Assembly: GCF_023055435.1 (NCBI RefSeq)
Contig: NW_025964383.1
Location: 10,168,001 to 10,232,000 of the forward strand
Reading direction: 5' to 3'
Source: Haliotis rufescens
Taxonomy: Eukaryota
Length of the DNA: 64,000 bases
Shown here: positions 1 through 64,000 of the stretch, piece by piece
Layout of the letters: each line of letters starts with the position of its first letter
Numbering within the stretch: the first letter of the stretch is position 1
Notes under the pieces: model-generated
Database searches by the model: none
Told to the model about the DNA's origin: nothing
The model's input: the letters and a program-made list of their open reading frames with translations, nothing else
Made by a program: the position numbers and the translations under genes

Positions 1-14
1 GTCACACAGCGGAT

Positions 15-480
15 GGGGGGCACGGGTGCCCCAGTCGTCTAAGGCGCCGCGATTCGCTGTGCAGAGTTGCGTCCCTTGGGCACGCCAGAAACCTATGATT
101 GTGGGTTCGAATCCAGGTTCGCCCCGATTATGTTTCAAGGTTTGTCAGCACCATACCCGTGCTCGTGGGTTTCACCGAAGAGGTAAACGTCTGAGACCTG
201 CATCAGTTCGGGCTTTCCTTCCACATTAAGGGGGCGGTCGGGTAGCCTAGTGGTTAAAGCGTTCGCTCTTCACGCCGAAGACCCGGGTTCGATTCCCGAC
301 ATGGGTACAATGTGTGAAGCCCATTTCTGGTGTCCCCCGCCATGATATTGCTGGAATATTGCTAAAAGCGGCGTAAAACCAAACTCACTCACTCACTCAC
401 TCCACATTAAGCTGACACGCCGCGATATAACTTGAATACTGTTAAAAGCGGCGTTAAACCCAACTCACTCACTCATTCAC
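15..480 (+). mobile_element. tRNA-derived SINE family B, interrupted by a nested family A SINE
   Basis: A-box-like AGTCGTCTAAGG, B-box GGTTCGAATCC, (ACTC)n tail; 13-bp TSD TCACACAGCGGAT at 2-14 and 481-493. Confidence 0.85.
231..400 (+). mobile_element. tRNA-derived SINE family A (nested)
   Basis: TAGCCTAGTGG and GGTTCGATTCC boxes, (ACTC)n tail; 11-bp TSD TCCACATTAAG at 220-230 and 401-411. Confidence 0.88.
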
Positions 481-1080
481 TCACACAGCGGATCCATCAC
501 TAAATATTGGGACAGCCATGCTATCAAACAGACAACAGAAGCAGGTTAAGATCAATTCAGCTGTTATTCCAAATCTGACTAAGATATTCAATGTCTTTTC
601 TCGTGGTTTGCATGCTTCTTTGACAGCTTTGGGCAAACATTACAACCAGGTTCTTGTGAGCAGTTACTGTTTCCAAACTGTTACCAGAAAACCACCAGTT
701 TTTCAGCTTGCTTGATCACATCAATTCTGTAGGCTGAAACAACTTAGATTTGGAAATTGAACCTTCATGCCATAATGTTTTCCCTCGGCTTCAACTTGAT
801 CTTTGAGTCTCACCACAGAGTCATATATATTTACAATATAATCAGCAAATACGGGGGGTTTATGTTGCCCAAACAAATATGTTATAAAAACCTAGCATTA
901 AGATATTGATTGTATGTCACAATGACCATCATCCCTGTGTAACACTGGTCTCTCGTATTAACTTTGAAACACAAAGCTCAGTCAAGTTTTATATCTAATG
1001 TTAATAACAACAAACAATACTTAAACTTGATTATATGGAGGTAAAACCGTTTTCGAAGAGCCCATTCCCTTCCGTAAGCG

Positions 1081-1428
1081 GACCGCCTCCGTGGTCTAAT
1101 GGTAGAGCGTCCGCCCGGAGAGTGGAAGGTCCGGGGTTCGATCACCAGCTGCGTCATACCAAAAGACGTTAAAAGATGGTAATTGTTGTAACCCTGTCTG
1201 GTGCTCGGCATTAAGAGGCTAAAACAAGGACTGGTCGGCTCGGGTCAGTATACTTTATCTGAGCGGGGTATTCATGTTAAACTGCGGCATGGTATCTCAG
1301 TGTGCTAGCACTATAAATCGGCATCAGTCTGGACTAGTAGAAGCAGCCATACACACACACATACAGTGCATGCCCGTCGCTATATAAGTGTAATAATCTT
1401 CGACGCGACGTTAAACCTCACCTCACCT
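1081..1428 (+). mobile_element. tRNA-derived SINE family C
   Basis: TGGTCTAATGG and GGTTCGATCAC boxes, central gtcataccaaaagacgttaaaagatggta domain, GTTAAAC(CTCAC)n tail. An inverted copy lies at 3058-3425. Confidence 0.75.
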
Positions 1429-2740
1429 TCCATTAGCAAAACTACTCAGTTGCTCCCACACCGACTCTTCACCGCCACACACCACAGCTCTAGTCATATA
1501 TCTCTCCAGCATTTATCATACCTCCTTATACCTACTTTACAAACACTGACCTCGACAACATGAACGACGGACGAGTTATACTAATTTTATTAAGAAAAAG
1601 GATGTAGCTTCCAAACACTGATAAATATCTGAATACATATTGCTTCGGGGGGGGGGGGGGGGGGGGGGGGGGAGTTAATGCACACCACGTGAACAACACT
1701 GTTTGGCATTCAACATCACATATAACCCCACATTTGTTCGACGCTGAACAAAACCTATCACAAGAACTCGTCAGTGGCGGTGAATAGGGCGACCGTCAGA
1801 GACAAGACACAGACAGGATTTAACCTCATTTTGGATATTACGATACGATATAATCACGCGGTCATGTTGACCCAAAAGCTGGGTTATGCGAGAGCGAGGA
1901 ATTAGTAAATGAATTAATGTATCATCTTGGTTGATACTTTTTGATGAATCCATTTAATAGTGTGACTGAGTGATGTTTTATGCTGCTTTAATATTAGAGA
2001 AACACCACGTTGAGTCAACTTGACGGGAAAGAAAACATGAAATGAGGCACGTCCTAGACACTCCCACTTTGGGGGAAAGTTTCGAAAGTGTAGTATGGTG
2101 CTGAAATAGGCGTAATTGGAAGAATCTGAAATCATTGGGTTCTGTCACGCCTGTGGCATACAACTCTGCTCAGCAACAGATATAGACGAGTTGGCGACCA
2201 GTTGCCCCATCAACAATAGAGTTATCATTCAGAAGCTGGTTACTCAGCTGGATATGGTTATTTTCTATTGAAAACAATAAATTATTACAATATGGCTACT
2301 GAGGCGGTGATATTTTTAAAATAATAAAGGGGTTTCATTATTTCAGCTACATGACATATTATTATCTTACCATATTACGCTGGTAACTGTTTGATGGGTG
2401 TGCTAATGGTGTTTGAAGAACCATGGTTGGTGCGTAATATAACGGCCTCTGTTCCATTATTTTTAAGGAATGGGGAGTCACTCGGACATTCCCCTGTACG
2501 TAGTAGTCAGAGATCACAGTAAATGAGAGACAGACAGAAACAAATGCATCTTCTTTATTTACGAACTTTCAAGGATTTGAAACCTTACAGAATTGTGGAA
2601 TGTATTGATGCGACTCTTGAATATATTATAGGATTATTATCGTCATTCGTTTCACAGTCGTGACGCATGTTCACTAATAAATGAGTAAATATCTCCGGGT
2701 CACAATCTGTTAGATGTTCCCAGGTATAGTTAAAGCGATA

Positions 2741-2755
2741 TTCCCGGGGAAGTCC
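2741..2755 (+). promoter_or_regulatory. NF-kB-like site upstream of gene 1 (TTCCCGGGGAAGTCC)
   Basis: The same context (attcccggggaag..c(c)tggc) recurs upstream of gene 2 at 8861-8881. Confidence 0.45.
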
Positions 2756-3057
2756 TGGCTGACATTTGACACGACCGTATTATAATGACTGTATGTATGT
2801 CTCAGTTACATAAACAACGATCACAGAGATGCAGACTTACATGGAACACGTCTGAGGGACGTCTAACGCGTCTGGCACGTCCGAGGGATACAACTCTTCA
2901 CAGCGAAACACAACGCTCCCTTGTACAAGGCAATCAGTGTCCCCATTACAAATGAATTATCATTCAGAAGCGTTTCTAGTAAGCCGATTGCATAGAATGG
3001 TATGGCTATTTTCTTTTGCAGGGGGGTGAGTTCTTTCCAGGGATCTTTTGCCATGAT

Positions 3058-3097
3058 GTTGTTTGTTTTACGTTTGTTATACCATGTTGCTTTGTTG

Positions 3098-3132
<35 letters not shown>

Positions 3133-3135
3133 GAG

Positions 3136-3182
<47 letters not shown>

Positions 3183-3425
3183 CTGCTTGTACTAGTCTTG
3201 ACTAATGCCGAGTTTATAGTACTAGCCCACTGAGATACCATGCCACAGTTTAACATGGATACCCCACTCAGAGACAGTAAACTGACTCCGAGTCGACTAA
3301 TCCTCTTTTTAACCCCTTGATGCAGGCTACAAAAAGTTCTTACTTTATCATTTTGGTATGACGCCACCGGTGATCGAACCTCCGACCTTCCGGTCTCCGG
3401 GTACACGCTCCACCACTAGACCACT
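3058..3425 (-). mobile_element. SINE family C with an expanded internal (CA)n
   Basis: Reverse-complement match to 1081-1360; (GT)n at about 3097-3181. Confidence 0.72.
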
Positions 3426-3539
3426 TCAGTTGATAAGATAACAATCATCATTTGTTTTAGAATCGTGATTCATGTTCATTGAATGATACATGTTACCGGG
3501 TCACACTAAATCGACGCAATCGAGACAGCTGGATATGAA

Positions 3540-3550
3540 GGGGAAGTCCC
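3540..3550 (+). promoter_or_regulatory. NF-kB site GGGGAAGTCCC upstream of gene 1
   Basis: Fits GGGRNNYYCC and lies in a second copy of the 2640-2760 module. Confidence 0.5.
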
Positions 3551-4515
3551 TCTCCGATATCACTAAGCGTTGGTTTGTTGACTATCCGTCCAACAACACT
3601 TCTCGGCAGTGAGCAGTGAGCAGTAGATGTAAGGTCTTTCTTTCTTAATATATTTACAACATCAGTTGATTAACAGTGTCTTATCGATATAATTTCTTTT
3701 GTTAACAGATCATCATATAGTTATTTTTTACTTTCTATTACGTACACAGCCATAACTCTATGAGCATATATATATAGTATATACAGTAATAGATAGAGAT
3801 ATATAGAGATAGAATATATGCAGAAGCGTTGTTGCTGGTGAGTTCCACCATTTAATCTTAACCGTTAAAACAGCGTTTTTGCAAACATTATGAAAGTGTG
3901 TGAAATGCACATCCAAGCTATCGTAGCAACGATATCGACTCGATCCGTGTCAAGGCAGGCATATACAGTTCGCAGCAATCAGTGAATTTCCCTACGTATT
4001 TATTTAACACATGTTTACAATCACCTTTCAATACGGCTTATTGATCAAAGATGACTTACTCTAGTCCTGTAATCGCCACAGGTTCATCAACAACTTTCTC
4101 CCGTCACTCTTATCGCGTCTCACATTTTGACGTCTTGGTGTAAATAACTTGCATTGTGACTGTCTTACTTGGGTACAATTTAACAGACCTTTTACATCTA
4201 ATTACGATATTATTTGAATATAATTCTTGTAAACATATTGCAAAAGATGTTTCTGTAGAACAATACGTTAATACCACATCTCCTTTTGAGGAACTACGTC
4301 ATTCCGCGATATAGATGGCTGTTGTATGTCTGCCAGTGTAAACAAGAAGGCACACGTACTGTTTAAAAGTGTGTTTGGAACTTCATCCTTCGAGGTACAA
4401 AATGGTGATATCAAAAAGCGCCGACGTCCATACAGTTTGGCCCACACTCTCTGACGGTTCATGTTCCATTGAACTCACACAAAGTGAAAGACAATTCTTA
4501 AATAAACATCTATAT

Positions 4516-4720
4516 ACATATATGAGTGCATTTCTCATTGGCAATTACATTAAAATCTATAGGAATAGAATTTCCGTCGTGCCATTATTGTGTGAATATC
4601 TTTATATGTATGTGCTACACATATATGAGTGCACTTCTCAGTGACAATTACATTAAATTCTATAGGAATAGAATTTCCGTCGTGCCATTATTGTGTGAAT
4701 ATCTTTATATGTATGTGCTA
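4516..4720. repeat. 103-bp tandem duplication upstream of the gene 1 first coding exon
   Basis: atgagtgca begins at 4522 and 4625; the two copies are near-identical. Confidence 0.9.
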
Positions 4721-4996
4721 CTGTACACCAGTGAATCTCACCTATGAAGTATATGTGCGCGCGTGTGTGTATATGATTAAACGTTACCACAAGTCATATA
4801 TTAAAAAAATGTTATCATTGCACCCTCAAATTTGTCCACATGCCTGTATTAAACAGGTCAAAGAGAATACAAGCTTGAACTGTCTACTAGGTCCGCCATT
4901 CCTCAACATTTCCGACAAATCAGGGTGATTTGGTTTCTAATTGGTTTGTTGTTTGTTTCAGACAGGAGCATGTGACGTTACATTTTAGCATTCATT

Positions 4997-6374
4997 ATGA
5001 ACAAACGTATGAAAGTTGGATTTGCTTTCATATTTATTTTGAACATAGCTGTAGGAATTGCAGTTGTTTGTCAAATGGTGTCACGACAAACCAAAAAGCA
5101 ATCACAAGGTCAGCTTACAAAGGAACAAATCGACAATGTAAGTAACAATTTAAGGATGTACTTTTCACTCATAATATTTCACATATATATATTATTAATA
5201 TTCAAAGTGTATATCTATTTGGGAGGACGAAAATGATAAATAGAAGGAATGGATAAAAAGTAACGTACATGTGTCTGGACTGTTGGTCTTTTGTTATTTA
5301 TTCTGCACATCACACTGTTATCCATTCTGACATGTGTTGCAGATATACATGGAACACGTAACAACCATTGCTATGCCCAGTCTTACACGGACAAGTGAGT
5401 TGAATACACCAAAATGAAAAACGAGAAACACGTTCACCAGAATGTTAAACGTTCTGTTGCAATGATAATTGTTTTCATTATAGAGAAAGCTAATTTGGTA
5501 ATAATATTAATGTGAAGATAACATATTTTATTGACACGCTCCCTGTTTGTGTGAAAATATATCTTCAATTTGTTACAGATGTAGAAAAACCGACCATATC
5601 AGCAGAATTCCTCAATTTATTAAAGCCTATAGCCTACTTCCCGGGACTAGACTTTAGTCACACTGATGGTAAACTAACTTCATATTATGAATTAAAAAAT
5701 GAATATAATAAAAACGGTGTAAATAGAGTGTAAATAGAGTATATATATATATCATACAGTATACAGCAAATAAGAACAAATTCAGTCGGATAAGATATTA
5801 CATTAAGATTGACACTGTCAGATATATTTGGAACTTTTCTTTATAATTACTTTCTTAACAAATTACCCCATGGCCAGAACCATTGGATAGTCAGGTTTGT
5901 ACAAATCCATTATTCATATTATCTGTTAATTTTGATATTGATTCTTCAGATAAAACCCTTACAGACACACCATTAAGAAACTGGGTACCTTTTGTCGGAC
6001 CAGAGAGACAACTTTTGTACAACGGGATGAAGTATGAGAATGGCAGCATCACAGTGCCCGCCACTGGAGTATATGCCGTATATAGCCACATCAAGTTTTA
6101 CACAGAAAGAAATAATCATGACGATGCTGAGTCTGATTTTCATCATAGTATAACACGGTACAGTGCACTGAAGCAAAATGGAGAAGCAGTTTTGAGGAAT
6201 GTCATCAGCGAGAACAAAAACAGCATCATTGATGGAGCAAGTCTGGAGTACTCCAGTGATGTTCATGGTTTGGTGCAGCTGGACGCTGGTGATCAGCTGC
6301 TGGTGAAAGTATCAGGGATGAATCCACTGAGACATGACAGGGACTGGCATTATTTTGGAGTATACATGACGTGA
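4997..6374 (+). CDS. TNF superfamily ligand, gene 1 (235 aa); coding exons 4997-5137, 5343-5394, 5579-5668, 5950-6374
   Basis: Exons join in frame via GT..AG (141+52+90+425=708 nt). N-terminal MNKRMKVGFAFIFILNIAVGIAVVC anchor; exon 3 KPIAYF; exon 4 THD motifs TGVYAVYSHIKF, QLDAGDQLLVKV, WHYFGVYMT*. Splice acceptor at 4960-4961 upstream of the ATG implies a non-coding 5' exon. Confidence 0.9.
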
Positions 6375-6386
6375 TGGTTCCCTACT

Positions 6387-6404
6387 GGCAATTTTACAGT
6401 TGTC
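6387..6404 (+). promoter_or_regulatory. Conserved 3'UTR stem-loop (gene 1)
   Basis: GGCAATT-TTAC-AGTTGTC, 12 nt after the stop; homologues follow all seven stops. Confidence 0.6.
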
Positions 6405-8643
6405 GAGGTTAAGGAGGTGTAATGAACATGTGCATGTGATGTATACATTATAAATGGATTCTGGGAATACACGAAAATGGCACATTGATAACAATTTGAA
6501 ACCATCAAGCTTTGTGTCGCAATTAATACCCTGACACAAACACAAATGTGAATAATTGTGTGTGAGTAGTTTGTAAAAAGGCAAGAACAATTAAATTTTG
6601 GTAGTTAATAATGTATTCCGAGGCAAATGATACCTTTAATGTCTGTCTACCAGCGTGTGTGAATACACGTTTGTATGTCAATCTGGCTATGAGCCGACTC
6701 TTTCTTCATACTTCGTCGTTAGATGTCCCTCCTTATTACTTCGTGCCAAGAACATTACATTTTATGTCATTTATATATATTCGACAATATAATACATGCA
6801 TAGTTAGACAGAATATTTCAAATAAATTATTTGTTTAATATAACTTTAGAATATGTCAGCATTGGAAACGAATGTGAAACTTCGGTTTATGAGATTCGAC
6901 AAGTTTGACCATCAGTATGTTACGTAATGTATTTCACAGTTTCTCTACTGTCATCTTAATCAATTAAACATACTTGGTTGATAGAACCTATTACTCCCTT
7001 CATAGTCATTAAGATGCGTTGCACATACCGTTAAATAACTTCCAGTGAACTTTAAGCAACATTTTGAATGTGTAATGTTATACATATGTGTGTTAGAAGA
7101 AGATTATATCTGATTCATATGCATTCAGCATGATTGAAAAATAATTTTTTTGTCGTCCAAACTCGCCAGATAGTTTATAAGATATAGTTAGGAGATTGTG
7201 ATTTTAAACGTGTCTTGTCTTTGGTGTGGACATTGTCTTGGATTAACAACCGTTCCAATTGTTGACGATAATCTTAAACTTTCTTCAAATAAAACATATC
7301 TTCTGTGACAAGGACAGATGTGTGTTTTTATATCTGTTCAACCCTGATCAAGTGTATTACACGGTCGGGTCAGCAACGTTGGATATCTGTTTATAACGTA
7401 CCCGCTACATGGTCAACAATGATACTTTTGATATTGCCGTTTAGGTATTAAGTAACCGTATGTTGCAGTTTTTCAATATATCGCATAATTTAGCGTGACA
7501 CAAAGCCAAAAACATAGCATTTCGGTGTTCGTATGCCAGTCGTTAAGGTCGGATGATAATGAGAAGAGCATACAAGTTTATAGCTGACGTCAACACGCTA
7601 TAGAGTACACTTTCCTGACATAACTATAGACAACTTTAGATACACGTGATCTCATCTTGCAAGAATGGAGTAATTATTGAGGACGTACAGAATAACCTAA
7701 CATGTTCTCCCATCCTGACTCAGTGCCGTTTCCCAAACAAAATGAAAACAGATGTCATTTACATTGTTTGATAGTTGTATCGGATGTATGTACAACTTCA
7801 TAGTTATTAATTTGTACCTGGATTCTGGATGTCAACTAAAGAAACGGAGACACGGTAAAGCAGTGTGTTTCAGATAGAAAGTATTTGTGTTAACGCTGGG
7901 CCAGACCTTAGACTACAAAAGCAAATGTGTAATAACAAGGCGTGACTCCGTGTTTGAGTGGTGATAAGGTGACTGCTGTCGCAGTGTGTTTTCATAAAAT
8001 AACCTTCACATACCCTTGAGTAAATTGATCTTCTCCATTATATTATAACATTTAATGACGTTTTTTCAATACATGAATTAAATTCACAGGTGTATGCATA
8101 TGGAAGATGTTACCAGTGAATGACCAGAAATATTTTCTTTCCGCTTACTTGTGTTGTAGGCGAAGGTAAAAGAGCCCATCAATACAGGTTTTCAACACTG
8201 TTATGCTTTCCTTACATTTCTTTACAAAGGACATCGATTTCACATGACTGTTTATCAATGCGCATGCATAGAGTACGTCCTATAAATACCGAGTAAATTC
8301 TATAGATAGCATATATGTCATCATTCCACGAAAGTGAGACACTGTAAGTGACATCCATATAAGGCAATATTTGTACTCCTGGTGAACATTCAGTCAACAG
8401 GTGTGTTATTCGTTGAGGACGTTGCCAGGATACGCTTCCTGATCACACATGCTGTGAGAGAAGGTGGAATATCTCGAGTACGTAAGTATATAAGACGGCT
8501 ACTCTTAATGAGTATTTATTGAAAAAGTCAGCAATACATATGAAACTATACAGAAACTGGGCAACATTATTCAAGCGTTGTCACGATGACCTAACAAATG
8601 AAAGTCTTGTTTCTATTTAGATACTTTCGGGTAATATACAGTA

Positions 8644-8799
8644 CTGTTTACAAAATAGCCCCTATCTCCATGTATCTACAAACCCCTCTCGTCATTTTTG
8701 ATTGTTTGCACCCTTACAATGCTGTTTACAAAATAGCCCCTATCTCCATGTATCTACAAACCCCTCTCGTCATTTTTGATTGTTTGCACCCTTACAATG
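8644..8799. repeat. 78-bp exact tandem duplication
   Basis: ctgtttacaaaatagcccc...cccttacaatg at 8644 and 8722. Confidence 0.92.
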
Positions 8800-8822
8800 C
8801 ACCGCGTCCACGTCAAGTTGAT

Positions 8823-8877
8823 TGTGACGTCACACCTGGTCCATAACACCTAGCGCTAGTATTCCCGGGGAAGCCCC
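8823..8877 (+). promoter_or_regulatory. Perfect CRE (TGTGACGTCACA, 8823-8834) plus kB-like GGGGAAGCCCC (8867-8877) upstream of gene 2
   Basis: Motif match about 1 kb upstream of the gene 2 ATG. Confidence 0.5.
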
Positions 8878-9830
8878 TGGCCTACCCTTTGTCCAAACCA
8901 CTATCACAATCACTGCATGCATTTTTCTTAAAAAGCAACAACAACAAAGGCAACAAATACACAAAATGATGAGGAACATGAACATACATGTGTAATATAC
9001 TCTGGATTGATAGCAATAATATGTCTAACATACCACAGCATGGTCATGCACGAGAACTATGTTTTGTATTGATTCAATGTATTACTACGCGAGGCCTATT
9101 TATTGTTATCAATGCAAATTCGTCTCGGTCGTGAGCGGACGTGAACGGTATATGTAAGGTTAAGATTATTAATATTAGGAACAGTTGTTGATTAAGTTTG
9201 TCTTACGAAGTATGTTTAATAAGATTCACTTTACTATCTGTACATGTACACAAGTGTGTGTCCAATTGCTGTTTTAATGTAGCTAATAACTAATTTGTGT
9301 GTGAGGGTGTGGGTGCGTGCGTCTGTATGCATGTATGTGTGTATGTAATGTATTCATGCAGCAGTGTGTGTCTGTGTGTGGATGTATGTATGATAGGTAT
9401 AGGGTACACGTTTGTACACGTGCCATATCTGTAAAAACTGTTGTAATGTGTTTGGTATCAAGGATACGTGTCTGGTCAGTCTGTCTGTCTGTCTGTCTGT
9501 CAAGTATATGTTAACCGTTTGTACACATGGCAGATATTGTAGTGCATTTGATGTAAAGGATAAGTGTCTGAAGTATATGTTAACCGTTTGAACACATGGT
9601 AGTTATGTTAAAACTGTTGTAGTGTGTTTGGTGTCAAGGAAGGCACTTCTATACATCATATCGCGCTCAAGATAGTCCACGTACCTGCATTAACAGAGAA
9701 TATAATTACATATTACAATTACATAGATATGCATAAGTGTCTGATAAGTCCTTCGCTTCCCAAAAGTTCGGAATCGGAAATTGATTTCGGCGATATCTAA
9801 TTGTAGTTTGTTTATGCTTCAGACTACAGT

Positions 9831-11674
9831 ATGGAGACGCTTGAGAAAATGTTCTTTGCTTCCATATCTATTTTGAACATAGCTGTAGGAATTGCAGTTA
9901 TTTGTCAAATGGCGCCACGACTGGCTGATCAGCAACCACATTTGCATCCTTCCACCTCCACTCAGAATATGAAGGAAGCAATTGACAAGGTCCGTACAAA
10001 CTTTTAAATATGTTTTCATTCATAACATTTAAAATTAATTATAGTAGTACTAATATACAACTTTTATTCTTGGAAATGATGATATGATATTACTAAATAG
10101 ACGGAATAAAGCGCCCATATATTCTATCATATGGATGGCAGTACATCACATTTTCTTTCAGGTTGCGAAGTGTAAATAATATTTTTAAAACAATAAGTTG
10201 TATATCGGGATATTGATAATATAATGCATGAAAGAATAATATACTTGATCTAAACAACATTTAAATGAGACACACCCCGAAAATGCAAAACGTCAAAACT
10301 CACTGGTATCTCTATTATTGTAGGCATACACGGAATGCCTACGAAAATTGCCAGACAGGAACACAAAGAAAAGTAATGGTAAGTTAAATATATTTTAACA
10401 CCTAGCACGTCATATTTGTACACGTAGCATCCTTTCTATTCCTAGAAATGTTGATGTCCAAATAAGTTATGCAAAATTGCAGTTTTCAATAAAAATCGTA
10501 TTCATTGCACATGTTCCTTATGCATAAGCGCGATTTTACTTTGGTTGGTTGGTTTGGTGTTTAACGCCGGTCTCAGCAATATTCCAGCTATATGACGGCG
10601 GTCTGTAAATAATCAAATCTGGACCAGACAATCCAGTGATCGATATCATCGATCTACGCGATTGGGATCAATGACATGCATCAACCAAGTTATAATTAGC
10701 GAGCCTGACCACCCGATCCCGTTAGTCGCCTCTCACGACAAGCATAGTCGCCTTTTAAGGCAATCAATGGTTGCTGAAGACTTATTCTATCCCGGATTTT
10801 CTATGGAGTTTTAATGTGTTACAGATGTAGGGAGAGAGTACATTCCCCCGCATCTTTACAGCCTACTGAAACCTGATGCATTCTACTCGGGGCTGAACAT
10901 CACTGACCTTGGCAAAGGTAAGGACCTGTCATCATATGATGTTGCACCACATGGGAATACAACGACAGCTAAGTACTGCGTTATAAACACCATATGGTCA
11001 TATGTAATACTTTCCTGTCAATTCGTTCTCACTGCTGACATCACACATTGGTCGAAGGAAATTGATCTCAGGAACAAATAAACAATTACCATGTTTTATC
11101 GGCTATACGTATCGTGTAAAACACGAAAGGTGGTTTATAGCTTTACATCGCCTACGTTTTTGGAATCTTATTTACGTTTTACAGATTCAAATTCATTCAC
11201 AAAAAAATAGGTATGTGCTAAATTTAAATTAATTCTTCAGAGCACCCCTATAAACTCACTCCTGCCAGAGGATGGGCCGCACAAACTATGGTCGGGCAAG
11301 AGAGACAAGTCTTGTACAACGGAATGCAGTATGAGAACGGGAGCATCATAGTCCCTGCAGCCGGTGTTTATGTCGTGTACAGCCATGTTACATTTAACAC
11401 TGAAGCATATCGTCACGATGACAAAGAGACTGACTTCTATCACCTCATAGTCCGCTATAATGCGGAGAAACAAGAGGAGAATATCGCACTTAAGAACGTA
11501 GTTATCGAGAATAGCTATGGGATGAGATTGATTGACGGGGATGGCTTGTTATCTAGTGACATCCGTGGAATACTGGAGCTCAATGCTGGGGATCAACTTC
11601 GTGTTGACTTATCAGGAGTATCGAAATTAAGCTCTGTTACGGATTGGTTTTACTTTGGCGTTTACATGATCTGA
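9831..11674 (+). CDS. TNF superfamily ligand, gene 2 (246 aa, most divergent); coding exons 9831-9989, 10324-10378, 10825-10917, 11241-11674
   Basis: METLEKMFFASISILNIAVGIAVIC; exon 3 LLKPDAFYSGL; exon 4 AGVYVVYSHVTF ... LELNAGDQLRV ... WFYFGVYMI*. 159+55+93+434=741 nt in frame. First donor GTCCGT is weak. Confidence 0.87.
10540..10800 (-). mobile_element. SINE/LINE-tail repeat family D in gene 2 intron 2
   Basis: tttaacgcc..ctcagcaatattccagctatatgacggcggtctgtaaataatc; related copies at 19515-19670 (-), 20058-20170 (-) and 27655-27807 (+). Confidence 0.7.
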
Positions 11675-11684
11675 AGTACCTTCT

Positions 11685-11703
11685 GGCGATCTAGTCGGTC
11701 GTT
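11685..11703 (+). promoter_or_regulatory. Conserved 3'UTR stem-loop (gene 2)
   Basis: GGCGATC-TAGTC-GGTCGTT, with a compensatory G-C replacing the A-U pair of the paralogs. Confidence 0.6.
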
Positions 11704-13282
11704 GGGATATGAAGGGACCAAGACTCTCAGAGAGCTGAATATATGTATTAACGGTGTTCAACATTGATGTGTATAACAGATTGAAAAATAGATACAGATA
11801 TTTTTATTTGATGTATATGGAGGGTGATGATAGCGTTCGCATTAAAACTTTGTCAGTCACTGTCAATTATATTTTGTTTTGTAGCATGCATGTACAAACT
11901 TAAATATCGATTATATTCGTATTCGTATGATCCTAATTATCAACACGTGACAGCGATTTCCAGGATAAACAAATTACATTCAAACCTTATGTTTGATATT
12001 TGGTTATACAATTATGTGTTGAATGATCTAGGCGTTATGTTGAAACACATCCATCTCTGCTCTGTTACGAACATATATAATCGAGTGTCTTCCCTCAGTC
12101 AAAGAAATGTTTTAGTAGTCTCTAGAGGAAGACCAGTCGCACCACAAGCACATACATTACAGCTACCCTAGCATATTAGGTAGTTGGGACTGCATATGCA
12201 TGTGTGATATGCGAACACATATGAAGTCAAAGTTAGATAGTTTTACTACTTGTAGTGACCTATTTGAAATTGCCCAAGGATCCGAAACTCAGTGAAGTAA
12301 GTGAGTGGTGCTAATCATATCCCATCAAAATCACGGCGGAGGACAAAAGAAAAGGGCTTTACACATTATAACCATAAGGGGAACCGAACGCAGTTGTTCA
12401 GCGTGACGATCGATCGTTTTACGTAATATGCCTCCCATCGCTCTGCACATACTACACACCATGTGTCCTCCAGTGAGAGCCGACTGTTCACCGCGAGGAA
12501 CCTACACAGTGTGATAGAGACTGACGTTGCAACATAATCTATACATAGAAAGGTTACAGTGACCTAACATATAGCTCATAGTTGTTGTATGACAAGCGCT
12601 CTACAATGGATATTCCCGGATAAAACGGATCGAGACGAGTATATTGTCTAATTGCAGAAAAATAGCATTGCATTTTTAATATAGTAAAAATAAAAAAAGG
12701 ACACAGCACTGGAGTACAAATGTATTCCTGCGCCACTGTGGTCTTAGCAAGATCAAGGTTAGTAAATCTAAAATGGGTTCATATCGTCATCAAGAAATGA
12801 TAGTCAGATGAGCATGTAAACAAATCATGACAGCTTACGAATATTCAGGCTACATTGAAGTTAGATAATATATTTTTAAGGGGTTTCGTCAAGTTGAGGA
12901 CAATCGCAGATGATGCAACTATTTTAACAGCCTTTGTCCTGACTTGATATCCTCCGCTGGAGATATAAATAGAAGCGGCGCGAAGGCCGTGTTTCAAGTC
13001 GTGACCAGTGCGTACAACTGGCGACAAGTATCCCAGTACGTCGTGAGGACAGTCACGGTGATTGCGAAATTATGGCTTCACGGGCATACGCTTGTCTGTT
13101 CAAAATAATCATATCTGCATAAATTAGATTTGACATGTATTTTGTACAGATGCATATATAGTGATGCACTGAAAGGTAATACCAACATATTATATGCACA
13201 ACGATGATAAAAAGGATAAGTTGATATATTACATGTGTATAAACGCAAATCATAGGAAAATATATTCATCTCTGTTGTGTTT

Positions 13283-13525
13283 TTGGGGCACGAGTGGCCC
13301 AGTCGTCTGAGGCACCGCAGTTCGTTGTGTAGAGTTGCGCCCCTTGGGCACGCCAGGCACCTTTGAATGTGGGTTCGAATCCCGATTCACACCGATAATG
13401 TTTCTGGGTTTGTCAGCACCATCGTGGGTTTCACCGAAGTGGTAAATATCTGAGACCTCTTTCACTTCGGGCTTTCCTCCCACATTAAGCTGTTGTACCG
13501 TGAAATAACTGGAATACTGTCCATC
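13283..13525 (+). mobile_element. SINE family B (decayed)
   Basis: Aligns to 15-230 and 412-440. Confidence 0.75.
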
Positions 13526-13791
13526 AGTCAAAATACATGCGGTTTAATCTCAGTGATAATTTGTGTTCCGTTTTCTGCCGAGGCCCAGGTGTGCTTCCTG
13601 CTTTAGCCGAACAGGGAAACCAGCAACTCTTTCAATGCCTCATCCATACTTCTTGAATATCATTTTACAATTTCGAGATAAGTTTTTTCTGTATTTAGTA
13701 TTGCATTACTATAAGTTATATGTTATAAATTCATGTATTTCTTATATCCGCCTCGTAAACTCTACACATCACTTCTATTATTCGGGCATAC

Positions 13792-13935
13792 AGTGAGTGA
13801 GTGAGTGAGTGAGTATGGTTTTAGGCCGCTTTTAGCAATATTCCAGCAATATCACGGCGGGGGACAGCAGAAATGGGCTTCGCACATTGTACCCATGTCG
13901 GGAATCGAACCCGGGTCTTCGGCGTGACGAGCGAA
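13792..13935 (-). mobile_element. SINE family A, 5'-truncated
   Basis: (GAGT)n followed by the reverse complement of roughly 260-400. Confidence 0.8.
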
Positions 13936-14259
13936 TCGGGCATACAGAGACCATATACCGATGTGTGGTTTCTGGTGCATATAGGTCGCAACCGAATATT
14001 AAGGAAGACGAACCGACCTTGTGTTTATTGTCTAGTGAACTCAGGTAATGGCCGATCATTAACTCAAGTTTCATGTATCATTCTTTTTGTTTTTATCTCA
14101 CTATTCATTTGGTCTTTTTGTCAAATTCAACTGAAACCCGGTCCCGTGTTCGGTCATGGCACACGCTTGTGTCACGCGTTACATGTGACACCGATGTGAC
14201 ATGGGTGCTGAACGAGAAATAATTCCTAGGCAGTAGCATAGGGGCGGGTGGGTGGGATG

Positions 14260-14536
14260 NNNNNNNNNNNNNNNNNNNNNNNNNNNNNNNNNNNNNNNNN
14301 NNNNNNNNNNNNNNNNNNNNNNNNNNNNNNNNNNNNNNNNNNNNNNNNNNNNNNNNNNNNNNNNNNNNNNNNNNNNNNNNNNNNNNNNNNNNNNNNNNNN
14401 NNNNNNNNNNNNNNNNNNNNNNNNNNNNNNNNNNNNNNNNNNNNNNNNNNNNNNNNNNNNNNNNNNNNNNNNNNNNNNNNNNNNNNNNNNNNNNNNNNNN
14501 NNNNNNNNNNNNNNNNNNNNNNNNNNNNNNNNNNNN
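14260..14536. other. Assembly gap (277 N) next to a (CT/CA)n microsatellite at 14537-14692
   Basis: Run of N. Confidence 1.
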
Positions 14537-14618
14537 TTCTCACGCACTTCCTCACTCTCTCTCTCCCCCACACACACTCTCCCTCTCACACACACACTCA
14601 CTCTCTCTCTCACACACA

Positions 14619-14658
<40 letters not shown>

Positions 14659-15967
14659 CTCACACACACACTCACACGCTCCCTCTCACACAAACTCATT
14701 TGAAAACAAATAATTGAAAGAAATATATGTTGTGCACATTAACTGATCATAGTATTTCCATATACTTTAATGAGGAATACATATATGGCGTTGTCGTATG
14801 TCTGACTAATCATGCATCATGTCAGTAGTTGTAGTAGTAACAGTGGTAATTGTAGTAGTAGCAGTAGATAAGGTGAGGTGAAATCTGGTTTAACGTCGCG
14901 TTCAATATTAATGCATTTTTAATTATATACACGTGTCTGAAAATATGTAAAATGTAAATCATACATAAATATATATTTCTATATAAATCAGTTGTCGGGC
15001 TTCGCTTTCAATTCTATGTATCACGTGATATTACTCAATATTTTCAACCTCCAGGAAAACAACAACATTTCATCAGGTGACGTTGGTGTCGAAGACATTT
15101 ATGAAATTGAGATGAATGACATTTGAAGATGTTTCTGGGATATATGAAAAGAAACAGAGTAGTGCTGAACGTTTTGTGTAAATATTAAATCGATATCATG
15201 CCTGTATACATTAGTTTAAGTACGTGTACATGTCAATATCTACTTGCCAACCTACTGAACATCATACAGTAATATGATTCATGCTGTTTCCCTCACACAT
15301 TGCATACATGTACAGCCGCGCACTACGCGCTGTGTGACCTCGGCTGTATTGGCGTCGGTCACAAGGAGATGCATGGTTCAGTCGCCACACTTTTTTCAGA
15401 ATAGATCAATATGTCACGTTTCCGACATGTATCGCTTAGGTGTAAGGAATTATTGCTTCTAATTCATCTGTTTTTAGTCAATAGAGAATATATGAAAGAA
15501 AATAAAGCGAACTATTTTGTATGAATTAGATCTGACATATTCAGTTCTATAACAGTCCACTGCTGGTAACACAGATTATGTGAAACAGGTAAGGAACTTT
15601 TATTCAAAACCTATGTCTCAGAGTACAATGGAAGTCCGTTAATCCGGGTACACGGGGTGGGGTAATGAGATCTCACGGTATATAGATGACGATGTTGGCT
15701 GTGTTGTCTCAACGAAAATGTTATTAATATATTTATCGTAATGATTGTCCAATTTGTAATTACACATACACCGGCAAGTATGAAAAGTAAAAATGATACT
15801 ACTCAGGTATATAACATGCCCTGGTGCCAGTAGTTCAGTGTGGAAGAGGGACTATTTCTTGGCTCACATATCATCCAGGTCTCATACTGCGTAGTTCGAG
15901 GCTAAATATAGAGCCAGGCTGGAAATAAATATATACCGGGAAAAACCAGAACTGTCTAAATATAGGA

Positions 15968-15977
15968 GGGGAATCCC
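15968..15977 (+). promoter_or_regulatory. NF-kB site GGGGAATCCC upstream of gene 3
   Basis: Consensus match about 0.9 kb upstream of the ATG. Confidence 0.45.
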
Positions 15978-16887
15978 TTTCCAAGAACATCTATTCCAGT
16001 TTCATTTTTGCGTGCTTATCGATCTGTGAATATCGTTTATTAGCGTAGCTGCGGTCTCAATTCGTACATGCGCATTTGAGTCGTAAACAAAGCTCATTTT
16101 CTTAATATTTTTTTTTAAACAGAAATTTAGGATCGCCTTCCTTAATGTTGTATAATTTGTACATGTATTTCAGATATTAAGGTATTCTAAATATTTTATC
16201 AATGCATCAATGAATATTGCATCAACTCTCCTGTGCTAGATAACGGATACGGAGCCTTTTTGCAGTCTTGTTTTTGTTAAGTAATTATTGTCATTCTTAA
16301 ACACATATAATGCATGTTTTATTCTGAAAATATAATGTGAAAATGTAATCATGGTATTGCTTTCCAGAACGTTTCTACCATTAAATGCACACTTTAAATA
16401 TGTATGGAGACTTTAAGTGTAATAATGCCAAGTGCGTCATTCGGGTGGACGAATAATAAGTAAAATGTCAATAAATAAATTGAAATTTCATTTGGTTAGT
16501 TCACAAAGTTATGTGGTGGTTTTAAGAAAGAAGAGAATATTACATAAACAAGTTAGGAATATAAATATTATTCCCACCTATTCAGATATGAATATTAGCA
16601 GAGGATGGCTGATCATAATAGCTACCTAAGTAAATCAGAAATCGTCTATCTGTGCGAATTAGTTCCCCATTGTAATAAAAGGACAATCTGCTCTCTTGGA
16701 TACTAAGACAATTGCAAGCTCTTTACGACATATTATTAGCGTGGTGACGTCTCGTGTCTAATACGCTGATTTGGAGCATATGACGCCGATCATCATTTTA
16801 CAAATTGCATCATACAACATTTGTACATGATTAATTTATGTTCAATGCATTTTAGGAACAATATCCTATTTGGTCAAATGAAACACC

Positions 16888-19379
16888 ATGCAAGCGACGA
16901 AAGCAGTCGTCGCTGCTGTGCTCGTCCTTAACATAGCTGTTGGAATCGCAGTTATTTGTGTTGTGGTGACTGTCGAGGAGGAACACCACAGGCCCCCTGC
17001 TGCAACACTCTGGAACAATGCCGAGCAGTTGAAGAAGCAGATCGACGAAGTACTAATTTTAAATGAAATTAATTAACTGAAACCCGCTCACAACTGTCAG
17101 TCGTAAATGCTATATTGTAGGCTGCACTGAACATTGTGCTGCAAACGTATGACTAAATAAATTTAACACGTATGAACATCTATATCCTTTAAAAGTATGT
17201 ATGTCCGTTAGTTGATCGTTCACATAAAACGATATCTGAAAAAAATAGATTAAAGATCACCATGTATCACCATCGATAGTAGGTGCTTCTCTAGGAGTTC
17301 ACATGTACGTATCCAATTCAGCATGCTATTTAAATATTTCCTCTTCCAAACAAAGAAAGAGTATCTCAATATTTACACTGGTCATTGCAGATTTATGTTG
17401 ATCCTCGGGAGACTCCGCATCACCCCCGAGGTAAGTGGGTTTTCCTGTGCTAGAGACATACACATTTTACTTAAAATCCATCTCAAACTCAATACATATA
17501 AACATGATGAAATATATATTAACAAAATGTGTTCCCTCTCTGCCATCGTTCACATGGCTTTACATATTGTGCCAACACGTTTATATAATGTAAATGGTAT
17601 AATTTGGCTAGTGTCGCCTAGTGTGCTATAATATATGTTTACATTCATACAGATCCACAAGCCATTACGTCACTAGATTATTGGAATATTCTGAAGCCCA
17701 TCGCATTTCTGACCGGACTTGACTTTGGCGAAAACAACGAAGGTAAACATGTTCTCATCTCATCTGCAGCATATGTTTCAAATCAGTTCAACATCGTTTT
17801 GTTGTAGGACAGTCACCGGTGTACGTTACCAGTGTACCATTCGAACCTTGTGTATGTGATTTCTTAATGTAAGCATTTATTATTAATATAACTGTTGTAT
17901 AACGTGTTAGACGGGCAATGGAAATGCGACTGAATCAGGAAATATTTCGAGGCGGTTACGAGTTTGCGTAGGGAAATAGTATCACAACCTTGAAATAACG
18001 AGTTTAGACAAGTCATACGTCAACAACGAACTTTTCTTGTCGGGAGGACCTAGCAATCAAATTTCAGTTCACGTCACCGCCACATGACGTACAAATTAAT
18101 GTAACACATGGACGTTTAATTAGAGACCCATGTTACAGTCTCAGAAAATAATTGAGTTCAGCTCTGTCCATTTTTTGGCAAATGTGTACACCACTATACC
18201 CAGTGAAAAAGTTCAGAAAAAAACTTCTTCATCCATGGGGCATTTGTCACTACAAACGTGGAGATGGGTGTAAAATGAAAGCAAATGTCATCTGAAGTTT
18301 ACTGAGAACTGTACTTAATAATATTTATGTGAAGTTTGGGGGATATGATATATTTCCAAGAAGTATGCATGAAGTTTTCAATAGTGAACCCATTCTCGCT
18401 GAAATATTCCATCAGCTTTTACCAACATCTTCCCGTTTTTGAAGTTTAACTATTACTTGAATTTCCTTTGGAGAAGGATGCGCTCACATGCGATAGTGAT
18501 TCATAAACACATGCCAATGATATACTCGGAATCATTCAATGGACTCTCCTTTCGGCAGCTATTTCTTACGAATATGGAAAGGGTTTTCCGGCGTTTGATT
18601 ATTTATGTGTATATGAATACATGCAGGAGGGATATCATATGATTGTTGAAATCATGTTCTGTCGATTCATGTTGGTAGTAACACGAACTCGTAACATTAT
18701 AACGGAGAATCAAACCCTTAATAGGGAATCGGAGTTATTGCATGGTTGACATCAAAGGAAATATGCCACTTCCATGCTACAAATGTGACTTACCAAGGAT
18801 TGGTTCAAAACAGTGTGATTATAATCTGAATGTAGATTTTCAGTCATATAATCCATATAGGCATAACTGAAATCATATCACACATGTATGAATATAGTTT
18901 GTGCATGATCACTTACTCTATGATATAGACATATATGTACCTGTGTTTTCTTGACAGATACGCCTACAAACACTGCAATAAGGAACTGGATACCGTTTGT
19001 TGGCCCAGGCAGACAGTACTTGTACAATGGTATGACATACGAAAACGGAAGTGTTTCTATCCCAACCGCTGGAGTGTATGTCGTCTATTCCCATGTAAAA
19101 TTTTACACAGAAAAAAATCATCGCGTTGATCCCGAGCTTGATTTTCATCACAGCATAACACGATACAATGCTGTGTCTCAACAGACAGAGACTGTATCGG
19201 GGAACATAGTGTGTGAGAACAAGAACAATGTCATTGACGGAGCAAGTCTGGAATACTCCAGTGACATCCACAGTTTGGTGCAGCTGAATGCTGGAGACCT
19301 GGTCATAGTAAATGTGTCGCATTTGGAACTGTTAAAGTCGGACAAGGATTGGCATTATTTTGGAGCATATATTATTTGA
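16888..19379 (+). CDS. TNF superfamily ligand, gene 3 (237 aa); coding exons 16888-17049, 17391-17430, 17653-17742, 18958-19379
   Basis: MQATKAVVAAVLVLNIAVGIAVIC; IYVDPRETPHHPR; ILKPIAFLTGLDF; THD ending WHYFGAYII*. 162+40+90+422=714 nt in frame. Confidence 0.9.
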
Positions 19380-19392
19380 ATTTACTTTGACC

Positions 19393-19410
19393 GGCAATCT
19401 AGAAGTTGTC
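19393..19410 (+). promoter_or_regulatory. Conserved 3'UTR stem-loop (gene 3)
   Basis: GGCAAT-CTAGAA-GTTGTC, 13 nt after the stop. Confidence 0.55.
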
Positions 19411-20169
19411 TAAAATTGATAATAATTCAAATGATGTATATTCCGTAATGCATCCAAATTTTTAAAACCCAAAATATTTATTGGAAAAATCTCCATTTAC
19501 CAGATTGTGTGCGTGTTTGTTGTTTAACGCAACATTCCAGCTGTATCACAGCGGTCTGTAAATAATCGAGTCTGGGCCAGACAATCCAGTGTTTGATATC
19601 ATGAGCATCGATCCACGAAATTGGGATCGATTACAAGAATCAACCTGATCCCGTTAGTCGCCTCTTACCAGATTGACCCCCAAGAACGTGAATGTATGTA
19701 AGTAAATTAATGTATATATATTTAAATAGTATTACTCCATATGAATAAACATATACATATTTAACGCACTGTGTTCTTTCTATTCAATAACAAAACCGAA
19801 TGCATATACTGACACACTTTGAAAATGTCTATTCGAACTTTGTTATAATTGGAAAAATGTCTACAAAAATCAAGTTCATTTGTTCGATGTCTTTAGACAT
19901 GCAATAATCAAACTCAACACTGTCGTCGTGTAGGTTCGAATCTTATTTGATGTGTTTGGAGATGGATTTGAGCCTACAAACACATCTTCTCTGATCCCTT
20001 AAACACGATTATGCGTTTTCATTGTGTGTCAGTACAGCTGGAAATTGTACTTGGTATGTTTGTTTGTTTGCACTCAGCAATATTCCAGCTATGTGACGGC
20101 GGTCTGTAAGATGATGGAGTCTTGACCAGACACTCCCCTGATTCATGCGCATAGATCCACGCAATTGGG

Positions 20170-20550
20170 ATACACAATGCCATTTAGAAAGTGGTCAATT
20201 GTAACAAATGTTATATTTGGGATAACACTTTCTTATTAAGTACAGATTCTCGTACTGGGTTGAGTCCCGTCTGGGATTGTGTATTCATAGCTTTCGGCCA
20301 TGGGGGTCGTACCAATTTACACTTGTCAGAGGGGTACTCAAAGTACGTGATCTAGACTACAAGTTGTCGGACTTTCATTTTTGTGGAAGCCTCGGTAGCT
20401 GAGTGGGTTAGATCGCTGACTTTATGTGCCTCACTCTGGCAAGTGTGGGTTCGAATCCCGGACGGGACTCAACCCAAAAAAGTACGAGAATCTGTACTTT
20501 ACTAAGAAACATTTGTTACATTTGACCACGTTCTAAATGGCATTGTGTAT
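20170..20550. mobile_element. Inverted-repeat element with an internal tRNA-like Pol III head (20389-20469, +)
   Basis: Arms 20170-20278 and 20454-20550 are reverse complements over ~100 bp; A-box TAGCTGAGTGG, B-box GTTCGAATCC. Confidence 0.6.
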
Positions 20551-21836
20551 TCGTTAATTGTATATGATATCTGGAACTGTTATCCCATGGGGACATCCTA
20601 TAAAACACCCTTAAAGTACATTTTTTAAACAACGTGAAAAAACATCATCGATCGCCAACAATATTTGACAGCCAGGCGAATCCATATTCATTTGAAATAA
20701 GTAGATAAAGTAGTTCTGAAGCTACAGTTTTATATCCACATTTACTCAAACCCAAACCTTACACTTGTACAAGTCAGAACGAAACTATTATGCATCTTGC
20801 AGCAATATAGACATAGGAGTGTTTTTAACAGGAATACTAGTACATTTACATGTATGTATAAATTCAGAACGGGTTGGATGGGAATTCAGGAGATGTCGAT
20901 TTGTGGTAGTAATAGTCATATTTATACTAATAGGAATATGTGCAATGGTGATTGCCTAATCTGTTCTCGGTGAACAGATCTTCTTTTCCTCATACGATTA
21001 AATCTGAATATGTCTAAGGGTGGGTGCGTGTATATTCCGTTCTTTCTGGCAGACGAATCAATAGACATTGAGCAACAGTGTGACCATGATGGAATATTTA
21101 TATAAAGCATAAATCAAGTTTGTGACGCAGGTTATGATGGTAATGAAAACAAGTATGCATATGCATTAAAGTGAAAGGGTGAATAATAACGTGTCGGCCT
21201 TTCACCTCAGGATTAATGGGATGCAGATTAACCAGGTTTCACTGTACACTAACGTGTGCAGGCTGTGTAACATTTCTGACGTGTGTCATAGAGCGTACAC
21301 ATGCAAACGTCATGCATCTCTGGGGCAATGATCATGAGAGCAATATTTCAATAACCTAAGTACGGAAAAATTAACCTGTCTGCAGATCCGTTTTATGCAA
21401 TAAAATGTCGATAATCAGCACACCAAACTTAATTATTAAGGTACGTATATAGTACTGTGTCAACATCAAGACAACTGTACACACGACTGAATGGATAAGC
21501 AAGGACGTCGAAAAAGGGTCATGCAACAATGCAACAAACCCGTCTCACTAGTGTCATTCTATAAATAACAGAATTCCTCGGGAATCGTTGAGTCGATCAG
21601 CGTGTGGCTTTCTCTGTCGACGCCGGCAATCGCGAGAGTGTTGAAGCAATCACCCTTTGAAATGAAACGTAATGTAAAACGACTACAGTGAGAATAGGGG
21701 GTTCACGGGGTCAGGTTAGGTGACCAAACGGTTTCCTTGGAAACAGATATTGTACACAGTGTGTCATAGAAAGTAACATACTTCTAGCTTCTATAAACAT
21801 TATTCATACGCTCCGATTTAGGTCACAACAGTTGTG

Positions 21837-22119
21837 GGGGGCACGGGGGGCCCAGTCATCTAAGGCGCCGCGATTCGCTGTGCAGAGTTGCGTCCCCTGG
21901 ACACGCCAGAAACCTATGATTGTGGCTTCGAATCCCGGTTCACCCCGATTATGTTTCTAGGTTTGTCAGCACCATACCCGTGCTCGAGTGTTTCACCGAA
22001 GTGGTAAACGTCTGAGACCTGCATCACTTCGGGCTTTCCTCCCACATAAAGCTGACACGCCGTGGTATAACTGGAATACTGTAAAAAGCGGCGTTAAACC
22101 ATACTCACTTACTTACACT
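21837..22119 (+). mobile_element. SINE family B, full length
   Basis: Uninterrupted match to the element at 15-480; TSD ACAGTTGTG at 21828-21836 and 22120-22128. Confidence 0.85.
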
Positions 22120-24888
22120 ACAGTTGTGTGACATCATCTATTTTCTCTAATGACACGGACCGTTGTGTTGCACAAATACTAATAAACTAAGCTTTAAAAT
22201 GCGTGTGACAGATTGACATTTGACAACGCTAGAAAAGGTACAAGGATAAAGAAACTAGAGGTGTGTGCAAGAACTTGCAAGACGGAAACAGACTCGGAAA
22301 CAATGGGAAACACATTTCCTGTTGTCAGTTTTCGATCGAAATAAACGAATATTTATTTTTATCGAGAGTATCACATTATGGTCATGTGGTTTTCTGATGG
22401 CCAATATCAACACCAAGCGGACGATCTATCACTTTGGGTTTGTGACAGTACTAACACTTTAAACAAGATTGTTTTCGAAGTGGTGAATTTTGTCTGAATG
22501 ATCTCTGCTTCAAACTGATATATTTGTCACATTTTATTAATAACTTTTGAAATGGTCTACCATATGTTCATGACAGAATAGGAATCAATGTGGAAGTCTG
22601 GAATTTGAACCATGACCATATAGGAATCCTGCACTGCTAAGTACGGGACCCCAGACAAGTGTACTTTCTTATAATTAGCTATAGTATCACAGTATAAGTA
22701 ACATGCATGTATATGATCTGTGGGCCTGATACATGCAAATGATTTTCTACACCCGATGAGACCGAGATGAAATATGCAACGATTTATATTTACCAGTTGT
22801 CACACTACAAATATTCATCTTCATCCAACTCAGACTTTCTGTATGGCAACTCAAAGAACGAACAGTGGCACTGTGCGTTGTCAACAAATTGTAAATAACG
22901 TCATAATGCGGCTCACCTACTTGTATGATTTTCACACGATAGCATCTGTCCTATCAGGTACTCGAATGTCCATGATTAGACATTTACCGCTTTGATCGAG
23001 TCCACGAGAATAAGCTTTTATCGACCGAAAATGGTCATAGGAAGCTGGCACACTTGTGGAATGAGTTTCGAAACCTATCAGTACTTGAGTACGTGATCCT
23101 CGGTGCTTGTAGAATATGTACAAAGTATCAGGTTGTGTATAGATTACATATAGGCGAAATGGGTGCATGTATTATGTATTCTTCAGTGCTGACGGATGCG
23201 CCTTGTTTTCAAGTCATGCATTGTCGCACAATTTTGAGGTCCATTGTTACCTATCGTGATGGTGTCGCCATGTCGTAATGAGTAGCGCACGCAGTCGTGT
23301 CCTGATTTATATAGACTTCAAAAAAGGTTGTTAAATTCATGACACCACGTGATATACATGTAGTAATGTGTAAACATCAGGAAATTATTGTTAATACATG
23401 TACACGACCGAATAACTAAGCATGATAAAACGATTACGCAACGTTAAAGCCCGGACACAATCGACCGTCATTCATTTCTATAAATAGCACATTTCCTCGG
23501 GAATCATTGATTCGGTCAGCATGACGTTCGAATACCCCACAAGGGAAAGCCAGTAAACCTGCAACCGTTATTGAAACACATTTATACGATCGGGTAAGTT
23601 GACTAGAGTTCCTTTTTTACAGAGTTAAAAGTTATAGAATCTAACCTGCTGTTGATTAGCTATTGCAAACAACCAATGACGGGGAGCGTTTTGCGTTTTG
23701 TTACACATATTGCAATACTATAAGCTAAGCTACAACTGTGTGCCAGTTGTTAACCTACCAGCAAATGTTTATAGGAAACTACCTTCAGATATTATGCATG
23801 GGATAAAAATAAATTTTGGATGATCGTTTCCCCGTCATGTGAGTGTCCAATGAATACATCATGTTTGGCCCATTTTCAGCAGAAGGAAAGTGTACTGCTG
23901 TTGTTACTTTGTGGGAGTGAACTAAAATAGTTGGATATTCGATTAAATTGAGTGTAAGGTATATTAATGGTTGTTGATCTTATTGTTTAGTATTGTGTAA
24001 TTTTAGGTATATTACATCAGGGGGGACCGATTTTGGTATGTTGCATACATAGTGAATACTTATATATTAGGCTTTAGGTTCAGATGTTCAGTGAAATATT
24101 CACAGATTGCAATTGTGTAGATTTGGTTTTATGTTTCTGAAAAGGGCTTGTTTTATTGTCTTGTTTGTGGCCGTGAGTGCTCATGTATGCTGTGCACAGC
24201 TGCTGTTTCTGTTTTGATTGCGTATGATGGTGGAGTGGCATTTGCTGTGTGTGGAGGATGATGGTTGTTTCACGACACTGAGCATTCTGTTGTATTTATT
24301 GTGCAGCACATGTAGCTGTTATAACTATTATTAATACTGATTGTTTTTAGGAACTGGATACGTAAGAAGTCTTTACTAAAACCAGTCTATTGTACCATTA
24401 CTACTAAATCAAATGAAGAAATGTTTTGATAGCTGGTCAAATTCATGCCATCTGTCTCGCAGCATAGTTAAAACAGATGATATTCTGTGTAGATTACCAG
24501 ATTTGTTATTAATTCCATCCAATGTAACCATTTTGTCAGAAAAGCCCAATGTTTAGGCAGTATTAAGGAGGTTAAAGGTCATTCATATTATTCTGAGCTA
24601 TGAATACTTTTCCGGCGCATAACTAAAACAGATACTGATTTTTTTCAGATCAGTTTAGCTTCCAAACAAGTCAATGATATGATTCGGAAAATGAACTTCA
24701 ACAAATAGTTATTTGAAAATATGCATCGTATTCAATCAGTGTCAGATATTGTTGTCTACTTTATATAGTAATAACTTACAAGCCGTTTTATCATTCGTTA
24801 GAAGTAACATTTGAATAACTATATGAATGAAATTGTGACATTATGAAATTTTAACACGTCTAAGATGCAACTAGTTATCATAAATCTA

Positions 24889-25025
24889 GTGAGTGAGTAA
24901 GTGTAATAACCCGGACATATCACATCAGGGGACATCAGAAATGGGCTCGCACATGTTACCATTTGGGGGATCGAACCCGGGCCTTCAGCGTGGTGAGCAA
25001 ACGCTTTTTTCACTATGCTACTCCA
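24889..25025 (-). mobile_element. SINE family A (decayed)
   Basis: gtgagtgag...ggggacatcagaaatgggctcgcacat...atcgaacccggg. Confidence 0.65.
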
Positions 25026-28000
25026 TAAACAGATAAACTGATAAACATATTATTGATCATAATGAAATTCCTCAAATTATTGATATTGCCTCCGCGATAT
25101 ATAATTGTAGACAAATAAGTCCATTTGTTACGCATAATATTCCATTTACAAAGTGAATGCACTTGGATCTACCTTACTATTATCCCGATAGGCTTGGATC
25201 AGTGTTTAATCCATTTTATTTCAACTCAAGTGTACAACTACCCATGTAGACATACATAGGCTGTATTTGACATATTTGTTTCAGGATCTGTATGACAACT
25301 TTACATTACATGTACATGAATACGTGATGTATCAAGTGACGTTAGGTGTACATTGTACTGATATTCCAAATGGACAATTAAAGAACCGCGTCAACGTGCT
25401 ACTCGTTATCTTGTACATATTTTGCTGCCATGTCGTTTTGATAATGTACGATTATTTCGTTTAAGTATGTATGAATGTAGTATGATGTATCAATACATAA
25501 TGTGGAAAAGTGCCAGCGTCTGTAACGCTCTTTCCGAATCTCAGTTTGTCCGGGTGTTTATTGTTTTTCTGAGCCGCAGGATGCGTTGATGGCAAAGCCG
25601 ACCTGTCCACAAAACCTGAAGCTGTGTGAGCGTTCTGATACGTCAAAAACACTCACCCAAAGGGTACAGGGGTGCAATGCATGCTGAACATCTCGTCATA
25701 TATACGCATATTTCTATGCAGAGGCAAAAAGTTAGCTTATGTACTGAATCGCAAAAGTAACGTAATTAATAGTTTACATAACTGAACTTAATTTATTCTA
25801 AGCCAGGATACCTTATGTAAGACACCATGCATTGCATTGAGTGATACGTGACAAACTGCCACGGCGCCTGAATCCATACAGTGATGATCATGAGGATATT
25901 CACTCTCTTATTCGCAACGACAGCTGCAATTTATCTCCTTTAAAAGAAGCATACCCATTTAATTGTTTGCATGAAAATAAGGCGCTTTGTCCGATCTGGC
26001 TTTAATCTGATGATATTATGGTGCTTGGGCGCTGTATATATAGAATAGTATTTCGATATATAGACACTCAGGCATGAAACAAGTGAGTAGAAAATCAGTC
26101 ACAAGATCTGGACTAACAATACAACTATTAATAGTCTTTGGGTATTTCACTGAGGAAAAATGGTAGATATTTCAAAGACACTTTTGGAATGGACAAGCAT
26201 CAAGTCACAGGTCATGAGACACACGTGTATAATTTCATTATAATATGTTTCTAAATAATATCAATCGACGAATAGGTATATACAGATGACATGTTTATTT
26301 GATTGGGGTGGGGGGAGGGAGAGTCCATATATGTGCACTACATGTGCAGTATTTTCTTGTATTGGATGCTTATAATTGTCATGTCTTGTATGTGAGTGGT
26401 GGGTGCATGTAGCTCGCATGTATATACCCTAGGGGTGGGTGGTGCAACTCGTTTGCATCTTTATTACTCACTGGTGAATAGGTTACATTAATTAATACCT
26501 ATTATCTTTGGTCGACTGGAGCTGATTGGTGAAAGTAGTTTACGAGTATATAAAGACAAGTTAGTTGCATGTCTGTTACTAGTATATTACCTTCAGGCGG
26601 ATGTGTGTTTTTCATTAGCTTACATTACATGAAAATGATCACAGGTGCATATATTTTCAATGTATTTTATTTATTGTCGGATTGGTGCCTTGGGGCGAAT
26701 AGATGCATGCAGATCAAATACGGGAGGGTGCAGGTAGATAACGTAGTCATTAACAAGGCGATGATGAGAAAATGTTTGCTGCTTTCATATTATTAAGGAA
26801 CGAGTGATTACATGTATAGTATAATTATCCTGAGTTGGTGGTGTTCTTTATCTAGGTACAGATGGATTGATATAGTCTTCATGTATATGTCTCGTACGCT
26901 TTGCATTGATTAGTTATGCTCTTGTGGCGGACGGATGCAAAAATATTGTATTTGGCATTACTAAGGGGCTTTTGTGTGCATGTAGCTTACATGCATACAA
27001 TCTGAGAGACTCAGTGCATTTGTACGTGTAACTAAGATGTACATTATCTAAAGGAGGGTATAAGCTTCTTTGTGGCGTAAATGCATGCTACTATATAGCT
27101 TTTATCTAGAAGTGCGTTTAACATGCAACTTATTTGTGTATTATCTAGGGGAGGACGGGACCCTGTTGTTTGTAGGCTACATACATATTCCATAGGAGCA
27201 GGTCAGGGCAGGTGGAACATGTGTATTGCATCGAGACGGATCGAGGCATGCTATTGGATGACGATGGGTTGTTGCATGTTAACATGTGGATTATCAAGGA
27301 GCTTATGGATGCATTACATCACATGTTCATTAGAGAAGGACGGATTGTTGCAAGATTATATTACACGTAGGTTGTCAAGAAGCGGATGGATGCATTAAGA
27401 TCATATGTTGTGTTTAGACTGGGAGGGGATTATACAAATATATTACATTAATATTACGCATGGAATTATTTGTAAATGTAGCTTACATATCCAATACGTG
27501 ATAAAATGCATATGATGTATTTTATCTGTAAGGGTGATTGACGTTGACTATATAAAAGTATTAAGTTCACTCATAGGTGTGCATTAGATTGAGCATAATG
27601 TGAGAAGAGAGCCTGAAATAATGGTTTATACTGTGTTACCTGGTTTACCGCATCTTAGTTGATGCATGTCATCGTATCCCAATTGCGTGGATTGATGCTC
27701 ATGATGTCAATCACTGGATTGTCTGGTCCCGACTAGATTATTTACAGACCTCCGTCATATAGCTGGCATATTGCTGAGGGCGGCGTTAAACAACGCACAA
27801 ACAAACTAAAGATCGGTTGAATCTGTTCACGTATTATTATATTTCATTCCGTGTTAACAGAAGCGTATCGAATTGCTTGCGCAGTCGTGCATGAATTTAT
27901 AAACCTGACGTAAAATAAACCCGTTTGGTGTATTCACGACACGACAGGAAATAGACCATACAAATGCATTCCAAACGCATACATCATACAAACTCATTTC

Positions 28001-28642
28001 TTTTCAGGGTGTGAAGCCTTTGATAAAAATGATAAGAGGGTTCATGCAATTCAGGCTGGTTGTTGCATGGCAGTGTTGAATGTTTTCACTACAAACATCA
28101 TAAAACTTCATTGTCAGCTTTGGAACGTTTCTGACAAGATTGTGTACAAGTCGGTTGTGTTCAGTACATCACAGGCTGGTTGACATGATCAGTTTGACGT
28201 GGACTGGTTTAAACAGAGCACCATCATGTAAGTTTCCAGTTCTTTTCTATTCTGTGGATTGGTTCAATTGGTTATTGTAAACACGTTTAGCTGAAACTTG
28301 GTGGAAGGAATGAAGCAGGCAATTATCTAATATGTCATATTGTATCACAATACAAGTGAAAATGCATGCATGTAACGTTTAAGAAATTAGGATCCGGTCT
28401 ATATTTGAAGAATATGCAACACAGGCTAATTGGTGGAAGCTGATACGCACAACTGAGCGGTTGTGTCCTATGATTGGTTGTAGTGATGCATGTACATGTA
28501 CCAGGACAGTTAAATGAAACTGTTTGGGGGATTTTACCCACAGGGTGCTTAGTTTATGAATCATTTCAAAATTAAATGACCCCATTATTAAAAGACTTGA
28601 CCGTATTGAATTTACAAATACGATCATTTTGACAAGCTACAA

Positions 28643-29000
28643 GTGCCAGTCCTTGTATATTCACATCATATCAAGGCATCAGTGACAAGATTTGTAAGAG
28701 AACAAGTTGACGCTCAAAAGGCCAATGTCACTTGGCAAATGAAAAAAAGGTTTGGCTTGGAATACACGGACCATTATTGTGGGGTCCCAGAAGAAGGAAG
28801 GGAAGGGGTGGACCAAAGGTCTGGACGACAAAGCTGGTTCTATTCGTACACACATTTCTTTGGCAATGAAAGCTTGTGAAAATGATCCAGAAAAGCTAAG
28901 GAACAATATCGACATCATTGTGAAACATTACCAGAGCTGTCACAAAAACTGCCACGTCACATCAAAATGCAAAAGTAAAACGGAAACAGATCACAAATAA
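28643..29000 (+). pseudogene. Frameshifted fragment of a putative DNA-transposase-like ORF
   Basis: Overlapping ORFs ...ANVTWQMKK... and ...WTKGLDDKAGSIRTHISLAMKACENDPEKLRNNIDIIVKHYQSCHKNCHVTSKC. The H-x3-H-x2-C pattern resembles Mutator-like transposase relics; recognised from memory and unverified. Confidence 0.4.
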
Positions 29001-29406
29001 AGGTGCTGCACAAACTCTCTTGTCATATATTTACACGCTCCCTGTGTACAAGAAAGCTGAATTATATGCAAACATTATATGGAGTACTAAGTCCTTTTAT
29101 AATACCATGCTCCAGTGTTGTATTTGGAGATCATAATCGTAGAATGGGAGTTCAAATTGCAAACCATGACTGGAATGCATAAGCAGCAGTATGGCAAAAT
29201 GTAATGTTAGTGAGTATATAATAGTAGCAAATTAGATTTCAAACTTGGCATAAGCCATGTGGGGTTCGAAGTAGACCCTCTTAGAGAACTGCAGCGCCTT
29301 ATATTATACCACTGGCCAACTGGTGTTTCTGACTAACTATTAAAATATGAATTCGCCCTTATGTGTTTCAGAATCGGACAGCAACACAAAGACGTAAAGG
29401 TCAATC

Positions 29407-29643
29407 ATGGAAAGGATTGGGAAAGTTGGGTGTGCATCACTTCTTCTCTTGAATATAGCAGTAGGCATTGCAGTTATCTGCAGTGTAGCATCCAGTAAAC
29501 ACGGTACGCAGATTAGTAACACAGAAGGTCTGAAGCAACAAATCAGCAAGGTAAGCAGAAATATTGATCTTAATTTTTAAATTTCAGAGTATACTACCTG
29601 TAATGTTTTACTGAATTTGATTATACTGGATAATAAAAATAAA

Positions 29644-29692
<49 letters not shown>

Positions 29693-30787
29693 GTACTTTT
29701 ATCATGTTCATATTATTGTTGCTGATTTTCAGAATACCATAATTTATACAATTTGTTAGGTGTGTAATCATTTTACAGATATACGAAGACCGATTGAAAA
29801 TAATAATCGATAATGATAATGGTACTCATGAACGGAAAGGTAAGTGGATGAAACCAAAATAATTCTTCTTAAATAATCTGCTTTACCAAAGCAATAATTC
29901 AGCTGTAATAATTGTCTTAAGACTGCTTGGTAAATACACATGTTAAAGGTTTTGGTAACTTCGTATGCATTGATGCAGAAAATAATGCAAAAAATGCAGT
30001 TGAATGATTTGTTTTGATCATGGCTCTACTATGTCAATTGCGTGTGTTATAAGGCAATGTTTAAATCTGATACAGGTGCAAGGCAACCGAGCACGTCAGT
30101 GGCATTCTTGAACCTGCTGAAACCTATAGCATATCTTACTGGACTGGACTTCCTTGGGCACATTGGTAAGATAACCAGCTCACTTTTGTTGGGTCAAATA
30201 AGTACTATTTACTGTACTGAGGAAAAAACACACATATTTTGATGTAATTATTCTCACACAATCGATCTGCGTTGCGTTCTTCTTCAGATTTGTGTGCATA
30301 TGTATTGTTTATCCTAACCAATAATGCATGTTTCTGTGACCAATAATACATGGTCTTAATTTCAGAGAATGTAAATGACACATCTATAAAAACATGGGTG
30401 CCGTTTGTTGGACCAGGGAGACAACTCTTGTATAACGAGATGCGGTATGAAAATGGCAGCATTATAATCCCCGCCACGGGTGTGTATGCTGTATACAGCC
30501 ATGTCAAGTTCTACACAGAAAGGAATCGTCGTGGAGATACAGAAACTAATTTCCACCATTCCATAATGCGATACAATGCATTAAAACAGACGAATAAAAC
30601 TGCACTTGCTGACGCAGTGTCTGAGAATAAAAACGACATCATTGACGGCGCTAGCCTGGAATACTCCAGTAACATCCATGGACTCCTGCAACTCAATGCT
30701 GGTGATCAGTTGGTTGTTAAAGTATCAAGGATAAACCCACTGAGGCATGACAGAGACTGGCATTACTTTGGTGTATATATGATTTAA
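29407..30787 (+). CDS. TNF superfamily ligand, gene 4 (238 aa); coding exons 29407-29550, 29779-29839, 30076-30165, 30366-30787
   Basis: MERIGKVGCASLLLLNIAVGIAVIC; LLKPIAYLTGLDF; THD ending WHYFGVYMI*. 144+61+90+422=717 nt in frame with canonical GTAAG donors. Confidence 0.92.
29630..29689. repeat. (AAT)n microsatellite in gene 4 intron 1
   Basis: Read directly from the sequence. Confidence 0.95.
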
Positions 30788-30799
30788 ACACTACATCTA

Positions 30800-30818
30800 G
30801 GCAATCTAACAGGTTGTT
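30800..30818 (+). promoter_or_regulatory. Conserved 3'UTR stem-loop (gene 4)
   Basis: GGCAATC-TAACA-GGTTGTT, 12 nt after the stop. Confidence 0.6.
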
Positions 30819-31159
30819 TTGATATAGAAATGCATTGTGCACCAATGCCTTCACTTCATTTGTTCACTTCATATTGCTTCTTGTTTTAGGTTCAAAAGTG
30901 CAGCTCTTGTACATAAGCATTACAAGTATAGTATGTATAGACCTGCATGCATATGCCATCCTTACGCTGTCAGCAAACTGGCGGGGATAATCTATTTTAT
31001 AATATGGACGAGACTTCCATAAGGTCCTTATTTGGAATCTCGTTACGGGATTCGGAATCCTATAGTCACTACACATGAGAGATAATTACTGACAAAGTCC
31101 TCCTATTGATAAACCGATTGTTCTAAAGAGAAGAGCATCATTAGGATATTTTGTATATA

Positions 31160-31321
31160 TAGTAAACTACGTTTATAACGAGCACGCTTATAACGAACTG
31201 ACGGATATAACGAAAATAGTTTTGTCCCGGCCATTTTCTGTATATATACTTACACCAAACTACGGTTATATCGAACAAATATCAGTGGTCCCTTTGAGTT
31301 CGTTATAACCGTAGTTTACTG
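31160..31321. mobile_element. Tc1/pogo-type MITE
   Basis: TIR (C)AGTAAACTACG.TTATAACGA / TCGTTATAACCGTAGTTTACTG with TA flanks. Confidence 0.75.
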
Positions 31322-32326
31322 TATGTTATTTAAGTTATATTCAAACTGTATTAAGACGAATATATTCAAGATCTGTCCATTCATCTACGTGTACAGTGGT
31401 TTGAAGATAACATTTATCATTCTCTTTGCTGAAGGGATTTTCTATTTACATTGTAGTTTTGCTTATAGAAATGTGTCATGTTGCTGTTTGTAAACTGATA
31501 TCACTCTGATTTCGTACTCGGATGTAGCTATGTGTATGTCATCATCAGGACGTAAGTTGTTTTTGTCATCATGGAATTTGCCCCTCAGCTGATGAACGAC
31601 AACAAATACAACTTCAATCCTTAATTGAATATATTGAGTATTAACGAATATTACCACTTACAACAGGATACTCATTGAAACATATTTTGTTTTGTTTGTT
31701 TTATTTTTAATATTCATTGTAATGATTTGCCTCCAAATCTACTTTAACATGTACATCTGTTGGTTTTTGTTTAAAATAAATGACTAAAACAGTATTATTC
31801 CTACTGATGAATACGTATTTAGTTGTTTACAAATATTTCTTACACGACCTTCTAAGTAAACATGCGATATATACAATGTAAATATTGTATTCGGCAACTA
31901 TGGTACTGTCTACCCACCGTTAAAGGGTGCTTGGTACCTGTAAACTTGCTTCACTTTGTAACGTTATGAAAGGCCGCGTGTGCCCTAAACAAACGTGACG
32001 TCTCATAGACCCTCGTATGTACATATATAAAGTCCGAAGAACATCACATTAAGACGTTATTTGTGTGGCTTGAGATTATTATTCACTTTTGTGCAGAGAG
32101 TAAGTATTCGGCAGGTAACGTTGATTTTTTTCAGCGCATTAAAATAAACTGTGACGGTAGAATTTATACCATATTGCCTCTTGTTGGTTAACCTCCAGTG
32201 AGTAGTTAGGTGTCCTAGTGTTTGAGGACTTCTCTCATTATACACTGGTACTGAACGTAAGGCACCATGCAGCCAATCTGTAAGGTGAGACATACTTACT
32301 TAGAGTCTTAATGCGTCCAATCTCGA

Positions 32327-34752
32327 TGATCATCGCCTGTCCGTGTATACCGTCAGATCTTATAATCGCCTGTCCGTGTATACCGTCAGGTCTGATCATC
32401 GCCTGTCCGTGTACACCGTCAGATCTTATAATCGCCTGTCCGTGTATACCGTCAGGTCTGATCATCGCCTGTCCGTGTATACCGTCAGATCTTATAATCG
32501 CCTGTCCGAGTATACCTTGAGGCTCGATCATCGCCTGCCCGAGTACACCGATGGGTATGATCATCGCCTGTTCGAGTATACCGCCATGTCTGATCATCGC
32601 CTGATCGAGTATACCGTTAGGTCTGATCATTGCCTGTTCGAGTATACCGCCATGTCTGGTCATCCTGTGTCCGAGTATACCGTCAGGTCCGATCATCGCC
32701 TGTCCGAGTATACCTTCAGGTCCGATCATCGACTCTCCGAGTATAGCGCAAGATCTGATCATCGCCTGTTCGAGTGTACCGCCAGGTCTGATCATCGCCT
32801 GTTCGAGTATACCGCCAGATCTAATCATCGCCTGTTTGAGAATACCGTCAGGTCTGATCATCGCCTGTCCGAGTATACCGTTAGGTCTGCTCATCGCCTG
32901 TTCGAGTTTACCGCCAGGTCTGATCATCGCCTGTCCGAGTATACCGTTAGGTCTGATCATCGCCTGTTCGAGTATACCGCCAGGTCTGGTCATCGTGTGT
33001 CCGAGTATACCGTCAGGTCCGATCATCACCTGTCCGAGTATACCGTCAGGTCCGGACATCGACTCTCCGAGTATACCGCCAGATCTGATCATCGGTTGTC
33101 CGAGTATACCGTCAGGTCCGGACATCGACTCTCCGAGTATAACGCCAGGTCTGGTCATCGGTTGTCCGAGTATACCGTTAGGTCTGCTCATCGCCTGTTC
33201 GAGTATACCGCCAGGTCTGATCATCGCCTGTCCTAGTATACCGCCAGGTCTGATCATCGCCTGTTCGAGTATACCGTTAGGTCTGATCATCGCCTGTTCG
33301 AGTATACCGCCAGGTCTGATCATCGCCTGTCCGAGTATACCGTTAGGTCTGATCATCGCCTGTTCGAGTATACCGCCATGTCTGGTCATCCTGTGTCCGA
33401 GTATACCGTCAGGTCCGATCATCGCCTGTCCGAGTATACCTTCAGGTCCGATCATCGCCTGTTCGAGTATACCGCCAGGTCTGATCATCGCCTGTCCGAG
33501 TATAGCGCAAGATCTGATCATCGGTTGTCCGAGTATACCGCCAGGTCTGGTCATTGGTTGTCCGAGTATACAGCCAGGTCTGATCAACGCCTCTCCGAGT
33601 GTACCGTCAGATCTGATCATCGGTTGTCCGATCATACAGCCAGGTCTGCTCATCGCCTGTCTGAGTATACCGCCAGGTCCGATCATCGCCTGTCCGAGTA
33701 TTCCGCCAGGTCTGATTATCGCTTGTCCGATAATACCGTCAGATCTGATCATCGCCTCTCCGAGTATACCGTCAGGTCTGGTCATTGTCTGTTCGAGTGT
33801 ACCGCCAGGTCTGGTCATCGGTTGTCCGAGTATACCGTCAGGTCTGGTCATTGTCTGTTCGAGTGTACCGCCAGGTCTGGTCATCGGTTGTCCGAGTATA
33901 CCGTCAGGTCTGGTCATTGTCTGTTCGAGTGTACCGCCAGGTCTGGTCATCGGTTGTCCGAGTATACCGCCAGGTCTGATCATCGCCTGTCCGAGTATAC
34001 GGTCAGGTCCGATCATCGGTTGTCGGAGTATACCGCCAGGTCTGATCATCGCCTGTCCGAGTATACCGCCAGGTCTGATCATCGGTTGTCCAAGTATACC
34101 GTTAGGTCTGATCATCGCCTATCCGAGTATACGGTCAGGTCCGATCATCGGTTGTCGGAGTATACCGCCAGGTCTAATCATCGCCTGTCCGAGTATACGG
34201 TCAGGTCCGATCATCGGTTGTCGGAGTATACCGCCAGGTCTGATCATCGCCTGTCCGAATATACCGCCAGGTCTGATCATCGCCTGTCCGAGTATACCGC
34301 CAGGTCTAGTCATCGTTTGTCCGAGTATACCGCCAGGTCTTATCATCACCTGTCCGTGCATACCGCCAGGTCTGATCATCGGTTGTCCAAGTGTACCACC
34401 AGGACCGATCATTTCCTATCCGAGTATGCCGCCAGGTCTGATCATCGCCTGTCCGAGTACACCGCCAGGTCTGGTCATTGCATGTCCGAGTATACCGCCA
34501 GGTCTGGTCATCGGTTGTCCGAGTATATCGCCAGGTCTGATCATCGCTTGTTCTCTGCCTATGTGCCTGGTCTTATCATCACCTGTCCGAGTATACCGCC
34601 AGGTCTGGTCATCGGTTGTCCGAGTATACCGCCAGGTCTGGTCATCGGTTGTCCGAGTATACCGCCAGGTCTGATCATCGCCTGTCCGAGTACACCGCCA
34701 GGTCTGGTCATTGCCTGTCCGAGTATACCGCCAGGTCTGATCATCGCTTGTT
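32327..34752. repeat. 33-bp CpG-rich minisatellite, array 1 (~73 units)
   Basis: Consensus CCGAGTATACCG[CT]CAGGTCTGATCATCGCCTGT. Confidence 0.95.
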
Positions 34753-35614
34753 CCCTGCCTATGTACCATGTGTCAAGCGAGATTTACCGACATATCCTCT
34801 ATGTGGTACTGTCAAGGCAGGTAAGTGAGTTAAATACTGACACAGCTCAAATGAATAACATCTTGCAGCAAATGTTGAAGTAGAAATGGTAACAGCGTTA
34901 GAATTAATTAATCATCAAGATTATTGTATTTTCTTTGAGAGGCATTTAGAAGTTGGAGTACTAAGTAAGGATAAGATATATGGATGAACAACTTCTTTAT
35001 TACAATAAGGAGCGACGTTTCGGTAGTCTAGTTCTAGTTTCGAATCACGAAGTCGAAGCCTGTTCTTAAACTGATCTCCCCATGAACAATGTGGTGGCAC
35101 CCCATGTCTACGAAGAGTAGCGATGGATCCCACATGGTGAGCTACGAGCTGTCGTTATATATATATATATAATCCGGGAAAAAACATAAACTTCACAAAC
35201 AGAAAGTATCTCTAATTAAATACTCACATGGTGTAGGGTGCATAAACTCAGCAAATGTGTTCACATATACGTACAATTTCAAAACGTTATATTTATATCC
35301 TAAATGGCAAAAGAAACGTACATTTTTATGATTCACATAATTGAAGTTAATTTTACCTAAGCACTGGCCGCATGTATTACATTTGAATGACCTCATAGCA
35401 CAATTGTATCCTAGCACCAGTTAGGACCATTTCCTCCTGGTGGGTCACAGATATTATTTTATTCTTATCCAACTTTCAAATGGCACTCAAAGACACATGA
35501 AACCCAGAGCAAGTTTAATTTTTCTCATCAGGAAATTAGTTGTACGCGAAGATCATTTTATGCAAAACGTTTAATTCTTCTTTGAACGCTGTCTGGATAT
35601 AAAGTGTATATCTA

Positions 35615-36192
35615 CGGTGGTCCATAAGGGACATGGAGTCTGCTTTTCAATATTTTGATATTTCCCTTACTTTCATCGTAACCTTTTGCAAATTAACACA
35701 ATTTGTCATACAAATATGTGATAAATCATGTATAAAAACAACCGAAAACATGGAAAATGTACTTTCAAGTAGCTATTGAATCGCTGAAATGTGAAGTGAA
35801 AATGTCACAAACTAAAATGAAAATATGTCAAAAACAAAAAACAAAAAGGTCAAAAACAAAAGCGAAAATGTCAAAAACTAAAATGAAAATAAAGGAAACT
35901 ATTTCCACCGCGGTGATAATATTCACACCGCTGTGTAAATAGTTTTCACCGCGGTAGAAATATTATCACCGCGGTGGAAATACTTTTCTGTATTTTCATT
36001 TTAGTTTTTGACATTTTCGTTTTCGTTTTTGACATTTTCATTTTATTTTTTTACATTTTCGCTTTATTTTTCAGCGATTCAATATCTTCTTTATACATGA
36101 TTTATCACATATTTGTGTGACAAATCGTGTTAATTTGCAAAAGGTTATGATAAATATTGAAAAACAGACTCCATGTCCCTTATGGGCCACCG
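35615..36192. mobile_element. Foldback MITE with long inverted arms
   Basis: TA|CGGTGGTCCATAAGGGACATGGAGTCTG ... CAGACTCCATGTCCCTTATGGGCCACCG|TA; self-complementary over most of its length. Confidence 0.85.
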
Positions 36193-36634
36193 TATATATC
36201 ATTGTCGATTACATTATGATTGCCAGTACATCTCTAGATTATTGTGTATATGGTTTGTAAATCATCATATACCGTGTGATAAGGCCTGATTGCAATTAAT
36301 GGTTCGTTTTGTTCTGTCACATGTTAAGCGCCTAAATGTCATGAGAAAAGACATGACTGCGTATCATGTATCTTTCTTGGGATGAATGAATTACTGGAAA
36401 GAAAATACCCGGTGCAAATACCCAGTGCTTGCACAGGCGCACCTGTACCTGTTTGTATACAAATCCAGCACAAATGTCTCGTTCATTCTCATCATTAGTA
36501 TGCGTTTCATAATTTCCGTCAATATATATGTTGGCCTGTAGAAACAACTTCACATAATCCTTATTTCTTTACATACATGGATGTTTGTGTTGTTAACACA
36601 CATACTCTTATAATGATTAGCATTTACTGCCAAG

Positions 36635-36723
36635 TGTGTTTCAGAATTGGATAGCAACAAAAGTCGCCAAGTGTCAATCAAGGAAAGGGATGTGAAAGCT
36701 GTGTGTGCGTCACTTCTTTTGAA
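36635..36723 (+). pseudogene. Relic of the first coding exon of a gene 4/5/7-type TNF ligand
   Basis: tgtgtttcag|aattggatagcaacaaaag...gtcaatcAAGgaaagggatgtgaaagctgtgtgtgcgtcacttctt aligns to the gene 4/5 acceptor, 5'UTR and N-terminus. ATG is mutated to AAG and homology stops before LNIAVG. Confidence 0.75.
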
Positions 36724-37208
36724 GTGAGTTAAGTGAATATAAGAAACAAATTTTAGGAATGGAGTTACATGTAGGTGTATTGACCTTGTGCGATTCCAGA
36801 CACAGTGGCGAAAATATGCCCATGGTAGCTTGTTGAAGATAAACCTTAAAAGAAAGAATATCCTATGACAGCAATTTTGGACACTGACAAATGATACAGG
36901 TTGAATCATAATCATGATGATCAAGACAGGAATTTAACATTTGTAAAATATGTTCATTTCAGACACAAAATGTTAGTCCAACATAACCCGTACAATTAAG
37001 CAATCTACACTTACCATATATTATAGACTTCCATGGGCTGTTTTGGATATATTTATTTCAGGGTATGTGCAAACATTGTTATTGTATGTGTCATAGAGCA
37101 TACACATACAAACGTTTATCACATACTTCAGTGTGGAGTTGTGAAAAGTTATACATTTTCATTGCTGTGAACATAACACTTTAAGGGAGATATTTTCACT
37201 TGATGATA

Positions 37209-37441
37209 GTGAGTGAGTTAGGTTTATAGCCGCATTTTACATTGTTCTAGTTATGTCACGGCGTGTCAGCTTATAATTAATGTGGGAGGAAAGCCCGAGG
37301 TGATGCATGTCTCAGACGTTTACCACTTCGGTGAAACCCACGAGCACGGGTATGGTGCTGACAAATCAAGAAACATAATCGGGGCGAAATATGAACAGTG
37401 AATCGCGGCGCCTTAGAAGACTAGGCCACTCGTGCCCACCT
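37209..37441 (-). mobile_element. SINE family B with an internal deletion
   Basis: Reverse complement of 21837-22119 lacking the B-box segment. Confidence 0.75.
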
Positions 37442-39131
37442 CGATAAAAGAAACATGATACTACAGGAGACACGTAAATATCTTCTATCATGTATCTCCG
37501 AGGCAAAAAGAGCAATATTTCGATACATTTTGTGAGGAAAAATAAACGTAGCTGCAGATCCATTTTAAATAATAATAGTTGATACTGAACACAGCAACTT
37601 GTACTAACTAGTTATAATAATTTGTAAACATCGGGAAATACCCGCTTGTGCAGTCACAGCTAAATGTAGCATACTTCCCCGAGATCAGTATTTTCCTACT
37701 TTCCCTTTCTCTATGAGAATGTTGAGGCTAATGCACTGACAGAAACACGTTTACATGATCAGGTAAGACAAATACAATTTCCTTCGCATTGGATAGACGT
37801 AACAGGTCAAAACGCAGCAGATATATTGTCTAATCTACGTGTAGCTATTGTGGAAATTGTTAAGACGCTCCTGATTTGGACCATACGCTTATGTGATATC
37901 ACCTCTTTCCTTAACCAACATTGTGTTACAGTATTTGTAATGCTGATAGCGTGAGCTACAACTGTGTGGCAGCTTGTATTGAGTTAACATACCAGCAAAC
38001 CTGGTTGTCGGTTGTTGAAGGAATATGTGTGCTTCGTGTTAATCTTTAACCTTTATGCAATCGTTTACCTTTAACCGTTGGGATAACACTAATTTAGGGT
38101 TATTGTTTACCGTCAGTTTACAGTTAAACCTTATTCTCAGACATTAACGGATATATAAAATTATTCAATATTAGTTACAATTTATAGTGTGCTTTTAACA
38201 TTTGTCGCATTTTGAGGAAATGAAGTATACCGAGAGTATAATGTTATTGTTACTTAGTTGAGGTGATAATCAAGGCGACCTTCCATATTTTAACATAGAA
38301 TTGCGCCTATTGAAGAGTTATGATCGCTTTGTGGCTCCAACGGAACGTTCGACATGGCATGAATATGAATATACACCGCGGAACAAGTTGCATGAATCAA
38401 CAAGAACGACTTGCATTGCATTGTTGATTATTCTCTGGGTTTGACGTTTTGTGTCTCTACACAGGGTTGTCTCCCAAATACTTTACTCGTACGGTTAAGC
38501 GAAACGAAAGACCAGTAAAAGTTCTACAATGACAGACGCATGTCAGGAAAGCTAAGAAATACGGAAATTTCTTTCATGACAATGTGATATTTTTTATCTA
38601 GTATTAAATGTGCTATTAAGAATTCATAGTTTGGGTTTTTAAGGTGTAATTCATTCACATATTCATCAATCTTGATGGTAGCAAAAGGTCCAGAGCAGGA
38701 CCAGCAGTTATATTTAATTTAACAATTGAGGAGTGACGTTCCGGCAGTTGACAGGACTTATTGATACATATAAACAAGGACCCTCTGGCCTCCAGATAAT
38801 ACTGATAATACTAAAACTGATAATACCAGCCAACTCCAGATGTTGGCGAGTTGTTGTCAATGAACAGTGCTTAATAGAATGATAGCATGAATAAAAGGAA
38901 ATGTAATGCCTCACTGTGATTTTAACTGCAATAATACTAAGAAAGTTCATAATGCTTTATATTCCATTCATAAAGTGCATCCGTGTGCACTAAATTTCAT
39001 TCTCTTGGACACAAACCATGCTGTCGTAGGAATCGCTAGAAGGTTGACAATATTTTAACCTCTCCCCTAGGTAATTGTCATGCAAGCTATTTATAACTAT
39101 AGATATTTGGCTTAACAAAGACAAAGATTCC

Positions 39132-39854
39132 AAAATCTGCTTTCGTCAGAAAACATGACACGTGCCCAGTTCTACCGTTGCCACCGTCGAAGTCGCCTGG
39201 CCCATATCCGCCTGTTGAGTCGGTGTTGAGGTGTCAGGAACGCTCCGCGGAAGGAGCGACGTGCTAGGATTCCATGTGCCCGCAGTCTCCTGTACACGGT
39301 TTGTCGACTGATCACGTGTCCCAGTGCCGTCCGTGCCGTTAACGTCGCCGTTACGAAGCGCTTCCAAAGGTGAAGTACCCGGATGTGGCGGTCTTCAATA
39401 GGCGTGGTCACCCGTGGTCTCCCGGTTCTCGGCCTGTCTGCTGACCGACCTGTTTGACGCAACCGCAGCATTAACCTGGTGACGGTTATGCGCGCGCATC
39501 CTAACCTTCTGGCGACGTCGCGGTGCGTAGTTCCCTGTTGGAGCATTCCTACGGCTCTCTCTCTCTCAATCGCTGTCAAACGTGGCATTTCTTTTGTGTG
39601 CTTTTTGTTGCTGTGATCCCAACGTGTCGGGTCAGCAGTTTTGTACAGAAGATATGCACGTGCATTTCGTGTTACAGGACGGAACGTCATTTGGGCAAAT
39701 TGCACGCTTTTTTCTCAATTGATCAAATGTTCCCGGTTTTATTGACCGAATCCGTTTGGTTTGGAACGTAGGATACGCAGATGGAAATTATATTAACTCT
39801 TCATAATAAAATATTTAGAAAAATGTGTGGTATCGTTTCTTTTGGATATTAGTT
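39132..39854 (-). mobile_element. Truncated Tc1-family transposon (transposase pseudogene, ATG at 39588)
   Basis: MPRLTAIERERAVGMLQQG..DVARRLG (HTH), RTGRPRVTT linker, second HTH ISRQTVYRRL, an in-frame TAG at 39172-39174, then NWARVMFSDESRF (first D of DDE); truncated after that. TIR-like end at 39854 with adjacent TA. Confidence 0.88.
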
Positions 39855-40690
39855 TAGTAGTGTGGGTTGGCTATTGCACGGCGCTGTTCAACGTTGTAAC
39901 AAACTTAACTGTTTACCTCTCTGATTACAGTTGCTGTCAAGATAGAATATAGAGCGGTTGTCGTGAGTATTTTATAAGCTGGTTCTTATCCTAGTCTACT
40001 AGTGGCGTGGTTTCAGTAGAACACAGTTGGCTGAAAACTTAGAAAGTTCAGCTTAAACCACGTAGAAGAGTTGAATCTAAGATACCATATTCTGTGATAC
40101 TCCTGTTCGTATTTTTTGTTTAAAAGGCAATATATATTTGAAAAAATGTGTAATACAGTCATATTGGTATATGCTGATACTCACAACTGAGCGTCTGTGT
40201 CCAAACACAGATGTTGGGGTGTTAGGATTTAAATAAGTAACTCAAATATTGACATAATATTACTTTACCTCTCTTAGCGGCTGTTGATCTAGTTATAACT
40301 GCGCTCTTGGAATAAAATTATCATCAACAATGTTGTATCGTGAGTTTTTATTTAACTTTCTCACGACACTCAAAGACCTCTGTAGGTCCAGGCAAGTGGG
40401 TTTTCCTCAACACGATTTGCAAGTACATGCGCTTCTCACCAGGAAGTTGGTTATCACATGTTCATCGTCATATTTCTCGAGGAATACAGCGCCTTACAGT
40501 TGTCTTTCTTGAGATTATTGTTTTACTGGAAGTATCATCTACAAACGCCTAATACACAAATATCACTAACAGTAGTTCTTCCTGTTCAAACCTGACATGC
40601 CAGCGATGATTATGCATTTAATAAGATCCGGCAATATATACAGTCACTCCCATATTCTCGAGTGTACCGATATCTCGAATGTATGTTCAC

Positions 40691-41077
40691 TTGTGTCAAC
40701 ACGTTGAGTTTAACGCCGCTTTTAACAGTATTCCAGTTATATAGCGGCGTGTAAGTTTAATGTGGGAGGAAAGCCCGAAGTGATACAGGTCTCAGACGGT
40801 TACCTCTTCTTGTGTCAACAGTTGGGTTTAACGCCGCTTTTAACAGTATTCCAGTTATATAGCGGCGTGTCAGCTTAATGTGGGAGGAAAGCCCGAAGTA
40901 ATACAGGTCTCAGACGGTTACCTCTTCGGTGAAACCCACGAGCACGGGTATGGTGTTGACAATCCTAGAAACATAATCGGGGCGAACCGGGATTCGAACC
41001 CACAATCATAGGTTTCTGGCGTGCCCAAGGGACGCAACTCTGCTCAGCGTATGGGCGACTGGGCCACCCGTGCCCCC
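40691..41077 (-). mobile_element. SINE family B with a tandem duplication of its ~119-bp 3' part
   Basis: 40691-40809 is repeated at 40810-40927; head at 41077. It lies ~260 bp upstream of the gene 5 ATG. Confidence 0.8.
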
Positions 41078-41337
41078 GTAAACAAGTTGAAAAAAACTTG
41101 AATATGCATCTTCATGCAGGAAAGTGTGTGTATGTATTACCTTAATAGCGGTTGACATGCACAGCCACCTGACATTTTGTACTTGTCACCAAAATTATCC
41201 TGAACTGGTTGCATAGAGAACTGCAGCATTTTAGACTGCGACCAAAATGTGTTCCTGAGTATTAAAATAATAGCTCGATCTTATGTGTTTCAGAATAGTC
41301 CAGCAAAACAACAAAAAACAGACGTAAAGAGTCAATC

Positions 41338-42696
41338 ATGAAAAGGATTGTGAAAGCTGTGTGTTCATCACTTCTTGTGTTGAATATAGCAGTAGGCATT
41401 GCAGTTATTTGCCATGTGTTATCCAGTATTCACGATACAGGGATGAGTAACACAGGAAGTTTGAAACAAGAAATAAGCAAGGTAAGCAGACATTGACCTT
41501 GTCATTTAAATTCCAGAGTACAATACCTGTAATATTAGATTTGATTTGATAACACTATTAAGTAATTGTCTACTTTTGTTCATATTAGTGTTGCAGATTG
41601 TCATTGTGTAAACTAATGTATTTGTCTAATCATGTTACAGATATATGAAGAACGAGTGCAATTAATGAACGATAATGATTATGATGATCATAAACGGAAA
41701 GGTGAGTAGATGAAATAATAAACAATGTCTTAAAATCTGCTTCATCCCAAATAAAGATTCAGCTGTAACAACTTTCAAGTTTGCATTATAAATAAACATG
41801 TTAAAGGTCATGATAACAACGTACGCAGTGAAAGCTGACACAAATAAGCCGTTTAAGCCATATACAATAAAATGTAGAAATGTTGTTGAATGATTCGTTT
41901 TGATCATGATGCTACGATGAAAAGTTTGTGTGATATAAAGCTATGTTTAAAACTGATACAGGTGCAAGGCAACCGAGCTCGTCAGTAGCATTCCTGAACC
42001 TACTGAAACCTGTAGCATATTTCCCTGGACTTGAGTTCCGTGGACACATTGGTAAGATATCAAACTAACTTTCATTGAGTCAAATGTACACTTATATCAT
42101 TCCCTGTATTGTTGTAACGTATTAGGGGATGTGTTTTCCTTACACGATCTTGAGACGTTGCGTTCCCCTTCAGATGTGTTTGTCCACGTTTTGTTTATCT
42201 CGCTGTAATTAATGTCTAACAAGCAATGATTCCATCAATAATGCATGTCCCTATGAACAACTTTTTTTCAGGAAGGAAAGACAATGACACACCGATAAGA
42301 ACATGGGTGCCGTTTGTTGGTCCGGGGAGACGACTCTTGTATAACGGGATGCGGTATGAGCATGGCAGCATCATAATCCCCGCCACGGGTGTGTATGTTG
42401 TATACAGCCATGTTAAGTTCTACACAGAAAGGAATCGTCGGGGAGATACAGAAACTGATTTCCACCATTCCATAATGCGATACAATGCACTAGAACAGAC
42501 GAGTACAACTGCACTTGCTGACGCAGTGTCTGAGAATAAAAACGACATCATTGACGGCGCTAGCCTGGAATACTCCAGTGACATCCATGGACTTCTGCAA
42601 CTCAATGCTGGGGATCAGTTGGTTGTTAAAGTATCAAGGATAAACCCATTAAGGCATGACAGAGACTGGCATTACTTTGGTGTATATATGATTTAA
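41338..42696 (+). CDS. TNF superfamily ligand, gene 5 (239 aa); coding exons 41338-41481, 41641-41701, 41962-42051, 42272-42696
   Basis: MKRIVKAVCSSLLVLNIAVGIAVIC; LLKPVAYFPGLEF; THD ending WHYFGVYMI*. 144+61+90+425=720 nt in frame. Confidence 0.92.
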
Positions 42697-42708
42697 ACGC
42701 TACATCTA

Positions 42709-42727
42709 GGCAATCTAATAGGTTGTT
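42709..42727 (+). promoter_or_regulatory. Conserved 3'UTR stem-loop (gene 5)
   Basis: GGCAATC-TAATA-GGTTGTT, 12 nt after the stop. Confidence 0.6.
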
Positions 42728-43068
42728 GTGATATAAAATGTATTGTCCACGAATGCCTTCACTTCATTTGTTCACTTCATATTGCTTCATGTTTTAGGTT
42801 CAAAAGTGCAGCTCTTGTACATAATCATTACAAGTAGAGTATGCATAGACCTGCATGCATATGCCATCCTTACGTTGTCAGCAAACTGGCGGGGATAATC
42901 TATTTTATAATATTGACGATATTTCCAAGAAGCTCCTTGTTTGGAATCCAATTACGGGATTCGGAATCCTATAGTCACTACACATGAGAGATAATTACTG
43001 ACAAAGTCCCCCTATTGATAAACCGATCGTTCTAAAGAGAAGAGCATCATTAGGATATTTTGTATATA

Positions 43069-43231
43069 CAGTAAACTACGTTTATAACGAACACGCTTAT
43101 AACGAACTGACGGATATAACGAAAATATTTTTTGTACCGGCCATTTGCTGTATATATACTGACACCAAACTACAGTTATATCAAACTAATATCAGTGGTC
43201 CCTTTGAGTTCGTTATAACCGTAGTTTACTG
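43069..43231. mobile_element. Tc1/pogo-type MITE (same site in the duplicated segment)
   Basis: TA|CAGTAAACTACG...CGTAGTTTACTG|TA. Confidence 0.8.
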
Positions 43232-43259
43232 TATGTTATTTGGTCAACCCAGGAGGGGA

Positions 43260-44270
43260 GTTTAGTGGTTGCTTATATAGAAATTTTGAAATTTTTAGAT
43301 TTGGAATGAATGCCAAGAGGGTACGGTGGGCCGACTAAGGGAGCTGATTATGGTGTGGTTGTTGGTTTATGTGGTTTGATTTGTTAGGTTGTTGGGTTTT
43401 AGATGCGCTTTATTAGATCTGTTTTAATTAAGTACACGCCTAAGGCTTTACATGTTTCTATTTTATTTTGGGGGTTAGGATTGCTTCTAGAGTAAGAGCC
43501 TTATTTAGATTGAGGGTTGTTTGTAGTGTAGCTCGGCGTGTTTGGTAGTGGGTGCAGTGTATGAGTGCGTGTTCTGGGGTTTCTAGGTGTTTGCAATGTG
43601 GGCAGTTTCCTGTTGCGTTTTTAAAAAAAAAAAAAATAAGGTGGCTATGTAGGTTGGTGTGTTCTGTTTGGAGTTTAGTGATTACGCTATCGATTTTTTG
43701 GGATTGACTGAGGATTCTTTTGGTTTGGTTAAAAAAAATTTAGAAGTTTTTGGATTTGGCTATTTGAGTTTTGATATAGGTTATGCCATTTTTTGATGAC
43801 TTTCCGTTTGTTGATACTTTTGATTTCTGATTTTGAGAGGTTTAAGCTTATTTCAGGGATTTTAAGGGATTGTTTAGCAGCTTTATCGACGTTTTCGTTG
43901 CCTATATTCCTACGTGGGCGGGGATCCAAATGAATACTATTTGTTTGCCTGCCTAAGTTAAGTCGTTTGTGCTTTTTGATATTTGATTTATAAGTTTAGG
44001 ACGGTTTTTGATGTTTTTATTTTGGAGGGTCTGTAATCCACTGAGGGAGTCTGTAAGAATTATGATTTTTTGGTGTTTTTTAGATTGTTGGTTATGGAGG
44101 GCTGAGGCCATGCTCATTAGCTCTGCTGTAAAGATAGATTGATTGTTTGGGAGTCGAAAAGAGTGCGTTCTTTAGTTGGTTGCACGATGTGGACTCCGAA
44201 GCCTGTGTGATTGGAGACCGGATCAGAGGATCCGTCTGCGTAGATGTGACACCAATTTGGCCAGTTTTCG
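43260..44270 (-). mobile_element. Non-LTR retrotransposon 3' fragment (RNase H + CCHC knuckle; I-group-like)
   Basis: Minus-strand motifs in order: HIYADGS, SIFTAEL, IIILTDSLS, FIWIPAHVGI/GNENVDKAAK, CPHCKHLETPEHALIHC, with frameshifts. Confidence 0.8.
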
Positions 44271-44445
44271 TGTATATCACTTCCCTTTACCTACTGCTTT
44301 TTATAGTATGGCATTTATTGCCCTAATTGATCATCCCATGAACTGTGTTGGTTAAGCACGCCCACATGTCCAATGTCCAAAGCAATGTCATTGTCTCTTT
44401 GTCTGTCCATTGTTGTTCATTACTATATATGTGCTACCATTACAC

Positions 44446-44727
44446 TGTTACTGGGGTGTTAGTCAGGCTTGGTATTCCGAGTGCTGACATAGGGACGACC
44501 TCGAGCAGGATGTGCCGCTGAAACGCCCTGAAGTGAGCTGGAGCTCCGCTCACCTCTTGTAAGCCTGAGCTGGAAGGTCCGCTCATCGCTGTGTTTGTGT
44601 TGTCAGAGCAGGTATTCCGCTCATTGTGCAGTTGTTGTTTATTGTTTACATGTTGTGCATAAAGCGTTCCGGGACAGTGATGTCGATTTTGTTCTTTATT
44701 CCCCCAAGAGCTAATTCCCCGTCAACA
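44446..44727. mobile_element. Possible solo LTR
   Basis: TGTTACTGGGG...CCCCGTCAACA (TG..CA with imperfect inverted ends); no TSD seen. Confidence 0.35.
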
Positions 44728-45846
44728 TGCGCGTTGACACATTGTTGATTTGGTTATATAATGTTTCATGTTGCTGTTTGTAAACTGATATCACTCTGAT
44801 TTCGTACTCGTATGTAGCTATGTCAACAAATACAACTTCAATCCTTAATTGATTATATTGAGTATTTTTGCAATTATAATGTTGTACGTTTTACATTTGC
44901 GGATGTTATTGAGTATTTATTGAACGTTATTTATATGTATTTCGTTTTAGCAACAATGTTTTTACTGTTGAAATCATAAACTGGTTTATATACGTCTTTA
45001 TTTACATACAACGAATATTACCACTAACAACAGGATACTCATTGAAACATATTTTGTTTGTTTTATTATTAATGTTCATTGTAATGATTTGCCTACAAAT
45101 CTACTTTAACATGTACATCTGTTAGTTTTTTAAAAAATAAATGACTAAAACAGTATTTCCAAATTCCAATGGTTCCTGATTTACAACTGACAGAAAATAA
45201 AAGAATCCCGGATTTAATGTAATATAGTACGTTTGAGGTAGACTCAGTGATGTGTGTATCTACTCTACCATACATGGGTATTTCGTCAACAATTACCATT
45301 AAGCTTATGAAAAGCGTGTTTATTCTTGCTGATGTATACGTATTTAGTTGTTTACGAATATTTCTTACACGACCGTCTCAGTAAACATGCGATATATACA
45401 ATGTACATATTGTATTCGGCAACTATGGTCCTTTCTACCCACCGTTAAAGGGCGTTACCTGTAAACTTGCTTCACTTTGTAACGTGATGAAAGGCCATGT
45501 GTGCCCTAAACAAACGTGACGTCTCATTGTCCCTCGTATGTACATATATAAAGTCCGAAGAACGTCACATTTAGACGTTTTTTATGTGGCTTGAGATCAT
45601 TATTCACTTTTGTCTAGAGAGAAAAAGCTGGAGTAAGCATTATAATAAACTGTGACGGTAGAATTTATACCATATTGACTCTTGTTGGTTAACCCCCAGT
45701 GGGTAGTGAGGTGTCAGGTGTTTGAGGACTTCTCTCTAATACACTGGTACTGAACGTAAGGCACCATGCAGCCAATCTGTATGGTGGGAAATACTTACTC
45801 AGAGTCTGAGTGCGTCCAATCTAGGTATGACGCGGCCGGGGATCGA

Positions 45847-46324
45847 TGATCATCGCCTGTCCGTGTATACCGTCAGATCTTATAATCGCCTGCCCGAGTA
45901 CACCGATGGGTATGATCATCGCCTGTCCGAGTATACCGTCAGGTCTGATCATCGCTTCTCCGAGTGTACCGCCAGGTCTGATCATCGCCTGTCCGTGTAT
46001 ACCGTCAGATCTTATAATCGCCTGTCCGAGTATACCGATGGGTATGATCATCGCCTGTCCGAGTATACCGTCAGGTCTGATCATCGCTTCTCCGAGTGTA
46101 CCGCCAGGTCTGATCATCGCCTGTCCGAGTGTATACCCTCAGATCTTTTAATCGCCTGTCCGAGTATACCACCAAGTCTGGTCATCGGTTGTCCGAGTAT
46201 ACAGCCAGGTCTGGTCATTGCCTGTCCGAGTATACCGACAGGTCTGGTCATCGGTTGTCCAAGTATACCGCCAGGTCGAATCATCGGTTGTCCAAGCATA
46301 CCGCCAGGACTGATCATTGCTTGT
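45847..46324. repeat. 33-bp minisatellite, array 2 (~14 units)
   Basis: Same unit and the same 5' and 3' flanks as array 1. Confidence 0.95.
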
Positions 46325-46544
46325 TCCCTGCCTATGTACCATGTGTCATGCGAGTTTTACCGTCATATCCTCTATGTGGTACTGTCAAGGCAGGTAAAGT
46401 GAGTTACATACCGACACAGCTCAAATGAATACCATCTTGTAGCAAATGTTGAAGTAGAAATGGTAACAGCGTTAGAATAAATTAATCATCAAGATTATTG
46501 TATTTTCTTTGAGAGGCATTAAGAAGTTGGAGTACTAAGTAAGG

Positions 46545-46630
46545 ATAAGATATATGGATGAACAACTTCTTTATTACAATTAGGAGCGACGTTTCGGTGC
46601 AGGTTCTAACATCTTTATCAAGCAAGTGAC
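46545..46630 (-). mobile_element. Penelope-like terminal remnant with a minimal hammerhead-like core (46586-46623)
   Basis: Minus strand GC-TTGATAA-AGATGT-tagaacct-GCACC-GAAACGTC-GC followed by AATAAA; (TA)n nearby. A partial copy lies at about 34968-35024. Confidence 0.5.
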
Positions 46631-46831
46631 GTACATGGTTGACAAGTATATATACAGGTAGGAGGCAGTGTTGAAACAAATGAGTAAATATCAGATATGC
46701 TGGGTTTTGTGTAGGGCTTTATTACAGTCAATCCGTTTCTGTGGTGACATAATATTATGCAACGGTAAAATAGGGAAGGAGTTGTTTAAAATTTATCATC
46801 GTTTTGTAGACGATATTCCTGTTTCCCTTGG

Positions 46832-46878
<47 letters not shown>

Positions 46879-46913
46879 TGAATTCGCTCTTGTATCCGAT
46901 GGTATATCTATTT

Positions 46914-46976
46914 TCAAATTATAATATATGCTCCAAAATAATGCCAAGCCTTTTCAGGCTTTAACAGTTCCAAATG
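46914..46976 (-). pseudogene. Duplicated THD C-terminal fragment HLELLKPEKAWHYFGAYIII*
   Basis: Minus-strand translation matches the last ~20 residues of genes 3/6. It lies ~300 bp downstream of the gene 6 stop. Confidence 0.8.
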
Positions 46977-47249
46977 TTCAAGTTTAAATATCGGACATCT
47001 AAATGTATAGAACAACTTCATTTCAGGTTTGTGACCCCAGTTTGCAAACATAACAAAAAAATCGAATTGGCATTTTCAAGTGTGTCAGTATATATATTCA
47101 TGTCTGTGAAAATATACATTGGTTCCATATTTATTCATGTACGCATCTTAAAGCATTAGGCATCATACGTAATTTGAATTTCATTTCAAACCTTGACACA
47201 TCTAAATGCACTACGGAATATACACCATTTGAATTTATTTTAAAACGTT

Positions 47250-47267
47250 GACAACCACTGGATTGCC
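47250..47267 (-). promoter_or_regulatory. Conserved 3'UTR stem-loop (gene 6)
   Basis: Minus strand GGCAATC-CAGT-GGTTGTC, 13 nt after the stop. Confidence 0.6.
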
Positions 47268-47280
47268 TTGAAAAGAAAAT

Positions 47281-48881
47281 TTAAATCATATAGACTCCAA
47301 AATAATGCCAATCCTTGTCAGGCTTTAACAGTTCCAAATGCGACACATTTACTATCACCTGGTCTCCAGCATTCAGCTGCACCAAACTGTGGATGTCACT
47401 GGAGTATTCCAGACTTGCTCCGTCAATGACATTGTTCTTGTTCTCACACACGATGTTCCCCGATACAGTCTCTGTCTGTTGCGACACAGCATTGTATCGT
47501 GTTATGCTGTGATGGAAATCGAGCTCGGGATCAACGCGATGATTTTTTTCTGTGTAAAATTTTACATGGGAATAGACGACATACACTCCAGCGGTTGGGA
47601 TTGAAACACTTCCGTTTTCATACTCCATGTTCTTGTGCAAGTATTGCACTGATCCAACGAAATCTATCCAATTCCGTACTGCAGTGTTTGTAGGTGTATC
47701 TGTAAAACAGAAGTAGAGGAGTGACAAAAACATAGAAATATATGTGCGATACGATTGCATTCATGGGTATGTTGGCTTTCTCAGGAAAACGAATATTTGT
47801 TTTGTTATCACTTTCACTTTATTTCGAACAAATCGCTGATCAGTGTGTATCAAGGGGTGGGGCCTCCAATACCTCGTTTAAGGGGCGGGGTTACTACAAT
47901 ATAAGTTACTACAAGTCCAGCTCTCTGCACCACAAAATACTTTCTTATATACGTTGACTGACGAGAGCAATGTGACTGACATGAAGTATCGAATATCTGC
48001 CCCTCGAAATATCTCGTGATGCGCTCGTTATCCAATTCACCAATTAACACTTTTTTCCAGTAATGATAAATTCTTATTCCGCACTGTTAGAGATAACAGG
48101 GTTCGACTCTATCATGAAATCTTATTAAAATGGTAATATTGTTTGATTGATACATTTGATATCCGGTAACACTAGTACTGTTAACATACAACTGCCCTGC
48201 AACAAAACGAAGCTGGAGGTATTTGAAATATATGCTGATAAGATGAGAAGATCATACCTTCGTCGTTTTCGCCGAAGTTAAGTCCTGTCAGAAATGCGAT
48301 GGGTTTCAGAGTATTCCGATATTCTAGTGACGTGGTCTGTTGTTCACCTGTATTAATTTAAATTCATGACAGCAGATCACCATTTATGCAATGCTTCGCA
48401 TGGTGGTAATATGTATACATTCTTATGACAAAGGAAGAAATAATTGTTTTCGGACTTCATATATCAGAAGCACTCCCCTACCCTACTCTACACAGATATC
48501 TATGCGGTCAGCATAGTACCTCTGTCACAGGCCAGCGCCATGTTATGATTTATCACATCTTACGCAGTCCATTCAAAATACAGCGTACTTTTTCATTTTT
48601 GACAATTCTGAACATGTTGCTAAACATATGTGATCGAATGGTTATCTTTCACTAAGTAAATATTCCTTAACGTGAAAAAACATTTCCATTTGCATAGTTT
48701 ACATTTGCTGAAGGACTCCACGTGCTGTCATGGAAGCCCAACGGAGAAATAGCTGTACGACCGTTTTGATGCATAAAGATAAATTGTTATGAACCTGGCT
48801 GTCGAAGTTGTAGAAGCATATCTATATAATTATGCAAAACAATATGTAAAGAGGGTTAACTTCTTTATTATGTTGCCACGG

Positions 48882-48915
<34 letters not shown>

Positions 48916-49714
48916 TCTCTGCCTCATAGCATTTTTCACCTAATGAAGGAGTATGTTTTTACTCCGACGAGTTGTGTTCTTCATAATACAGAAGTTAACA
49001 TCCATAATTTGTCTTCGTGTGTATCACTATCAAAGACTTAATATGTAAAGTGCATCGAAATGCTTGCAAAAGACCAGTCTCTTCGCATTTCAGGATATAC
49101 GCGTCTGTTTACAAACAAGATAAAAGCATGGTCACGTGATACTAGTATAAACATTATGTGACAGTGGTGTAATCGGTGATTTAAGAACATTCAATGGAAA
49201 CCGAGCGAAACGTGTAATTCTACAACACAAGAAAACCTACTTACCACGGGGATGGTGCAGAGTCTGTTGATGATCATCATAAATCTGCAATGACCAGTAA
49301 TATAGTTTATGTTCTATTTTATTGTTAGAATAGTAAATGACATGCTTAATTAGTTACAAACATGTGTAGTCCCAGAGATGTTCCAAAAACTCGATGATGA
49401 TATATGACCAACAAAGAGATCTACAGACTATTGCATATTTTTTTCTGTCCATATTTATCCACTTGATTGATGTAAGTTCGTACATTTTTCACTGCAACCT
49501 GTACTATATATTTTCTACTGACAATAGAAAACAAGTTGATTTGGATGGTCAAAAAGTTAATTTCATTTCATATTCGTACTTCGTCGATCTGCTTCTTCAA
49601 CTCCTCGGCAGTGTTCCAGAGTGTTGCAGCAGTTGCCACAACACAAATCACTGCGATTCCAACAGCTATGTTAAGGACGAGCACAGCAGCGACGACTGCT
49701 TTCGTCGGTTGCAT
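47281..49714 (-). CDS. TNF superfamily ligand, gene 6 (227 aa, inverted paralog of gene 3); coding exons 49714-49580, 49284-49245, 48347-48258, 47699-47281
   Basis: MQPTKAVVAAVLVLNIAVGIAVIC; IYDDHQQTLHHPR; TLKPIAFLTGLNF; THD ending WHYFGVYMI*. 135+40+90+419=684 nt in frame on the minus strand. Confidence 0.9.
48853..49030. mobile_element. Decayed Penelope-like remnant in gene 6 intron 2
   Basis: Inverted pair gttaacttctttattatg / cataatacagaagttaac around (TA)n; degenerate core CTAATGA-AGGAGTA..TACTCC-GACGA. Confidence 0.4.
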
Positions 49715-52566
49715 GGTGTTCCTTTTGTCAAAGCGGGCTTTTTCTATAAAGACACAGAACATAAAATATATTATGTACAAATGCTGTATGAAGCAGATTA
49801 TAAAATAAAGCTTATAAGTCATCGTCATCATATGTTCTCTGTCTGCGTCATAGACGCGAAACGTGCCCTCATGTTCCCGATGTTCATATTTGATTGCAAA
49901 AGGATTTATATATGTCAGATATTTAGACTTTCAAAAGATAAGACGAATTGTAAACTATTAATACGTTATGTAGAGGCCACTTCCTACCCTTTGTCGACTT
50001 CACTGCATATTTGCTAATATTTATTTGTATAAGTTAATTATGGGAATCAAGAATTTAATTGTTTTGCAATAACAAATCTATCAAACTAAATGTAGTATGC
50101 GCCGAAAATGATATATATAGCGCATATAGCGCAATGGATTTCGACCGCCTGAATATTGCCAAATCAGGTCTCTTTGACTATTCTGTCAAATAGATTGGAT
50201 GGAATGTTCAACAATCAGGTGATATATACGGATGACAGCATCTGTTATGCATTCCCATAACAGTTTAATGATGTTGCGAAACGTCTGACATCAACACAAG
50301 GAGCTGTCGACATAGTTCTGTTTTCATATCAAGTCTAGATACTGATTGCAGAGTCAGTGGTGGCGTTTAGGCGGACAACTATCGTTTTTAACTTCATAAT
50401 GTGACAGTCCGATTCGTGTGTTGGGTTGGGTAGTACTACTTTTCAGTGTTGTTGAAATGAACGTTTTCAGATTTCTGCGCGCAAGGCCCATAAATCGGCA
50501 TCTATTTCTAGTGCCATCTTCATTATTTGTGTGATGGTAATTCCAGGCATTCTGTTTGTCAGGTTATTATATTGCCGTGGTTCCACTAATGAATTATACC
50601 CGTTACATTGCAATGTAACACGTATCGGAATGAGTGGGTGGCCCTAAACACAACCAGAGCCATCTCGTCAAAGATACACCCGAGATGCGGCATGATACAT
50701 CTAAACAACACAACAAAAATCTCAACAACCAGTATGATACTTTACAATCGATTCCATCAAATATGCAACTATTTTAACAACGGTTAAGTTCAGTTACAAA
50801 ACTACTGTACACATCACTTCTCTTTTTTGTTAAAATACGATAAATACATTAATAAACACAATTATTTATTTTTTATATTTAACTCTCACTTTTATAAATC
50901 GATAAGGTCTAAGAATATTTTTGAACGGGAATGGTAAAGCAATCATCATAAATCTATTGTTATCCCATAGATACAATTTGAAGGAAGTTGTCGGACTTTT
51001 GTCATTTGTCATTGCTTAAAAGGAGAAGATAGATACGAAGCACAGATGTTCCTGAAACAACCTGAAACAACTCAATGCAAGATGACACACAGTTGTTGAT
51101 TAGTTTGTGACTTGTCGTTGTGTAACACGACAGGTCGCGTCCTTGGTTAAGAAAAGAGATAAGGTCGGACCACAGTTATGACCTAAAACATAAGCTCCTG
51201 AATAACGTTTACAATAGTAAACAGCAAATTACATTATACGAATTATATTTAACTGATACTTCTCTCCAATCGTTAAGAATCAGCATTAGTCTACCGTACC
51301 GTGCACGTGTTTCAATCACTGTAGTTATTTCCTGGTAGTTCTTTTCACAAAATATTGATCATGTATTAACACACTCGAGATAGCCGGTTGTTAAAGGTCG
51401 TGCTGGGAGACTCACACAACGACTACTGAAGAAGTCCATGTACAATGTATGCTATTTATAGTCAAAACATCGATAGTGTGAAGGGTGGGTTGAAAGTGTA
51501 CATATACAAACGTCATGCATCTTCGAAGCAAAATGAGCAATATTTCGATACATTATGTGAGAAAGAAAATGAACCCAGCTATGGATCCACTTTTATCCAA
51601 TAATTGTCGATATTCAGCTTGTAGTAAACACAAGAACACAATTGCTCATGCATGCACACGCTGGATGTTTGAGCTAGGAGAAACAGTCACGCAACGTTGC
51701 AACCAAGCTTTCAACACAACCGACGCTGAGTCGATCGACATGCCATACAATGGTCGGCAGTCGCAAGCGTACAAGGACTACGGTGGGAGAAACTCGTTAA
51801 AATGATCAGGTAAGCTGAAAATAGAGTTTCCTTCGGAATATAGCTGGACATAGCTGTTTTATATTATATTTATAGAACTGACCTTGCTCCTAGTTATTGT
51901 AAACATGAGTCAGACGCTCCTGTTTAGGTCATTATTGATGTGTGACATCATCTCTATTCTTAACCAAAAACGCGGACCTTTGCGTTGCACATACTGTAAT
52001 TGTGACAAACGAACAGAACTACAACTGTGCCACACCTTGCGTTGAGTTAACATCCCAACAAACTTGTGTGGGGTGTGCGTTGTTTCAGGATCTTCACTCT
52101 CCACATACAATGATACGTAAATAAGCAGGAAACGCCAATTGCGTTAAAATGATATATATTGGATAAAAATATATATTATGGATATACAAATTTATTGATT
52201 ATCAATGACAATTGAAGGTGTGCTTATATTTGGCACATTAATAGGTTTGTGAAATTTTTAGCAAAAGAGAACTTACTATTGTTGTTACTTAGTTTGGGTG
52301 ATACTATGTATAAAATAGTTGGAAATGTGATATACACGATTGTAAAATGTATTACTGGTTGTTGGTCTTATTGACATATGTCTATTGTTTAATAGTTATT
52401 TATCACATCGCGGGGTGAGAGGAGATTGCTCTGGATGTTTTTAGCTCCATGCATAGTGTTAATTTGTAATTGTCATTGTGAACTAACCAGCGGAATCTAT
52501 TTATAAAGGATGCGTTGGCTTTATAAATATTACAAATGGAAAAACCAAGATGGGCTTAATTTAGAA

Positions 52567-52577
52567 GGGGATTTCCC
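52567..52577. promoter_or_regulatory. NF-kB site GGGGATTTCCC between divergent genes 6 and 7
   Basis: Consensus match in the shared upstream interval. Confidence 0.45.
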
Positions 52578-53934
52578 GTTGCTTTTTAGAATCGATATGA
52601 TTTGATTGTTTGTTCGTTTGTTGTTTAACGCCGCACTCGCTAAGATTCCAATGCGGGCAGTTTGTGGCAATACAGAATGTGAATGGTATTATTACCTTCG
52701 ATGTTGTAAGGACGGCCATTTTTAACAACGTATGTGTTTGTGGTATTTCTTGAATAGTTTACTTTGAAGTTAGATACGGCCATAGAAAAAACAAATATTA
52801 AACCACCGCAAATGTTTGGTAATTCTCAACATATTGACGGTTACTAAAACAATAAATGGAGTAATATGGAGTGTTTACTCCTTTTAAGGAATTCATTTAT
52901 AAATAATTAATGCTCGTAAATATGTGTTAACCATAAAAAAATCTCCAAGGAAATCGATATACAAATAAACATATAGTTTCCCTTCAATTTTATAATGTGC
53001 AGTGCTGTTGTGAGTTTATAAAGTACGATCATGCACTGTGCTAGAAATAAATGGACCCGTCTAGCGTATTACTAACCACTTCGCTGCTAACCGTTTTCTT
53101 GGTTTATGTTTGGGCTTGTATATCATAGCCGTTGTGGCTTAGATAACACTGCGTATGTTTACTGTATATTCCAATTTACAGCGCTGGGAGTTGGGACATA
53201 TAGCGCGTTCCAAATGTCTGTACATCCCACACACAGTGTAGGAAATCGCCTTATCTAATAAGTATATGTATTTGTTTGCTTCAGTGGACATCGGGTGGGT
53301 AGATACTGAGAACGCACAAGAAACATCCCATGATATCGAAATGAAATGGAAGATATAAGTAACTTGTTTGCCATGGTTGATGCTGTTACTTACGTTTCGG
53401 CAGTAAAACTTCCTTTGTAATCGTTTCGGGTTTGGTTATTAACCACCTGACTGCTCGAGCTGCGTGATTATCATGTTGAATGAGCCGCCGCCATGCTTCT
53501 TCGTATGCTGACTACAATATGCTGATCCCACAAAAAGTAGGGGATCATGAAATATAAATGTTGTGATCGGTCGTCAATAGTAATTGATGCTTACTACGCT
53601 AACTTTGAAGCGTCTATACAAATGTGCTGGAAAAGTTAATCAATAGTTAATTAGCTGATCATGAATGCAATATTTATATATTATACTAAAGTTCATACAA
53701 TGATATCTTTGGCAATTGAACTTGTTCACCAGCAGTGATCGGGTACCGGGTAGGATTACATGACAATGTGACTGTTTGGTGGTTAAGCAGGGTCTGCTTT
53801 TGATTGCGTAGCGGATAAGTAAACAAAGGAATACCGAGTCATATCATGTACGTACTTGTTCATGCGAGTAACACTTTGGGGAAGACTCTAACGTATAGCA
53901 TATTTTTATATATTAACTATATATAAAATTAATG

Positions 53935-54155
53935 ATATTATATGAGTCGTGCCGAAATTCCGGTATTTCTCTCGCTTTCGCTCGGAAAATACCAAAATAT
54001 AATGCTGTATTATTTATTACCGAAGAAAATGTCTACATATAGAGACGAGTTTGAGGACAGCAAGTCACAACAGCAGCGGGACAACAATTTATCAAATGAC
54101 GGAATTTAGACAGTCGTGTCGTAAACATAGTATGACACGAACACTCATATAATAT
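53935..54155. mobile_element. Small inverted-repeat element
   Basis: ATATTATATGAGT..CGTG versus CACGAACACTCATATAATAT, with internal ctcgctttcgctcg. Confidence 0.3.
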
Positions 54156-55496
54156 ATTGTATATATGTTCCTGTTATTGTCCGGGAGGAACATTTTACAG
54201 GATAAAGTAAGAAAATCAAGTATCTGTTAAACCTGCACTTTATGCGCTTCTTTACACGCTTATGCTTGCCATTACGTTATGTGTAAAAGGATTTTGTGTA
54301 AATAACTTCCATGCGCTCGGAGCGGTTGTGTACTTGTAGCCTGATGATAAATCGTTCGCCAGTCATGCCCAAAACACAGGTTCGATTCCCAACATGGGTA
54401 AAATGTGTGTATGTGTGTGTGCATTGCTGGTGTTCCTCGACGTGATGTTGGTGAACGATTGCTGGAAGAGGCATACAAAACACATTCCCTCACTACATAC
54501 TGTACTTGTTTCCATATTTGCGTATTTTTGCAAAGCGTTATCTTCATATAATGAAACGTATGTTTTATGATTCACATTGCTGAACTTGATTTTACCTGCG
54601 CACTGCTACTTAACGCATTACACCAATCAGTAAGATTCGATAATTTTCCTCAGTGTTCAAGATATACCCCCAGCGTGTATTTGCACCGAATACTGCAGTT
54701 AATCTCCAGTAATTGGAGTAAACATGGCGCATGATGTTTGCAGGGTAACATGCGCTTTGAATGGCGTTAGATTACAGCACACTGCATTCTCTGCTTGAGT
54801 GTTGTGAAAGGCAATCTATTTATAGACATTCCGGATGGAAAAACCAACTGAGCAAACACTACTATTTATAGGCATCGGGCATTTACACCGTGAAGATCGA
54901 GAATAGATCCATATATATAAAATCCTTTTGCATTGTCACTTCTGTAAATGATGTGAATCCAGTAACAGGACTGGTGAGTACTAATTCCATATTCATTATT
55001 GTTTTATTTATTTGACTTTACAGGGTAATTTAATAGTTACTCTGACTGTCAACCAAATAGTTGTCAAGCTGAAATTGGTATGCATTTCATCGTTGCATAT
55101 ATATTACGTTATGCTCTCCAATTAGCAGTTCAAGATTATGTCATACATATTTAGTTTTCTATTTAAATTAATTTCATCATAATGGTATGATGGTCTATTT
55201 ACTGTGTTGTTGGAATGCCAATTCCTTGATGATGCTCATTGTAACCGATAGTCAAGATGATACTTTTTTTTAAATATGTACTTAGAAAATCCATCATATG
55301 TAGAAGAAAATAGTCTTGATCGAAGTTTGATTAAGGTGGGCTATATCTACATTTCGTCATCTATAATTATCTTGAGTTATACTCTGGGATACTTGGACAT
55401 GCATTGTGTATTACATATTGCGATGAGTTATCATACCATTATACGTAAATACCGTTTTACATGAAGACTTCTACGAGGATGAGGTTGTACTCGCAC

Positions 55497-56788
55497 ATTA
55501 CATGTGTTATCTCGGGACAGATGGAGCGGATTGGTGCTTGTACATGTAGCTTACTTGTGTAGTATGTAGTTGTATGGTATGTCTATTACAAGCATATTAC
55601 ATGTGTTATCTCGGGACAGATGGAGCGGATTGGTGCTTGTACATGTAGCTTACTTGTGTAGTATGTAGTTGTATGGTATGTCTATTACAAGCATATTACA
55701 TGTGTTATCTCGGGACAGATGGAGCGGACTGGTGCTTGTATATGTAGCTTACTTGTGTAGTATATAGTTGTATGGTATGTCTATTACAAGCACATTACAT
55801 GTGTTATCACGGGACAGATGGAGCGGATTGGTGCTTGTACATGTAGCTTACTTGTGTAGTATATAGTTGTATGGTATGTCTATTACAAGCATATTACATG
55901 TGTTATCTCGTGACAGATGGAGCGGACTGGTGCTTGTACATGTAGCTTACTTGTGTAGTATATAGTTGTATGGTATGTCTATTACAAGCATATTACATGT
56001 GTTATCTCGGGACAGATGGAGCGGACTGGTGCTTGTACATGTAGCTTACTTGTGTAGTATATAGTTGTATGGTATGTCTATTACAAGCATATTACATGTG
56101 TTATCTCGTGACAGATGGAGCGGACTGGTGCTTGTACATGTAGCTTACTTGTGTAGTATGTAGTTGTATGGTATGTCTATTACAAGCACATTACATGTGT
56201 TATCTCGGGACAGATGGAGCGGACTGGTGCTTGTACATGTAGCTTACTTGTGTAGTATATAGTTGTATGGTATGTCTATTACAAGCATATTACATGTGTT
56301 ATCTCGGGACAGATGGAGCGGACTGGTGCTTGTACATGTAGCTTACTTGTGTAGTATATAGTTGTATTGTATGTCTATTACAAGCATATTACATGTGTTA
56401 TCTCGGGACAGATGGAGCGGATTGGTGCTTGTACATGTAGCTTACTTGTGTAGTATGTAGTTGTATGGTATGTCTATTACAAGCATATTACATGTGTTAT
56501 CTCGGGACAGATGGAGCGGACTGGTGCTTGTACATGTAGCTTACTTGTGTAGTATGTAGTTGTACGGTATGTCTATTACAAGCACATTACATGTGTTATC
56601 TCGGGACAGATAGAGCGGACTGGTGCTTGTACATGTAGCTTACTTGTGTAGTATGTAGTTATATGGTATGTCTATTACAAGCACATTACATGTGTTATCT
56701 CGGGACAGATAGAGCGGACTGGTGCTTGTACATGTAGCTTACTTGTGTAGTTAATAGTTGTATGGTATGTCTATTACAAGCATATTAC
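55497..56788. repeat. 99-bp tandem repeat, 13 copies
   Basis: catgtgttatc recurs at 55501, 55600, 55699 ... 56689. Confidence 0.95.
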
Positions 56789-57765
56789 CAACAGACGGAT
56801 GTCGTTACCCACAGATTACCTTCAAATTATCAGAGGTACATATATACGCAATGTATATTTTTTGTTTGTTGGATTGGTGCTTATGGGGAATGGATGAATG
56901 CAGATGGCTTTTATTTTATCTGGGAACGGATGGGTGCAAGTAGCTGACATATTCATTGATATGGAGTCATTTTGCGATGAAAAAATTGTTCACTCCAATC
57001 AACCGGGAACGAATGCTGGTGGATGGTGGCATGTTTACTTCACAAAAAGGATTATTGCAAGATGTTAATGAGGAATATATTAAGGCTCATAGTTATAATG
57101 TAACAAGAAAGAATATATGTGGTTTTACAGCTGTAATTGAAAAAGGTAATCTCCATACATAATCCCAGGCCTCTACAGGATATCAATAGTCGGTCCCTAA
57201 GTAGATTACCTGTATCTTATATATAATGTGATGATTGGTAAATGTAACTTATATATTCAATATCTAGCAGAAGATGGACATGTTACATTATACGTATATG
57301 TCTGCAAGAGCTGGGTGAATACATGAAAGTTACATGTATATTATATATGTCCATATTGACGATTAATTTTATCTGGAAGAGGGTAGGAGGGTAACTATGT
57401 TATTACAATGATTTGAAGGGACGCATGTGGATGAGGGAGGCGTGTCAGATTAGTGTGAGAGAAGAGACAGATGTGATGATTTACATTGTATTAACACGTA
57501 ATCATGACAAACTAAGAAACAAATGTGGAACTTGAACCAACATCCATACATTAACCCTGCACAGCGAATAACGGCACCTTAAACAAATGTCCCATGTAGT
57601 TAATTTTAATGATCTATAATATCATATGACATTCGGGTTGTAGAACGTATCATGCAACTCCAGCGCCTTAGACCGCTGGCCAACGTATGTTCCTGACTTT
57701 TAACATAATAATACGCCATTTTGCGTTCCAGATTTGGGCAGCATCGAAAAGACTGAGAGTCATTC

Positions 57766-59297
57766 ATGGCAAAGATTGACCTGGTTGTGTGTGCGTCACT
57801 TCTTCTTTTGAACATTGCAGTAGGCATTACGGTTATTTGCCTTGTTGTATCCAGAAAGCACGACACGCAGATAAGTAACACAGAAAACTTGAAGCAAGAA
57901 ATCAGCAAGGTAAGCTGAAACATTGAGTTTGATTTATAAATTTTAGAGTACAAAAACCTTGAATGTTTTGTTATACCGTAAGCGTCTTATTTTGTAAGTG
58001 TTCATACTATTGTTGCACATTGTCAGCACACCGTGGATTATTCCATTTATAAACTAATATATGTATGTTTACTAATCATTTTTCAGATTTATGAAGGACT
58101 AAAAATAACGAACGGTCATGATGATGATGGTGATCATGAACAGAAAGGTGAGAAAGAATCTGATCAAATAGTAACAATTCTTGCCACATCAAAAACAACC
58201 ATCCAGCTGTACCTGTCAAGTTTGTATTGGAACTAAACATGTAAAAGGTTTTGGTAATATCGTAAGCAGTTACAGATGAACAAAATAACCTGTTCCAATA
58301 CAGTCAACTACGGTTATAACGAACACCCGTATAACGAACTGACGGATATAACGAACTTACTTTTTTGGTCCCGACCATTTGCTGTAGTTATGCTGTATAT
58401 ATGCTTATTACGAACTACGGTTATAACGAACTGAGTCCCCTTGAGTTCGTTATAACCGTAGTTTAATGTATGTAGAAATGTCTTTGATAGATTTGTTTTG
58501 ATCATGAGTTTGCGATGTCAAGTGCGTGTGTTTTTAGACCATGTTTAAAACTGATACAGGTGCAAGGCAACCGAGCTCATCAGCAGCATTCCTGAACCTA
58601 CTGAAACCTGTAGCACATTTCCCTGGACTTGAGTTCCGTGGACTCAATGGTAAGATATCTAACTAACTTTTGTTCAGTCAAATGTACAAGTATATTATTT
58701 ACTGTATTGATGTAAAGTATTAGGTGATGTATTTTCCTTACACGATCTTGAGACGTTGCGTGCCCCTTCAGATGTGTGTGTCCACGTTTTGTTTATCTCG
58801 CTGTAATTAATAACTAACAAGCAATGATTCCACCAATATGAATATGTCCCTATGAATAACTTTTAATTTCAGGAACGACAAGAAATGACACACCAATAAG
58901 AACATGGGTGCCGTTTGTTGGACCAGGGAGACGACTCTTGTATAACGGGATGCGGTATGAAAATGGCAGCATCATAATCCCCGCCACGGGTGTGTATGCT
59001 GTATACAGCCATGTCAAGTTCTACACAGAAAGGAATCGTCGGGGAGATAACGAAACTGATTTCCACCATTCAATAATGAGATACAATGCACTAAAACATA
59101 CGAATAAAACTGCACTTGCTGACGCAGTGTCTGAGAATAAAAACGACATCATTGACGGCGCTAGCCTGGAATACTCCAGTGACATCGATGGACTTCTGCA
59201 ACTCAATGCTGGGGATCAGTTGGTTGTTAAAGTATCAAAGATAAAACCACTGAGGCATGACAGAGACTGGCACTACTTTGGTGTATATATGATTTAA
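57766..59297 (+). CDS. TNF superfamily ligand, gene 7 (239 aa); coding exons 57766-57909, 58087-58147, 58560-58649, 58873-59297
   Basis: MAKIDLVVCASLLLLNIAVGITVIC; LLKPVAHFPGLEF (compare KPVAHV of vertebrate TNF); THD ending WHYFGVYMI*. 144+61+90+425=720 nt in frame. Confidence 0.92.
58301..58468. mobile_element. Same MITE family, independent insertion in gene 7 intron 2
   Basis: TA|CAGTCAACTACGGTTATAACGAAC...GTTCGTTATAACCGTAGTTTAATG|TA; absent from the equivalent intron of genes 4 and 5. Confidence 0.8.
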
Positions 59298-59309
59298 ACG
59301 CTACATCTA

Positions 59310-59328
59310 GGCAATCTGATAGGTTGTT
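59310..59328 (+). promoter_or_regulatory. Conserved 3'UTR stem-loop (gene 7)
   Basis: GGCAATC-TGATA-GGTTGTT, 12 nt after the stop. Confidence 0.6.
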
Positions 59329-60044
59329 GTGATAAAAGAGTTGAAAGCAAATTTCAGATCTCATCTTTTCCTCCTGTGGTCCAATGGACGAATGGTTGCA
59401 TGTCTATTACCTTCAGTGGAATATGTCTTTTCATAGCTTACATGAAAACTATCACAGGCGCATGCAGACTCAATAGATCTTCTTTATTGTCGTATTGGTG
59501 CCGAGGGGGGAATTAGTGCATGCAGATTAACGGCATAGTATCTGTGGACGGATGGGCGGAGGCAGCTTACATATTCATGAACTAGGGTGCGATAGGGAAA
59601 TGTTTACTCTGTTCACATAAATACGTGACGGATGATTACCTTTAGCTCACATCGAAAGTATTCTGTTAGGTCGGATGTGTGCACGTATTATCAAGTTTCT
59701 TTATCAAGTGACAAAGGGGTTCATATTGTTTTCATATGCATTGTACAATGATTTTTGCGTTGGACCATACAGCGACCATGAACAGCGAGTTAAGAGACCT
59801 TAGACACATGTTCCCGGGAGCATGTGAATATTAATTGGCTATCGAATCAGTACATGCAGCTTGCATGAGCTTGATCTGTGGGATGGATTGGTGCATGTGA
59901 ATTGCAAGTTTCACTTGTGAAATGTACGGGATTTCAAGTGTGTAATTGGTTTGTACATCACAATTGACCCAAGTCGCAAATGCAGTGATTTATCATTTCC
60001 AACTCACGTATCTTGAAACATTTCGGACTTTATGTAAGGAAACT

Positions 60045-60213
60045 TGAGTGAGTGAGTGAATATGGTTTTACGCCGCTTTTAGCAATATTCCAGCAATATC
60101 ACGTCGGGGGACACCAGAAATGGGCTTCACACATTGTACCCATGTCGGGAATCGAACCCGGGTCTTCGGCGTGACGAGCGAACGCTTTAACCAGTAGGCC
60201 ACCCGACCGCTCC
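60045..60213 (-). mobile_element. SINE family A, full length
   Basis: Reverse complement of 231-400. Confidence 0.85.
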
Positions 60214-60363
60214 TAAGGACATTTGAAGTGAGAACAATGCCATATTCACAGTCCAAGTAAGAACTATTGAATGTAACATTCTAGGAATGTTTTGGAAAGT
60301 CTGTTTATGTTTGAAGAATGTAAAAAAACAGCCATATTTGTGGATGTTGATGCACCTAATAAA

Positions 60364-61636
60364 CAGGTCTCATCATCGCTTGTCCGAGTATACCGTCTGG
60401 CCTCATCCTCGCTTGCCGTGTATATCGTCAGCTTCTAACGTCTGTATGGGCATACCGTCAGGTCTGGTCATCTCTTATCCGAGCTTATGGTCAGGCATGG
60501 TCATTCTCTTATCCGAGGAAACCGTTAGGTCTGATCATCGGTTGTCCGAACATATTTGCTTTGTCTGATCATCGCTTATCCAAGCAAATCATCAGATCTG
60601 AACATCTCTTATCCGAGAACACCGTCAGGTCTGATCATCGTTTGTCTCTGTTTAACGTCAGGTGCGATCATCGATTAGCCGAGTATATCGTCAGGCCTGA
60701 TCATCACCTGTCGGAGTATACCGTCAGGCCTGATCATCACCTGTCCGAGTATACCGTCAGGTCTGGTCATTGGTTGTCCGAGTATACCGTCAGGTCAGAT
60801 CAACGCATGTCCGAGTATACCGTCAGGCCTGATCATTGCCTATCCGAGTATATCGTCATGTCTGATTATCGATTGTCCTAGTATACCGTCAGGTCAGATC
60901 ATCGCCTGCCCGAGTACACCGTTAGGTCCGATCATCGCTTGTCCGAGTATAGCGCTAGGTCCGATCATCGCCTGTCCGAGTATACCATCAGGACTGATCA
61001 TTGCCTATCCGAGTATATCGTCATGTCTGACTATCGATTGTCCTAGTATACCGTCAGGTCAGATCATCGCCTGTCTGAGTATACCGTTAGGTCCGATCAT
61101 CGCTTGTCCGAGTATAGCGCTAGGTCCGATCATCGCCTGTCCGAGTATACCGTCAGGCCTGATCATTGCCTATCCGAGAATATCGTCATGTCTGATTATC
61201 GATTGTCCTAGTATACCGTCAGGTCAGATCATCGCCTGCCCGAGTAAACCGTTAGGTCCGATCATCGCTTGTCCGATTATAACGCTAGATCCGATCATCG
61301 CCTGTCCGAGTATACCGTCAGGTCAGATCATCGCTTGACCGAGTATACCGTCAGGTCTGATCATCGCTTGACCGAGTATACCGTCAGGTCCGATCATCGC
61401 TTGACCGAGTATACCGTCAGGTCCGATCATCGCTTGACCGTGTATACCGTCAGGTCCGATCATCGCCTGTCCGAGTATACCGTCAGGTCCGATCATCGCT
61501 TGACCGTGTATACCGTCAGGTCCGATCATCGCTTGACCGAGTATACCGTCAGGTCCGATCATCGCTTGACCGTGTATACCGTCAGGTCCGATCATCGCTT
61601 GACCGTGTATACCGTCAGGTCCGATCATCGATTGTC
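60364..61636. repeat. 33-bp minisatellite, array 3 (~38 units, degenerate at the 5' end)
   Basis: Same unit, with a homologous 3' flank at 61637-61810. Confidence 0.95.
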
Positions 61637-62982
61637 CTCTGCCCAATAACCATATATCATGCGAGATTTATCGACATATCCTATCTGTAGTATTTTCAAG
61701 GCAGATAAGTGAGTCAAATAGTGACTCAATAGCTTACATGAATTAAATCTTGCAGCAAAATCTGATGTAGAAATGGCAGCAGCGTTATAAATAAATATCA
61801 TCTATAGTATTGTTTCATTAAATAGTTTCTCATCCAACGTTTTATATGACACTCAAAGGCAGATGTGTTTCCTCAGCAGGAAGTTATTTGGCGTCACAAG
61901 AACACGAAGTGGGTGTTTCTTACCAGGAAGTTAGTTTTCCAAAGTTTACAGCCCATTTTTCTCGAGGAATACAGAGTTTTCATTTGAAAATAAAATTACC
62001 GGAACACAGCTACGAAAGCACCTACTTCACAAATAGGTTTACCTGGCCTGTATCTATGCAAACATGACATGATGCCGGTCGTATACAAGTGACACGTTCA
62101 TTCTCTGTATGGTTTTGCGTGTGATGATGCACGCCAATGCACATTCTGACTTGTACAAACATATTGTCATAATCCGTATGCCTTTACAAAGACGTTAAAC
62201 TATGGAACTTGTTGTTTCTCTGGCGCTCGCCATTCGTGGGATAAAGCCGTGCCTGGCCGACTCGGAGTCAGTACAATGTGTGGGGTATCCATGTTAAATT
62301 GTGGCTGGTAATTCCACAATGTTCTGCCATGAGTCGATAAAGCCGATGTCAATGATTACATATCCTTAATTGCCTTGATGCAGGCTTGAGGCCTTTGACA
62401 GACGCGCTCAAAGCTAACACACAAACGGTTATGAATCGAAAACAATTTCACATACGTTTAACATTAGTTATATATGTACGTGCTTATGTCATGAGGAAAC
62501 GAAACACACATACATTGCACCAACCAACAAATGACAGACTGGTGAAATGACTGCAGATTACATATTTAAAAGTTGAATCACCAAAGGCTGGAAAATGTAA
62601 TGATAATAAATAATAATCAGCCGTCGTATACAATGAACTGTCATCTGTTCTGATGACATGCATTCTTCATTGCCACACAGTATACAACATGCTCGTGTGT
62701 ATCAATATCAGGCTCAAGGGAAGGAGAGATTGTGTTCATCCAGATAAATATGTTCGTGAGTGGTATAGCTCAGTTTCAATATCCAAATCATATCCTTCCA
62801 TTTCTTTCGATAAGTTTGTGTTGTCATCACAGAATCAAAGGTTGAGACGCGCTTCTAGATCTGTAAGCACCTACTTTTGGTGATGTTCGTTTCCCAAGAG
62901 CCATGGACACATACCACAGATGAAGGCTGATCTTTCTCCGCCAGCGGCAACCAACGAGGATCACCTTGGCTCCTTTGGTCCG

Positions 62983-64000
62983 TCCCTGGGGTCCAGTTGG
63001 GTGGTAGTGGGGAGAGGGACTCCCTGGGGTCCAGTTGGGTGGTAGTGGGGGGAGGGGGTCCCTGGGGTCCAGTTGGATAGTAGGGGAGAGAGGGAGTCCC
63101 TGAGGTCCAGTAGGATGGTAGTGGGGAGAGGGGGTCCCTGGGGTCCAGTTGGATGGTAGTGGTGGGAAGGGAGTCCCTGGGGTCCAGTACGAAGGTAGTG
63201 GGGAGAGGGGGTCCCTGGGGTCCAGTTGGATGGTAGTGGAGAGAGGGAGTCCCTGGGGTACAGTAGGATGTTAGTGGGGAGAGGGGGTCCCTGGGGTCCA
63301 GTTGGATGGTAGTGGTGGGAAGGGAGTCCCTGGGGTCCAGTACGAAGGTAGTGGGGAGAGGGGGTCCCTGGGGTCCAGTACGGTGGTAATGGGGAGAGGG
63401 GGTCCCTGGGGTCCAGTCGGATGGTAGTGGAGAGAGGGAGTCCCTGGGATCCAGTAGGAAGGTAGTGGGGAGAGGGGGTCCCTGGGGTCCAGTTGGATGG
63501 TAGTGGAGAGAGGGAGTCCCTGGGGTCCAGTAGGATGGTAGTGGGGAGAGGGGGTCCCTGGGGTCCAGTAGGGTGGTAGTGGGGAGAGGGGGTCCCTGGG
63601 GTCCAGTAGAGTGATAGTGGGGAGAGGGGGTCCTAAGGGTCCAGTAGGATGGTAGTGGGGAGAGGGGGTCCCTGGGGTCCAGTAGGATGGTAGTTGGGAG
63701 AGGGGGTCCCTGGGGTCCAGTAGGATGGTAGTGGGGAAAGGGAGTCCCTGGGGTCCAGTAGGATGGTAGTGGGGAGAGGGGGTCCCTGGGGTCCAGTTGG
63801 ATGGTAGTGGAGAGAGGGAGTCCCTGGGGTCCACTTGGATGGTAGTGGTGGGAAGGGAGTCCCTGGGGTCCAGTACGAAGGTATTAGGGAGAGGGGGTCC
63901 CTGGGGTCCAGTACGGTGGTAATGGGGAGAGGGGGTCCCTGGGGTCCAGTTGGATGGTAGTGGGGAGAGGGGGTCACTGGGGTCCAGTACGGTGGTAATG
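62983..64000. repeat. 38-bp G-rich minisatellite (~27 units, runs off the window end)
   Basis: CCCTGGGGTCCAGT[AT]GGATGGTAGTGGGGAGAGGG[GA]GT; units start at 62984, 63022, 63060. Confidence 0.95.

Follow-up and report, generated by a model that had tools for sequence, protein, structure and literature searches.

A 64,000-nucleotide stretch of Haliotis rufescens RefSeq contig C605 (10,168,001-10,232,000, hereafter the window) carries seven intact TNF-type ligand genes. These genes very probably belong to a cluster of TNF-superfamily type II ligands that was duplicated locally and whose products would work as trimeric cytokines through TNFR-type receptors. The seven genes are already annotated and tandem TNF expansion is already known in molluscs as a kind of event; the cluster widens the known scale of this expansion and constitutes a compact natural series in which to study the diversification of an invertebrate cytokine family. 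The features of the window are the following, the last exon given for each gene being the one that encodes the TNF homology domain (THD):

4997-5137, 5343-5394, 5579-5668, 5950-6374, plus strand: gene 1, TNF-like ligand of 235 aa (PF00229 56.8 bits; 100% identical to XP_046345194.2, LOC124125860, P0013)
9831-9989, 10324-10378, 10825-10917, 11241-11674, plus strand: gene 2, the most divergent TNF-like ligand, 246 aa (PF00229 58.2 bits; 100% identical to XP_048246537.1, LOC124122759, P0024)
14260-14536, no strand: intergenic assembly gap (N) between genes 2 and 3
16888-17049, 17391-17430, 17653-17742, 18958-19379, plus strand: gene 3, 237 aa (PF00229 57 bits; 100% identical to XP_046345284.2, LOC124125928, P0025)
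29407-29550, 29779-29839, 30076-30165, 30366-30787, plus strand: gene 4, 238 aa (PF00229 57.5 bits; 100% identical to XP_046341832.2, "tumor necrosis factor-like", P0026)
32327-34751, no strand: 33-nt minisatellite 3' of gene 4 (repeat scan and local BLAST)
36635-36721, plus strand: relic 1, fragment of a gene 4/5/7-type exon 1, 87 nt
41338-41481, 41641-41701, 41962-42051, 42272-42696, plus strand: gene 5, 239 aa (PF00229 55.4 bits; 100% identical to XP_048247379.1, "tumor necrosis factor-like", P0027)
46921-46991, minus strand: relic 2, fragment of a gene 3/6-type exon 4, 71 nt
49714-49580, 49284-49245, 48347-48258, 47699-47281, minus strand: gene 6, inverted copy, 227 aa, forming an inverted repeat with gene 3 (PF00229 58.8 bits; 100% identical to XP_046341824.2, LOC124122750, P0021)
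57766-57909, 58087-58147, 58560-58649, 58873-59297, plus strand: gene 7, AbTNF-alpha counterpart, 239 aa (PF00229 59 bits; 100% identical to XP_046345282.2, P0004; 92.9% to ACF75368.1, P0028)

Homology-guided splice mapping gave the same structure in all seven cases: four exons, GT-AG introns and intron phases 0,1,1. When joined by a local script, each model reads from ATG to stop with zero internal stops and yields a protein of 227-246 aa. The joined models were handled in local scripts only, for frame checks and for comparison with public protein ids, and the inputs of the searches were exon-4 references or the public proteins identical to the models (P0004, P0013, P0021, P0024-P0027). With four exons, the last of which holds most of the THD, the gene layout resembles that of TNF and LTA. 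RefSeq already has an H. rufescens protein identical (100%) to each of the seven models; four of these proteins bear only the name "uncharacterized protein". A first-pass annotation had left open whether the locus was already described; the genes are in RefSeq, and an ortholog of gene 7 was published in 2009. RNA contigs from four runs of four studies cover gene 1 and, weakly, exons 1-3 of gene 2. The joint of gene 1 intron 1 (5137/5343) was seen in three runs and that of intron 3 (5668/5950) in two, plus three runs with variant letters, intron 3 having zero depth; for intron 2, the donor at 5394 was found in one run with divergent letters and the acceptor at 5579 was not directly seen. Direct splice evidence concerns gene 1 only, and the transcription of genes 3-7 rests on the RefSeq models.

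The PF00229 profile matched the last exon of every gene at 55.4-59 bits, above the cut-off of 23 bits, and covered profile positions 9 or 11 to 127 of 127. These data indicate that the seven genes encode members of the TNF ligand superfamily, and, with the splice mapping and the frames, they confirm the earlier proposal of seven intact four-exon THD genes sharing their intron phases. The C1q domain family (PF00386) was considered and rejected: its sole hit, in gene 6, was sub-threshold (17.2 bits for a cut-off of 23.7), and in place of the C1q architecture of signal peptide and collagen stalk the proteins carry a type II anchor. The maximum of the Kyte-Doolittle profile (19-residue window) is 2.35-2.96 and lies at residues ~7-28 in all seven, as expected of type II topology. 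Each protein starts with a cytoplasmic tip of 6-9 residues and a membrane anchor that is near-invariant among the copies. A variable stalk, ~45 residues long, then leads to the C-terminal jelly-roll THD (~160 residues). The AF2 model of gene 7 (mean pLDDT 85.4, most THD blocks >90) predicts a helix at residues 2-56, followed by a low-confidence stalk. With Foldseek its best matches were mouse and human TNF-alpha, TL1A, RANKL, LIGHT and FasL (best entries 2tnf, 7kpa, 2o0o, 3urf and 4en0), with target-normalised TM of 0.79-0.85 and E ~1e-11; the modelled gene 7 THD is thus a predicted beta jelly-roll superposable on solved TNFSF ligands. TNF was also the best match of a phmmer search against the PDB (4e-7).

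The homotrimer check suggested earlier was made on gene 7. Three copies of residues 76-239 were modelled together and scored 0.76, compared to 0.44 for the best control; in calibration, 21 of 30 proteins solved as same-chain pairs attained this mark, and 0 of 23 single-chain ones did. At least 51% of contacts were common to the runs, with a partner pLDDT of at least 72. The gene 7 THD is thus predicted in silico to trimerise, a result that may merely reflect known structures, as many TNF trimers have been solved. By analogy with the TNF superfamily and AbTNF-alpha, the ligands would form trimers, either at the cell surface or once shed from the stalk, and would bind cysteine-rich TNFR-type receptors, leading to NF-kB, MAPK or apoptotic responses. 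It was also proposed that the paralogs may form mixed trimers, as LT-alpha and LT-beta do, giving a code of ligand combinations to which diversified receptors would correspond. The genes are adjacent and could be co-regulated, the core interface residues V139, Y143, H145, L197, S200, S201, W231, Y233, G235 and Y237 (gene 7 numbering) are invariant in all seven proteins, and 85% of the predicted interface positions are identical within the group of genes 4, 5 and 7. However, across the seven proteins invariant positions are no more frequent in the predicted interface than elsewhere in the THD (30% vs 37%, Fisher p=0.47), and the genome-wide numbers of TNFR-type and THD loci (see below) do not point to a matched diversification of the receptors. 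We consider such a code unlikely and retain trimeric ligands of the TNF type as the preferred reading.

Whole-protein identity among the seven genes is 44-87%, the copies being 9-50% diverged, and the pairwise values agree with the grouping first proposed, in which genes 1 and 2 each stand alone, genes 3 and 6 pair (87%) and genes 4, 5 and 7 form a trio (81-82%). The description of the locus as a tandem array has to be amended in two respects. Gene 6 lies on the minus strand, tail-to-tail with gene 5 and head-to-head with gene 7, so that the array is not purely head-to-tail. Moreover, the array continues outside the window, which holds the distal half of a ~263-kb cluster of 15 THD exons (C605:9,976,219 to 10,239,796, on a contig of 49.5 Mb). 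The 33-nt minisatellite downstream of gene 4 has sister arrays 3' of gene 5 (45847-46324) and of gene 7 (60364-61637), which indicates that it belonged to the duplicated unit. Units made of a gene and this minisatellite would have been duplicated locally, in direct and in inverted orientation, to give the copies. Other long ORFs in the window were rejected as genes, being translated minisatellites or opposite-strand noise; Pfam searches of these ORFs gave nothing credible save a Tc1/mariner HTH fragment.

As the array contains an N gap, and as near-identical THD exons occur elsewhere in the assembly, we asked whether the copies could be assembly artefacts (haplotigs, or collapsed or expanded repeats). 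On scaffold C168, THD exons at 3.5-4.96 Mb recur at 97-99.7% nucleotide identity, and gene 1 and its upstream relatives have 97-98% identical counterparts there at 6.72-6.96 Mb. In the window, however, identity between two genes stays at or below 97% even over the 360 nt of the conserved THD core, introns share only 52-73% apart from one case described below, and each gene pairs in the tree with its own closest H. cracherodii protein (7/7). The gap itself is intergenic, 2.6 kb 3' of the gene 2 stop and 2.35 kb 5' of the gene 3 ATG, with a CA/CT microsatellite on its right flank and no exon-like similarity found around it; no gene model therefore relies on continuity across it. A further gene copy may be hidden there, because the size of the gap is only an estimate. 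For the seven window genes the artefact reading is effectively refuted by their divergence and by the pairing with H. cracherodii, and we give it almost no credence.

All seven genes likely have one-to-one H. cracherodii orthologs that were retained intact. In the THD, dN/dS is 0.25-0.49 within groups and 0.09-0.26 between groups, ratios which indicate that the seven domains are under purifying selection; no sign of positive selection was found in these domain-wide averages, which are below 1 everywhere. Taken together, the 9-50% divergence, the likely H. cracherodii orthologs and the THD dN/dS of 0.1-0.5 indicate that the copies are real, constrained paralogs. One could still argue that most copies are redundant or decaying and that only gene 7, the AbTNF-alpha ortholog, is a working cytokine. 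Indeed, dN/dS is relaxed in the stalk (0.4-1.0), two dead fragments lie in the cluster, and gene 2 sits on a long branch of the tree (0.55) and is barely covered by RNA contigs. However, every frame is intact, all comparisons of the THD give a dN/dS well below 1, the H. cracherodii orthologs are likely intact for all seven, and clear transcription and splicing, in runs from four studies, extend to a gene other than the AbTNF-alpha ortholog, gene 1. Widespread decay of the cluster thus appears very unlikely, and constrained paralogous ligands remain our preferred interpretation.

Both relics noted at first, at 36635 and 46914, exist (the second as 46921-46991), and they are shorter than the term might suggest. 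Relic 1 comprises 45 nt of 5'UTR and 13 codons of a gene 4/5/7-type exon 1 (83.5% identity over 85 nt), with the start ATG now AAG and a stop 14 codons on. Relic 2 corresponds to the final 22 codons of a gene 3/6-type exon 4 (91-93% nucleotide identity over 56 nt) and sits 290 nt 3' of the gene 6 stop. Judged from their sequence, both are tiny fragments and not pseudogenes. With regard to the birth-and-death evolution proposed for the locus, the two dead fragments and differences in copies between the species speak for it: H. rufescens has the extra gene 1-type copies P0029 and P0031, and H. cracherodii P0006 and P0011 lack an H. rufescens counterpart in the sampled proteins. However, intron 3 is 90% identical between genes 5 and 7 and the 3' flank is 93% identical between genes 4 and 5, compared to 56-73% in the other introns. 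High identity restricted to such patches suggests gene conversion or unequal crossover, so that evolution of the cluster was not purely birth-and-death. The duplications would predate the divergence of the North-Pacific abalones and would have been followed by patchy gene conversion and by decay of partial copies.

The proposal of a lineage-specific cluster is upheld by the tree, in which 18 THD exons form a well-supported clade (96/89): the seven window genes, seven upstream on C605 and four on C168. This clade includes 14 of the 15 THD exons of the cluster. In addition, gene 7 matches only 4 among 1.84 billion cluster representatives at E<=1e-30. The closest described relative is AbTNF-alpha of H. 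discus discus (ACF75368.1 / B5ANH5), reportedly described by De Zoysa, Jung and Lee in 2009 as the first molluscan TNF and as a single cDNA; in the red abalone its counterpart belongs to a window set of seven genes, a cluster of 15 and a subfamily of 18. AbTNF-alpha has type II topology and a THD in common with the red abalone proteins. Gene 7 is 92.9% identical to it over all 239 aa, falls in the same 90% cluster and groups in the tree with P0028 and H. cracherodii P0003, whereas genes 4 and 5 are 79-82% and genes 1, 2, 3 and 6 only 46-62% identical to it. As gene 7 itself is 81-82% identical to genes 4 and 5, orthology with AbTNF-alpha applies to gene 7 only. AbTNF-alpha is up-regulated in gill after pathogen challenge, according to two sources that both cite De Zoysa 2009 for it (PMC9128277; bioRxiv 10.1101/2024.07.27.603686).

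Vertebrate TNFSF members (TNF-alpha, LT-alpha, FasL, RANKL, LIGHT, TL1A) belong to the same Pfam family and resemble the predicted abalone fold at the TM values given above; the C-strand GVYxVYSHV and H-strand WHYFGVY motifs are conserved. However, identity is only ~20-24%, the abalone cytoplasmic tail is almost absent, and one-to-one orthology with any vertebrate member cannot be claimed. In Crassostrea gigas, TNFs occur "in clusters of three or in pairs", their total is comparable to that of human (Zhang et al. 2015, PMC4346834), and the copies respond to biotic and abiotic stress (PMC4346834). Oyster and abalone are alike in having lineage-specific tandem TNF ligand duplicates with high intra-taxon homology, but the oyster clusters contain two or three genes and the abalone cluster 15. 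If the role can be transferred from the 93%-identical ortholog and from oysters, haemocytes and epithelia would be the responders, to infection and stress.

At the genome level, 82 PF00229 matches correspond to ~70 THD loci in H. rufescens, or to 51 groups after merging THD exons at least 97% identical, and at least ~12 loci encode TNFR-type CRDs (PF00020). These ~70 loci exceed every mollusc count found in the literature; in a survey of 148 proteomes the molluscan TNF maximum was 27 (bioRxiv 10.1101/2024.07.27.603686). Our literature searches found no paper on an abalone TNF cluster, expansion or ligand-heavy repertoire. We tentatively raise the possibility, without favouring it, that the red abalone has the largest TNF-ligand repertoire yet seen in any animal, spread over a few large clusters, this 15-gene one among them, and facing the dozen or so receptor loci detected. 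If true, so many ligands for so few receptors would call for promiscuous receptors, mixed trimers or receptor-independent roles.

Abalone are both farmed and endangered, and they are hit by diseases of bacterial (withering syndrome, Vibrio) and viral (HaHV-1) origin. Abalone studies use TNF, taken as one gene, as an immune marker. Should the name "abalone TNF" cover 18 close paralogs and ~70 family members, qPCR primers and the assignment of RNA-seq reads to TNF would be ambiguous.

Seven ORFs of 128–163 aa in the window, all on the plus strand except that of gene 6 (minus strand), encode C-terminal TNF homology domains (THDs). As the first-pass annotation had anticipated, all seven match the PF00229 profile, scoring 55.4–59 bits against a cut-off of 23. 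When these ORFs were compared with the window by tblastn, no further copies were found except one 22-residue fragment. The last exon of gene 5 was used as a query to reach annotated Haliotis proteins, with which each gene resolved into four collinear blocks; GT/GC..AG options were considered around each block and the joined peptide was scored against the best reference, exon 2 of gene 5 being located by translation. For each of the seven genes, this search settled on canonical GT..AG introns in phases 0,1,1, with exons of 135–162, 40–61, 90–93 and 419–434 nt, and a local script verified that every joined model (227–246 aa) has an ATG start and a terminal stop without internal stop. Each protein begins with an N-terminus of 6–9 residues followed by a strongly hydrophobic stretch (residues ∼7–28) bearing LNIAVGI(A/T)V. 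The reported array of seven intact four-exon ligand genes sharing intron phases is thus correct, and the seven genes are bona fide TNFSF ligands. All the models are identical over their full length (100%) to existing H. rufescens RefSeq proteins:

Gene 1, XP_046345194.2, LOC124125860, uncharacterized
Gene 2, XP_048246537.1, LOC124122759
Gene 3, XP_046345284.2, LOC124125928
Gene 4, XP_046341832.2, TNF-like
Gene 5, XP_048247379.1, TNF-like
Gene 6, XP_046341824.2, LOC124122750
Gene 7, XP_046345282.2, TNF-like

The domain search was performed on exon 4, and full-length work on these public proteins. In every gene (e.g., 41962–42051 in gene 5), exon 3 is of phase 1/1 and its 90–93 nt can therefore be skipped without loss of frame. 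The closest H. cracherodii relative of gene 5 has an annotated isoform X2 without exactly the 30 residues of exon 3 (P0002 compared to P0001), and 205-aa X2 isoforms of this kind are annotated for several H. rufescens paralogs. These 30 residues hold beta-strand A and the predicted trimer contacts 84, 86 and 88.

Splicing was monitored by placing RNA contigs of four runs (four studies, four organism codes; the run type was guessed as RNA, and the contigs behave as RNA) on positions 4900–10899. Within this segment, the predicted junctions were supported for introns 1 and 3 of gene 1, gene 2 being thinly covered. The intron 1 joint (5137/5343, GT..AG) was found in three runs and the intron 3 joint (5668/5950) in two, plus three in which a few letters differ at the acceptor; the depth was zero in intron 3 compared to 94–474 in exon 4. 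For intron 2, the donor at 5394 alone was observed. Coverage of gene 1 runs on to about 7100–7300, implying a 3′UTR of 0.7–0.9 kb. A very high-copy interspersed repeat in intron 2 of gene 2 (10500–10899) reached a summed RNA-contig depth of about 1e5–6e5.

Pairwise protein identities (87% between genes 3 and 6; 81–82% among genes 4, 5 and 7; 49–61% between gene 1 and the others; 44–49% for gene 2) reproduced the proposed groups {1}, {2}, {3,6} and {4,5,7}. Self-alignment of the gene regions gave 80% for genes 4/5, 76–83% for genes 4/7, 91% for genes 5/7 (3′ half only) and 75–89% for the inverted pair 3/6, and introns are 52–73% identical between copies with the exception of two tracts, in intron 3 of genes 5 and 7 and in the 3′ flank of genes 4 and 5. 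In the family tree, each of the seven genes is paired with a distinct H. cracherodii protein, gene 7 also grouping with AbTNF-alpha. With diverged copies each having its own partner, the duplications are older than the divergence of these species; intron divergence and the distinct partners also rule out that the window copies are assembly artefacts. Nei-Gojobori dN/dS ratios were 0.25–0.49 within groups and 0.09–0.26 between groups for the THD, and 0.4–1.0 for the stalk, indicating that all copies are under purifying selection and that the stalk is freer.

Birth-and-death evolution had been proposed for this cluster. The window does contain two relics where they had been reported, which are fragments rather than whole pseudogenes:

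36635–36721, plus strand, relic 1, aligned to 29362–29445 of gene 4 (83.5% over 85 nt)
46921–46991, minus strand, relic 2, the last 22 codons of a gene 3/gene 6-type exon 4 (91–93% nucleotide identity over 56 nt)

Relic 1 comprises 45 nt upstream of the ATG and 13 codons, with AAG at the ATG position and a TGA after 14 codons, and relic 2 lies 290 nt past the stop of gene 6, on the same strand. However, birth and death does not act alone: exon 4 is 94% identical for every pair among genes 4, 5 and 7, most introns are at 56–73%, and tracts of high identity occur in intron 3 of genes 5 and 7 (90%) and in the 3′ flank of genes 4 and 5 (93%). In comparisons involving gene 7, synonymous sites have diverged less in the THD (0.10–0.18) than in the 5′ parts (0.4–0.6). 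This mosaic of identities fits gene conversion or unequal crossover atop birth and death. Genes 4, 5 and 7 are each followed, at 1.5–3.1 kb on their 3′ side, by a 33-nt minisatellite array that was evidently duplicated along with them:

32327–34751, 73 copies
45847–46324, 14 copies
60364–61637, 39 copies

These arrays yield long spurious ORFs in several frames. The N gap at the locus (14260–14536) lies past the stop of gene 2 (11674) and ahead of the ATG of gene 3 (16888) and is followed by a CA/CT microsatellite; none of the seven models needs continuity across it and no exon-like similarity was found around it.

The AlphaFold2 model of the gene 7 protein (84-row alignment; mean pLDDT 85.4) has a long helix at the N-terminus, then a stalk of low confidence, followed by a beta domain of ten strands that is mostly above pLDDT 90. 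Mouse and human TNF-alpha were its top Foldseek matches in the PDB, followed by TL1A, RANKL, LIGHT and FasL (E about 1e-11, target-normalised TM 0.79–0.85, identity 18–24%), and phmmer against PDB sequences agreed (TNF at 4e-7). Three copies of residues 76–239 were modelled as a homotrimer with an ipSAE of 0.76 against 0.44 for the best control, a pass that may reflect the many solved TNF trimers already familiar to the predictor. In the tool's calibration, 21 of 30 proteins solved as same-chain pairs attained the ipSAE mark, compared to 0 of 23 solved as single chains; the trimer runs shared at least 51% of contacts, with a partner pLDDT of at least 72. Among the 46 predicted contact positions, V139, Y143, H145, L197, S200, S201, W231, Y233, G235 and Y237 are invariant; as a set, these positions are not more conserved across the seven genes than the remaining THD (30% vs 37% invariant). 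The RNRRGD motif (30521–30538, with equivalents in genes 5 and 7) lies in a predicted surface loop that connects two long strands (residues 154–160 of gene 7, pLDDT >90).

Genome-wide (1.33 Gb, 615 contigs), PF00229 matched 82 times, including 15 matches within 9,976,219–10,239,796 of the contig carrying the window (C605), seven of them inside the window. Seven upstream genes (9,976,219–10,153,436) have four exons, and P0015-like and gene 1-like types alternate. Their THD exons are almost interchangeable between the two types, and in this exon gene 1 shares 97.5% nucleotide identity with the P0015-type gene at 9.976 Mb; the near-interchangeability suggests exon-level conversion. A tree built from 67 THD exons unites the seven window genes, the seven upstream genes and four copies from a second contig (C168) in a well-supported clade of 18 (96/89), with a 10-gene cluster on a third contig (C556) and a divergent copy just past the window as sister. 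A second clade of 30 members comprises the clusters at C605:13.8–13.98 Mb and C168:3.5–4.96 Mb, and some C168 copies are 97–99.7% identical to one another. At C168:3.51–4.96 Mb (loci L029–L059; scaffold of 8.98 Mb), THD exon triplets recur about every 0.3 Mb with this nucleotide identity, reflecting either segmental duplication in the very recent past or redundancy of the assembly. These near-copies bear on any family count: merging exons at least 97% identical reduced 73 THD exons to 51 groups. Among 1.84 billion cluster representatives, gene 7 had 77 matches at E≤1e-3 and 4 at E≤1e-30, which essentially restricts the subfamily to Haliotis; together with the 18-member clade, this upholds the proposal of a lineage-specific cluster. 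The TNFR cysteine-rich domain (PF00020) gave 17 matches at about 12 loci, as a minimum.

Gene 7 and ACF75368.1, 'tumor necrosis factor alpha [Haliotis discus discus]', are 92.9% identical and fall in one 90% cluster. ACF75368.1 is AbTNF-alpha (De Zoysa et al. 2009), the first TNF described from a mollusc, and is reportedly up in gill upon pathogen exposure (PMC9128277; bioRxiv 10.1101/2024.07.27.603686, both citing De Zoysa et al. 2009). Oyster TNFs lying 'in clusters of three or in pairs' are described as lineage-specific (PMC4346834), and the largest molluscan TNFSF count in a survey of 148 invertebrate proteomes is 27 (bioRxiv 10.1101/2024.07.27.603686). By analogy with the family, AbTNF-alpha and the oyster proteins, the seven products most likely act in immune and stress signalling, as trimeric cytokines that are either bound to the membrane or shed. 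Heterotrimers and receptor diversification, also put forward at first pass, are possible and found no support here. The locus is real, functional-looking, already annotated and of a known kind: all seven genes are in RefSeq and the gene 7 counterpart is published. Our literature search found no description of the abalone cluster or its scale. The sole novelty, a mild one, is the scale of the family in abalone.

Other repeats and mobile elements in the window are:

55493–56788, 13 tandem copies of a 99-nt unit (97% matches), 1 kb 5′ of gene 7
62982–63997, 38-nt array, 27 copies, at the window's end
39172–39705, minus strand, Tc1/mariner-type transposase HTH ORF, 177 aa (PF01498, 32.8 bits; PF02796, 31.5 bits)
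52–399, 21873–22105, 40820–41052 and 60045–60213, a repeat family distinct from the high-copy repeat in intron 2 of gene 2

The transposase ORF, between relic 1 and gene 5, is a transposon fragment. A weak tRNA-like head in the distinct repeat family (236–307; RF00005, 30.6 bits) suggests that it is a SINE derived from a tRNA.

Follow-up and report, generated by a model that had tools for sequence, protein, structure and literature searches.

The question raised by this locus is what a small RNA hairpin is doing shortly past the stop codon in each of seven neighbouring cytokine genes. The window, that is, the whole 64 kb stretch of Haliotis rufescens (red abalone) DNA that was analysed, contains seven TNF-domain genes, the last exons of which are all open and match Pfam TNF PF00229 with E-values of about 1e-15. 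Vertebrate immunity depends centrally on the post-transcriptional restraint of TNF via 3'UTR elements, and mammalian TNF mRNA is destabilised through a 3'UTR element, the CDE, read by Roquin-1/2 (and Regnase-1). The first-pass annotation of the window had placed a hairpin of the form GGCRAUY-loop-RGUYGUY 10-13 nt past the stop of all seven genes, and a regular-expression search of both strands confirmed the spacing (7/7 genes) and the coordinates of all sites, giving seven matches in the 64 kb, each past a TNF stop and none elsewhere (Table 1). Genome-wide, the same expression yields 467 matches in 1.33 Gb as compared to 576 for a reversed control, which is background level, so that about 0.02 matches would be expected by chance per window. 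The first AATAAA or ATTAAA lies downstream of the hairpin in every gene (in gene 6, AATAAA begins 11 nt past it), and the hairpin is therefore presumed to be transcribed as part of the 3'UTR. The 3' stretch over which gene 7 is homologous to genes 4 and 5, said to end a few nt past the hairpin, was measured to stop at 59334-59337, 6-9 nt beyond it. The assembly gap in the window is clear of every gene and hairpin and is not part of the element; it could hide sequence.

Table 1. Hairpins, TNF-domain last exons and assembly gap in the 64 kb window.
Feature	Position	Strand	Lineage	Sequence or remark	Distance from stop
Gene 1 hairpin	6387..6404	+	A	GGCAAUU-UUAC-AGUUGUC	12 nt past stop 6372-6374
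Gene 2 hairpin	11685..11703	+	B	GGCGAUC-UAGUC-GGUCGUU, pair 4 G-C	10 nt past stop 11672-11674
Gene 3 hairpin	19393..19410	+	C	GGCAAUC-UAGA-AGUUGUC	13 nt past stop 19377-19379
Gene 4 hairpin	30800..30818	+	D	GGCAAUC-UAACA-GGUUGUU	12 nt past stop 30785-30787
Gene 5 hairpin	42709..42727	+	D	loop UAAUA, triloop AAU if U-A pairs	12 nt past stop 42694-42696
Gene 6 hairpin	47250..47267	-	C	GGCAAUC-CAGU-GGUUGUC	13 nt past stop 47283-47281
Gene 7 hairpin	59310..59328	+	D	loop UGAUA	12 nt past stop 59295-59297
Gene 1 TNF-domain last exon	5883..6374	+			
Gene 2 TNF-domain last exon	11288-11674				
Gene 3 TNF-domain last exon	18951-19379				
Gene 4 TNF-domain last exon	30350-30787				
Gene 5 TNF-domain last exon	42226-42696				
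Gene 6 TNF-domain last exon	47281-47760	-			
Gene 7 TNF-domain last exon	58908-59297				
Assembly gap	14260..14536			277 N, between gene 2 (end 11674) and gene 3 (start 16888)	

Five further intact genomic copies were found (L014, L024, L026, L032 and L035), the last of these in a very divergent paralogue where the hairpin lies 21 nt past the stop and pair 1 is A-U. Together the copies fall into five lineages, A-E, between which synonymous sites are saturated (pS 0.61-0.86; dS at least 1.3 or undefined). In alignments anchored on the hairpin, identity is at the random level of about 30% in the flanks, as compared to 80-83% in the arms, in agreement with the earlier remark that the surrounding UTRs largely diverge. 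Eight arm positions are invariant, and the 5' arm is the sole 8-mer (one mismatch permitted) that the five lineages all share in the roughly 300 nt past the stop. As judged from this comparison of sequences, the hairpin has been under purifying selection since the five gene lineages split, a time long enough for synonymous saturation. The hairpin is specific to these TNF genes. A covariance model, R1, built from the five copies with 5-nt loops, was run against the whole genome; all of its matches of at least 32 bits are TNF copies, and the next-best ones (27.9 and 26.9 bits, E 3-5) are not positioned after ORFs.

The distribution of the hairpin is narrow. It occurs at about 12 of the approximately 80 TNF loci in the red abalone genome, within one Haliotis subfamily, and six very close paralogues lack it, their 3' flank having been swapped exactly at the stop; the suggestion that it is an element of invertebrate TNF mRNAs in general was thus not upheld. 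The last exons of these six paralogues are mostly open and one of the genes is annotated, indicating that the element is dispensable for gene survival. Their 3' flank, which appeared tRNA- or SINE-like by eye, proved to be low-copy and to occur only behind those six genes, and this likeness was discarded; a TE-borne motif was likewise rejected. At another locus (L034) the hairpin is broken and the adjoining ORF intact. A second, very divergent TNF subfamily (L021, L028, L029, L071 and L072) carries a hairpin 9 nt past the stop which shares the lower four pairs (G-C, G.U, C-G and A-U), has a GAU triloop and shows C-G in place of A-U at pair 5. Protein relatives are present in H. cracherodii, H. 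rubra, H. asinina and H. diversicolor, with distant ones in Gigantopelta aegis; a metagenome scan gave no match.

The stem of the putative element has 7 bp, or 8 bp in the case of genes 4, 5 and 7; its pairs 2, 3, 5 and 6 are fixed in sequence, including two G.U wobbles, whereas the loop is free. Pair states were recounted by script and are as originally described for the window: at pair 4, gene 2 has G-C and the other six genes A-U; at pair 7, five genes have C-G, gene 1 has U-A and gene 3 a C.A mismatch, which leaves a 6-bp stem and a hexaloop; and pairs 2 and 6 are invariant G.U. Pair 1 is also variable in the window (G-C or G.U). Over the lineages, the states are G-C, G.U and A-U at pair 1, A-U, G.U and G-C at pair 4, and C-G and U-A at pair 7. 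The outer loop bases of genes 4, 5 and 7, U and A, are able to pair and would extend the stem to 8 bp below a triloop (AAC in gene 4). The loops, of 3-6 nt and variable sequence, include UUAC, UAGUC, CUAGAA, U[AAC]A, U[AAU]A, CAGU, U[GAU]A and UAAUC. In silico folding predicts the hairpin in each of its native contexts, with a mean pair probability of the stem of 0.62-1.0 within 210 nt of native sequence at both 15 and 37 C (9/9 copies folded) and folding z-scores of -1.2 to -3.6; the hairpin alone is weak, at -3.2 to -6.1 kcal/mol at 37 C. The proposal that the stem works only on the sense RNA is supported by covariance scores of 32-39 bits for the sense strand vs 8-10 bits for the antisense strand. 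RNAalifold returned no structure on the MAFFT alignments (A2 and A6), an alignment artefact, since MAFFT sets the copies with 4-nt loops one column out of register.

The alternative that fares best against a structured element is that the arms are linear motifs, i.e. single-stranded sites for an RNA-binding protein or small RNA, the complementarity of which is incidental. The invariance of the eight arm positions, the GU-rich 3' arm and the fact that the G.U pairs never became Watson-Crick would all fit such sites, as would a software covariation shuffle that was not significant (175/500; run on alignment A7, which omits L035 and has gaps at pair 7 of lineage A, as does the second covariance model, R2, derived from the alignment of R1). 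However, variation in the arms is confined to columns 1, 4 and 7 and there coincides exactly with pairing partners, which change in step and stay canonical; in gene 2, both arms were altered simultaneously. Canonical pairing is found in 48 of 49 cells, a value reached by only 40 of 5040 column permutations, and per-pair shuffles on hand-registered arms gave p = 0.018-0.025, while sliding the register reduces pairing from 100% to 21-61%. The inter-arm spacing also varies, which a two-part linear site would have to tolerate. The hairpin had been described as covarying: matched changes occur at only two pairs in the window, and in view of this and of the shuffle control the wording was overstated, and covariation of the stem is best termed suggestive, formal support being weak because the five lineages are few and the test is underpowered. 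Across the copies compared, the stem register has nonetheless been maintained through matched changes, and linear motifs are considered an unlikely explanation.

An element in the 3'UTR of a TNF mRNA invites comparison with the mammalian CDE, of which the hairpin could be the abalone counterpart; the one Roquin of abalone would then bind it, or an RNase of the Zc3h12a type would cut it. A single ROQ_II locus (E 1.4e-30) is present in the red abalone genome, as are Zc3h12a RNase loci, and the 7-8 bp stem falls within the 6-8 bp preferred by Roquin (PMC11609897). The two have in common a short stem-loop form with 6-8 bp and a location, presumptive in abalone, in the 3'UTR of a TNF-family cytokine mRNA. 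Roquin, however, reads loop shape, with stem sequence of minor weight; the mammalian ROQ domain discriminates against tetra- and pentaloops and requires a YRU triloop (extended to AAU) in the CDE or a GUUYUA hexaloop in the ADE (PMC11609897). The CDE upper stem and loop core UUCYRYGAA (consensus as quoted in PMC11172303) is found in no abalone copy. The abalone loops, of 3, 4, 5 or 6 nt, do not match the Py-Pu-Py triloop of the CDE, as had been noted, and only gene 5, which can form U[AAU]A, fits the low-affinity AAU variant. What is conserved is also the reverse of what Roquin reads: the CDE combines its YRU triloop with a UUC/GAA upper stem and leaves the remaining stem sequence free, whereas the abalone element has a free loop and a fixed stem with two G.U pairs. 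Moreover, the CDE is located far into the UTR and the abalone element 10-21 nt past the stop. The ADE, the Roquin hexaloop of Ox40, is likewise a 3'UTR stem-loop of an immune mRNA, but it requires a GUUYUA-type hexaloop, and the only abalone hexaloop, CUAGAA in gene 3, does not match. On these sequence features the abalone element belongs to neither Roquin type, CDE or ADE, and a direct CDE counterpart is improbable; the combination of a fixed, G.U-containing stem and a free loop predicts a reader other than Roquin.

A further reading, which would account for the fixed distance of 10-13 nt from the stop, is that the hairpin acts on the terminating ribosome, through stop efficiency, recycling, readthrough or termination-coupled decay. 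This spacing is indeed kept in four lineages despite the randomised sequence of the spacer, but it is 21 nt in L035, the stem is weak, and both TGA and TAA serve as stops. Stimulators of readthrough or frameshifting are stable structures about 8 nt past the stop, accompanied by a conserved in-frame extension. In abalone, the frame downstream of the stop differs among lineages, and genes 4 and 5 are themselves offset by a 1-nt indel, which leaves no conserved extension peptide; with a spacer of 10-21 nt, a weak fold and a lineage-dependent frame of the hairpin, a readthrough or frameshift stimulator, or a coding extension, was rejected. Action coupled to termination has a low probability. Lastly, the genes being tandem paralogues, the block might have no function and merely reflect recent duplication or gene conversion, or be a DNA-level site, but this reading is disfavoured and very improbable given the synonymous saturation between lineages, the random identity of the spacer and downstream flank around a block of 18-19 nt, which is not what a conversion tract would produce, and the G.U wobbles, which leave the DNA palindrome imperfect and strand-specific.

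Known RNA families offer no closer match. A search of the whole window against Rfam 15 at the gathering threshold returned only a tRNA at 236-307, and with the limit set at E up to 10, two hairpin regions yielded only chance-level snoRNA and miRNA matches, far under the gathering score. The searchable literature contained no description of the element, and the first-pass annotation was thus justified in suggesting that it is undescribed. A SECIS reading was rejected, there being no match to the Rfam covariance model, and the iron-responsive type of element (IRE, RF00037), the loop of which is resembled by the loop region CAGUG of gene 6, was rejected as the likeness is confined to one copy, the C bulge is absent and there is no Rfam match. 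The histone mRNA 3' stem-loop (RF00032) is read by SLBP. Like the abalone element it is a small stem of conserved sequence close past the stop, and its stem-identity recognition provides the nearest analogy for how the abalone element may be read. The abalone hairpins are not themselves histone stem-loops: they differ in sequence, vary in loop length, lack an ACCCA-type flank, gave no Rfam match at E up to 10 and, unlike the histone stem-loop, have poly(A) signals downstream.

Taken together, the results make it probable that the hairpin is a control element of these TNF mRNAs, one not described before. The explanation favoured here, with reasonable though not high confidence, is that one subfamily of abalone TNF ligands carries, in the sense-strand 3'UTR, a small cis-element with RNA structure, which is read through its stem and sets the fate of the mRNA. 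The hairpin lies just past the footprint of a terminating ribosome. A candidate trans-factor may read the helix stem rather than the loop, taking the G.U wobbles as marks of identity, and may thereby set the stability or translation of these cytokine mRNAs. Such a function would parallel that of the mammalian TNF CDE without membership of the CDE family. More tentatively, and with considerable doubt, the element could be the founding case of a new class of lophotrochozoan cytokine-mRNA elements, defined by stem identity and tandem G.U wobbles, served by a non-Roquin reader, independent of the CDE and older than the subfamily.

To our knowledge, the control of TNF mRNAs in invertebrates, where these families are greatly expanded, is almost uncharted. 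The stem-loop of this abalone TNF subfamily, compact and under strong selection, provides a handle that can be mutated experimentally, and natural 'knock-outs' exist in the same cluster in the form of the paralogues with replaced 3' ends and one copy with a broken stem. As abalone are farmed and prone to disease, markers of immune-gene regulation are also of practical interest.

Seven compact TNF-ligand genes lie within the 64-kb window of Haliotis rufescens, which spans G000:C605:10168001-10232000, and the last exons of all seven match the Pfam TNF domain (PF00229, E about 1e-15). The first-pass annotation had reported a hairpin after each of their stop codons, and this was borne out by a search of both strands, in which GGCRATY-N3-7-RGTYGTY gave exactly seven matches in the window, each 10-13 nt past a TNF stop. 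Genome-wide, the pattern was counted 467 times in 1.33 Gb, compared with 576 times for the reversed control, so that it is not abundant and about 0.02 copies are expected per 64 kb. The hairpin precedes the first AATAAA or ATTAAA in every gene and should therefore be part of the mRNA. An assembly gap between genes 2 and 3 is clear of every gene and hairpin.

The hairpin-bearing genes fall into five lineages, A (gene 1 and the further TNF-domain loci L014, L024, L026 and L032), B (gene 2), C (genes 3 and 6), D (genes 4, 5 and 7) and E (locus L035). The proportion of synonymous differences between these lineages is 0.61-0.86 (dS at least 1.3 or undefined), indicating that neutral sequence has been randomised between them. 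Flanks anchored on the hairpin (10 nt upstream, 60 nt downstream) show 30% identity, which is the chance level, while the hairpin arms show 80-83% identity between lineages, and, with one mismatch allowed, no 8-mer other than the 5' arm is common to all five within 300 nt past the stop. Gene conversion does not account for this conservation, since the spacer and downstream flank that border the 18-19 nt block are random. We firmly conclude that the hairpin is a selected element.

All five lineages have arms that pair in one common register. Variation in the 5' arm is confined to columns 1, 4 and 7 (numbered from the stem base) and in the 3' arm to the three columns that pair with them, a coincidence with a chance of 1 in 35. 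Pair 1 occurs as G-C, G.U or A-U, pair 4 as A-U, G.U or G-C, and pair 7 as C-G or U-A, with a single mismatch in gene 3. Pairing is canonical in 48 of 49 cells; when the 3' columns were permuted, just 40 of the 5040 orders scored as well. Pairing falls from 100% to 21-61% when the register is slid. The loop varies from 3 to 6 nt, differing in length and sequence even between the near-identical genes 4, 5 and 7. Folded at 15 and 37 °C within 210 nt of their native surroundings, all nine copies examined had a predicted mean pair probability of 0.62-1.0 in the stem. The two G.U wobbles make the hairpin strand-specific, and the earlier claim that the stem exists only on the sense RNA agrees with scores of 32-39 bits on the sense strand versus 8-10 bits on the antisense. 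For the claim of covariation the evidence is suggestive: the matched changes at pairs 1, 4 and 7 stand (per-pair shuffles, p = 0.018-0.025), whereas the shuffle control of the covariation tool was not significant (175/500) on an alignment without L035 and with gaps at pair 7 of lineage A. Covariation testing is underpowered with five lineages. RNAalifold returned no structure from the MAFFT alignment because the copies with 4-nt loops were misregistered in it. Together, the sequence comparisons make it likely, if not proven, that the hairpin acts as a helix.

A whole-genome six-frame TNF scan gave 82 matches, and 3' flanks were read for 70. The gene 1-like loci L024 and L032 retain the hairpin intact, and L014 and L026 (contig C168) carry G at position 4, giving a G.U pair, the state intermediate between A-U and gene 2's G-C. 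L035 lies 7 kb outside the window and is a very divergent gene; its hairpin, 21 nt past the stop, is intact, with A at position 1 forming an A-U pair and one further C-G pair that can lengthen the stem. In L034, an A-type gene, a 1-nt deletion and a G to T change break the hairpin (5' arm TGCA-TT versus GGCAATT); its ORF is intact and annotated (P0017), its stop is TAA, not TGA, and its sequence makes it a natural knock-out of the stem. The hairpin is missing from six very close paralogues (L015, L018, L031, L033, L036 and L037); their homology to hairpin-bearing genes stops exactly at the stop codon, and their replacement 3' flank is low-copy, found in a genome search only behind these six genes. 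Within the cluster they alternate with hairpin-bearing sisters; all except L015 carry an insertion of about 500 bp from 65 nt into the replacement flank, L036 is interrupted by an internal stop and L037 is fragmentary. Among the 70 flanks read, the motif was absent from all other TNF subfamilies, which makes it a property of one subfamily, not of abalone TNFs generally. Another subfamily (L003 and L004 on contig C580, L005 on C605, L006 on C32) has a 7-bp inverted repeat, ATGTGAC...GTCACAT, perfect, with an 18-nt loop and starting 13 nt past the stop, which is broken by a single change in L005 and L006.

A distant TNF subfamily on C168 (L021, L028, L029, L071 and L072), with the C-terminus ...PPSNFFGLYHAGE, has a hairpin, GGCACUUUA-GAU-UAGGGUGUC, 9 nt past the stop. 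It has the lower four pairs of lineages A and C, with C-G in place of A-U at pair 5; in L073, of the same subfamily, it is degraded by two disruptive changes. Against R2, our covariance model of the abalone hairpin, its score was 10.7 bits (E 2.7 for a search of 86 kb, or about 0.01 if post-stop windows alone are counted, a post hoc restriction). As a sign of deeper origin it is a lead, not a finding.

Coordinates of features in the window and at related loci
Feature	Sequence	Position	Strand
Rfam tRNA match	window	236-307	plus
Assembly gap	window	14260-14536	
Segment of about 175 bp, downstream of genes 4 and 5	window	31157-31326; 43066-43236	
Same segment, gene 7	window	58298-58473	
Long overlapping ORFs	window	32238-34883	both
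Tandem-repeat arrays downstream of genes 4, 5 and 7	window	32327-34751; 45847-46324; 60364-61637	
TNF-domain relic	window	46926-46991	minus
L034	G000:C605	10127298-10128657	
Six paralogues without hairpin	C605; C168	9.97-10.15 Mb; 6.77-6.96 Mb	
C168 subfamily hairpins (contig 3.5-4.9 Mb)	L028	1453-1479	minus
	L021	1456-1482	
	L071 and L072	653-679	

The tandem-repeat arrays have a period of about 33 bp and probably explain the long overlapping ORFs. The roughly 175-bp segment is located some 370 nt past the stops of genes 4 and 5 and between exons in gene 7, indicating that the duplication unit was rearranged. The short TNF relic (68% identity to P0021 residues 204-225), some 300 nt downstream from gene 6, has no hairpin after it. 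The tRNA match barely exceeds its gathering score (30.6 vs 29 bits).

No Rfam family matches the hairpin, a metagenome scan gave no match and a literature search found no paper on such an element. A role in readthrough is unlikely, given a weak stem, which folds on its own at -3.2 to -6.1 kcal/mol (37 °C), and a downstream frame that is not conserved. Mammalian Roquin reads loop shape: it requires a triloop of the form YRU, or weakly AAU, or else a hexaloop of the GUUYUA type, disfavours tetra- and pentaloops and gives stem sequence little weight (PMC11609897), and the core of the constitutive decay element (CDE) of TNF mRNA is UUCYRYGAA (PMC11172303). The abalone hairpin shows the reverse pattern, with the stem sequence fixed and the loop free; as already noted at first pass, its loops do not match the CDE, and gene 5, with U[AAU]A, is the sole copy that might be taken for a weak one. 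The H. rufescens genome encodes one Roquin gene along with Zc3h12a RNase genes, which is only permissive. The fixed stem sequence, invariant G.U wobbles and free loop point to a reader recognising the helix itself, for which the nearest analogy is SLBP on histone stem-loops. The constant 10-13 nt spacing would place the stem just outside the terminating ribosome, where it can stay folded during translation. We propose, as somewhat probable, that the hairpin adjusts how stable these TNF cytokine mRNAs are or how well they are translated, as an element that may resemble the CDE in its working while standing outside the CDE family.
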